From Mobula hypostoma (Eukaryota): a DNA stretch of 64,000 nucleotides. Shown piece after piece: positions 1 through 64,000 of this stretch; the stretch's first letter is position 1; every line of letters begins with the position of its first letter. The position numbers and the translations under genes are program-made. Location: positions 70,992,001-71,056,000 of the forward strand of contig NC_086097.1 in the NCBI RefSeq assembly GCF_963921235.1, read 5' to 3'. Below the pieces are notes generated by a model, which worked only from the letters and a program-made list of their open reading frames with translations, was not told where the DNA came from and ran no database searches.

Positions 1-3000
1 TTTCAGCGTTCCACCGCGTCTCTGTTCCCTCCAACCCAGCATGGATTTCAGCGTTCCACCGCGTCACTGTTCCCTCCAACCCAGCATGAATTTCAGCGTT
101 CCACCGCGTCACTGTTCCCTTCAACCCAGCGCGGATTACAGCGTGTCACCGCGTCTCTGTTCCCTCCAACCCAGCACGTATTACAGCGTGTCACCGCGTC
201 TCTGTTCCCTCCAACCCAGCATGGATTACAGCATGCCACCGCGTCTCTGTTCTCTCCAACCCAGCGCGGATTACAGCGTGCCACCGCGTCTCTGTTCCCT
301 CCAACCCAGCGCGGATTACAGCGTTCCACCGCGTCACTGTTCCCTCCAACCCAGCACGGATTACACCGTGACACCGCGTCTCTGTGCCCTCCAACCCAGC
401 ACGGATTTCACCGTGCCACCACGTATCTGTTCTCTCCAACCCAGCACGGATTTCACCGTGCCACCACGTATCTGTTCTCTCCAACCCAGCACGGATTTCA
501 CCGTGCCACCGCGTCGCTGTTCCCTCCAACCCAGCGCGGATTACAGCGTGCCGCCGCGTCTCTGTTCTGTCCAACCCAGCACGGATTACAGCGTGCCACC
601 GCGTCTCTGTTCCCTCCAACCCAGCGCGGATTACAGCGTGCCACCGCGTCTCTGTTCCCTCCAACCCAGCGCGGATTACAGCGTGCCACCGCATCTCTGT
701 TCCCTCCAACCCAGCACGGATTTCACCGTGTCACTGCGTCTCTGTGCCCTCCAACCCAGCGCGGATTACAGCGTTCCACCGCGTCTCTGTTCTCTCCAAC
801 CCAGCGCAGATTACAGCGTGCCACCGCGTCACTGTTCCCTCCAACCCAGCGCGGATTACAGCGTGCCACCGCGTCTCTGTTCCCTCCAACCCAGCGCGGA
901 TTACAGCGTGCCACCGCGTCTCTGTGCCGTCGAACCCAGCACGGATTTCACCGTGCCACCGCGTCTCTGTTCCCTCCAAACCAGCACGGATTACAGCGTT
1001 CCACCGCGTCACTGTTCTCTCCAACCCAGCACGGATTACACCGTCCCACCACGTCTCTATTCTCTCCAACCCAGCATGGATTACACCGTGCCACCGCGTC
1101 TCCGTTCCCTCCAACCCAGCACGGATTACAGCGTGCCACCGCGTCTCTGTTCCCTCCAACCCAGCACGGATTTCACCGTGTCACTGCGTCTCTGTGCCCT
1201 CCAACCCAGCACAGATTACAGCGTTCCACCACGTCTCTGTGCCCTCCAACCCAGCACGGATTACAGCGTTCCACAGCGTCTCCGTGCCCTTCAACCCAGC
1301 ACGGATTACAGCGTGCCACCGCATCTCTGTTCCCTCCAACCCAGCACGGATTTCACCGTGTCACTGCGTCTCTGTGCCCTCCAACCCAGCACAGATTACA
1401 GCGTTCCACCACGTCTCTGTGCCCTCCAACCCAGCACGGATTACAGCGTTCCACAGCGTCTCTGTGCCCTTCAACCCAGCACGGATTACAGCGTGCCACC
1501 GCATCTCTGTGCCCTCCAACCCAGCACGGATTTCACCGTGTCACTGCGTCTCTGTGCCCTCCAACCCAGCACAGATTACAGCGTTCCACCACGTCTCTGT
1601 GCCCTCCAACCCAGCACGGATTACTCCGTGCCACCGCGTCACTGTTCCCTCCAACCCAGCACGGATTACACCGTGCCACCGCGTCTCTGTTCTCTCCAAC
1701 CCAGCACGGATTACAGCGTTCCACCGCGTCTCTGTTCTCTCCAACCCAGCACGGATTACAGCGTTCCACTGCGTCACTGTTCCCTCCAACCCAGCACGGA
1801 TTACAACGTGCCACCGCGTCTCTGTGCCCTCCAACCCAGCACGGATTACAGCTTGCCACCGCGTCTCTGTGCCCTCCAACCCAGCACGGATTACAGCGTG
1901 TCACTGCGTCTCTGTTCTCTCCAAACCAGCACGGATTACACCGTGCCACCGCGTCTCTGTTCCCTCCAACCCAGCACGGATTACAGCGTGCCACCGCGTC
2001 ACTGTGCCCTCCAACCCAGCATGGATTACACCGTGACACCACGTCTCTGTGCCCTCCAACACAGCATGGATTACAGCGTTCCACCGCGTCACTGTTCTCT
2101 CCAACCCAGCACGGATTACAACGTGCCACCGCGTCTCTGTTCTCTCCAACGCAGCACGGATTACACCGTGTCACCGCGTCTCTGTTCTCTCCAACCCAGC
2201 GCGGATTACAGCGTGCCACCGCGTCTCTGTGCCCTCCAACACAGCACGGATTACAGCGTGCCACCGCTTCTCTGTTCCCTCCAACCCAGTGCGGATTACA
2301 GCGTTCCACCGCGTCACTGTTCTCTCCAACCCAGCACGGATTACACCGTGCCACTGCGTCTCTGTTCCCTCCAAACCAGCACGGATTTCAGCGTGCCACC
2401 GCGTCTCTGTTCCCTCCAACCCAGTGCGGATTACAGCGTTCCACCGCGTCACTGTTCTCTCCAACCCAGCACGGATTACACCGTGCCACTGCGTCTCTGT
2501 TCCCTCCAACCCAGCATGGATTTCAGCGTTCCACCGCGTCACTGTTCCCTCCAACCCAGCGCGGATTACAGCGTGTCACCGTGTCTCTGTTCCCTCCAAC
2601 CCAGCACGTATTACAGCGTGTCACCGCGTCTCTGTTCCCACCAACCCAGCATGGATTACAGCGTTCCACCGTGTCTCTGTTCCCTCCAACCCAGCACGGA
2701 TTACAGCGTTCCACCGCGTTACTGTTCTCTCCAACCCAGCGCGGATTACAGCGTGCCACCGCGTCTCTGTTCCCTCCAACCCAGCACGGATTACAGCGTT
2801 CCACCGCGTCACTGTTCCCTCCAACCCAGCACGGATTACACAGTGCCACCACGTCTCTGTTCCCTCCAACCCAGCACGGATTACACCGTGACACCACGTC
2901 TCTGTGCCCTCCAACCCAGCACGGATTTCACCGTGCCACCACGTCTCTGTGCCCTCCAACCCAGCACGGATTTCACCGTGCCACCGCGTATCTGTTCTCT

Positions 3001-6000
3001 CCAACCCAGCACGGATTTCAGCGTTCCACCGCGTCTCTGTTCCCTCAAACCCAGCACGTTTACAGCGTGCCGCCGTGTCTCTGTTCCCTCCAACCCAGCA
3101 CGGATTACACAGTGCCGCCGCGTCTCTGTTCTCTCCAACCCAGCACGGATTACACCGTGCCGCCGCGTCTCTGTTCTCTCCAACCCAGCGCGGATTACAC
3201 CGTGCCACCGTGACTCTGTTCTCTCTAACCCAGCACGGATTACACAGTGCCGCCGCGTCTCTGTTCTCTCCAACCCAGCACGGATTACACCGTCCCACCG
3301 CGTCTCTGTGCCCTCCAACCCAGCACGGATTACAGCGTTCCGCTGCGTCTCTGTGCCCTCCAACCCAGCACGGATTACAGCGTTCCGCTGCGTCTCTGTG
3401 CCCTCCAACCCAGCACGGATTAAACCGTGCCACCGCGTCTCTGTGCCCTCCAACCCAGCACGGATTACAACGTGCCACCGCGTCTCTGCGCCCTCCAACC
3501 CAGCTCAGATTACACCGTGCCACCGCGTCTCTGTGCCCTCCAACCCAGCACAGATTACAGCGTTCCACCGCGTCTCTGTTCCCTCCAACCCAGCATGGAT
3601 TACACTGTGCCACCGCCTCACTGTTCTCTCCAACCCAGCACGGATTACAGCGTGCCGCCGCGTCTCTGTTCTGTCCATCCCAGCACGGATTACACCGTGG
3701 CACCGCGTCTGTGTTCTCTCCAACCCAGCACGGATTACTGCGTGCCACCGCGTGTCTGTTCCCTCCAACCCAGCACGGATTACAGCGTGCCACCGCATCT
3801 CTGTGCCGTCCAACCCAGCACGGATTACACCGTGTCACCGCGTCTCCGTTGCCTCCAACCCAGCACGGATTGCAGTGTGCCACCGCGTCTCTGTTCTCTC
3901 CAATCCAGCACGGATTACACCGTGTCACCGCGTCTCCGTTGCCTCCAACCCAGCACGGATTACAGCGTTCCACCTCGTCTCTGTTCTCTCCAAACCAGCA
4001 CGGATTACAGCGTGCCACCGCGTCACTCTCCCTCCAAACCAGCACGGATTACACCGTGCCACCGCGTCTCTGTTCCCTCCAACCCAGCGCGGATTACACC
4101 GTGCCACCACGTCCCTCTGCCCTCCAACCCAGCACGGATTACAGCGTGCCACCGCGTCACTCTCCCTCCAACCCAGCACGGATTACACCGTGCCGCCGCG
4201 TCTCTGTTCTCTCCAACCCAGTATGGATTACACCGTGCCACCGCGTCTCTGTTCTCTCCAACCCAGCACGGATTACACCGTCCCGCCGCGTCTCTGTTCT
4301 CTCCAACCCAGCACGGATTACAGCGTGCCACGCGTCACTATTCCCTCCAAACCAGCACGGATTACACCGTGCCACCGCGTCACTGTGCCCTCCAACACAG
4401 CACGGATTACAGTGTTCCACCGCGTCTCTGTGCCCTCCAACCCAGCACGGATTACAGCGTTCCACTGCGTCTCTGTGCCCTCCAACCCAGCACGGATTAC
4501 AGCGTGCCACCGCGTCTCTGTGCCCTCCAACCCAGCACGGATTACACCGTGCCACCGCGTCTCTGTGCCCTCCAACCCAGCACGGATTACAGCGTGCCAC
4601 CGCGTCTCTGTGCCCTCCAACCCAGCACGGATTCCACCGTGCCACCGCGTCTCTGTGCCCTCCAACCCAGCACGGATTACAACGTGCCACCGCGTCTCTA
4701 TGCCCTCCAACCCAGCACAGATTTCACCGTGCCACCGCGTCTCTGTGCCCTCCAACCCAGCACAGATTACAGCGTTCCACCGCGTCTCTGTGCCCTCCAA
4801 CCCAGCACGGATTACAGCGTGCCACCGCGTCTCTGTGCCCTCCAACCCAGCACGGATTACAGCGTGCCGCCGCGTCTCTGTTCTCTCCAACCCAGCGCAG
4901 ATTACACCGTTCCACCGCGTCACTGTTCCCTCTAACCCAGCGCGGATTACACCGTCCCACCGCGACTCTGTTCTCTCCAACCCAGCACGGATTACAGCGT
5001 GCCACCGCGTCTCTGTGCCCTCCAACCCAGCACGGATGACACCGTCCCGCCGCGTCTCCGGTCTCTCCAACCCAGCACGGATTAAACCGTGCCACCGCGT
5101 CACTGTGCCCTCCAACCCAGCACGGATTACACTGTTCCACCGCGTCTCTGTGCCCTCCAACCCAGCACGGATTACAGTGTTCCACCGCGTCTCGGTGCCC
5201 TCCAAACCAGCACGGATTACAGCGTGCCACCGCGTCTCTGTTCCCTCCAACCCAGTGCGGATTACAGCGTTCCACCGCGTCACTGTTCTCTCCAACCCAG
5301 CACGGATTACACCGTGCCACTGCGTCTCTGTTCCCTCCAAACCAGCACGGATTTCAGCGTTCCACCGCGTCTCTGTTCCCTCCAACCCAGCATGGATTTC
5401 AGCGTTCCACCGCGTCACTGTTCCCTTCAACCCACTGCGGATTACAGCGTGTCACCGTGTCTCTGTTCCCTCCAACCCAGCACGCATTACAGCGTGTCAC
5501 CGCGTCTCTGTTCCCTCCAACCCAGCATCGATTACAGCGTTCCACCGCGTCTCTGTTCTCTCCAACCCAGCGCGGATTACAGCGTGCCACCGCGTCTCTG
5601 TTCCCTCCAACCCAGCACGGATTACAGCGTTCCACCGCGTCACTGTTCCCTCCAACCCAGCACGGATTACACAGTGCCACCACGTCTCTGTTCCCTCCAA
5701 CCCAGCACGGATTACACCGTGACACCACGTCTCTGTGCCCTCAAACCCAGCACGGATTTCACCGTGCCACCGCGTATCTGTTCTCTCCAACCCTGCGCGG
5801 ATTACACCGTGCCACCGCGTCACTGTTCTCTCCAAACCAGCACGGATTACAGCGTTCCACCGCGTCTCTGTTCCCTCAAACCCAGCATGGATTACACCGT
5901 GCCACCGCGTATCTGTTCCCTCCAACCCAGCACGGATTACACCGTTCCACCGCGTCTCTGTTTTCTCCAACCCAGCGCGGATTACACCGTGCCACCGCGT

Positions 6001-9000
6001 CACTGTTCTCTCCAACCCAGCGCGGATTACACCGTGCCGCCGCGTCTCTGTTCTCTCCAACCCAGCGCGGATTACACCGTGCCACCGTGACTCTGTTCTC
6101 TCCAACCCAGCACGGATTACACAGTGCCGCCGCGTCTCTGTTCTCTCCAACCCAGCACGGATTACACCGTCCCGCCGCGTCTCTGTTCTCTCCAACCCAG
6201 CACGGATTACAGCGTGCCACCGCGTCACTGTGCCCTCCAACCCAGCACGGATTACAGTGTTCCACCTCGTCTCTGTGCCCTCCAACCCAGCACGGATTAC
6301 AGCATTCCGCTGCGTCTCTGTGCCCTCCAACCCAGCACGGATTACAACGTGCCACCGCGTCTCTGTGCCCTCCAACCCAGCACAGATTACAGCGTTCCAC
6401 TGCGTCTCTGTGCCCTCCAACGCAGCGCGGATTACACTGTGCCACCGCCTCACTGTTCTCTCCAACCCAGCACGGATTACAGCGTGCCGCCGCGTCTCTG
6501 TTCTGTCCATCCCAGCACGGATTACACCGTGGCACCGCGTCTCTGTTCTCTCCAACCCAGCACGGATTACAGCGTGCCACCGCGTCTCTGTTCCCTCCAA
6601 CCCAGCACGGATTACAGCGTGCCACCGCATCTCTGTGCCGTCCAACCCAGCACGGCTTACACCGTGTCACCGCGTCTCCGTTGCCTCCAACCCAGCACGG
6701 ATTACAGCGTGCCACCGTGTCTCTGTTCCCTCCAATCCACCACGGATTACACCGTGTCACTGCGTCTCCGTTGTCTCCAACCCAGCACGGATTACAGCGT
6801 GCCGCCGCGTCTCTGTTCTGTCCATCCCAGCACGGATTACACCGTGGCACCGCGTCTCTGTTCTCTCCAACCCAGCACAGATTAAAGCGTGCCACCGTGT
6901 CACTGTTCCCTCCAACCCAACACGGATTACACCGTGCCACCGCGTCTCTGTTCCCTCCAACCCAGCACGGATTACACCGTGCCACCGCGTCTCTGTTCCC
7001 TCTAACCCAGCGTGGATTACAGCGTGCCACCGCATCGCTGTGCCGTCCAACACAGCACGAATTACACCGTTCCACCTCGTCTCTGTTCTCTTCGAACCAG
7101 CGCATATTACACCGTGCCACCGCGTCTCTGTTCCCTCCAATCCAGCACGGATTACAGCGTCCCACTGCGTCTCTGTTCCCTCCAACCCAACGCGGATTAC
7201 AGCGTGCCACCGCTTCTCTCTTCCTTCCAACCCAGCGCGGATTTCAGCGTTCCACCGCGTCACTGTGCCCTCCAACGCAGCACGGATTACACCGTGCCAC
7301 CGCGTCTCTGTTCCCTCCAACCCAGCGCGGATTACACCGTGCCACCACGTCCCTCTGCCCTCCAACCCAGCACGGATTACAGCGTGCCACCGCGTCACTC
7401 TCCCTCCAAACCAGCACGGATTAAACCGTGCCGCCGCGTCTCTGTTGTCTCCAACCCAGCACGGATTACACCGTGCCACCGCGTCTCTGTTCTCTCCAAC
7501 CCAGCACGGATTACACCGTGCCACCGCGTGTCTGTTCTCTCCAACCCAGCACGGATTACACGGTCCCACCGCGTCTCTGTTCTCTCCAACCCAGCACGGA
7601 TTACAGCGTGCCACCACGTCACTGTGCCCTCCAACCCAGCACGGATTACAACGTGCCACCGCGTCTCTGTGCCCTCCAACCCAGCACAGATTTCACCGTG
7701 CCACCGCGTCTCTGTGCCCTCCAACCCAGCACAGATTACAGCGTTCCACCGCGTCTCTGTGTCCTCCAACCGAGCACGGATTACAGCGTGCCACCGCCTC
7801 ACTGTTCTCTCCAACCCAGCACGGATTACAGCGTGCCGCCGCGTCTCTGTTCTGTCCATCCCAGCACGGATTACACCGTGGCACCGCGTCTCTGTTCTCT
7901 CCAACCCAGCACAGATTACAGCGTGCCACCGCGTCACTGTTCCCTCCAACCCAGCACGGATTACACCGTGCCACCGCGTCACTGTTCCCTCCAACCCAGC
8001 ACGGATTACACCGTGCCACCGCATCTCTGTTCCCTCCAATCCAGCACGGATTACAGCGTGCCACCGCGTCTCTGTTCCTTCCAACCCAGCGCGGATTACA
8101 GCGTGCCACCGCGTCTCTATGCCGTCGAACCCAGCATGGATTACAGCGTTCCACCGCGTCTCTGTTCCCTCCAACCCAGCGCGGATTACACCGTGCCACC
8201 GCGTCTCTGTTCCCTCCAACCCAGCGCGGATTACACCGTGCCACCACGTCCCTCTGCCCTCCAACCCAGCACGGATTACAGCGTGCCACCGCGTCACTCT
8301 CCCTCCAACCCAGCACGGATTACACCGTCCCGCCGCGTCTCTGTTCTCTCCAACCCAGCACGGATTACAGCGTGCCACGCGTCACTATTCCCTCCAAACC
8401 AGCACGGATTACAGCGTGCCACCGCGTCTCTGTGCCCTCCAACCCAGCACGGATTACAGCGTGCCGCCGCGTCTCTGTTCTCTCCAACCCAGCGCAGATT
8501 ACACCGTTCCACCGCGTCACTGTTCCCTCTAACCCAGCGCGGATTACACCGTCCCACCGCGACTCTGTTCTCTCCAACCCAGCACGGATTACACCGTGCC
8601 ACCGCGTCTCTGTTCTCTCCAACCCAGCACGGATTACACCGTGCCACCGCGTCTCTGTTCTCTCCAACCCAGCACGGATTACACGGTCCCGCCGCGTCTC
8701 TGTTCTCTCCAACCCAGCACGGATTACACCGTCCCGCCACGTCACTATTCCCTCCAAACCTGCACGGATTACACCGTGCCACCGCGTCACTGTGCCCTCC
8801 AACCCAGCACGGATTACAGTGTTCCACCGCGTCTCTGTGCCCTCCAACCCAGCACGGATTACAGCGTTCCATTGCGTCTCTGTGCCCTCCAACCCAGCAC
8901 GGATTACAACGTGCCACCGCGTCTCTATGCCCTCCAACCCAGCACAGATTTCACCGTGCCACCGCGTCTCTGTGCCCTCCAACCCAGCACGGATTACAGC

Positions 9001-12000
9001 GTGCCACCGCGTCTCTGTGCCCTCCAACCCAGCACGGATTACAGCGTGCCACTGCGTCTCTGTGCCCTCCAACCCAGCACAGATTACAGCGTTCCACCTC
9101 GTCTCTGTGCCCTCCAACCCAGCACGGATTACAGCGTGCCACCGCGTCTCTGTGCCCTCCAACCCAGCACGGATTACAGCGTTCCACCGCGTCTCTGTGC
9201 CCTCCAACCCAGCACAGATTACAGCTTGCCACCGCGTCTCTGTGCCCTCCAACCCAGCACGGATTACAGCGTTCCACCGCGTCTCTGTGCCCTCCAACCC
9301 AGCACGGATTACAGCGTGTCACTGCGTCTCTGTTCCCTCCAACCCAGCACGGATTACACCGTGCCACCGCGTCGCTGTTCTCTCCAACCCAGCACGGATT
9401 ACAGCGTGCCACCGCGTTCCTGTGCCCTCCAACCCAGTGCGGATTACACCGTGCCACCGCCTCACTGTTCTCTCCAACCCAGCATGGATTACAGCGTGCC
9501 GCCGCGTCTCTGTTCTCTCCAACCCAGCGAAGATTACACCGTTCCACCGCGTCACTGTTCCCTCTAACCCAGCGCGGATTACACCGTCCCACCGCGACTC
9601 TGTTCTCTCCAACCCAGCACGGATTACACAGTTACGCCGCGTCTCTGTTCTCTCCAACCCAGCACGGATTACACCGTCCCGCCGCGTCTCTGTTCTCTCC
9701 AACCCAGCACGGATTACACCGTGGCATCGCGTCTCTGTTCTCTCCAACCCAGCACGGATTACAGCGTGCCACCGCGTCTCTGTGCCCTCCAACCCAGCAC
9801 GGATGACACCGTCCCGCCGCGTCTCCGGTCTCTCCAACCCAGCACGGATTACAGCTATCCACCGCGTCTCTGTGCCCTCCAACCCAGCACGGATTACAGC
9901 TTGCCACCGCGTCTCTGTGCCCTCCAACCCAGCATGGATTACAGCGTGCCACCGCGTCTTTGTGCCCTCCAAGCCAGCACGGATGATACCGTCCCGCCGC
10001 GTCTCCGGTCTCTCCAACCCAGCACGGATTACAGCGTTCCACCGCGTCTCTGTGCCCTCCAACCCAGCACGGATTACAGCTTGCCACCGCGTCTCTGTGC
10101 CCTCCAACCCAGCACGGATTACAGCGTTCCACCGCGTCTCTGTGCCCTCCAACCCAGCACGGATTACACCGTGCCACCGCGTCGCTGTTCTCTCCAACCC
10201 AGCACGGATTACAGCGTGCCACCGCGTCTCTGTTCCCTCCAACCCAGTGCGGATTACAGAGTGCCACCGCGTCGCTGTTCTCTCCAACCCAGCCCGGATT
10301 ACAGCATGCCACCGCGTCTCTGTTCTCTCCAACCCAGCACGGATTACAGCATGCCACCGCGTTCCTGTGCCCTCCAACCCAGTGCGGATTACAGCGTTCC
10401 ACCGCGTCACTGTTCCCTCCAACCCAGCACGGATTACACCGTGCCACCGCCTCACTGTTCTCTCCAACCCAGCATGGATTACAGCGTGCCACCGCGTCTC
10501 TGTTCTCTCCAACCCAGCGCAGATTACACCGTTCCACCGCGTCACTGTTCCCTCTAACCCAGCGCGGATTACACCGTCCCACCGCGACTCTGTTCTCTCC
10601 AACCCAGCACGGATTACACAGTGCCGCCGCGTCTTTGTTCTCTCCAACCCAGCACGGATTACAGCGTGCCACCGCGTCACTGTTCCCTCTAACCCAGCGC
10701 GGATTACACCGTCCCACCGCGTCTCTGTTCTCTCCAACCCAGCACAGATTACAGCGTGCCACCGCGTCTCTGTTCTCTCCAACCCAGCATGGATTACACC
10801 GTGCCACTGCGTCTCTGTTCTCTCCAACCCAGCACAGATTACACCGTGCCACCGCGTCTCTGTGCCCTCCAACCCAGCACAGATTACAGCGTGCCACTGC
10901 GTCTCTGTTCCCTCCAACCCAGCACGGATGACACCGTCCCGCCGCGTCTCCGGTCTCTCCAACCCAGCACGGATTAAACCGTGCCACCGCGTCACTGTGC
11001 CCTCCAACCCAGCACGGATTACACTGTTCCACCGCGTCTCTGTGCCCTCCAACCCAGCACGGATTACAGTGTTCCACCGCGTCTCGGTGCCCTCCAAACC
11101 AGCACAGATTACAGCGTTCCACCGCGTCACTGTGCCCTCCAACCCAGCACGGATTACAGCGTTCCACCGCGTCTCTGTGCCCTCCAACCCAGCACAGATT
11201 ACAGCGTGCCACTGCGTCTCTGTTCCCTCCAACCCAGCGCGGATTACAGCGTGCCACCGCGTCTCTGTGCCGTCCAACCCAGCACGGATTACACCGTTCC
11301 ACCTCGTCTCTGTTCTCTCTAAACCAGCATGGATTACACCGTGCCACCGCGTCTCTGTTCCCTCCAACCCAGTGCGGATTACAGCGTTCCACCGCGTCTC
11401 TGTGCCCTCCAACCCAGCACAGATTACAGCGTGCCACTGCGTCTCTGTTCCCTCCAACCCAGCACGGATTACAGCGTGCCACCGCGTCTCTGTGCCGTCC
11501 AACCCAGCACGGATTACACCGTTCCACCTCGTCTCTGTTCTCTCTAAACCAGCATGGATTACACCGTGCCACCGCGTCTCTGTTCCCTCCAATCCAGCAC
11601 GGATTACAGCCTGCCACCGCGTCTCTGTTCCCTCCAATCCAGTACGGATTACAGCGTGCCGCCGCGTCTCTGTTCCCTCCAACCCAGTGCGGATTACAGC
11701 GTTCCACCGTGTATCTGTTCTCTCCAACCCAGCGTGGATTACACCGTGCCACTGCCTCACTGTTCTCTCCAACCCAGCACGGATTACAGCGTTCCACCGC
11801 GTCACTGTGCCCTCCAACCCAACACGGATTACAGCGTGCCACCGCGTCTCTGTTCCCTCCAACCCAGTGCGGATTACAGCGTTCCACCGCGTCACTGTTC
11901 CCTCTAACCCAGCGCGGATTACACCGTGCCACCGTGTCTCTGTTCTCTCCAACCCAGCATGGATTACACCGTCCCACCGCGACTCTGTTCTCTCCATCAC

Positions 12001-15000
12001 AGCACGGATTACACAGTGCCGCCGCGTCTCTGTTCCCTCCAACCCAGCATGGATTAAACCGTGCCACCGCGTCTCTGTTCTCTCCAACCCAGCACGGATT
12101 ACACCGTGTCACCGCGTCTCTGTTCTCTCCAACCCAGCACAGATTACAGCGTGCCACCGCGTCTCTGTGCCCTACAACCCAGCACGGATGACACCGTCCC
12201 GCCGCGTCTCCGGTCTCTCCAAACCAGCACGGATTAAACCGTGCCACCGCATCACTGTGCCCTCCAACCCAGCACGGATTACACTGTTCCACCGCGTCTC
12301 TGTGCCCTCCAACCCAGCACGGATTACAGCGTTCCACCGCGTCACTGTGCCCTCCAACCCAGCACGGATTACAGCGTTCCACCGCGTCTCTGTGCCCTCC
12401 AACCCAGCACGGATTACACCGTTCCACCTCGTCTCTGTTCTCTCTAAACCAGCATGGATTACACCGTGCCACCGCGTCTCTGTTCCCTCCAACCCAGCAC
12501 GGATTACAGCGTGCCGCCGCGTCTCTGTTCCCTCCAACCCAGTGCGGATTACAGCGTTCCACCGCGTCTCTGTGCCCTCCAACCCAGCACAGATTACAGC
12601 GTGCCACTGCGTCTCTGTTCCCTCCAACCCAGCGCGGATTACAGCGTGCCACCGCGTCTCTGTGCCGTCCAACCCAGCACGGATTACACCGTTCCACCTC
12701 GTCTCTGTTCTCTCTAAACCAGCATGGATTACACCGTGCCACCGCGTCTCTGTTCCCTCCAACCCAGCACGGATTACACCGTGCCACCGCGTCTCTGTTC
12801 CCTCCAATCCAGCACGGATTACAGCGTGCCGCCGCGTCTCTGTTCCCTCCAACCCAGTGCGGATTACAGCGTTCCACCGCGTCACTGTGCCCTCCAACCC
12901 AGCACGGATTACAGCGTTCCACCGCGTCTCTGTGCCCTCCAACCCAGCACGGATTACACCGTTCCACCTCGTCTCTGTTCTCTCTAAACCAGCATGGATT
13001 ACACCGTGCCACCGCGTCTCTGTTCCCTCCAACCCAGCACGGATTACAGCGTGCCGCCGCGTCTCTGTTCCCTCCAACCCAGTGCGGATTACAGCGTTCC
13101 ACCGCGTCTCTGTGCCCTCCAACCCAGCACAGATTACAGCGTGCCACCGCGTCTCTGTGCCGTCCAACCCAGCACGGATTACACCGTTCCACCTCGTCTC
13201 TGTTCTCTCTAAACCAGCATGGATTACACCGTGCCACCGCGTCTCTGTTCCCTCCAACCCAGCACGGATTACAGCGTGCCGCCGCGTCTCTGTTCCCTCC
13301 AACCCAGTGCGGATTACAGCGTTCCACCGCGTCTCTGTGCCCTCCAACCCAGCACAGATTACAGCGTGCCACTGCGTCTCTGTTCCCTCCAACCCAGCGC
13401 GGATTACAGCGTGCCACCGCGTCTCTGTGCCGTCCAACCCAGCACGGATTACACCGTTCCACCTCGTCTCTGTTCTCTCTAAACCAGCATGGATTACACC
13501 GTGCCACCGCGTCTCTGTTCCCTCCAACCCAGCACGGATTACACCGTGCCACCGCGTCTCTGTTCCCTCCAATCCAGCACGGATTACAGCGTGCCGCCGC
13601 GTCTCTGTTCCCTCCAACCCAGTGCGGATTACAGCGTTCCACCGTGTATCTGTTCTCTCCAACCCAGCGTGGATTACACCGTGCCACTGCCTCACTGTTC
13701 TCTCCAACCCAGCACGGATTACAGCGTTCCACCGCGTCTCTGTGCCCTCCAACCCAACACGGATTACAGCGTGCCACCGCGTCTCTGTTCCCTCCAACCC
13801 AGTGCGGATTACAGCGTTCCACCGCGTCACTGTTCCCTCCAACCCAGTGCGGATTACAGCGTGCCACCGCGTCCCTGTTCCCTCCAACCCAGTGCGGATT
13901 ACACCGTGCCACCGCGTCTCTGTTTTCTCCAACCCAGCGCAGATTACACCGTTCCACCGCGTCACTGTTCCCTCTAACCCAGCGCGGATTACACCGTGCC
14001 ACCGTGTCTCTGTTCTCTCCAACCCAGCATGGATTACACCGTCGCACCGCGACTCTGTTCTCTCCAACCCAGCACGGATTACACAGTGCCGCCGCGTCTC
14101 TGTTCCCTCCAACCCAGCACGGATTACACCGTGCCGCCGCGTCTCTGTTCCCTCCATCCCAGCATGGATTAAACCGTGTCACCGCGTCTCCGTTCCCTCC
14201 AACCCAGCACGGATTACACCGTGTCACTGCGTCTCTGTTCCCTCCAAACCAGCACAGATTAAACCGTGCCACCGCGTCTCTGTGCCCTCCAACCCAGCAC
14301 AGATTACAGCGTTCCACTGCGTCTCTGTGCCCTCCAACCCAGCACAGATTACAGCGTGTCACCTCGTCTCTGTTCTCTCCAACCCAGCACAGATTACAGC
14401 GTTCCACCGCGTCACTGTGCCCTCCAACCCAGCACGGATTACCCCGTGTCACCGCCTTACTGTTCTCTCCAACCCAGCACGGATTTCAGCGTTCCACCGC
14501 GTCACTGTTCCCTCTACCCAGCGCGGATTACAGCGTTCCACCGCGTCTCTGTTTTCTCCAACCCAGCACGGATTACACAGTACCGCCGCGTCTCTGTTCT
14601 CTCCAACCCAGCGCGTATTACACCGTGCCGCCGCGTCTCTGTTCCCTCCAACCCAGCGTGGATTACAGCGTACCACCGCGTCTCTGTTCACTCCAACCCA
14701 GCACGGATTACACAGTGCCACCGTGTCTCTGTTCTCTCCAACCCAGCACGGATTACAGTGTTCCACCGCGTCTCTGTGCCCTCCAACCCAGCACGGATTA
14801 CAGCGTTCCACTGCGTCTCTGTGCCCTCCAACCCAGCACGGATTACAACGTGCCACCGCGTCTCTGTGCCCTCCAACCCAGCACAGATTTCACCGTGCCA
14901 TCGCGTCTCCGGTCTCTCCAACCCAGCACGGATTACAACGTGCCACCGCGTCTCTGTGCCCTCCAACCCAGCACAGATTACAGCGTTCCACCGCGTCTCT

Positions 15001-18000
15001 GTGCCCTGCAACCCAGCACAGATTACAGCGTTCCACCGCGTCTCTGTGCCCTCCAACCCAGCACGGATTACAGCGTTCCACCGCGTCTCTGTGCCCTCCA
15101 ACGCAGCACAGATTACAGCGTTCCACCGCGTCTCTGTGCCCTCCAACCCAGCACGGATTACAGCGTTCTACCGTGTGTCTGTGCCCTCCAACCCAGCACG
15201 GATTTCACCATGCCACCGCGTCTCTGTGCCCTCCAACCCAGCACGGATTACAGCGTGTCACCGCGTCACTGTGCCCTCCAACCCAGCACGGATAACAGCG
15301 TGTCACTGCGTCTCTGTTCTCTCCAAACCAGCACGGATTACACCGTTCCACCTCGTCTCTGTTCTCTCCAGCCCAGCGCGGATTACAGCGTTCCACCGCG
15401 TCTCTGTTCCCTCCAACCCAGCGCGGATTACACTGTGCCACCGCGTCTCTGTGCCCTCCAACCCGGCACAGATTTCACCGTGCCACCGCGTCTCTGTGCC
15501 CTCCAACCCAGCACAGATTACAGCGTTCCACCGCGTCTCTGTGCCCTCCAACCCAGCACGGATTACACTGTGCCACCGCCTCACTGTGCCCTCCAACCCA
15601 GCACAGATTTCACCGTGCCACCGCGTCTCTGTGCCCTCCAACCCAGCACGGATTACAGCGTTCCACCGCGTCTCTGTGCCCTCCAACCCAGCGCGGATTA
15701 CAGCGTTCCACCGTGTCTCTGTTCTCTCCAACCCAGCACGGATTACAGCGTGCCGCCGCGTCTCTGTTCCCTCCAACCCAGCACGGATTACAGCGTGCCA
15801 CCGCGTCTCTGTGCCCTCCAACCCAGCGCGGATTACAGCGTTCCACCGCGTCTCTGTACTCTCCAACCCAGCACGGATTACACCGTGCCACCGCGTCTCT
15901 GTTCCCTCCAACCCAGCACGGATTACAGCGTGCCACCGCGTCTCTGTTCCCTCCAACCCAGCACAGATTACACCGTGCCACTGCGTCACTGTGCCCTCCA
16001 ACCCAGCACGGATTACAACGTGCCACCGCGTCTCTGTTCCCTCCAACCCAGCACGGATTACAGCGTGCCACCGCATCTCTGTGCCGTCCAACCCAGCACG
16101 GATTACACCGTGTCACCGCGTCTCCGTTGCCTCCAACCCAGCACGGATTACAGCGTGCCACCGCGTCTCTGTTCTCTCCAACCCAGCACGGATTACACCG
16201 TGTCACTGCGTCTCCGTTGTCTCAAACCCAGCACGGATTACAGCGTGCCGCCGCGTCTCTATTCTGTCCATCCCAGCACGGATTACACCGTGGCACCGCG
16301 TCTCTGTTCTCTCCAACCCAGCACAGATTAAAGCGTGCCACCGCGTCACTGTTCCCTCCAACCCAACACGGATTACAGCGTGCCACCGCGTCTCTGTTCC
16401 CTCCAACCCAGCGTGGATTACAGCGTGCCACCGCATCGCTGTGCCGTCCAACACAGCACGGATTACACCGTTCCACCTCGTCTCTGTTCTCTTCGAACCA
16501 GCGCATATTACACCGTGCCACCGCGTCCCTGTTCCCTCCAATCCAGCACGGATTACACCGTGCCACCGCGTCTCTGTTCCCTCCAATCCAGCACGGATTA
16601 CAGCGTCCCACCGCGTCTCTGTTCCCTCCAACCCAACGCGGATTACAGCGTGCCACCGCGTCTCTGTTCCTTCCAACCCAGCGCGGATTTCAGCGTTCCA
16701 CCGCGTCACTGTGCCCTCCAACCCAGCACGGATTACAGCGTTCCACCGCGTCTCTGTTCCCTCCAACCCAGCGCGGATTACACCGTGCCACGGCGTCTCT
16801 GTTCCCTCCAACACAGCGCGGATTACACCGTGCCACCACGTCCCTCTGCCCTCCAACCCAGCACGGATTACAGCGTGCCACCGCGTCACTCTCCGTCCAA
16901 ACCAGCACGGATTACACCGTGCCGCCGCGTCTCTGTTCTCTCCAACCCAGCACGGATTACACCGTGCCACCGCGTCTCTGTTCTCTCCAACCCAGCACGG
17001 ATTACACCGTCCCGCCGCGTCTCTGTTCTCTCCAGCCCAGCACGGATTACACCGTCCCGCCGCGTCACTATTCCCTCCAAACCAGCACGGATTACACCGT
17101 GCCACCGCGTCACTGTGCCCTCCAACCCAGCACGGATTACAGTGTTCCACCGCGTCTCTGTGCCCTCCAACCCAGCACGGATTACAGCTTGCCACCGCGT
17201 CTCTGTGTCCTCCAACCCAGCACGGATTACACCGTGCCACCGCGTCGCTGTTCTCTCCAACCCAGCACGGATTACAACGTGCCACCGCGTCTCTGTTCCC
17301 TCCAACCCAGTGCGGATTACAGCGTGCCACCGCGTCGCTGTTCTCTCCAACCCAACACGGATTACAGCGTGCCACCGCGTCTCTGTTCCCTCCAACCCAG
17401 TGCGGATTACAGCGTGCCACCGCGTTCCTGTGCCCTCCAACCCAGTGCGGATTACACCGTGCCACCGCCTCACTGTTCTCTCCAACCCAGCATGGATTAC
17501 AGCGTGCCGCCGCGTCTCTGTTCTCTCCAACCCAGCGCAGATTACACCGTTCCACCGCGTCACTGTTCCCTCTAACCCAGCGCGGATTACACCGTCCCAC
17601 CGCGACTCTGTTCTCTCCAACCCAGCACGGATTACAGAGTGCCGCCGCGTCTCTGTTCTCTCCAACCCAGCACGGATTACACCGTCCCGCCGCGTCTCTG
17701 TTCTCTCCAACCCAGCACGGATTACACCGTGGCATCGCGTCTCTGTTCTCTCCAACCCAGCACGGATTACAGCGTGCCACCGCGTCTCTGTGCCCTCCAA
17801 CCCAGCACGGATGACACCGTCCCGCCGCGTCTCCGGTCTCTCCATCCCAGCACGGATTACAGCGTTCCACGGCGTCTCTGTGCCCTCCAACCCAGCACGG
17901 ATTACAGCTTGCCACCGCGTCTCTGTGCCCTCCAACCCAGCACGGATTACAGCGTGCCACCGCGTCTCTGTGCCCTCCAACCCAGCACGGATGACACCGT

Positions 18001-21000
18001 CCCGCCGCGTCTCCGGTCTCTCCAACCCAGCACGGATTACAGCGTTCCACCGCGTCTCTGTGCCCTCCAACCCAGCACGGATTACAGCTTGCCACCGCGT
18101 CTCTGTGCCCTCCAACCCAGCACGGATTACAGCGTTCCACCGCGTCTCTGTGCCCTCCAACCCAGCACGGATTACACCGTGCCACCGCGTCGCTGTTCTC
18201 TCCAACCCAGCCCGGATTACAGCATGCCACCGCGTCTCTATTCTCTCCAACCCAGCACGGATTACAGCATGCCACCGCGTTCCTGTGCCCTCCAACCCAG
18301 TGCGGATTACAGCGTTCCACCGCGTCACTGTTCCCTCCAACCCAGCACGGATTACACCGTGCCACCGCCTCACTGTTCTCTCCAACCCAGCATGGATTAC
18401 AGCGTGCCGCCGCGTCTCTGTTCTCTCCAACCCAGCGCAGATTACACCGTTCCACCGCGTCACTGTTCCCTCTAACCCAGCGCGGATTACACCGTCCCAC
18501 CGCGACTCTGTTCTCTCCAACCCAGCACGGATTACACAGTGCCGCCGCGTCTCTGTTCTCTCCAACCCAGCACGGATTACACCGTCCCGCCGCGTCTCTG
18601 TTCTCTCCAACCCAGCACGGATTACACCGTCCCGCCGCGTCACTATTCCCTCCAAACCAGCACGGATTACACCGTGCCACCGCGTCACTGTGCCCTCCAA
18701 CCCAGCACGGATTACAGTGTTCCACCGCGTCTCTGTGCCCTCCAACCCAGCACGGATTACAGCTTGCCACCGCGTCTCTGTGCCCTCCAACCCAGCACGG
18801 ATTACAGCGTTCCACCGCGTCTCTGTGTCCTCCAACCCAGCACGGATTACACCGTGCCACCGCGTCGCTGTTCTCTCCAACCCAGCACGGATTACAACGT
18901 GCCACTGCGTCTCTGTTCCCTCCAACCCAGCACGGATTTCACCATGCCACCGCGTCTCTGTGCCCTCCAACCCAGCACGGATTACAGCGTGTCACCGCGT
19001 CACTGTGCCCTCCAACCCAGCACGGATAACAGCGTGTCACTGCGTCTCTGTTCTCTCCAAACCAGCACGGATTACACCGTTCCACCTCGTCTCTGTTCTC
19101 TCCAGCCCAGCGCGGATTACAGCGTTCCACCGCGTCTCTGTTCCCTCCAACCCAGCGCGGATTACACTGTGCCACCGCGTCTCTGTGCCCTCCAACCCGG
19201 CACAGATTTCACCGTGCCACCGCGTCTCTGTGCCCTCCAACCCAGCACAGATTACAGCGTTCCACCGCGTCTCTGTGCCCTCCAACCCAGCACGGATTAC
19301 ACTGTGCCACCGCCTCACTGTGCCCTCCAACCCAGCACAGATTTCACCGTGCCACCGCGTCTCTGTGCCCTCCAACCCAGCACGGATTACAGCGTTCCAC
19401 CGCGTCTCTGTGCCCTCCAACCCAGCGCGGATTACAGCGTTCCACCGTGTCTCTGTTCTCTCCAACCCAGCACGGATTACAGCGTGCCGCCGCGTCTCTG
19501 TTCCCTCCAACCCAGCACGGATTACAGCGTGCCACCGCGTCTCTGTGCCCTCCAACCCAGCGCGGATTACAGCGTTCCACCGCGTCTCTGTACTCTCCAA
19601 CCCAGCACGGATTACACCGTGCCACCGCGTCTCTGTTCCCTCCAACCCAGCGCGGATTACAGCGTGCCACCGCGTCTCTGTTCCCTCCAACCCAGCACAG
19701 ATTACACCGTGCCACTGCGTCACTGTGCCCTCCAACCCAGCACGGATTACAACGTGCCACCGCGTCTCTGTTCCCTCCAACCCAGCACGGATTACAGCGT
19801 GCCACCGCATCTCTGTGCCGTCCAACCCAGCACGGATTACACCGTGTCACCGCGTCTCCGTTGCCTCCAACCCAGCACGGATTACACCGTTCCACCTCGT
19901 CTCTGTTCTCTTCGAACCAGCGCATATTACACCGTGCCACCGCGTCCCTGTTCCCTCCAATCCAGCACGGATTACACCGTGCCACCGCGTCTCTGTTCCC
20001 TCCAATCCAGCACGGATTACAGCGTCCCACCGCGTCTCTGTTCCCTCCAACCCAACGCGGATTACAGCGTGCCACCGCGTCTCTGTTCCTTCCAACCCAG
20101 CGCGGATTTCAGCGTTCCACCGCGTTACTGTGCCCTCCAACCCAGCACGGATTACAGCGTTCCACCGCGTCTCTGTTCCCTCCAACCCAGCGCGGATTAC
20201 ACCGTGCCACGGCGTCTCTGTTCCCTCCAACACAGCGCGGATTACACCGTGCCACCACGTCCCTCTGCCCTCCAACCCAGCACGGATTACAGCGTGCCAC
20301 CGCGTCACTCTCCGTCCAAACCAGCACGGATTACACCGTGCCGCCGCGTCTCTGTTCTCTCCAACCCAGCACGGATTACACCGTGCCACCGCGTCTCTGT
20401 TCTCTCCAACCCAGCACGGATTACACCGTCCCGCTGCGTCTCTGTTCTCTCCAACCCAGCACGGATTACACCGTCCCGCCGCGTCACTATTCCCTCCAAA
20501 CCAGCACGGATTACACCGTGCCACCGCGTCACTGTGCCCTCCAACCCAGCACGGATTACAGTGTTCCACCGCGTCTCTGTGCCCTCCAACCCAGCACGGA
20601 TTACAGCTTGCCACCGCGTCTCTGTGCCCTCCAACCCAGCACGGATTACAGCGTTCCACCGCGTCTCTGTGTCCTCCAACCCAGCACGGATTACACCGTG
20701 CCACCGCGTCGCTGTTCTCTCCAACCCAGCACGGATTACAACGTGCCACCGCGTCTCTGTTCCCTCCAACCCAGTGCGGATTACAGCGTGCCACCGCGTC
20801 GCTGTTCTCTCCAACCCAGCACGGATTACAGCGTGCCACCGCGTCTCTGTTCCCTCCAACCCAGTGCGGATTACAGCGTGCCACCGCGTTCCTGTGCCCT
20901 CCAACCCAGTGCGGATTACACCGTGCCACCGCCTCACTGTTCTCTCCAACCCAGCATGGATTACAGCGTGCCGCCGCGTCTCTGTTCTCTCCAACCCAGC

Positions 21001-24000
21001 GCAGATTACACCGTTCCACCGCGTCACTGTTCCCTCTAACCCAGCGCGGATTACACCGTCCCACCGCGACTCTGTTCTCTCCAACCCAGCACGGATTACA
21101 CCGTCCCGCCGCGTCTCTGTTCTCTCCAACCCAGCACGGATTACACCGTGGCATCGCGTCTCTGTTCTCTCCAACCCAGCATGGATTACAGCGTGCCACC
21201 GCGTCTCTGTGCCCTCCAACCCAGCACGGATGACACCGTCCCGCCGCGTCTCCGGTCTCTCCATCCCAGCACGGATTACAGCGTTCCACCGCGTCTCTGT
21301 GCCCTCCAACCCAGCACGGATTACAGCTTGCCACCGCGTCTCTGTGCCCTCCAACCCAGCACGGATTACAGCGTGCCACCGCGTCTCTGTGCCCTCCAAC
21401 CCAGCACGGATGACACCGTCCCGCCGCGTCTCCGGTCTCTCCAACCCAGCACGGATTACAGCGTTCCACCGCGTCTCTGTGCCCTCCAACCCAGCACGGA
21501 TTACAGCTTGCCACCGCGTCTCTGTGCCCTCCAACCCAGCACGGATTACAGCGTTCCACCGCGTCTCTGTGCCCTCCAACCCAGCACGGATTACACCGTG
21601 CCACCGCGTCGCTGTTCTCTCCAACCCAGCCCGGATTACAGCATGCCACCGCGTCTCTATTCTCTCCAACCCAGCACGGATTACAGCATGCCACCGCGTT
21701 CCTGTGCCCTCCAACCCAGTGCGGATTACAGCGTTCCACCGCGTCACTGTTCCCTCCAACCCAGCACGGATTACACCGTGCCACCGCCTCACTGTTCTCT
21801 CCAACCCAGCATGGATTACAGCGTGCCGCCGCGTCTCTGTTCTCTCCAACCCAGCGCAGATTACACCGTTCCACCGCGTCACTGTTCCCTCTAACCCAGC
21901 GCGGATTACACCGTCCCACCGCGACTCTGTTCTCTCCAACCCAGCACGGATTACACAGTGCCGCCGCGTCTCTGTTCTCTCCAACCCAGCACGGATTACA
22001 CCGTCCCGCCGCGTCTCTGTTCTCTCCAACCCAGCACGGATTACACCGTCCCGCCGCGTCACTATTCCCTCCAAACCAGCACGGATTACACCGTGCCACC
22101 GCGTCACTGTGCCCTCCAACCCAGCACGGATTACAGTGTTCCACCGCGTCTCTGTGCCCTCCAACCCAGCACGGATTACAGCTTGCCACCGCGTCTCTGT
22201 GCCCTCCAACCCAGCATGGATTACAGCGTTCCACCGCGTCTCTGTGTCCTCCAACCCAGCACGGATTACACCGTGCCACCGCGTCGCTGTTCTCTCCAAC
22301 CCAGCACGGATTACAACGTGCCACCGCGTCTCTGTTCCCTCCAACCCAGTGCGGATTACAGCGTGCCACCGCGTCGCTGTTCTCTCCAACCCAGCACGGA
22401 TTACAGCGTGCCACCGCGTCTCTGTTCCCTCCAACCCAGTGCGGATTACAGCGTGCCACCGCGTTCCTGTGCCCTCCAACCCAGTGCGGATTACACCGTG
22501 CCACCGCCTCACTGTTCTCTCCAACCCAGCATGGATTACAGCGTGCCGCCGCGTCTCTGTTCTCTCCAACCCAGCGCAGATTACACCGTTCCACCGCGTC
22601 ACTGTTCCCTCTAACCCAGCGCGGATTACACCGTCGCACCGCGACTCTGTTCTCTCCAACCCAGCACGGATTACACAGTGCCGCCGCGTCTCTGTTCTCT
22701 CCAACCCAGCACGGATTACACCGTCCCGCCGCGTCTCTGTTCTCTCCAACCCAGCACGGATTACACCGTGGCATCGCGTCTCTGTTCTCTCCAACCCAGC
22801 ACGGATTACAGCGTGCCACCGCGTCTCTGTGCCCTCCAACCCAGCACGGATGACACCGTCCCGCCGCGTCTCCGGTCTCTCCATCCCAGCACGGATTACA
22901 GCGTTCCACCGCGTCTCTGTGCCCTCCAACCCAGCACGGATTACAGCTTGCCACCACGTCTCTGTGCCCTCCAACCCAGCACGGATTACAGCGTGCCACC
23001 GCGTCTCTGTGCCCTCCAACCCGGCACGGATGACACCGTCCCGCCGCGTCTCCGGTCTCTCCAACCCAGCACGGATTACAGCGTTCCACCGCGTCTCTGT
23101 GCCCTCCAACCCAGCACGGATTACAGCTTGCCACCGCGTCTCTGTGCCCTCCAACCCAGCACGGATTACAGCGTTCCACCGCGTCTCTGTGCCCTCCAAC
23201 CCAGCACGGATTACACCGTGCCACCGCGTCGCTGTTCTCTCCAACCCAGCCCGGATTACAGCATGCCACCGCGTCTCTATTCTCTCCAACCCAGCACGGA
23301 TTACAGCATGCCACCGAGTTCCTGTGCCCTCCAACCCAGTGCGGATTACAGCGTTCCACCGCGTCACTGTTCCCTCCAACCCAGCACGGATTACACCGTG
23401 CCACCGCCTCACTGTTCTCTCCAACCCAGCATGGATTACAGCGTGCCGCCGCGTCTCTGTTCTCTCCAACCCAGCGCAGATTACACCGTTCCACCGCGTC
23501 ACTGTTCCCTCTAACCCAGCGCGGATTACACCGTCCCACCGCGACTCTGTTCTCTCCAACCCAGCACGGATTACACAGTGCCGCCGCGTCTCTGTTCTCT
23601 CCAACCCAGCACGGATTACAGCGTTCCACCGCGTCTCTGTGCCCTCCAACCCAGCACAGATTACAGCGTGCCACGGCGTCTCTGTTCCCTCCAACCCAGC
23701 GCGGATTACAGCGTGCCACCGTGTCTCTGTGCCGTCCAACCCAGCACGGATTACACCGTTCCACCTCGTCTCTGTTCTCTCTAAACCAGCATGGATTACA
23801 CCGTGCCACCGCGTCTCTGTTCCCTCCAACCCAGTGCGGATTACAGCGTTCCACCGCGTCTCTGTGCCCTCCAACCCAGCACAGATTACAGCGTGCCACT
23901 GCGTCTCTGTTCCCTCCAACCCAGCACGGATTACAGCGTGCCACCGCGTCTCTGTGCCGTCCAACCCAGCACGGATTACACCGTTCCACCTCGTCTCTGT

Positions 24001-27000
24001 TCTCTCTAAACCAGCATGGATTACACCGTCCCACCACGTCACTGTTCCCTCCAACCCAGTGCGGATTACACCGTGCCACCGCGTCTCTGTTCCCTCCAAT
24101 CCAGCACGGATTACAGCGTGCCGCCGCGTCTCTGTTCCCTCCAACCCAGTGTGGATTACAGCGTTCCACCGTGTATCTGTTCTCTCCAACCCAGCGTGGA
24201 TTACACCGTGCCACTGCCTCACTGTTCTCTCCAACCCAGCACGGATTACAGCGTTCCACCGCGTCACTGTGCCCTCCAACCCAACACGGATTACAGCGTG
24301 CCACCGCGTCTCTGTTCCCTCCAACCCAGTGCGGATTACAGCGTTCCACCGCGTCACTGTTCCCTCCAACCCAGTGCGGATTACAGCGTGCCACCGCGTC
24401 CCTGTTCCCTCCAACCCAGTGCGGATTACACCGTGCCACCGCGTCTCTGTTTTCTCCAACCCAGCGCAGATTACACCGTTCCACCGCGTCACTGTTCCCT
24501 CTAACCCAGCGCGGATTACACCGTGCCACCGTGTCTCTGTTCTCTCCAACCCAGCATGGATTACACCGTCCCACCGCGACTCTGTTCTCTCCAACCCAGC
24601 ACGGATTACACCGTGCCGCCGCGTCTCTGTTCCCTCCAACCCAGCACGGATTACACCGTGCCGCCGCGTCTCTGTGCCCTCCAACCCAGCACGGATGACA
24701 CCGTCCCGCCGCGTCTCCGGTCTCTCCAAACCAGCACGGATTAAACCGTGCCACCGCGTCACTGTGCCCTCCAACCCAGCACGGATTACACTGTTCCACC
24801 GCGTCTCTGTGCCCTCCAACCCAGCACGGATTACAGTGTTCCACCGCGTCTCTGTGCCCTCCAACCCAGCACAGATTACAGCGTGCCACTGCGTCTCTGT
24901 TCCCTCCAACCCAGCGCGGATTACAGCGTGCCACCGCGTCTCTGTGCCGTCCAACCCAGCACGGATTACACCGTTCCACCTCGTCTCTGTTCTCTCTAAA
25001 CCAGCATGGATTACACCGTGCCACCGCGTCTCTGTTCCCTCCAACCCAGCCCGTATTACACTGTGCCGCCGCGTCTCTGTTCCCTCCAACCCAGCGTGGA
25101 TTACAGCGTACCACCGCGTCTCTGTTCCCTCCAACCCAGCGTGGATTACAGCGTACCACCGCGTCTCTGTTCCCTCCAACCCAGCATGGATTACACCGTG
25201 CCACCACGTCTCTGTTCCCTCCAACCCAGCACGTATTACACAGTGCCACCGCGTCTCTGTTCTCTCCAACCCAGCACGGATTACAGTGTTCCACCGCCTC
25301 TCTGTGCCCTCCAACCCAGCACGGATTACAGCGTTCCACTGCGTCTCTGTGCCCTCCAACCCAGCACGGATTACAACGTGCCACCGCGTCTCTGTGCCCT
25401 CCAACCCAGCACAGATTTCACCGTGCCATCGCGTCTCCGGTCTCTCCAACCCAGCACGGATTACAACGTGCCACCGCGTCTCTGTGCCCTCCAACCCAGC
25501 ACAGATTACAGCGTTCCACCGCGTCTCTGTGCCCTCCAACCCAGCGCGGATTACACTGTGCCACCGCGTCTCTGTGCCCTCCAACCCAGCACAGATTACA
25601 GCGTTCCACCGCGTCTCTGTGCCCTCCAACCCAGCACGGATTACACTGTGCCACCGCCTCACTGTGCCCTCCAACCCAGCACAGATTTCACCGTGCCACC
25701 GCGTCTCTGTGCCCTCCAACCCAGCACGGATTACAGCGTTCCACCGCGTCTCTGTGCCCTCCAACCCAGCGCGGATTACAGCGTTCCACCGCGTCTCTGT
25801 TCTCTCCAACCCAGCACGGATTACACCGTGCCACCGCGTCTCTGTTCCCTCCAACCCAGCGCGGATTACAGCGTGCCACCGCGTCTCTATGCCGTCGAAC
25901 CCAGCACGGATTACAGCGTTCCACAGCGTCTCTGTTCCCTCCAACCCAGCGCGGATTACACCATGCCACCGCGTCTCTGTTCCCTCCAACCCAGCACGGA
26001 TTACAGCGTGCCACCGCGTCACTCTCCCTCCAAACCAGCACAGATTTCACCGTGCCACCGCGTCTCTGTGCCCTCCAACCCAGCGCGGATTACAGCGTTC
26101 CACCGCGTCTCTGTTCTCTCCAACCCAGCACGGATTACAGCGTGCCACCGCGTCTCTGTGCCCTCCAACCCAGCGCGGATTACAGCGTTCCACCGCGTCT
26201 CTGTTCTCTCCAACCCAGCACGGATTACACCGTGCCACCGCGTCTCTGTTCCTTCCAACCCAGCACGGATTACAGCGTGCCACCGCGTCTCTATGCCGTC
26301 GAACCCAGCACGGATTACAGCGTTCCACAGCGTCTCTGTTCCCTCCAACCCAACGCGGATTACACCGTGCCACCGCGTCTCTGTTCCCTCCAACCCAGCA
26401 CGGATTACAGCGTGCCACCGCGTCACTCTCCCTCCAAACCAGCACGGATTACACCGTGCCACCGCGTCTCTGTTCCCTCCAACCCAGCATGGATTACACC
26501 GTCCCACCGCGACTCTGTTCTATCCAACCCAGCACGGATTACACAGTGCCGCCGCGTCTCTGTTCTCTCCAACCCAGCACGGATTACACCGTCCCGCCGC
26601 GTCTCTGTTCTCTCCAACCCAGCACGGATTACAGCGTGCTACGCGTCACTATTCCCTCCAAACCAGCACGGATTACAGCGTTCCACCGTGTATCTGTTCT
26701 CTCCAACCCAGCGTGGATTACACCGTGCCACTGCCTCACTGTTCTCTCCAACCCAGCACGGATTACAGCGTTCCACCGCGTCACTGTGCCCTCCAACCCA
26801 ACACGGATTACAGCGTGCCACCGCGTCTCTGTTCCCTCCAACCCAGTGCGGATTACAGCGTTCCACCGCGTCACTGTTCCCTCCAACCCAGTGCGGATTA
26901 CAGCGTGCCACCGCGTCCCTGTTCCCTCCAACCCAGTGCGGATTACACCGTGCCACCGCGTCTCTGTTTTCTCCAACCCAGCGCAGATTACACCGTTCCA

Positions 27001-30000
27001 CCGCGTCACTGTTCCCTCTAACCCAGCGCGGATTACACCGTGCCACCGTGTCTCTGTTCTCTCCAACCCAGCATGGATTACACCGTCCCACCGCGACTCT
27101 GTTCTCTCCAACCCAGCACGGATTACACCGTGCCGCCGCGTCTCTGTTCCCTCCAACCCAGCACGGATTACACCGTGCCGCCGCGTCTCTGTGCCCTCCA
27201 ACCCAGCACGGATGACACCGTCCCGCCGCGTCTCCGGTCTCTCCAAACCAGCACGGATTAAACCGTGCCACCGCGTCACTGTGCCCTCCAACCCAGCACG
27301 GATTACACTGTTCCACCGCGTCTCTGTGCCCTCCAACCCAGCACGGATTACAGTGTTCCACCGCGTCTCGGTGCCCTCCAAACCAGCACAGATTACAGCG
27401 TTCCACCGCGTCACTGTGCCCTCCAACCCAGCACGGATTACAGCGTTCCACCGCGTCTCTGTGCCCTCCAACCCAGCACAGATTTCAGCGTGCCACTGCG
27501 TCTCTGTTCCCTCCAACCCAGCGCGGATTACAGCGTGCCACCACGTCTCTGTGCCGTCCAACCCAGCACAGATTACACCGTTCCACCTCGTCTCTGTTCT
27601 CTCTAAACCAGCATGGATTACACCGTGCCACCGCGTGTCTGTTCCCTCCAACCCAGCACGGATTACAGCGTGCCGCCGCGTCTCTGTTCCCTCCAACCCA
27701 GTGCGGATTACAGCGTTCCACCACGTCTCTGTGCCCTCCAACCCAGCACAGATTACAGCGTGCCACTGCGTCTCTGTTCCCTCCAACCCAGCGCGGATTA
27801 CAGCGTGCCACCGCGTCTCTGTTCCCTCCAACCCAGCCCGTATTACACTGTGCCGCCGCGTCTCTGTTCCCTCCAACCCAGCGTGGATTACAGCGTACCA
27901 CCGCGTCTCTGTTCCCTCCAACCCAGCGTGGATTACAGCGTACCACCGCGTCTCTGTTCCCTCCAACCCAGCATGGATTACACCGTGCCACCACGTCTCT
28001 GTTCCCTCCAACCCAGCACGTATTACACAGTGCCACCGCGTCTCTGTTCTCTCCAACCCAGCACGGATTACAGTGTTCCACCGCCTCTCTGTGCCCTCCA
28101 ACCCAGCACGGATTACAGCGTTCCACTGCGTCTCTGTGCCCTCCAACCCAGCACGGATTACACCGTGCCACCGCGTCTCTGTGCCCTCCAACCCAGCACA
28201 GATTTCACCGTGCCATCGCGTCTCCGGTCTCTCCAACCCAGCACGGATTACAACGTGCCACCGCGTCTCTGTGCCCTCCAACCCAGCACAGATTACAGCG
28301 TTCCACCGCGTCTCTGTGCCCTCCAACCCAGCGCGGATTACACTGTGCCACCGCGTCTCTGTGCCCTCCAACCCAGCACAGATTACAGCGTTCCACCGCG
28401 TCTCTGTGCCCTCCAACCCAGCACGGATTACACTGTGCCACCGCCTCACTGTGCCCTCCAACCCAGCACAGATTTCACCGTGCCACCGCGTCTCTGTGCC
28501 CTCCAACCCAGCACGGATTACAGCGTTCCACCGCGTCTCTGTGCCCTCCAACCCAGCGCGGATTACAGCGTTCCACCGCGTCTCTGTTCTCTCCAACCCA
28601 GCACGGATTACACCGTGCCACCGCGTCTCTGTTCCCTCCAACCCAGCGCGGATTACAGCGTGCCACCGCGTCTCTATGCCGTCGAACCCAGCACGGATTA
28701 CAGCGTTCCACAGCGTCTCTGTTCCCTCCAACCCAGCGCGGATTACACCATGCCACCGCGTCTCTGTTCCCTCCAACCCAGCACGGATTACAGCGTGCCA
28801 CCGCGTCACTCTCCCTCCAAACCAGCACAGATTTCACCGTGCCACCGCGTCTCTGTGCCCTCCAACCCAGCGCGGATTACAGCGTTCCACCGCGTCTCTG
28901 TCCTCTCCAACCCAGCACGGATTACACCGTGCCACCGCGTCTCTGTTCCTTCCAACCCAGCACGGATTACAGCGTGCCACCGCGTCTCTATGCCGTCGAA
29001 CCCAGCACGGATTACAGCGTTCCACAGCGTCTCTGTTCCCTCCAACGCAACGCGGATTACACCGTGCCACCGCGTCTCTGTTCCCTCCAACCCAGCACGG
29101 ATTACAGCGTGCCACCGCGTCACTCTCCCTCCAAACCAGCACGGATTACACCGTGCCACCGCGTCTCTGTTCCCTCCAACCCAGCATGGATTACACCGTC
29201 CCACCGCGACTCTGTTCTATCCAACCCAGCACGGATTACACAGTGCCGCCGCGTCTCTGTTCTCTCCAACCCAGCACGGATTACACCGTCCCGCCGCGTC
29301 TCTGTTCTCTCCAACCCAGCACGGATTACAGCGTGCTACGCGTCACTATTCCCTCCAAACCAGCACGGATTACAGCGTTCCACCGTGTATCTGTTCTCTC
29401 CAACCCAGCGTGGATTACACCGTGCCACTGCCTCACTGTTCTCTCCAACCCAGCACGGATTACAGCGTTCCACCGCGTCACTGTGCCCTCCAACCCAACA
29501 CGGATTACAGCGTGCCACCGCGTCTCTGTTCCCTCCAACCCAGTGCGGATTACAGCGTTCCACCGCGTCACTGTTCCCTCCAACCCAGTGCGGATTACAC
29601 CGTGCCACCGCGTCTCTGTTTTCTCCAACCCAGCGCAGATTACACCGATCCACCGCGTCACTGTTCCCTCTAACCCAGCGCGGATTACACCGTGCCACCG
29701 TGTCTCTGTTCTCTCCAACCCAGCATGGATTACACCGTCCCACCGCGACTCTGTTCTCTCCAACCCAGCACGGATTACACCGTGCCGCCGCGTCTCTGTT
29801 CCCTCCAACCCAGCACGGATTACACCGTGCCGCCGCGTCTCTGTGCCCTCCAACCCAGCACGGATGACACCGTCCCGCCGCGTCTCCGGTCTCTCCAAAC
29901 CAGCACGGATTAAACCGTGCCACCGCGTCACTGTGCCCTCCAACCCAGCACGGATTACACTGTTCCACCGCGTCTCTGTGCCCTCCAACCCAGCACGGAT

Positions 30001-33000
30001 TACAGTGTTCCACCGCGTCTCGGTGCCCTCCAAACCAGCACAGATTACAGCGTTCCACCGCGTCACTGTGCCCTCCAACCCAGCACGGATTACAGCGTTC
30101 CACCGCGTCTCTGTGCCCTCCAACCCAGCACAGATTTCAGCGTGCCACTGCGTCTCTGTTCCCTCCAACCCAGCGCGGATTACAGCGTGCCACCGCGTCT
30201 CTGTGCCGTCCAACCCAGCACAGATTACACCGTTCCACCTCGTCTCTGTTCTCTCTAAACCAGCATGGATTACACCGTGCCACCGCGTGCCTGTTCCCTC
30301 CAACCCAGCACGGATTACAGCGTGCCGCCGCGTCTCTGTTCCCTCCAACCCAGTGCGGATTACAGCGTTCCACCGCGTCTCTGTGCCCTCCAACCCAGCA
30401 CAGATTACAGCGTGCCACCGCGTCTCTGTGCCGTCCAACCCAGCACGGATTACACCGTTCCACCTCGTCTCTGTTCTCTCTAAACCAGCATGGATTACAC
30501 CGTGCCACCGCGTCTCTGTTCCCTCTAACCCAGCCCGTATTACACTGTGCCGCCGCGTCTCTATTCCCTCCAACCCAGCGTGGATTACAGCGTACCACCG
30601 CGTCTCTGTTCCCTCCAACCCAGCGTGGATTACAGCGTACCACCGCGTCTCTGTTCCCTCCAACCCAGCATGGATTACACCGTGCCACCACGTCTCTGTT
30701 CCCTCCAACCCAGCACGTATTACACAGTGCCACCGCGTCTCTGTTCTCTCCAACCCAGCACGGATTACAGTGTTCCACCGCCTCTCTGTGCCCTCCAACC
30801 CAGCACGGATTACAGCGTTCCACTGCGTCTCTGTGCCCTCCAACCCAGCACGGATTACAACGTGCCACCGCGTCTCTGTGCCCTCCAACCCAGCACAGAT
30901 TTCACCGTGCCATCGCGTCTCCGGTCTCTCCAACCCAGCACGGATTACAACGTGCCACCGCGTCTCTGTGCCCTCCAACCCAGCTCAGATTACAGCGTTC
31001 CACCGCGTCTCTGTGCCCTCCAACCCAGCGCGGATTACACTGTGCCACCGCGTCTCTGTGCCCTCCAACCCAGCACAGATTACAGCGTTCCACCGCGTCT
31101 CTGTGCCCTCCAACCCAGCACGGATTACACTGTGCCACCGCCTCACTGTGCCCTCCAACCCAGCACAGATTTCACCGTGCCACCGCGTCTCTGTGCCCTC
31201 CAACCCAGCACGGATTACAGCGTTCCACCGCGTCTCTGTGCCCTCCAACCCAGCGCGGATTACAGCGTTCCACCGCGTCTCTGTTCTCTCCAACCCAGCA
31301 CGGATTACACCGTGCCACCGCGTCTCTGTTCCCTCCAACCCAGCGCGGATTACAGCGTGCCACCGCGTCTCTATGCCGTCGAACCCAGCACGGATTACAG
31401 CGTTCCACAGCGTCTCTGTTCCCTCCAACCCAGCGCGGATTACACCATGCCACCGCGTCTCTGTTCCCTCCAACCCAGCACGGATTACAGCGTGCCACCG
31501 CGTCACTCTCCCTCCAAACCAGCACAGATTTCACCGTGCCACCGCGTCTCTGTGCCCTCCAACCCAGCGCGGATTACAGCGTTCCACCGCGTCTCTGTTC
31601 TCTCCAACCCAGCACGGATTACAGCGTGCCACCGCGTCTCTGTGCCCTCCAACCCAGCGCGGATTACAGCGTTCCACCGCGTCTCTGTTCTCTCCAACCC
31701 AGCACGGATTACACCGTGCCACCGCGTCTCTGTTCCTTCCAACCCAGCACGGATTACAGCGTGCCACCGCGTCTCTATGCCGTCGAACCCAGCACGGATT
31801 ACAGCGTTCCACAGCGTCTCTGTTCCCTCCAACCCAACGCGGATTACACCGTGCCACCGCGTCTCTGTTCCCTCCAACCCAGCACGGATTACAGCGTGCC
31901 ACCGCGTCACTCTCCCTCCAAACCAGCACGGATTACACCGTGCCACCGCGTCTCTGTTCCCTCCAACCCAGCATGGATTACACCGTCCCACCGCGACTCT
32001 GTTCTATCCAACCCAGCACGGATTACACAGTGCCGCCGCGTCTCTGTTCTCTCCAACCCAGCACGGATTACACCGTCCCGCCGCGTCTCTGTTCTCTCCA
32101 ACCCAGCACGGATTACAGCGTGCTACGCGTCACTATTCCCTCCAAACCAGCACGGATTACAGCGTTCCACCGCGTCTCTGTGCCCTCCAACCCAGCACGG
32201 ATTACAGCGTTCCACCGCGTCTCTGTGCCCTCCAACCCAGCACAGATTACAGCGTTCCACCGCGTCTCTGTTCCCTCCAACCCAGCACGGATTACAGCGT
32301 GCCACCGCGTCTCTGTGCCCTCCAACCCAGCACAGATTACAGCTTGCCACCGCGTCTCTCTTCCCTCCAACCCAGCACGGATTACACCGTGCCACCGCGT
32401 CTCTGTTCCGTCCAACCCAGCACGGATTACACCGTGCCACCGCGTCTCTGTTCTCTCCAACCCAGCACAGATTACAGCGTTCCACCGCGTCTCTGTTCCC
32501 TCCAACCCAGCACAGATTACAGCGTTCCACCGCGTCTCTGTTCTCTCCAACCCAGCACAGATTACAGCGTTCCACCGCGTCACTGTGCCCTCCAACCCAG
32601 CACGGATTACACCGTGTCACCGCCTCACTGTTCTCTCCAACCTAGCACGGATTACAGCGTGCCGCTGCGTCTCTGTTCCCTCCAACCCAGCGCAGATTAC
32701 ACCGTTCCACCGCGTCACTGTTCCCTCTAACCCAGCGCGGATTACACCGTGCCACCGCCTCACTGTTCTCTCCAACCCAGCACGGATTACAGCGTTCCAC
32801 CGCGTCACTGTGCCCTCCAACCCAACACGGATTACAGCGTGCCACCGCGTCTCTGTTCGCTCCAACCCAGTGCGGATTACAGCGTTCCACCGCGTCACTG
32901 TTCCCTCCAACCCAGTGCGGATTACAGCGTTCCACCGCGTCACTGTTCCCTCCAACCCAGCAAGGATTACACCGTGCCACCGCGTCTCTGTTTTCTCCAA

Positions 33001-36000
33001 CCCAGCGCAGATTACACCGTTCCACCGCGTCACTGTTCCCTCTAACCCAGCGCGGATTACACCGTGCCACCGTGTCTCTGTTCTCTCCAACCCAGCACGG
33101 ATTACACCGTGCCGCCGCGTCACTGTTCCCTCCAACCCAGCACGGATTACACCGTGCCACCGTGTCTCTGTTCCCTCCAACCCAGCACGGATTAAACCGT
33201 GTCACCGCGTCTCTGTTCTCTCCAACCCAGCACAGATTACAGCGTTCCACCGCGTCTCTGTGCCCTCCAACCCAGCACGGATTACAGCGTTCCACCGCGT
33301 CTCTGTTCCCTCCAACCCAGCACGGATTAAACCGTGCCACCGCGTCTCTGTGCCCTCCAACCCAGCACAGATTACAGCGTTCCACCGCGTCTCTGTGTTC
33401 TCCAACCCAGCACGGATTACACCGTGCCACCGCGTCTCTGTGCCCTCCAACCCAGCACAGATTACAGCGTGTCACCTCGTCTCTGTTCTCTCCAACCCAG
33501 CACAGATTACAGCGTTCCACCGCGTCACTGTGCCCTCCAACCCAGCACGGATTACCCCGTGTCACCGCCTTACTGTTCTCTCCAACCCAGCACGGATTTC
33601 AGCGTTCCACCGCGTCACTGTTCCCTCCACCCAGCGCGGATTACAGCGTTCCACCGCGTCTCTGTTTTCTCCAACCCAGCACGGATTACACAGTGCCGCC
33701 GCGTCTCTGTTCTCTCCAACCCAGCGCGTATTACACCGTGCCACCGCGTCACTGTTCCCTCCAACCCAGCATGGATTACAGCGTGCCACCGCGTCTCCGT
33801 TCCCTCCAACCCAGCGTGGATTACAGCGTGCCACCGCGTGTCTGTTCCCTCCAACCCAGCACGGATTACACCGTGCCACCACGTCTCTGTTCCCTCCAAC
33901 CCAGCACGTATTACACAGTGCCACCGCGTCTCTGCTCTCTCCAACCCAGCACGGATTACAGCGTGCCACCACGTCTCACAGCGTGCCACCACGTCTCTGT
34001 GCCCTCCAACCCAGCACGGACTACAGCGTGCCAACGCGTCTCTGTTCCCTCCAACCCAGCGCGGATTTCAGCGTGCCACCGCGTCTCTGTTCTGTCCAAC
34101 CCAGCACGGATTTCAGTGTGCCACCGCGTCTCCGTTCCCTCCAACCCAGCACGGATTACAGCGTGCCACCGCGTCTCCGTTCCCTCCAACCCAGCACGGA
34201 TTACACCGTGTCACCGCGTCTCTGTTCCCTCCAACCTAGCGCGGATTACAGCGTGTCGCCGCGTCTCTGTTCTCTCCAACCCAGCACGGATTACACTGTG
34301 CCACCGCGTCACTGTGCCCTCAAACCTAGCGCGGATTACACCGTCCCACCGCGTCTCTGTTCCCTGCAACCCAGCACAGATTACAGCGTGCCACCGCGTC
34401 ACTGTTCTTTCCAATTTAGCGCGGATTACAGCGTTGCACTGCGTCTCTGTGCCCTCCAACCCAGCACGGATTTCACCGTGCCACCGCGTCTCTGTGCCCT
34501 CCAACCCAGCACAGATTACAGCGTTCCACCGTGTCTCTGTGCCCTCCAACACAGCACGGATTACAGCGTTGCACTGCGTCTCTGTGCCCTCCAACCCAGC
34601 ACGGATTACAGCGTGCCACCGCGTCTCTGTGCCCTCCAACCCAGCATGGATTTCACCGTGCCACCGCGTCTCTGTGCCCTCCAACCCAGCACAGATTACA
34701 GCATTCCACCGTGTCTCTGTGCCCTCCAACCCAGCACAGATTACAGCGTGCCACCGCGTCTCTGTGCCCTCCAACCCAGCACAGATTACAGCGTGCCACC
34801 GCGTCTCTGTGCCCTCCAACCCAGCACGGATTACACAGTGCCACCGCGTCTCTGTTCCCTCCAACCCAGCACGGATTACAGCGTGCCACCGCGTCTCTGT
34901 TCCCACCAACCCAGCACGGATTGCACCGTGCCACCGCCTCACTGTTCTCTCCAACCCAGCATGGATTTCAGCCTGCCACTGTGTCTCTGTTCCCTGCAAC
35001 TCAGTGCGGATTACACCGTGCCACTGCGTCACTGTGCCCTCCAACCTAGCGCGGATTACAGCGTGCCACCGCGTCTCTGTTCCCTCCAACCCAGCACGGA
35101 TTACAGCGTGTCGCCGCGTCTCTGTGCCTTCCAACCCAGCACGGATTACACCGTGCCACCGCGTCTCTGTTCTCTCCAAGCCAGCGCGGATTACAGCGTG
35201 CCACCGCGTCTCTGTTCCCTCCAACCCAGCACGGATTACAGCATTCCACCGCGTCACTGTTCCCTCCAACCCAGCGCGGATTACACCGTGCCGCCGCGTC
35301 TCTGTTCCCTCCATACCAGCGCGGATTTACAGCGTGCCACCGCGTCACTGTTCCCTCCAACCCAGCACGGATTACACCATGCCACCGCGTCTCTGTGCCC
35401 TACAACCCAGCATGGATTACAGCGTTCCACCGCGTCTCTGTGCCCTCCAACCCAGCACGGATTACAGCGTTCCACCGCGTCACTGTTCTCTCCAACCCAG
35501 CACGGATTACACCGTGTCACCGCGTCTCTGTTCTCTCCAACCCAGCACGGATTACAGCATGCCACCGCGTCTCTGTTCTCTCCAACCCAGCGCGGATTAC
35601 AGCGTGCCACCGCGTCTCTGTTCCCTCCAACCCAGCGCGGATTACACTGTGCCACTGCGTCTCTCTTCCCTCCAACCCAGCGCGGATTACAGCGTGCCAC
35701 CGCGTCTCTGTTCCCTCCAACCCAGCACGGATTACACCGTCCCACCGCGTCTCTGTTCCCTCCAACCCAGCGCGGATTACAGCGTGCCACCGCGTCTCTG
35801 TTCCCTCCAACCCAGCGCGGATTACAGCGTGTCACCGCGTCTCTGTTCCCTCCAACCCAGCGCGGATTACAGCGTGCCACCGCGTCTCTGTTCCCTCCAA
35901 CCCAGCACGGATTACAGCGTGCCAGCGCGTCTCTGTTCCCTCCAACCCAGCACAGATTACACCGTGCCACCGCGTCTCTGTTCCCTCCAACCCAGCGCGG

Positions 36001-39000
36001 ATTACAGCGTTCCACCGCGTCTCTGTTCCCTCCAACCCAGCGCGGATTACACCATGCCACCGCGTCTCTGTTCCCACCAACCCAGCACGGATTACACCGT
36101 GGCACCGTGTCACTCTCCCTCCAAACCAGCACGGATTACACCGTGCCAACACGTCACAGTGCCCTCCAACACAGCACGGATTACAGCGTTCCACCGCGTC
36201 TCTGTGCCCTCCAACCCAGCACGGATTACAGCGTTCCACCGCGTCTCTGTGCCCTCCAACCCAGCACGGATTACACCGTGCCACCGCGTCTCTGTTCTCT
36301 CCAACCCAGCATGGATTACAGCGTTCCACGGCGTCTCTGTTCCCTCCAACCCAGCACAGATTACAGCGTTCCACCGCGTCACTGTTCTCTCCAACCCAGC
36401 ACGGATTACAGCGTGCCACCGCGTCTCTGTTCCGTCCAACCCAGCACGGATTACACCGTGCCACCGCGTCACTGTGCCCTCCAACCCAGCACGGATTACA
36501 GCGTTCCACCGCGTCTCTGTGCCCTCCAACCCAGCACGGATTACACCGTGCCACCGCGTCTCTGTTCTCTCCAACCCAGCACGGATTACAGCGTTCCACG
36601 GCGTCTCTGTTCCCTCCAACCCAGCACAGATTACAGCGTTCCACCGCGTCACTGTTCTCTCCAACCCAGCACGGATTACAGCGTGCCACCGCGTCTCTGT
36701 TCCGTCCAACCCAGCACGGATTACACCGTGCCACCGCGTCTCTGTTCCGTCCAACCCAGCGCGGATTACACCGTGCCACCGCGTCTCTGTGCCCTCCAAC
36801 CCAGCACGGATTTCACCGTGCCACCACGTCTCTGTGCCCTCCAACCCAGCACGGATTTCACCGTGCCACCACGTCTCTGTGCCCTCCAACCCAGCACGGA
36901 TTACACCGTGCCACCGCGTCTCTGTTCTCTCCAACCCAGCACGGATTACACCGTGCCACCGCGTCTCTGTTCTCTCCAACCCAGCACGGATTACACCGTG
37001 CCGCCGCGTCTGTTCTCTCCAACCCAGCACGGATTACACCGTGCCACCGCGTCACTGTGCCCTCCAACCCAGCACGGATTACAGCGTGCCACCGCGTCTC
37101 TGTTCTCTCCAACCCAGCACCGATTACACCGTGCCACCGCGTCTCTGTTCTCTCCAACCCAGCGCGGATTACAGCGTGCCACGGCGTCTCTGTTCTCTCC
37201 AACCCAGCGCGGATTACAGCGTGCCACCACGTCTCTGTGCCCTCCAACCCAGCACGGATTACAGCGTGCCACCGCGGCACTGTTCCCTCCAACCCAGCGC
37301 GGATTACACCGTGCCACCGCGTCTCTGTGCCCTCCAACCCAGCACGGATTTCACCGTGCCACTGCGTCTCTGTGCCCTCCAACCCAGCACGGATTACAGC
37401 GTTCCACCGCGTCTCTGTGCCCTCCAACCCAGCACGGATTACAGCGTTCCACCGCGTCTCTGTGCCCTCCAAACCAGCATGGATTACAGCGTGCCACCGC
37501 GTCTCTGTTCTCTCCAACCCAGCACGGATTACACCGTTCCACCGCGTCTCTGTTTTCTCCAACCCAGCGCGGATTACACCGTGCCACCGCGTCTCTGTTC
37601 TCTCCAACCCAGCACGGATTACAGCGTTCCACGGCGTCTCTGTTCCCTCCAACCCAGCACAGATTACAGCGTTCCACCGCGTCACTGTTCTCTCCAACCC
37701 AGCACGGATTACAGCGTGCCACCGCGTCTCTGTTCCGTCCAACCCAGCACGGATTACACCGTGCCACCGCGTCTCTGTTCCGTCCAACCCAGCGCGGATT
37801 ACACCGTGCCACCGCGTCTCTGTGCCCTCCAACCCAGCACGGATTTCACCGTGCCACCACGTCTCTGTGCCCTCCAACCCAGCACGGATTTCACCGTGCC
37901 ACCACGTCTCTGTGCCCTCCAACCCAGCACGGATTACACCGTGCCACCGCGTCTCTGTTCTCTCCAACCCAGCACGGATTACACCGTGCCACCGCGTCTC
38001 TGTTCTCTCCAACCCAGCACGGATTACACCGTGCCGCCGCGTCTCTGTTCTCTCCAACCCAGCACGGATTACACCGTGCCACCGCGTCACTGTGCCCTCC
38101 AACCCAGCACGGATTACAGCGTGCCACCGCGTCTCTGTTCTCTCCAACCCAGCACCGATTATACCGTGCCACCGCGTCTCTGTTCTCTCCAACCCAGCGC
38201 GGATTACAGCGTGCCACGGCGTCTCTGTTCTCTCCAACCCAGCGCGGATTACAGCGTGCCACCACGTCTCTGTGCCCTCCAACCCAGCACGGATTACAGC
38301 GTGCCACCGCGGCACTGTTCCCTCCAACCCAGCGCGGATTACACCGTGCCACCGCGTCTCTGTGCCCTCCAACCCAGCACGGATTTCACCGTGCCACTGC
38401 GTCTCTGTGCCCTCCAACCCAGCACGGATTACAGCGTTCCACCGCGTCTCTGTGCCCTCCAACCCAGCACGGATTACAGCTTTCCACCGCGTCTCTGTGC
38501 CCTCCAAACCAGCATGGATTACAGCGTGCCACCGCGTCTCTGTTCTCTCCAACCCAGCACTAATTACACCGTTCCACCGCGTCTCTGTTTTCTCCAACCC
38601 AGCGCGGATTACACCGTGCCACCGCGTCACTGTTCTCTCCAAACCAGCGCGGATTACACCGTGCCGCCGCGTCTCTGTTCCCTCCAACCCAGCACGGATT
38701 ACACCGTGACACCACGTCTCTGTTCTCTCCAACCCAGCGCGGATTACACCGTGTCACCGCGTCTCCGTTCCCTCCAACCCAGCACGGATTACAGCGTGCC
38801 ACCGCGTCACTGTTCTCTCCAACCCAGCGCGGATTACACCGTGCCGCTGCATCTCTGTTCCGTCCAACCCAGCACGGATTACACCGTGCCACCGCGTCAC
38901 TGTGCCCTCCAACCCAGCACGGATTACAGCGTTCCACTGCGTCTCTGTGCCCTCCAACCCAGCACGGATTACACCGTGCCACCGCGTCTCTGTTCTCTCC

Positions 39001-40665
39001 AACCCAGCACGGATTACAGCGTTCCACGGCTTCTCTGTTCCCTCCAACCCAGCACAGATTACAGCGTTCCACCGCGTCACTGTTCTCTCCAACCCAGCAC
39101 GGATTACAGCGTGCCACCGCGTCTCTGTTCCGTCCAACCCAGCACGGATTACACCGTGCCACCGCGTCTCTGTTCCGTCCAACCCAGCGCGGATTACACC
39201 GTGCCACCGCGTCTCTGTGCCCTCCAACCCAGCACGGATTTCACCGTACCACCACGTCTCTGTGCCCTCCAACCCAGCACGGATTTCACCGTGCCACCAC
39301 GTCTCTGTGCCCTCCAACCCAGCACGGATTACACCGTGCCACCGCGTCTCTGTTCTCTCCAACCCAGCACGGATTACACCGTGCCACCGCGTCTCTGTTC
39401 TCTCCAACCCAGCACGGATTACACCGTGCCGCCGCGTCTCTGTTCTCTCCAACCCAGCACGGATTACACCGTGCCACCGCGTCACTGTGCCCTCCAACCC
39501 AGCACGGATTACAGCGTGCCACCGCGTCTCTGTTCTCTCCAACCCAGCACCGATTATACCGTGCCACCGCGTCTCTGTTCTCTCCAACCCAGCGCGGATT
39601 ACAGCGTGCCACGGCGTCTCTGTTCTCTCCAACCCAGCGCGGATTACAGCGTGCCACCACGTCTCTGTGCCCTCCAACCCAGCACGGATTACAGCGTGCC
39701 ACCGCGGCACTGTTCCCTCCAACCCAGCGCGGATTGCACCGTGCCACCGCGTCTCTGTGCCCTCCAACCCAGCACGGATTTCACCGTGCCACTGCGTCTC
39801 TGTGCCCTCCAACCCAGCACGGATTACAGCGTTCCACCGCGTCTCTGTGCCCTCCAACCCAGCACGGATTACAGCGTTCCACCGCGTCTCTGTGCCCTCC
39901 AAACCAGCATGGATTACAGCGTGCCACCGCGTCTCTGTTCTCTCCAACCCAGCACGGATTACACCGTTCCACCGCGTCTCTGTTTTCTCCAACCCAGCGC
40001 GGATTACACCGTGCCACCGCGTCACTGTTCTCTCCAAACCAGCGCGGATTACACCGTGCCGCCGCGTCTCTGTTCCCTCCAACCCAGCACGGATTACACC
40101 GTGACACCACGTCTCTGTTCTCTCCAACCCAGCGCGGATTACACCGTGTCACCGCGTCTCCGTTCCCTCCAACCCAGCACGGATTACAGCGTGCCACCGC
40201 GTCACTGTTCTCTCCAACCCAGCGCGGATTACACCGTGCCGCCGCATCTCTGTTCCGTCCAACCCAGCACGGATTATACCGTGCCACTGCGTCACTGTGC
40301 CCTCCAACGCAGCATGGATTACACCGTGTCACCGCGTCTCTGTTCTCTCCAACCCAGCATGGATTACAGCGTGCCGCCGCGTCTCTGTTCTCTCCAACCC
40401 AGCACGGATTACACCGTGCCACTGCGTCTCTGTGCCGTCGAACCCAGCACGGATTACACCGTGCCGCCGCGTCTCTGTGCCCTCCAACCCAGCACGGATT
40501 ACAGCGTGTCACCGCGTCTCTGTTCCCTCCAACCCAGCACGGATTACAGCGTGTCACCGCGTCTCTGTTCCCTCCAACCCAGCACGGATTACAGCGTGTC
40601 ACCGCGTCTCTGTTCCCTCCAACCCAGCACGGATTTCAGTGTGCCACCGCGTCTCTGTTCTCTCC
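1..40665. repeat. 45-bp tandem satellite array, ~900 monomers, truncated by the left window edge
   Basis: Consensus CCAACCCAGCACGGATTACAGCGTGCCACCGCGTCTCTGTTCCCT repeats head-to-tail with point variants and rare small indels; it ends abruptly at ...GTCTCTGTTCTCTCC (~40665). The consensus is 62% GC with 4 CpG per unit. Confidence 0.99.
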
Positions 40666-41011
40666 CATACCTCCTCCGGGTGGCTGTAGCAGGCGATGCC
40701 ACAGCATGAGGGCTTGGTCCATACGACAACTGAGGCCGCACAGCTGCCCCTCCGTCTCACCTGTGAACCGGACTCGCAGTATTTTATATTTCTGATCTTC
40801 AACAGGGTTTATTTATTTATTTTTTTTCTTCTCATTCTGTATTTGCACAATTTTTTTGTCATTTGCACGATGGTTGTTTAACTGTTTTCGTTTCTGTGTA
40901 GTTTTCCATTGATTCTGTTGGGTTTCTTTGTATTTATTGTGAATGCCCACAAGAAAATGAATCTCACGGTGACATATATGTACTTGGATAATAAATTTAT
41001 GTTGAGCTTTA
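40666..41011 (+). repeat. Putative 3' portion of an interspersed non-LTR/SINE-like repeat abutting the satellite
   Basis: GC-rich stretch, then T-rich sequence, then ...GAAAATGAATCTCACGGTGACATATATGTACTTGGATAATAAATTTATGTTGAGCTTT, a tail pattern I recall from elasmobranch interspersed repeats. Family not verified. Confidence 0.45.
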
Positions 41012-41083
41012 AACAATTGGAAATTATTATAGATGCCGGAAACCATATATAAAATATTTAAATCAGGCTTCACCTGTGGATAG

Positions 41084-41962
41084 TGTTACGTACCCCGTAA
41101 CTGGGTTGCCAAACCAGCAGAAATGGATCACTCAGTTGGAGTCTGGAGTACTAGAACTAAGAAAGTTTTATTAAAGAAACAAGCAACACAGTAATCGAAA
41201 GGATAATAAATGCAACAGTTCAGTGATGATAAACACACAGGTGCACAGCATTAAGATAACAGCATCAATCAAGCTCTATCGTTGTCTAGGGGTAAATGAC
41301 CAATTTCAAAATGACTCAAAGTTCAGTCCAGTTAGTAGTTCAGTTCGCAGTAATCGTTGCCATGGCGGTGGACAACGTGGGGGAAGAGAGAGATAGAATA
41401 GGAACAACTCATCATTCAGAACGGCTTCACTCACAGACCAGCAAGATGGCTCACAGACCAGCGAGATGGCTCACAAACAGCTTTTGGGCGGGTCCTTGGT
41501 GATGTCACCTGAGGTCACCGACTGTGACCCCTCCTCCAGATGCGGTCGATCCTCTGCAGTGAACCCGGCACCCAGGCAAGGGCGGACACACACCGGGTTC
41601 CCGCTGATCGTACCTTTCCACCCTGGTCGTTGTCTGGTACTTCTCACCCACTCGTGAGAAGCGTACCGCTTCCAGGGTCTCGTTACCTCGGGTGGCGTGT
41701 GTGTCTGTCTTAGCGAACCTGTCCCTTTTTATCCCCCTGCTGGGGTATCGCCTGTCCATCACTTCAAACAGTTCAGGGTTCAAAGGGGGGAGCCGCTCCA
41801 GACAGCTCTTCCTCCCACATCCCTTCATTACACATCTCCAGACGCTGCTCCATTGTTCCTTATCTCTCCTTCCCCTGAGGGCAGGTGGCAGACCAACTGC
41901 TGATGCCACTGATGCTAGCCCAGGCCAGCAAACATCTTAATTTTATGTGTATTCTCGTAACA
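41084..41962 (-). mobile_element. Solo LTR (879 bp), probably Gypsy/Ty3 or ERV type
   Basis: Termini TGTTACG...CGTAACA form a 7-bp inverted repeat (TG..CA) flanked by a perfect 4-bp TSD ATAG (41080-41083, 41963-41966). Minus strand shows a TATA-like GATAAAAA (~41726-41733) and AATAAA (41167-41172). Internal 20-bp tandem repeat at 41431-41479. Confidence 0.88.
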
Positions 41963-42121
41963 ATAGAGAAACAGTTAATGTTGAATCATTGTTTGTCCTT
42001 GCACAGGTTTTGCGTAGCATGCTGAATACTTCCTTCATTTTTTCATTAAGTTATTATGAATACTACAGAAACAGTAAAATTATTTCATGACAGTAAACTC
42101 AGTTTTATTTTCTTTTGACAG

Positions 42122-42174
42122 GAGATGTGTCTATCAGTATCTCAGTGTCAAATAGTGAGATCCAGGAAAATGTG
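42122..42174 (+). CDS. PRKD1: Protein kinase D1, internal exon (53 nt), linker before the kinase domain
   Basis: Acceptor tttgacAG, donor GTaagt; encodes (R)DVSISISVSNSEIQENV, matching PKD1 RDISVSISVSNCQIQENV. Starts in phase 1, so upstream exons are outside the window. Confidence 0.93.
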
Positions 42175-43171
42175 GTAAGTTGTGTTTGTAGAGAAAAAAA
42201 ATTTACTCTTCACCACAGTAATAAATACTCATGGTTGCCCAACTGTGTCACTGAAATAGTTTTGTTTATTTTAGAAGAAAATAATTCAGGAAGGACCATC
42301 AGTGACCTCTTGCAGAATATTGAAGATGGAAATGGATCATTGATGAAATTCATTAAAGCATTAAATTATTATTGATGCTTCTTAACCTATAACAGCCTAC
42401 AAACCTCCCCCCGCCCCATCCCATCGCATTTGCACTGAATGTTTAAAACCTGGGAGTAACGTCTTTAGAAAAACTGCAAGTTTAAATCATTCAGTACAGA
42501 TGGGTTATTTCTCAGGTATGTCTCAGGAACTAGGAAGTAAATAAACCAAATAAGTCATGCAGATCCTTTCCAAAGTCTTGATATCCTTGCTAAAGTGTGG
42601 TCCCTAACAATGTGTGCAACACCCTAGCAGGGGTGGAGGCTTTTATATAGATTTAGTACCCTGACTTGCTTGCTTTATACATCTATAAACCTAAAATCTC
42701 ATGTGGTTTATAAACTGCCTTTTAAAAAATTTATCCAGTTATCTCCAACATGCCCTCTAATGTTTCTCTCCTCTTGAAACCAGTTATGTTGACCATTTTT
42801 ACACCAAAATATATCACATTTTTCTGCCCTGAATTTCTTCTGTAACTTGTCCACTAATTACACTAGTATGTCTAAGCCTTCTTCAACAGTTACTATTTTA
42901 TTCACCGTTCCACTCTATGTCTTTGTGTCGTATACAAATCTTGAAATTCTATCCCCAAGTCCAGGTCATTAATAGTCATCGAGACAAAAGTGTTGTTGTT
43001 ATTGAAACATAGTGGCCATCTCTCACGATGATAAATAGGTACTTCTCTATTATAGTATTTGTGAAATTTTGTCCCTAAATATTGTAATCTATGAAAGATA
43101 TGAGTAAAATATGACAGCAGTATATAGGATATGAATACTTGGCATTTAAGGATTAAATGTAGAGTCTGTAA

Positions 43172-43336
<165 letters not shown>

Positions 43337-44007
43337 TAAAACATACAAATCTTCAATTTTTATAGAGTAGTCATTCTATAGAAATCTGTTAAATGTTTCT
43401 ACTTTTACATTGGGTTGAAGCTTTGTATCCGATATTTAATTTTGCTCATGGATTAGTGGTCAGTAATTTTATGCATGTCTTGACCATATCAGTGCACTCA
43501 ATTCTCAAGAGTCAATGACCACACCTTCATTTCAAATATCCAGACCTGTGATTATTTGGTAAGTGATGCAAATACTAATGAAGATGCAATGATACTTCTC
43601 CACCACATGCCGTCAGTTTTCTTGTGGTAGTAACTTGTTCTTTTTAAGTTATCAAGTATGGATGGTTCTTTGTCTCCCTTTTGATAAAAAGCACAGTTTT
43701 TTTTCACTGATGGAGGTAATCAGCATCAGGCCTTTTTAAAGACAAAGTTAAAAAATAATTCTATATGCAGAAGGAGGCAGAGTTTTAAAAATTGTCAATC
43801 TTATAGAGCAAAAGGATTAGGGAATGGCAGAGAAGGGTCAGATCTTCTTAATAAGTGAAATACTAAAAAAGCATCCAATTACACCAATTAATTAAAAAAG
43901 TTGTTGCAGGAATAGACAATATAAAAATAGGTTTTGATACAATTTTACAGGACAATGGTGAGACTGCGGCTGGAGCATCTATTTTTGTTGAGGTTTGAAG
44001 TTAATAT

Positions 44008-44222
44008 CTATGAAATCTGTGGAATTCCCTACCTCAGACAGCTGTGGAGAGGCTTCATAAAAGGTGGAAATTGACAGTCATTTAAAATACAGAGAAGTCA
44101 AGGAGGATTAGAAGAGTGAGCAGGAAAGTGGTGTGAAGGACAAGACTGGATTATCTAAATTAAATGGTGAAGCAGGTTTGAGTAGCCAACTGACCTATTC
44201 TACGCTTATTCAATATGTTCTC
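44008..44222 (+). mobile_element. Old degraded CR1-type LINE 3' fragment
   Basis: AATCTGTGGAATTCCCTACCTCAGACAGCTGTGGAG (NLWNSLP motif) resembles the ORF2 end of the younger CR1 at 53359-54355; followed by a decayed 3' UTR. Confidence 0.6.
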
Positions 44223-45752
44223 GTTGTCATGTCAGATTTTAATAACATACATTTCATTGCAAAAATCTAAGTGATATGGGGAGATGTGGGGTTAGGTTTG
44301 CCATACTTTCATATAAAGATGGAACAAACTCGAGGGTCTTATTCTGTCCCTGTAATTATATATGTAGTTACACAGGAGCAGTTTTATATTACACTTAATT
44401 CAATCTTGTATAGGTCAGTTACCCAGTTTATTAATAGTTATGTAAAGATTGGATTTTTACCTCAAGGAACAAAAGTTTACCATGATTATAACTTGCCATT
44501 ACTTTTGATATTTAGTGATCTACAGGCAGTCATCTTGTAAGGTGACTCATTCTCTTTTACAAAGAATTTTGGTCCAGCAAACGGAATAAAATAACTGGTA
44601 GTATTTTATAAATGATGGTTTATGGTCTCTATAAGTGGGGTGAAAGCAGAGCTGCAAAGAAGATATTTAGCCTGGGCAGTCACTTGCTCTGATGCATCAA
44701 TTCTGTCTGTGTGAAGACTTTGACAGTTTTGCCAAATACTCCAAGAGATGTGGGAGAAAAGGCTTTTTTGTTGCCTGCAACATGTAAGTGAATGATTCCT
44801 CTATCAAACGATGGGCAGATGGCATTGCATAGATTACACGTAATGAAATTTTTACTGGAAGTATCAGTTATATTTAAGGTAAATTTATTTAAATACTATA
44901 ATTAAACATTTACCTTCAGCAGAGCACTAAACCAGTACACTCTTACGAGTTTCTGTTGCTGTGCTCTATCTGATTTTATCTGGCCAGATAATTGATAATA
45001 CCTCCAGATTTTGATAGCCAGAGTTAATTGCATGTAATTTCTCATTTTAGATCTTGATTATTGAAATCAGAATGTCAGGAAGATCAGATAGATGTATACA
45101 TATTTTATTTCAAAATACCAACTGCACCATACAAAATCTTCCATGTTTGTATCAGTAGATCACATTAGAAGCATCCCCATTTACAAAGTAATATCAATTG
45201 GTTGCACACATTACATTTACCACATAATTATTTTCTAAAGCAGCTCACCAGGAAATATACTCTTATATTGATGATAAATTGTTTACTTTAAACTTTGTCA
45301 CACAGGACAATTATTGATGAAGTTGCCTCGCATGAGTTCACTTCCTATTTTTCTAATTTCTGCGAGTTTCCCTTTTAAGAATATCCAGTCTCAGATCGTG
45401 TGCCTCAAGACCTTAGTGGTCAGTTTTGCAGAAACTGACCTTCAGCTGATCAATTCTAACACACCACGCAAACAGTTGCTTTGTAAGATGGTGCACTTGC
45501 CCTCTTCAACTATTGATTGCTCCCATCTCGATTGAAAGAGGGGCACCAGCCATCATTGTATTACACTTACGTGCTAATTAGTGTGTTTCATTCTCTGTCA
45601 TGCGTCTGATATCATTTGCAAGCACTTGGCCAAGGCTCAGGGTGACTACCAAATGGTAACCGCAAAGTTGGAGAGGACAGGAAATGCAATTCATTAATTT
45701 AAACCTCACTAGAAAATACTGGCAATTAGGTCAATCCATGTATAAAACATGA

Positions 45753-45893
<141 letters not shown>

Positions 45894-46735
45894 TAAATTC
45901 TGACTATCAACTAAAAAGTCTACATAAATTAGCATTGGGTAGGGAGTCAAAAGTGTTTAAAATATTGTTTAACTTTTGAAATCCATGATAAGAATCTAGC
46001 CTTCTAGTGTTGAAAGCCACCTCTCAAATGGTTCTAAGTGACTTAGTAGTCATTTCTAGTACCAACAGGTCAATGTAATAATGTGGGTAGTGTAGACGAG
46101 AGGAAGCATCACTCTGTCTGACTTTTGCTTGAGTTCACCATTGTAATTAACTGACTTACTCTTTAGTACTGAAATCATTATGGAAAATAAGTCTATAAAT
46201 CTTGAAAGTATAAACTAAGTATTTATGGGATGTAGATTGCTGAGTAAGTTTTGGTATTTAATAGCCATGTGGCATTAATTTCAGGATTCCTACACAAAGG
46301 TGTAGGTACCAAATTTGCCAGCAGCTCTCCGAGTATACGCCACTTTTGGAGTTCACGCAGTATTCAGCAGCAAGGCAAGACCTGGCTGCATTTCTCCAGG
46401 GACTTAAAATAAAACAAAAGGAGAATTTAAATAATAGTTTTGATTGTTTCTAAGAATCAGCAACATTGAAATCTCTGGATGGGTTTGTCATCTAAAGCTG
46501 TGGCAGATCTTGTTCTAGCCAACACAACTGACAGCATTACCTTGTGCAGCTGCCAGGGCCTGGTCATTTAGGATTAAGCAGCTTTGTGCAGCTAGTCTAG
46601 AAATCTGAAAAAGGTAAATCTTACTTACCACAGTGAACAGCCCAAGCCAGATGTCTTGTTTTTTAATCGAATAGTCCTCTGTAATTTAACTCTGACAATG
46701 CTTCATAAAATGTTTAGAGATTTTATGCCTTATAA

Positions 46736-46972
<237 letters not shown>

Positions 46973-47886
46973 TGACGGGTGATTAATAATAGAATTTTCA
47001 AAAGGTTAAATAGGGTCATCATCAGGAGTACTTCAGCATTGGCCCAACCAGCATGCAGCCTGCACCTGAAATGAACCATCTCAACCAACTTAACTCAAAA
47101 GGAAGTGTAAGGTTAATGCAATCCCCATAGCGACCATATATATTTATATTTTCTTGCCCATGATTGATATGTTGAAATGAAATTATACTTTCGGCATGAC
47201 CTTTGAGCTCCGAGTCAGAATAGTGAAAAGTAGTGCTTAGATCATCAGTCAAGCACAAATTACCTTGCAGCATTGTCTACACATGTTCATCAAGTTGTTT
47301 CTGGTCTTCTGAGATTCTCTGCAGCTGGTGAAGACTTCCCTCTGCATGCTGTTGTTTACTTCACATTTAAGTGGAGTCACAGCTTTGAAGTAATTTTTGT
47401 CTATTAATCAAAAATCTACATATTGACAATGAATTAAAAGAGCAATTAGTGCAAGATGAATGAGGGAATTTAAGTGAATGCAATGTGCATTGAATTTAAA
47501 GTTATTAAAGGAAGTTATGGGTGAGATGAGTTACAAATAATTTTTCCATTAAACTTTTACTAATAAAAATGTATTCCTCAGGACGTATGAAGAAAAAGAT
47601 GCCAAAATTGCCCTTTTTTTAATGGAAACCAGCTTTAAACATTGGTTTGAAGTTGTAAAATATAAAAAACTCATTTCGCATCATACATCTGTCAGTCATA
47701 AGGTTTTTTTAATGAGTTCTTACATTGAGGAACTGAACAAACTTAAGAAATGTTTTCTCAGATATTCATTCTTACTCAGAATGGTTAAAAAGACAAAGTA
47801 CAAAACTCCTTTGTGTTATCATCTCATAATACTGGCTGGTATTGTTTTAATGCACTTTCTTCCTTGATTTTGTGCTCTTGGAAAGA

Positions 47887-48948
47887 CAGTGGGTTCTGGT
47901 TAATTGGGCCATTGGTTAATTGGGGTAGCTGCTTATTTGGGACAACTCTTATTGAACAAAAAACAAATTGAGAAAATACCCGGGATTCTCTTTGTGTATT
48001 TGGGACACCATGTCACGTAATTGAGGCAGGACAAACATTTTCTAACTAGTGTCTGTCACGTGTACATCATGTGGCCTTTTGACACTTCACCATGCTTAGA
48101 GTGAACAGATTTTAAATAACATCATTTGTGTCTATTTGTCTTCAAAAAGCAGTGATGTTTGTCACTGATAGTTAACAAGAAATAAGCAGCAAGACAATTC
48201 AGAATTGTTTTACTCACTGTGCTATCAAGCCTTCAGACTTAGAAATGCCAGAAACGGCCAGGAGGGAAAATAAAACAATTTCACTACTTCAACAAGTTAG
48301 GGACTATGAAGAACTTGACAAAAAATTTGAAGATATTGACAATTATCTTGAATGTTACCTTTGGTCCCTACTGGACATTCAACTGTCACCTGTAGCTCCA
48401 AGTAGCTGTTTGTGTGCGAAAGTGGGCACACCCTGGTAAACCACATCAATAGACAGGTTAAACCAGGTGAGGGTAGCTGGCACTGTGAGATCGGGAGAGG
48501 CCTGTCCTAGCATGTGAAGTCAGCTCCAGCAGACTGGTCAGATGAGATCAACAGTGTGAACCCAACTGTCAGGAAGACCATTCTACAATGCTATGTGGAT
48601 AGCGAAGGGCATGACAAGGCACAGAAGTCATAGTCATCCACAGCAACCACGGGGTCCCCAGTTATGACATCAACTCGTCCCTATTGGACCAGGAATTACA
48701 AGGTCGAGAGAGTGGAATTGCCCCAATGCAACAGCTTTTCTATTTTAAAAACTCTTACACACAGGTTTTCTGTCATCATCAGATACAATGGACAATCACC
48801 AATAATATTGGTAGTGTTCTAGTTTGTTCAATATTTCATTTAAATACATAATTTGTTATTCAGTTAAATGTAGTTTGTTTAACTATTTCCATGAAACTTC
48901 ATTTAATTGGGCCAGGATTTACTGGTCCCAATTAACCAGAATCCACTA
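47887..48948 (+). mobile_element. Non-autonomous pogo/Tigger-type (Tc1/mariner) DNA transposon
   Basis: 22-bp TIRs CAGTGGGTTCTGGTTAATTGGG / CCCAATTAACCAGAATCCACTA (20/22 match); TA on the right flank, GA on the left. Internal remnant DS*QEISSKTIQNCFTHCAIK (~48167-48229) resembles the pogo DDE C-terminal W..V...TI.NCF...GF motif. Confidence 0.8.
48358..48800. repeat. Probable second repeat nested in the Tigger-like element
   Basis: Abrupt shift to more GC-rich sequence interrupting the AT-rich transposon body. No TSD identified; family unknown. Confidence 0.4.
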
Positions 48949-49045
48949 TATTCAGTAGGTGGAGTCTAGTTTTCCATATGTTCAATAAAGAGTAAGCAAT
49001 CATTCTTGCATGATGCTGTTAGTAATTTGATTTTCTTTAAATCAG

Positions 49046-49144
49046 ATACTTGTTGCTTTGCGACATCTCCATTTTAAGAACATAGTTCACTGTGATCTGA
49101 AACCTGAGAATGTCCTCCTAGCATCGGCTGATCCCTTGCCACAG
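49046..49144 (+). CDS. PRKD1: Protein kinase D1 exon (99 nt), catalytic loop
   Basis: atcAG...GTtaga boundaries; [33 protein letters not shown] with the PKD-type HCDLKPEN motif. Confidence 0.97.
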
Positions 49145-49275
49145 GTTAGAATGATTATCTAATGTTAGTCTGCGAAGAGAGTTGCTGTTGATTTCATATA
49201 TCAGTACATTTGTGACCAATCCTTTTCTTGCAAAATTTTAATACTCATCCTACTTGGTTCTTTTCCAAACATTAG

Positions 49276-49581
<306 letters not shown>

Positions 49582-50509
49582 TAGAACCATTATTATGTTT
49601 CTTCAATCCATTCAAAAGGAGATGTTCCCTCTGAAGGAGAGCTATATAGAGGCCAATCTTCTTACTGTTTGCAGTGTAGGAAAAAATGTGTTCAGTGCCC
49701 TTGCTAGATACAAACATTCTGAACATTTAACTGTTTTATTGTGGCTTAATGTAACATTGTGTTACCTATATTTCTTCATATCAAATGGAAGAGGAGGCTC
49801 GAAAAGAAAAATAGTCCTATTTTCTATTTTCACAGAAGGAAAAGCTTTAACTGGTTTTGTCTAACTAATCTCCATCTTGGAGTATGTTAGTTGATCAAAT
49901 CTGCGTTAGTTAAAAAATGATCAATGTAATTATAAATGTAGTTGTGGTAAAATTGCACTGCATGCCACCATTTTTCCAGTGCTATGGCTACTGATTTGTT
50001 TCACATCTCCACTATGAATCACACATATGCACTTTTAGCTTTGCGTAGCAAACTGGGTAAGACGGAAATGTGTGCGTCAGTTGCATCACAAGTATATGCC
50101 AGAGATAGAGTAGGCAGGTGGCGGTGTCAAACCTGGTGCAATGTTGATTTGCTGTCACCTCTGCCAAATTGTCCTGTATCTATCCAACTAGTGTAGGTGT
50201 TAATCACACATAGAAAACCTGGTGTTTAGCAACAAGAAGCACAAGTCCCATCCACTATCCGCCCCCATCCAGTCTTAGTTTTGTAAAGAATCTTAAAGGA
50301 CTTGCAGATTTGTTGGTGATTGAATTTGGAATTCAGTTTCTTCAAAGAAGTGCACATTGATTGAAGTGAGTTGATAATTACAGATCTTCAGCTGTCTTTT
50401 TGGTTGACACAAATAGGGCCAATGCTTGCGATACTCCTGGGCTTTTGCAATATGAAAAAGCATGCAGCCCAAAGTGCATGGTGACTTACCAAAAGAGAAA
50501 TAGGAGAAA

Positions 50510-51877
50510 ATGTCTATGAAGGTTCTCAATCATCCAGTTCTTTGTATATCAAGCAGTAGAGTGTCAAGGCTACAGGACTTGCTCTGTTGTCTAGAAGATA
50601 TTTTGCCAGTCATCCGAGAGACTTCTTCATTTCTGATCCATGGTGCGTAGTTTAACTGACTTATAAACTCTGTGAGTTGTTTAAAGGTAAAAGCAGCTTC
50701 AGAAGCTATCAAGACAGTAAGAAAACTGATATGTCAGGACAGTAGCCTGGACAATAGAACCACACTCAACTCGGATCAGGTATGTACTCTACCCGATGTC
50801 TCCTACGGGTAGAAACACGGTTTTACCATGGCTTCGCCTGTTTCTCCTATTGTAGCCAACTTACACATGGAAGAAGTGGAAAGGACAGCCTTGAACACCT
50901 TCCATGGAACATCACCCTGTTATTGGTTCAGGTAAGTGGATGACACCTGGGTCAAGATCAAAATCCATGAGGTGTAAGCCTTCACAGAACACATCAACTC
51001 GGTGAATAATATCAAATTTACATGAGAAGACATCGAGGACAATAGATTGGCCTTTTTAGACTGTGGAGTACTTATCAAAGAAAATGGACATCTAGATATT
51101 GAAGTTTACAGAAAACCAACCCACACAGATCAGTACCTATGGTTTGACTTTCATCACCCATTAGAACGCAAGTTGGGGGTTATGAGAACACTGCATCACC
51201 ATGCTGACAATGTGCCTACCAACATTACAACTAAAGACAAGGAGCACAAGTACTTGAGAGAAGCCTTGAAAGCTTGAGGCTACCCTGACTGGGCCTTTCT
51301 CAAGACAGTAACAAAAACCAGTAGGGATGCCAGCCTAACGGACAGAGGTAAGGAACAAAGCAGACAGAAAAACATAGTCATCTCCTATGTAGCTGGAGTT
51401 TCAGAGAAATTCAGAAGGATTTACAACAAACACCCAATCCCTTTGGTTTTCAAACCTACAAACACACTCAGACAGAAACTCGTCCACCCCAAGGATCCTA
51501 CACCCAAACAGAGGCAGAAAAACTCTGTTAAAGAAGCCGTCTTTGTCAAACTGGAAAACCCAGCCCTGAACAGAGGGGGTGGGGTACGACACCACCTATT
51601 AGCTACTTACAATGCAATCCTAATATCTTTACCCCAACATCTCCACAACAATTCATACCTCCATTCATGTAAAGATAAGGCTAATGACCCTCTCATTACC
51701 TCTATGACTCTTAATGAACTTCAGGTGATTGCTATACTTTCCGAACAACTCACAGAGTTTATAAACCGGAAAACTATGCACCATGGATTAGGCCTGAAGA
51801 AGCCTCCTGGATGAGTGGTGAAATGTCCTCTAGACAACACAGCAAGTCCAGTTGCCTTGACTCACTACTGCTTGATT
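50510..51877 (+). mobile_element. Penelope-like element (Poseidon-type), decayed RT, with inverted 5' pseudo-LTR
   Basis: RT motifs MASPVSPIVANLHMEEVE...WFR*VDDTWV and AFLDC...VYRKPTHTDQYL with stops and frameshifts. 50548-50682 is a diverged reverse complement of 51744-51876. Candidate TSD AAATAGGA(G/C)AA. Confidence 0.85.
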
Positions 51878-52379
51878 AAAAAATAGGACAATGGCTGTGA
51901 CTCAGATGGAAAATCCATTAAGATTCCAAAGGAATACATGTCTATCTGCGTCTGACAAAGGAGCAATGCCTTTGGACACACTATGATTTCTACCTTGGTT
52001 TTTGTGTCTGTGGCAGTAAAAATCACATTGGTTTTTCACCCTTCTATGTTGAAGCTAAAGATTTAGAAACCTCTGGATGTTGAAGGTAACAGGCTGTAGC
52101 CTGAAGCAGCGCCAAACTCATCTCCTCCCTCTGGCACAGCAGTAAGGAGTCTGTATCTGAAGGTTCACAGATAGTTGGGGGGGGAGGGGAGGGGGGAGAA
52201 GGGATGGCAATTGAATGTCCTTGGCTTAAGCATCTGTTTTAGAACACAGATGTGTACTACAACAGCAGTGCATTTCATTGGCTATATCGAAGGCTTGCAG
52301 GTAGCAGCAAGGCCTGTCTTCATTCAAGCAGGGTCTGATAGCACAAGTAATATTCACAGAATTCCTGTGTGAAGCAATT

Positions 52380-52975
52380 ACTGCCTCCCTAAGGAAGGAT
52401 ATATCTGCTGTTGAGGGAATAGAGTGAAGGTTCATTGCAATGATTAGTACCCGGCATATAATTTCTGGAGTTTCATTAGCGAGGTGATCACAGTAAAACA
52501 TACAAGGTTCTTTTGAGGCATGACAGGGAGAGAAGTACAGTTGATGTTTTCTCAGTCTCAAATCCAGGTGTCGCCGTCTCAAAATAGAAGGTGGGTTTAG
52601 ATCAAAGCTGGTGATCTGCATTTCTGGCCTCTGCACTATAGAAACAATGTGATTGTACTGGAGAAAATGCTGAGGAGACTGACCACCAGAATGGTGCCTT
52701 GGGAATTTGTTCCCACAACAGAGATATCTAAAACCAGAGTGTGTAGGTATAAGGAGAGAAGTAAGAGGGCTATATGGGAGTGAGGAAGAACATTCAAAAG
52801 GTAATTACAAAGTACAATACATTGCCTAAGAATTTAAGAAGTATCTGGGTGAGTAATTGAATCTCTAAGGTGTGGAATGATTAAAGTGTTGCTAAGTAGA
52901 TTTGGTATAGATGGACGACTGATGATCAGCATAGCTGTCTTAGGCAGAAGGGCCTGTTTCTATGCTGTGACACTG
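52380..52975 (+). mobile_element. Old CR1-type LINE fragments (two patches, ~52380-52450 and ~52650-52975)
   Basis: CTAAGGAAGGATATATCTGCTGTTGAGGGAATAG resembles the LRKDIFAIEGVQRRF coding stretch of the CR1 nearby; CR1-like tail GGCAGAAGGGCCTGTTTCTATGCTGT. Confidence 0.5.
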
Positions 52976-53358
52976 TAAATTTCTCTATCCTTTGTGTGAT
53001 CCTATGGAAAAGCTGGACTTGTGGTTGGAAATAAGCAGAACAGAGAGGAGTGAACAAAGTTCAGGGCATCAGAAAGAATGAATGTTTTTAGGTGGCGGGG
53101 AGAAATAATAAAAGGCAAAACGTCACTTTTACATGAAATTTCTTTTTTTCTGATCAACAAATGATGTGCTACAGGGATCAGTAAGTAGTGGAACCTCGAC
53201 TTTTTGCAATTTCTGTAAGTGAATTGTATGAAGACATTTAAGCTATAATTACTAAATTTGCTGTTGGCATAAAGGTATGTCAAAAAGTAAGTTCTGAAGA
53301 TGAGGAAAAGAGGCTAAAAAAGTTATACTTGCTTAGTTCCCAGTGGAGTATAGCCTAT

Positions 53359-54355
53359 TAGAAACATAGAAACATAGAAAATAGGTGCAGGAGTAGGCCA
53401 TTTGGCCCTTCGAGCCTGCACCGCCATTTATTATGATCATGGCTGATCATCCAACTCAGAACCCCGCCCCAGCCTTCCCTCCATACCCCCTGACCCCTGT
53501 AGCCACAAGGGCCATATCTAACTCCCTCTTAAACATAGCCAATGAACTGGCCTCAACAGTTTCCTGTGGCAGAGAATTCCACAGATTCACCACTCTCTGT
53601 GTGAAGAAGTTTTTCCTAATCTCGGTCCTAAATGGCTTCCCCTCTATCCTCAAACTGTGACCCCTCGTTCTGGACTTCCCCAACATCGGGAACAATCTTC
53701 CTGCATCTAGCCTGTCCAATCCCTTTAGGATCTTATACGTTTCAATCAGATCCCCCCTCAATCTTCTAAATTCCAACGAGTACAAGCCCAGTTCATCCAG
53801 TCTTTCTTCATATGAAAGTCCTGCCATCCCAGGAATCAATCTGGTGAACCTTCTTTGTACTCCCTCTATGGCAAAGATGTCTTTCCTCAGATTAGGGGAC
53901 CAAAACTGCACACAATACTCCAGGTGTGGTCTCACCAAGGCCTTGTACAACTGCAGTAGTACCTCCCTGCTCCTGTACTCAAATCCTCTCGCTATAAATG
54001 CCAGCATACCATTCGCCTTTTTCACCACCTGCTGTACCTGCATGCCCACTTTTAATGACTGGTGTATAATGACACCCAGGTCTCGTTGCACCTCCCCTTT
54101 TCCTAATCGGCCACCATTCAGATAATAATCTGTTTTCCTATTTTTGCCACCAAAGTGGATAACTTCACATTTATCCACATTTTTAAGTTGCATCTGCCAT
54201 GAGTTTGTCCACTCACCCAACCTATCCAAGTCACTCTGCATCCTCTTAGCATCCTCCTCACTGCTAAGACTGCCACCCAGCTTCGTGTCATCTGCAAACT
54301 TGGAGATGCCGCATTTAATTCCCTCATCCAAGTCATTAATATATATTGTAAACAT
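53359..54355 (-). mobile_element. Young 5'-truncated CR1-clade LINE (ORF2 RT C-terminus and 3' UTR)
   Basis: Open 299-aa frame FTIYINDLDEG...SKFADDTKL...LYKALVRPHLEYCVQFWSP...FFTQRVVNLWNSLP; 3' end in a tandem (TTTCTATG)n 8-mer typical of CR1. Confidence 0.95.
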
Positions 54356-54539
54356 ATATATTGATGACCTCCCGTCTCCATCACCTTCTGGTCAATGATA
54401 AGGTTGGAGTTCATCAATCCTTCTGCAATCCATTGTATCCACAGTACAAGCAATTGGCCTAACAGCTTCACCAGAGCCTTACCCATTTTCACCTCTCACA
54501 ATGGGGATATAGATTTGGACTTAGGGAAGCCAAAAAAAA

Positions 54540-55230
54540 AAATACGGATTGGTTAAGTATGTGGGGCAAAGATCTGGCCAAGGTGAGAGGTGGTAGGGCT
54601 AAGAATTCCAAGGGATCTGTGTGTCCTGATTCACAAATGGAAAATATTTAGCTGCAAGTAATTAGGAAAAATCAATATTGTAGTTTATTGGTCATATCAA
54701 ACACAAATGTAGAGAGGCTATGCTCTCCTTACTGTAATCATTGTTAGTCTCCTTTATATTGATACATTAGAAGCAGTTCAGAGAAGGTTTATTAGATTAA
54801 TACCAAAAATGAGAAAGTAGATGAAGAGAAAGGTGGATACACTGGGGCTTGCATCCACTGCCATTTAGAAGACGGAGGGAACTGGATTGAAATGCAAGGT
54901 TACATGGAGTTTTGATAGGATGGAATTAGAGAAAGTGTTTCCTCTTGAAGGAGGATCGAGAACTAAGGGTCGTTACTTAAGACAAAAGGTTATCTGTTTA
55001 AGAAAAGTAAAATATTCTCTGACAGATGGTCATGGATCTTAGAACTAATTTCCTCAAAGGCGAGTAGAAGGAAAGACTTTATACATTCTTAGGTCAGAGG
55101 TAGATAGAAAGTTGATAAAAATGCAAAGTTAGGGTAACAATCAGATCAACCATAATAGGACTCACTAATGGAGCGAGCTTGAGGGGATGAGTGGCCCCTT
55201 TGGTATCCCGATCCCTGATCGGTATGTTTG
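54540..55230 (+). mobile_element. Old degraded CR1-type LINE fragment
   Basis: Patchy similarity to CR1 ORF2 end (TTAGAAGCAGTTCAGAGAAGGTTTATTAGATTAATACCA = LEAVQRRFIRLIP) and 3' UTR. Confidence 0.65.
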
Positions 55231-56748
55231 CATCATCCAGTCTCCACTATCGATGTCTTGGGAAGATTTCATTGGCAAGAAATGTGCCTGGCCCAGCCAC
55301 ATAATATATGCACAATAAAGTGAATAAAGTATATTCTGTGGCGAGATTACCTCTCCAAAAGTCTTTCCACAACTTTAAGCCTTAAAGCAGGAGTGTGAGA
55401 GAATGTGCTTAACTTTCACGAAGCTTGAATTCATCCAGGTAGCCTCTTGCTTGGTGTCAATCACCATCCCAAGGAGGAAGCAAAAATAAATTTAACATGC
55501 TAATAGGAACATTGAAACTTTTCAAAAAAGGATTGGAAAAGAGCTGCTCTCCTCATTCCACAGTGAATTGTAGGAGAATTAAACAATACAAAATAAATAG
55601 ATAGTGATATCAATTTACCAGTGGTACAGGCATCAAAGCACAATCCTTGTGGAGGTCACAAATTGAACTGTAGCCTACTTTTCTCTTCCTTTTCCAATCA
55701 TACTTTTAACATCAAATTATAATGTGCAAATTCATTCGAAGAAAGAAAATTAAACTTTTTTTTCTTTGTCTCTTGGCCTTACCCGAACACGTTTATTCTT
55801 TCACAAAAACTCATGCTGATTTAAGTTGTGAATTTTGCCAAGCATTTTCACAACCTGTACTTTCAGTCGAATCACTAGGTATTAAACAGCAATTTGGATT
55901 TTTGTAGAGCCTTTAATGGAGCAAACACCTCAAATGTTTAAAAAAAAAGGTTAACTGAGTTGTGCAAGGAAATAAGACCTTAAGCATCTCGAGGGGATGA
56001 GAGAGGTAGAGCAAGAGAATTCCAGAGCATAGCATCTTGTTGATGTCTCCTTATGCAATAAATTTTTAAGTTGGTATAGCTAGACCTGGCTTGGAACGGA
56101 AGTTCCCCAACCCATTATTCCAAATTTTCAATAGAAATACTGAAATTAAAGATGCTGTGGGAAAAAATACTTCTTTTGGGTCACAAGTTGAAAAATAGTG
56201 TAGCTTTTGTGGAACTAGGTCTGGAATTCTAGCACAAGGTATTTCGTCACTTTGCTGAAGAATAAATGGTTAGATTTCAAGAAATATTTGGTAGTCTCTA
56301 TAATGTAATACACTTTCAGAATTGCAAAAACTGAAAATAAGTTAAAATTCAAATCAAACCTATGGACCTTGACAACTTTTGTTTATTTCAGAGCTGCTGC
56401 TTAACTTTCTGATTAGCATGCCTTTTGTTTTATAGTACTTCAGCGCAACTTGAGAACAAACTGCCGCATAAGTAGCAATCAAACGGTGAACAGAATTATT
56501 CATGTCTGCCAAGGCATTTTTAAAAGGCCTTTATAATTCATGTCAAACACGTATGCATTTTTTGTGATTGTTCATTCAGCCAAATTATGTTGATGGATGG
56601 CTTTTGAAATCTGTAGCCTTGACCTGTTAGATGAGCTTGATTTTTGTTTGCATGCATTTGCTGCTTCCATTGACACACCTAGATTTAAAGTCTAAATTAC
56701 GCTAACAGTTTAGTGCACTAAAAAATGGGCAATTTTTTTATGTTACAG

Positions 56749-56834
56749 CTATTGATGTCATCAACAACCTTTTGCAAGTAAAAATGAGAAAGCGTTTTAG
56801 TGTGGATAAATCTCTAAGTCACCCTTGGTTGCAG
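56749..56834 (+). CDS. PRKD1: Protein kinase D1 exon (86 nt), end of kinase domain
   Basis: ttacAG...GTaaga boundaries; (A)[28 protein letters not shown]. Confidence 0.97.
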
Positions 56835-57055
56835 GTAAGATTCCATAATTCTTTGTAATGCTCAGTTAAAATTTGGTGTTTCTTTACTAAATCATGGAAG
56901 ATGTTTCAATAGTAACTCCAGGGTAAACTATGAGATGCAAAACAAAGATTCTTACAGAAACATGAGAAAATCTGCAGATGCTGGAATTTCAAGCAACGCA
57001 CATAAAAGTTGCTGGTGAACACAGCAGGCCAGGCAGCATCTCCAGGAAGAGGTAC

Positions 57056-57092
57056 GGTCGACGTTTCGGGCCGAGACCCTTCATCAGGACTA
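57056..57092 (-). ncRNA. Minimal type I hammerhead ribozyme motif in the inverted Penelope pLTR
   Basis: Minus strand reads TAGTC-CTGATGA-A-GGGT-CTCG-GCCC-GAAA-CGTC-GACC: conserved core, stem II, palindromic ACGT stem III, GUC cleavage triplet and GTC/GAC stem I. Confidence 0.75.
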
Positions 57093-58267
57093 ACTGAAAT
57101 ACTGGCTCTCACAGCTATCTGGACTATTCCTCTTCTCACCCTGTCTCTTGCAAAAATGCCATCTCCTTCTCGCCATCTCCGCCGCATCTGCTCTCAGGAT
57201 GAGGCTTTTCATTCCAGGACGAAAGAGGTGTCCTCCTTTTTCAAAGAAAGGGGCTTCCCTTCCTCCACCATCAACTCTGCTCTCAAACGCATTTCCCCCA
57301 TTTCACACGCATCTGCTCTCACCCCATCCTCCTGCCACCCCACTAGGAATAGGGTTCCCCTTGTCCTCACCTACCACCCCACCAGCCTCCAGGTCCAACA
57401 TATAATCCTCCGTAACTTCCGCCACCTCCAACGGGATCCCACCACTAAGCACATCTTTCCTTCCCCCCCCCCGCCTGCTTTCCGCAGGGATCGCTCCCTA
57501 CGCGACTCCCTTGTCCATTCGTCCCCCCCATCCCTTCCCACCAATCTCCCTCCCGGCACTTATCCTTGTAAGCGGAACAAGTGCTACACATGCCCTTACA
57601 CTTCCTCCCTTACCACCATTCAGGGCCACAGACAGTCCTTCCAGGTGAGGCAACACTTCACCTGTGAGTCGGCTGGGGTGATTTACTGCGTCCGGTGCTC
57701 CCAATGCGGCCTTCTATATAATGGCGAGACACAATGCAGACTAGGAGATCGTTTTACTGAACACCTACGCTCTGTCCGCCAGAGAAAGCAGGAACTGCCG
57801 GTGGCCACACATTTTAATTCCACGTCCCATTCCCATTCTGATATGTCTATCCACGGCCTCCTCTACTGTAAAGATGAAGCCACACACCGGTTGGAGGAAC
57901 AACACCTTATATTATGTCTGGGTAGCCTCCAACCTGATGGCATGGACGTTGACTTCCCAAACTTCTGTTAATGCCCCACCTCCCCCTCGTACCCCATTAC
58001 TTGTTCATTTATATACACACATTCTTTTTCTCTCTTTCCTTTTTCTCCCTCTGTCCCTCTCACTATACCCCTTGCCCATCCTCTGGGATTCTCCCCCTCC
58101 CCCTTTCTTTCTCCCCGGACCTCCTGTCCCATGATCCTCTCATATCCCTTTTGCCAATCAACTGTCCAGCTCTTGGCTCCATCCCTCCCCCTCCTGTCTT
58201 CTCCTATCATTTTGGATCTACCCCTTCCCCTCCCACTTTCAAATCTCTTACTAGCTCTTCTTTCATT

Positions 58268-58304
58268 TGGTCCTGATGAAGGGTCTCGGCCCGAAACGTC
58301 AACT
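58268..58304 (+). ncRNA. Minimal hammerhead ribozyme motif in the 3' Penelope pLTR
   Basis: TGGTC-CTGATGA-A-GGGT-CTCG-GCCC-GAAA-CGTC-AACT: core intact, first stem I pair is a C-A mismatch. Confidence 0.7.
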
Positions 58305-58389
58305 GTACCTCTTCCTAAAGATGCTGCTTGGCCTGCTGCGTTCACCAGCAACTCTTATGTGTGATTCTTACAGAAATATCTGCATGATG

Positions 58390-58640
58390 CTAAGCTAGGG
58401 CACATCATCGGTGATGCTACCTCGGGTCGTCGGGTGTTTCGAGTCTTTCAACATCGTACACCCTCGTCCAGGCGACCTGACCAAGGTTGATCCGACCCCG
58501 GCCTGTGCCCTAGCAGCAACCCATGGATCTGCCCTCTTTATCCAGAGCCATCTTGGCGCTTTCTCTGCTGCATCTGTGGTAGTAGAAATGGCTCTCCTTC
58601 TTCTCTCTCCTGTGATTCCAAGTGCAGTGTATACTTTGAA
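58390..58640 (-). mobile_element. 3' fragment of a restriction-like-endonuclease non-LTR retrotransposon (HERO/R2-group-like)
   Basis: Minus strand translates to KVYTALGITGERRRRAISTTTDAAEKAPRWLWIKRADPW, resembling the AAE.ASRWLW.KR C-terminus I recall from HERO-type elements; CpG-rich 3' portion. Confidence 0.65.
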
Positions 58641-59052
58641 GAATCTAATAGTTTAACAACACCTTCTTTAAAAGTTGAATTGTCTGTTTAATTTTTGTTA
58701 AGTCAATGCATTTTGTGTGGCTCTTGTGTTTTCTCATTCTAGAAACTTTAAATCTGGTAGGATGACATTAACACCCAGCAACAATGGAATTGAGGGCAAG
58801 TCCATCAGTGTACCCAAAAATACAATGTTGGTCAGTCCTGTCATGTGTCTTTCCAAACCACTGTTTCCTAGTGATCACCCTTACAACTTAATTATTTGTG
58901 TTGTAAATGTTTATAATGCATTAATTGTTACACATTTGGATTTGGTATAGGATTTATTTTTGGTTCTCTCGTATCATAGAATATGCTGACATTTATGATG
59001 CTGACAAGCTTACCCCATTTTTCATCTAACACTCCCACTGCAATTTCCCATT

Positions 59053-59252
59053 TAGACCATAAGACATAGGAGCAGAATTAGGCCATCTGGCTCATCGAGT
59101 CTGCTCTGCCATTCAATCATGGCTGATCCTCTTTTTTTCTCCTCCTCAGCCCCAGTTCCTGGCCTTCTCCCTGTAATCTTTGATGCCGTGTCCAATCAAG
59201 AACCTATCAATCTCTGCCTTAAATACACCCAACGACCTGGCCTCCACAGCTG
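59053..59252 (-). mobile_element. CR1-type LINE 3' terminal fragment
   Basis: AGACCATAAGACATAGGAGCAGAATTAGGCCAT...ATCATGGCTGATC parallels the 3' end of the CR1 at 53359-53450. Confidence 0.75.
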
Positions 59253-59489
59253 CATTTATTTGGGCCTCATACACTTAGCTTCATCTAAATCTAAGAATAT
59301 TGGCAAGTTATTTTTTAAACTTTTCCTGTACATTCTACAACATTTTATTTATTAAAACATACAATGTAGTCAGCAAATTGAGAGAAACACACTTTTACAG
59401 ATGTGTTCTAATGGAAGGAAATCATGACTATAGCTTCCTCATGTTCTGTATGGTGCTCAGGAAGGCAACTAATGTACAATGAGACCTCT

Positions 59490-60058
59490 TAACATAGTTG
59501 CTGACCAACCCTATGCATCCATCTGCCTGAGAGATATGATGCATTGTCCAGTTGTTGCCAGTCAACAGTCCCAAACAGTGTTGTTCCTCCAACCTAAGTG
59601 TGGCCTCATCACCACAGTGGACTGTTTGGGTAGCCTCCAACCCGATGGCATGAACATCAATTTCTCAAACTTCCGGTAATACTTCCCTTGCCCTCCCCCT
59701 TCACCATTTCCCATCCCCTTATCCCTCCTTTACCTTCTTGCCTGCCTATCACCTCCCTCTGGTGCTCCTTCTCTTTTTTTCTTTCTTCCATAGCCTTCTG
59801 TCTCTTTCACCAATCAACTTCCCAGCTCTTTACTTCATCCCCTCCCCCTCTAGGTTTCACCTATCACCTGGTGTTTCTCTCTCCCCTCCCCCACCTTTTA
59901 AATCTACTCCTCAGCTTCTTTTCTCCAGTCTTGCCGGAGGGTTTTGGCCTGAAACGTCAACTGTACTTTTTCCATAGATGCTGCCTGGCCTGCTGAGTTC
60001 CTCCAGCATTTTGTGTGTGTTTCTCAGATTTTAAGCATTTACAGATTTTCTCTTGTTT
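59490..60058 (+). mobile_element. Penelope-like element 3' fragment related to 56961-58362, degenerate hammerhead core
   Basis: GGGTAGCCTCCAACCCGATGGCATGAAC (LGSLQPDGMNINF), pyrimidine-rich 3' UTR, TTGCCGGAGGGTTTTGGCCTGAAACGTC, and tail ...CATTTACAGATTTTCTCTTGTTT. Confidence 0.8.
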
Positions 60059-60070
60059 GTGAAATAAAAG

Positions 60071-60115
60071 ATATATATATGTGTGTGTGTGTATAATATA
60101 TATATATATATATAT

Positions 60116-60154
<39 letters not shown>

Positions 60155-60172
60155 TACATATATATATATATA
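60071..60172. repeat. Compound (TA)n/(TG)n/(CA)n microsatellite
   Basis: Directly visible dinucleotide runs. Confidence 0.95.
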
Positions 60173-61944
60173 AATTTATCAAATACCCACCTGGAGATAT
60201 ACCCAATCATTTTTATGACCTTTTAGTAGTCCACCGGACCAATCCAGTATGTTCCTGAATACATAATCTCTGCAGTGGCTGTAATTTTTTCATAATGCAC
60301 CATTACATACAGGGCAGACAGCAAAATGTGGATTTTGCAAAGCTATCAGGAAGCAGCAGAACTCAGTGTGATTTCCAGATGTCTTCCTCTGAAAATACAT
60401 CTGTCCTTTGCCTGACAGAGTAAACCCACCAGCACATAAAACGGCAAACACATTGGGCTCTGTGTTACTTTGCCAGCAAAAACTGATTCGACATTTTTAA
60501 AGAGGCAGAGAGCTCACAAGTGAGAGTTTCATTGTAGTCTTGCCAATAACACTTCACAGGGATTTTTTGATCTAGGACATGCAGTCATCTGGTGTTAGAA
60601 GATGGAGTTAAGGCTCTTTTGTATTGTGCCAGCAGAATAATTTACTTGAATGTTCAAATCAGAAACAGGCTACTTGGCCCAACCATATTCCACAGTTATA
60701 CACCATACTGACAGTCGTTGCTGTTTGAAAGGATATTCACTGGGTTTAGTTTTCCTACCTGAATATGGAATCTAGGCAGCACCTTCATGACTCAAGTTAC
60801 AATCTACCTCCCTAGAGAGAAAACTAAGTTTATTCTACAGTCTGGAGCTTGAGTTTGTGGACTATGCTTGAACTCCTGGTGATTGATGAGCAACCTATTG
60901 AAAGTATATAATCCTTGATCAAGTTAAAGGGCTTTCTTTTGCTGCAGTGACCCTGAGTTCATCTACAACTTACCAGACTCCTAATAACTTGCATGGGAAC
61001 ACTCTGGAATTGTATCTTTATTTGCACCAACTCCCCTTAAAATTCCTCTGCACAATTTTTCTCAATTCATCCCTGGAGAAGTTCTAAGTTCTTATCATCC
61101 CCCAAATTCCCTATTAATTTCTTATATTGATTATGTCCAGTTTTAATTTTCAGCAGAAACGGAACCACTTATCTCTTAACAAAAAAAATTATAGCAAAGT
61201 CTCTGTTTTTGTTCCATACTTTTCCTGTTTTCTATTATCCTTATAGGGTTCAGGGATCTTTGTTGTAAATCTGTTTGTGCACATTTTCCCGTGTGTTTTC
61301 TTTCTTTTTCAATCAGATGTTTGAACTACATGGTAGGTTGGTGATAGGTACTGGACAGAATTGGAGAATAGCTTTTCCCACCAGTACAAATAATGTAAAA
61401 GGGTTGAGACATGAATGCTATAGAGCAGGTTAAATTCATCCAGGACTCACCCAACCCTGGATTTTAAGGTGTACATGAACCAGTTGCACTGCCAACTTTT
61501 TGCTGACCTCGAAATTGAATTAGCCTGTAACAGTCCTCTCAGCAAGACAGATAAAAGCCCACCCACAACATGATATTTTGCATGTTGCATTTGAAATACA
61601 TTGTTAGCATCACTTTGTCTAATTGTGTTGCAACTAATTAACTTTAACAGTGTAAATTACCCACAAGGTGACTGCAATTTCTTTGACACTTTTGTGAACA
61701 GAAACAGTGAAACAGCGAAACAGCAGTCCACCCAATATTCTGTTCTATCATTTTCAATAGAAAAGGAAATTAAGCTGGTGTATGCAGTATATGCCATTGC
61801 TGTTACGCATTTTGTGTAATGACTCAAGAAAAATTTCATGCTCTGACATCCCAATATTTATTTGGGCCGTGGGAGCATAGATTAATTTTCCTTAACATTT
61901 GTTTGAGGTATTTATTCTCCACATACTCCCACCAGTGCACCTTT

Positions 61945-61963
61945 AGTCAGTCAGTCAGTCAGT
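61945..61963. repeat. (AGTC)n microsatellite
   Basis: AGTCAGTCAGTCAGTCAGT. Confidence 0.8.
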
Positions 61964-62068
61964 AGCTGAGTTATCAAATGTTTCAGGAGACAAGCCCAGA
62001 ATGAATCATTGAGCTCTTTTCACATATATAAACTTTGGTTCTGATGGAATCCACTTTAACTCGGACCA

Positions 62069-62332
62069 AAGCAGTAGCATTGTAGTTAGCTCAATGCTAT
62101 TACATTTCGGGTTGTCGGTGTTTGGAGTTCAGTTTTGATATTATCTGTAAGGAGTCTGAACATCCTTCCCATGAATGGGTAGGTTTTCTCTGGGTGCTCT
62201 GGTTTCCTCCCACAGTCCAAAGACGTACCGGTTGTTAGGTTAATTGGTCATTGGAAATTGTCCTGTGATTTGGCTAGGGTTGAATGGGGTTGCTGGAGAC
62301 GTGGCTTAAAGGGCTGGAATCTCTAAATAAAA
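62069..62332 (+). mobile_element. tRNA-derived V-SINE (HE1-like), older copy
   Basis: Degenerate A/B boxes and central domain GGTGCTCTGGTTTCCTCCCACAGTCCAAAGAC; homologous to the adjacent copy. Confidence 0.75.
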
Positions 62333-62342
62333 TATGCCTGTA

Positions 62343-62638
62343 GGGGGCAGCACAGTAGCATAGTGATTAGCACAACGTTTTACAGTACCAGCGACACAGG
62401 TTCGATTCCCATCGCTTTCTCTAAGGAGTTTGTATGTTCTCCCTGTGGCCGTGTGGGTTTCCTCCAGGCGCTCCGGTTCCTTCCCACAGTCCAAAGATGT
62501 AACAGTTGGTAGGTTAATAGGTCGTTGTTAATTGTCCCATGATTAGGCTAGGGTTAAGTCAGGGTTTCTGGGCGATGTGGCTCAAAGGGCTGGAAGTTCT
62601 GATTCTGCACTGTATCTGAATCAATCAATAAATAAATA
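62343..62638 (+). mobile_element. tRNA-derived V-SINE (HE1-like)
   Basis: A box TAGCATAGTGA (62356-62366), B box GGTTCGATTCC (62399-62409), V-domain GTGGGTTTCCTCCAGGCGCTCCGGTTCCTTCCCACAGTCCAAAGA, and AATC/AATA tail. Confidence 0.85.
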
Positions 62639-63359
62639 GATGTTGCTGTGCTTCTCACATTGATGGTCAACTGGTTTGACGTAAGCAAAATAAATTGTTA
62701 AAGGATCCTGCCAGTAAATGTCTCTGTCCATATTTTAAACCCATTCATTTACAGAGCGAGAGGGAGAGGGAAAAGGTCTTTGTCTTATGTACTTAACAGT
62801 AAAAATTATTACATACCATTAATATAATGTGAGCATTATAAGGTCTGATTAAAAGCTTACAGTACACTGTATTTGTATTTTACCTTTTTTAGGTTTTATG
62901 TTAGGTATAAAAACAATCAGCATTGTAGACTTGTCCTGGTGTTAAAGATTTTCATCTGCGGCAATTTTTGCAAAGTCAGCACTGAAGTTCTCTGCTGCTT
63001 CATGATCAGTAGACACTTTATCTTTAAACTTCTTAAAATCTTTAGAAATTTAATGCTGTGCCTTTTCTTAAATTTCTGCAATGAGACTGCTGAATATTCA
63101 CTATTCAATTTTCAATTTCAATAGATCTCTGCTTGTTTCATGATCAATATAACGTTAAGCAGGATATGTTCACTTTAACACTGATGACTCCACTCTTTCA
63201 ACATACAATAAAGATGTTAATCTTTTGCTTTATGCAGTGTTTTTTTCTATTTTTCACTAACTTCTGTTTATTATATATGTGAGGTCACTTCTCAGACCTG
63301 TCTGTGGTGTGCAGAGACAAGCACATCACCTGGGATTCTTCCCAGCATCTTGTGCAGTT

Positions 63360-63443
63360 TTCCATTTGTGATGTCATGTCATAAAAATTACAGATTTTGG
63401 AGATTTTTGGATTTTGGATTTTCGGATAAGGGGTATTTAACTT
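63360..63443. mobile_element. Possible terminus of a Tigger-like MITE
   Basis: GGATTTTGGATTTTCGGATAAGGGGTATTTAACTT resembles Tigger-type termini; partner TIR not found. Confidence 0.35.
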
Positions 63444-63694
63444 AACCATTTCAATTGTTTAAGTGCACGTACTAACGTTAAGTTGTACCTTTTCTCCTAA
63501 CCATTGTGGAATGATTCCTAAAAGTGATAGTTAATGGAAGTTAAAGGATTTCAGGATGTATATTGTATACATTTCCCTAACATTAAATGTACTTATTGAA
63601 TCCTATTGAAGTTATTGCCCATTCCACAAAGAGTGTGTGTATAAAATGGTTTGCTAGAATTTGAATATGCAATCTATTCACTCTCATTTTGAAG

Positions 63695-63913
63695 GATTAC
63701 CAAACGTGGCTGAATTTACGAGAGCTTGAGTGCAAATTTGGTGAACGTTATATCACTCACGAGAGTGACGATGCCCGTTGGGAAGAGTTTGCTGGACAGC
63801 ATGGCCTGGAGTATCCAATGCATCTAGTCAACCATAAATCTGACTACTGTGAGAGTACTGTGGAGGAAGAGGCAGAAATGAAAGCTCTAAATGAGCGGGT
63901 CAGTATTCTCTGA
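63695..63913 (+). CDS. PRKD1: Protein kinase D1 terminal coding exon (219 nt including TGA)
   Basis: ttttgaAG acceptor; [34 protein letters not shown]...[12 protein letters not shown]. The C-terminal VSIL PDZ-binding/autophosphorylation motif points to PRKD1 rather than PRKD2 (ISVL) or PRKD3 (no such motif). Confidence 0.97.
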
Positions 63914-64000
63914 AAGAACCTATGGTTTTAAGAATATTCATGAGCACAGAGCGGAAACAGAAAAGAATCTATCAAGTAACTGCAACTTCTATCCTCACCA

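What the first reader, a model, noticed from the sequence alone, without database searches (positions are those of the whole stretch)
1..42174. A >40-kb satellite array apparently inside an intron of an intact PRKD1 gene
Seen: the array ends 1.46 kb upstream of a phase-1 internal PRKD1 exon, and all eight downstream exons are in frame with canonical GT-AG sites. Known: PRKD1 has upstream C1 and PH domain exons, which must lie left of the window. Inferred: the array is intronic and is transcribed in every PRKD1 pre-mRNA, which is unusual for a satellite this large in a conserved signalling gene.
Basis: partly seen in the sequence, partly recalled or inferred. Interest (0 to 1): 0.75.

Follow-up and report, generated by a model that had tools for sequence, protein, structure and literature searches.

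The report
Giant 45-bp repeat inside ray PRKD1
A block of more than 900 copies of a 45-base repeat (over 40 kb) ends just upstream of an internal exon of an intact protein kinase D1 gene in a devil or manta ray; it is most likely a harmless, recently growing intronic repeat that is spliced out, of a kind and size already known from a human calcium-channel gene.

Summary
It ends 1,456 bp before exon 42122. Eight exons with AG/GT ends give 354 aa identical to residues 535-888 of RefSeq PRKD1 from two Mobula species, whose models are full length on single 254/256-Mb sequences. An intronic position is therefore likely, but the left end, the upstream exon and spliced reads were not seen. The array grew by block duplications of 0.5-1.6 kb that are 98.4-100% identical, has no fixed higher-order period, shows a CpG-decay signature and no coding signal. 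Its sense strand carries almost no splice-site look-alikes. Best reading: a likely neutral intronic minisatellite, possibly seeded in a retroposon remnant. The closest precedent is the human CACNA1C intron-3 repeat (30-bp unit, alleles to 61 kb, kilobase duplications). Earlier scan notes report other 13-115-kb arrays in this genome. New member of a known kind. It becomes interesting only if the block proves much larger (centromere-like) or changes PRKD1 output.

The parts
4..40665 (.). Tandem array of a 45-bp unit, about 904 copies, open at the left edge; last unit partial (40637-40665). 41% C, 19% G on the + strand; CpG observed/expected 1.08.
25017..32172 (.). Youngest block duplications: 25080-26688 recurs 5,484 bp later with 1 mismatch in 1,609 bp; related copies at offsets 2,787 and 2,697.
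40666..41016 (+). Right flank: about 110 bp GC-rich, CpG-bearing DNA, then an AT-rich tail with AATAAA. Read as the 3' remnant of a retroposon by recalled resemblance only; candidate seed element, not identified.
   Evidence: sequence, GC steps; no relative found
41084..41962 (.). 879-bp solo-LTR-like insertion with TG...CA ends, a 7-bp terminal inverted repeat and a 4-bp target-site duplication (ATAG).
42122..42174 (+). First PRKD1 exon in the window, phase-1 entry, residues 535 onward (between PH and kinase domains).
43250..43322 (+). PRKD1 exon (start of kinase domain)
45775..45881 (+). PRKD1 kinase exon
46793..46954 (+). PRKD1 kinase exon
49046..49144 (+). PRKD1 kinase exon (catalytic loop)
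49276..49543 (+). PRKD1 kinase exon (activation loop)
56749..56834 (+). PRKD1 kinase exon
63695..63913 (+). Last coding exon of PRKD1 with stop codon

Best explanation
This is a real array of over 900 45-bp units lying 1.46 kb upstream of an internal exon of an intact Mobula PRKD1 reading frame; it is likely a neutral intronic minisatellite that grew in place by repeated multi-unit block duplication and is likely transcribed and spliced out with its intron. Shown: the array, its block structure, the exons and their identity. Inferred: (1) the previous (PH-domain) exon lies left of the array on the same chromosome, so the intron is at least 42 kb against 0.1-7.2 kb for the seven introns downstream; (2) growth is by unequal exchange or conversion of 0.5-1.6-kb blocks rather than single-unit slippage; (3) it is tolerated because the sense strand offers almost no splice-site decoys and no AATAAA, is C-rich (poor R-loop former, general knowledge), and would add only about 10-40 min of transcription; (4) it is methylated in the germ line, but amplification outpaces CpG decay; (5) the seed was probably part of the retroposon-like remnant at 40666-41016 (least certain step).
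For: Gene: 354/354 identity to 7 of 7 Mobula isoforms, all of which join residue 534 to 535; full domain set in P0006/P0007 on 254- and 256-Mb sequences; 111 of 119 fetched proteins of 400 aa or more align without a gap across this junction. The window lies at least 66 Mb inside its piece (offsets printed). Growth mode: identical units at lag 1 are 0.9%, at lags 60, 76 and 122 4.5-4.9%, random 0.5% (19 lags, chosen); 41% of the array lies in exact repeats of 300 bp or more; seven large block pairs differ by 1-10 bases per 0.6-1.6 kb. Real rather than read error: 879 of 903 units are 45 bp, and 18 of the 21 44-bp units belong to just two recurring deletion variants (13 + 5); the longest exact repeat is 1,187 bp, well under long-read length; no N. 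CpG transitions: median 20.5 at 8 CpG positions against 6 at 20 other C/G positions, p = 0.0009, units not independent. Sense strand: 0 GTRAG (shuffles 24.7 +/- 5.5), 0 acceptor-like sites (17.8), 1 donor-like 5-mer against 835 on the minus strand, 0 AATAAA. No coding signal. Precedent: PMC11118589.
Against: The left boundary and upstream exon were not seen, no reads were laid across the junction, and no spliced read into 42122 was examined, so the intronic position rests on gene models of assemblies not shown to be this one. Fifteen ATTAAA variants lie on the sense strand (shuffles 0.4) with no donor-like sites nearby, which could allow premature 3' ends. The lack of splice decoys is one unit in one orientation, effectively a single observation, so it does not show selection. 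The seed element was not identified. Neutrality is a default, and the human analogue is not neutral (10.1101/2025.09.15.676436, abstract).
Confidence: 0.72

Rival explanations
1. The array is not inside the working gene: the array-to-flank join is a misassembly, or a rearrangement or partial duplication placed the 3' half of PRKD1 next to a satellite block.
For: Neither the left end nor upstream exons are in the window; no genome was held; satellite edges are known weak points of assemblies (general knowledge). The best DNA holders (share 0.94-0.95) are one sample, may be the source, and do not test the join.
Against: No N gap; units keep normal divergence up to the last one (1-6 mismatches in the last 20) and run straight into GC-rich flank; the longest exact internal repeat is 1,187 bp; all eight exons are intact and identical to full-length single-chromosome models.
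Confidence: 0.12
2. The array is intronic and works as a regulatory element, like the human CACNA1C repeat: a length- or sequence-variable enhancer, or a timing or premature-termination element for PRKD1.
For: GC-rich, CpG-dense block (o/e 1.08 against 0.28 downstream); 15 ATTAAA variants; the human analogue alters calcium responses (10.1101/2025.09.15.676436, abstract); in human the PRKD1 domain holds forebrain enhancers that contact FOXG1 (PMC13396769, passages).
Against: No conservation or expression data support it; CpG transitions suggest methylation; no RNA structure (z 0.59) or Rfam family; earlier notes describe other large arrays in this genome without a function (unchecked).
Confidence: 0.1
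3. The 40 kb are the edge of a much larger (hundreds of kb to Mb) centromeric or pericentromeric satellite through which PRKD1 is transcribed.
For: Open left end; GC-rich tandem DNA marks the putative red stingray centromere (10.1101/2025.06.08.657570, passages); M. hypostoma chromosome 1 is a fusion of two skate chromosomes (10.64898/2026.10.27.761883, passages), so centromere position may be new.
Against: No fixed higher-order period; the right flank is ordinary gene DNA with short introns; divergence and unique units rise again towards 1-8 kb (singletons 0.33-0.56), which may mean an older margin is near; no look-alike in the scan's indexed notes (weak).
Confidence: 0.05
4. The array is a giant coding exon or a gene of its own, since the unit is 15 codons and stop-free in all three + frames.
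For: Stop-free stretches up to 6,695 codons.
Against: Synonymous share of variants 0.19-0.34 against 0.23-0.29 expected in 6 of 6 frames; 24 of 903 units break the frame; no acceptor-like site and one donor-like site on the sense strand; no protein relative; 7 of 7 Mobula isoforms join 534 to 535 directly.
Confidence: 0.01

Closest known systems
Human CACNA1C intron-3 VNTR (TRACT); PMC11118589 (passages), 10.1101/2025.09.15.676436 (abstract and outline), 10.1101/311795 (search listing)
   Same: Short unit (30 bp there, 45 bp here), many unit variants (158 there, 374 here), nearly all units of one length, kilobase tandem duplications, arrays of tens of kb (13-61 kb in Type 5) in an intron of a conserved signalling gene.
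   Different: Here the unit is unrelated, the array is at least 40.7 kb, and it sits 1.5 kb from the next exon in the middle of the gene. Polymorphism and function are shown for TRACT and untested here.
Drosophila Y-loop genes kl-3, kl-5 (intron gigantism); PMC6508621 (passages), PMC11207136 (abstract)
   Same: Satellite DNA within introns of a protein-coding gene, transcribed with it.
   Different: Those introns are megabases of simple satellite on the Y, testis-specific, with dedicated RNA-binding factors. Here only 42 kb or more is known, on the largest chromosome if the RefSeq location applies, in a broadly used kinase.
SINE-derived satellites (sSat) of squamates; PMC10702118 (passages)
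   Same: Arrays of about 1,000 homogeneous units at single loci; a terminal unit that runs on into non-repeated DNA.
   Different: No parent element was identified here and only one flank is visible.
PRKD1 of Mobula (XP_072123243.1, XP_062906628.1)
   Same: 354/354 identical residues and the same exon entry point.
   Different: None in the part seen; the gene is already annotated.

Membership tests
PRKD1 orthologue | Kinase domain and C-terminal tail closest to PRKD1 | tested here: met
   Last exon 100% identical to proteins named kinase D1 in Mobula; 354/354; Pkinase hits in 3 of 4 exons scanned.
PRKD1 orthologue | Upstream ubiquitin-like, C1 and PH exons in the same gene | tested here: inconclusive
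   Present in RefSeq models; absent from the window; own genome not held.
Minisatellite / VNTR-type tandem array | Head-to-tail units of 10-100 bp, highly similar | tested here: met
   Period 45, 903.6 copies; mean 7.8% from majority, 12.3% pairwise.
Minisatellite / VNTR-type tandem array | Copy number varies among individuals | not testable with these tools
   No second haplotype or long reads over the array.
Intronic repeat | Lies between two consecutive exons of one transcript and is spliced out | tested here: inconclusive
   Downstream exon is internal and phase 1, with an intact acceptor; upstream exon and spliced reads not seen.
Intron gigantism (Y-loop type) | Intron of hundreds of kb to Mb made of satellite | tested here: inconclusive
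   Only a lower bound of 42.1 kb.
Intron gigantism (Y-loop type) | Germline-restricted slow expression with dedicated RNA-binding factors | not testable with these tools
   No expression data were examined.
TE-derived satellite (sSat type) | Unit matches an internal segment of a dispersed element whose halves flank the array | tested here: inconclusive
   Right flank looks like a retroposon end (recalled), but no second copy was found and the left flank is outside the window.
Centromeric satellite | Regular higher-order repeat period | tested here: not met
   Block offsets vary from 12 to over 400 units; no lag above 4.9% identical units among 19 tested. Not every centromeric satellite has one.
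Centromeric satellite | CENP-A binding, methylation dip, Hi-C signature | not testable with these tools
   No chromatin data.
Coding VNTR | Frame kept, synonymous bias, splice sites at both ends | tested here: not met
Ribozyme- or structured-RNA-derived satellite | Unit matches an Rfam family or folds better than shuffles | tested here: not met
   Rfam: one chance hit (E 0.55) outside the array, none; fold z 0.59; no tRNA.

The most novel reading that the evidence does not exclude
The 40 kb are only the edge of a satellite block of hundreds of kb to megabases, possibly the centromere region of the fused mobulid chromosome 1, and PRKD1, a broadly expressed autosomal kinase, is transcribed and spliced straight across it: a vertebrate, somatic counterpart of the Drosophila Y-loop genes. 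A milder version (about 10%) is that array length tunes PRKD1 output.
Probability: 0.05. Interest if true: 0.85.

Novelty: new member of a known kind. Interest (0 to 1): 0.3.

Why it matters
If intronic, it is a clean example of a vertebrate gene tolerating at least a 40-kb, CpG-dense tandem block 1.5 kb from an exon, with visible growth history. It offers a natural test of whether such arrays are neutral (compare rays with and without it) and a likely hypervariable marker for threatened mobulids. It does not break a rule: arrays of this size occur in a human intron. It would matter much more if the block proved centromere-sized or changed PRKD1 or FOXG1 expression. I found no description of this array in searches; the Mobula genome preprint's main text has 0 occurrences of PRKD1, and its supplements could not be seen.

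Tried and rejected
Own genome: none held, so upstream exons and other copies of the unit could not be sought. Sequencing runs: 24 listed, 8 with half the words or more (two organisms, one sample each); no RNA holder listed as such (four guessed RNA at shares 0.15-0.21); none was laid, so these rows are no evidence on the join, splicing or species range. Unit motif in metagenome, viral and prokaryote contigs: 0 matches; flank-tail motif: 0; these collections are not expected to hold ray DNA. Translations of the join and of the array: no homologue. One phmmer hit, P0124 (E 7e-13), was rejected as the sum of 17 weak matches to an unrelated Cys-rich repeat protein (23-31% identity, best pairwise E 3e-4). 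A recalled likeness of the minus-strand unit to the 5' end of 7SL RNA got no Rfam support (0 matches at E up to 10). RNA folding: no signal. Flank 40666-41090 has no significant copy elsewhere in the searched parts of the window. The 15 extra residues of a Hypanus isoform are a C-terminal extension, unrelated to the 45-bp unit. Earlier scan notes: nothing near, by sequence, in relatives or by words; met no PRKD1 or FOXG1 note. PDB holds no PRKD kinase exon match; best was CHK2. PMC7767330 gave one passage on an intronic primate minisatellite, of little use.
Full report
Observation. The first 40.7 kb of the window are one tandem array: TRF reports 4-40665, period 45, 903.6 copies, 88% matches, and composition is flat at about 60% GC with strong C excess until it drops at 40-41 kb. 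The array starts at the window edge, so its size is a lower bound. The window has no N.

The gene. Eight exons between 42122 and 63913 have AG at 8 of 8 acceptors and GT at 7 of 7 donors and give 354 codons plus a stop, entered in phase 1. The last exon finds proteins named serine/threonine-protein kinase D1, with 100% identity in Mobula birostris and M. hypostoma. The 354 residues are identical to residues 535-888 of the longest isoforms and to all 7 of 7 Mobula isoforms listed; Hypanus differs at 2 (14 of 120 listed proteins compared). These models carry the ubiquitin-like, C1 and PH domains, lie on 254- and 256-Mb sequences and join residue 534 directly to 535; 111 of 119 fetched proteins of 400 aa or more align without a gap there. 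Residues 1-534 have no match in 1-42121 (best E 1.9). So the rest of the gene must lie elsewhere, most simply left of the array, which makes this intron at least 42.1 kb against 131-7,205 bp for the seven downstream introns. Offsets printed with earlier notes place the window at least 66 Mb inside its piece, with FANCM about 31.8 Mb to the left (notes unchecked); that fits the human order, in which the 5' end of PRKD1 faces FANCM (recalled). What is missing: no genome was held, no reads were laid, and I did not establish that the window belongs to either annotated assembly. The intronic position is likely, not shown.

Anatomy of the array. Of 903 units, 879 are 45 bp, 21 are 44 bp and 3 have other lengths; the 879 fall into 374 types, 7.8% from the majority unit and 12.3% from each other. 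Neighbouring units are rarely identical (0.9% at lag 1; random 0.5%), but units 60, 76 or 122 apart are identical in 4.5-4.9% (19 lags picked). Blocks of 0.5-1.6 kb recur at varying offsets with 1-10 mismatches, and exact repeats of 300 bp or more cover 41% of the array, mostly between 12 and 32 kb. This is growth by multi-unit duplication without a fixed higher-order period; unequal exchange or conversion is the inferred cause. Two deletion variants account for 18 of the 21 44-bp units and travel with the duplicated blocks, which argues for inherited variants, not read errors. The longest exact repeat is 1,187 bp, so long reads can resolve the array. Transitions are more frequent at CpG positions (median 20.5 against 6; p = 0.0009, units not independent), suggesting germ-line methylation, while CpG observed/expected is still 1.08.

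Not coding, not a structured RNA. The unit is 15 codons and stop-free in all three + frames, which explains open stretches of up to 6,695 codons. Variants show no synonymous bias in 6 of 6 frames, 24 units break the frame, and translations find no relatives; the single phmmer hit was spurious. Folding is no better than shuffles (z 0.59) and Rfam gives nothing on the units.

Why the gene can live with it. On the PRKD1 sense strand the array has 0 GTRAG, 0 acceptor-like sites, 1 donor-like 5-mer and 0 AATAAA, while the opposite strand has 835 donor-like 5-mers. This is one unit in one orientation, so it explains tolerance but does not show selection. The transcript would be C-rich (41% C, 19% G), a poor R-loop former by general knowledge, and 42 kb would cost 10-42 min at assumed rates of 4-1 kb/min (rates recalled). 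Against full harmlessness: 15 ATTAAA variants lie on the sense strand (shuffles 0.4), though the 22 kb of ordinary gene downstream have 19 AATAAA and 18 ATTAAA.

Origin. The last unit runs into about 110 bp of GC-rich DNA and then an AT-rich tail that resembles, from recall only, the 3' end of a common batoid retroposon; an 879-bp solo-LTR-like insertion with a 4-bp target duplication follows. Earlier notes on this genome describe 13.5-, 74- and 115-kb arrays grown inside single retroelement copies (unchecked AI notes, used as a lead only). I could not test this here: no second copy of the flank was found and the left flank is out of view.

Comparison. The human CACNA1C intron-3 repeat has a 30-bp unit, 158 unit types, kilobase tandem duplications and alleles of 13-61 kb (PMC11118589, passages); it affects neuronal calcium responses (10.1101/2025.09.15.676436, abstract). 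That is the same kind of object in the same kind of gene. Drosophila Y-loop genes hold megabases of intronic satellite (PMC6508621, passages; PMC11207136, abstract) and are far larger than what is shown here. Squamate SINE-derived arrays reach about 950-1,200 units (PMC10702118, passages). In rays, introns and intergenic DNA gather repeats alike, and tandem-rich regions are common in the red stingray (10.1101/2025.06.08.657570, passages). The Mobula genome preprint (10.64898/2026.10.27.761883; passages and section 17) does not mention PRKD1 in its main text; its supplements could not be seen. Searches (listings only, unless read as stated) showed no account of this array.

Verdict. Observation confirmed; interpretation partly supported. 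Best reading (0.72): a likely neutral, actively duplicating intronic minisatellite. Rivals: misjoin or rearrangement (0.12), regulatory element (0.10), edge of a centromere-scale block (0.05), coding (0.01). New member of a known kind; interest 0.3. The one cheap step that could raise it sharply is reading the array's left end and total length in the assembly.

Noticed in passing
window 41084-41962: 879-bp solo-LTR-like element with TG...CA ends, 7-bp terminal inverted repeat and 4-bp target duplication, 159 bp upstream of the exon; without it the array would end about 570 bp from the acceptor.
   Followed up: partly
window 4-40665, minus strand: Each unit carries a donor-like 5-mer on the minus strand (835) but almost none on the PRKD1 sense strand (1). 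Orientation bias across all intronic arrays of this genome would be a real test of selection.
   Followed up: partly
window 4-40665, minus strand: The unit has a faint, recalled likeness to the 5' end of vertebrate 7SL RNA; Rfam gave no match. Probably chance.
   Followed up: partly
window 33914-33978: A single 65-bp unit (a 20-bp partial duplication) at the border of a less duplicated zone (about 32-36 kb).
   Followed up: no
window 50480-51860, 53360-54350, 56950-58360: Decayed retroelement pieces in the later introns: two look Penelope-like and one like a CR1-type reverse transcriptase fragment on the minus strand (open stretches of 178, 321 and 297 codons; family names recalled).
   Followed up: no
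P0123 (Hypanus sabinus PRKD1 isoform X1): Replaces the usual C-terminal VSIL end with a 19-residue alternative tail; would remove the PDZ-binding motif (recalled).
   Followed up: no
window 62060-62640: Two adjacent SINE-like copies (recalled likeness to shark tRNA-derived SINEs) seen.
   Followed up: no
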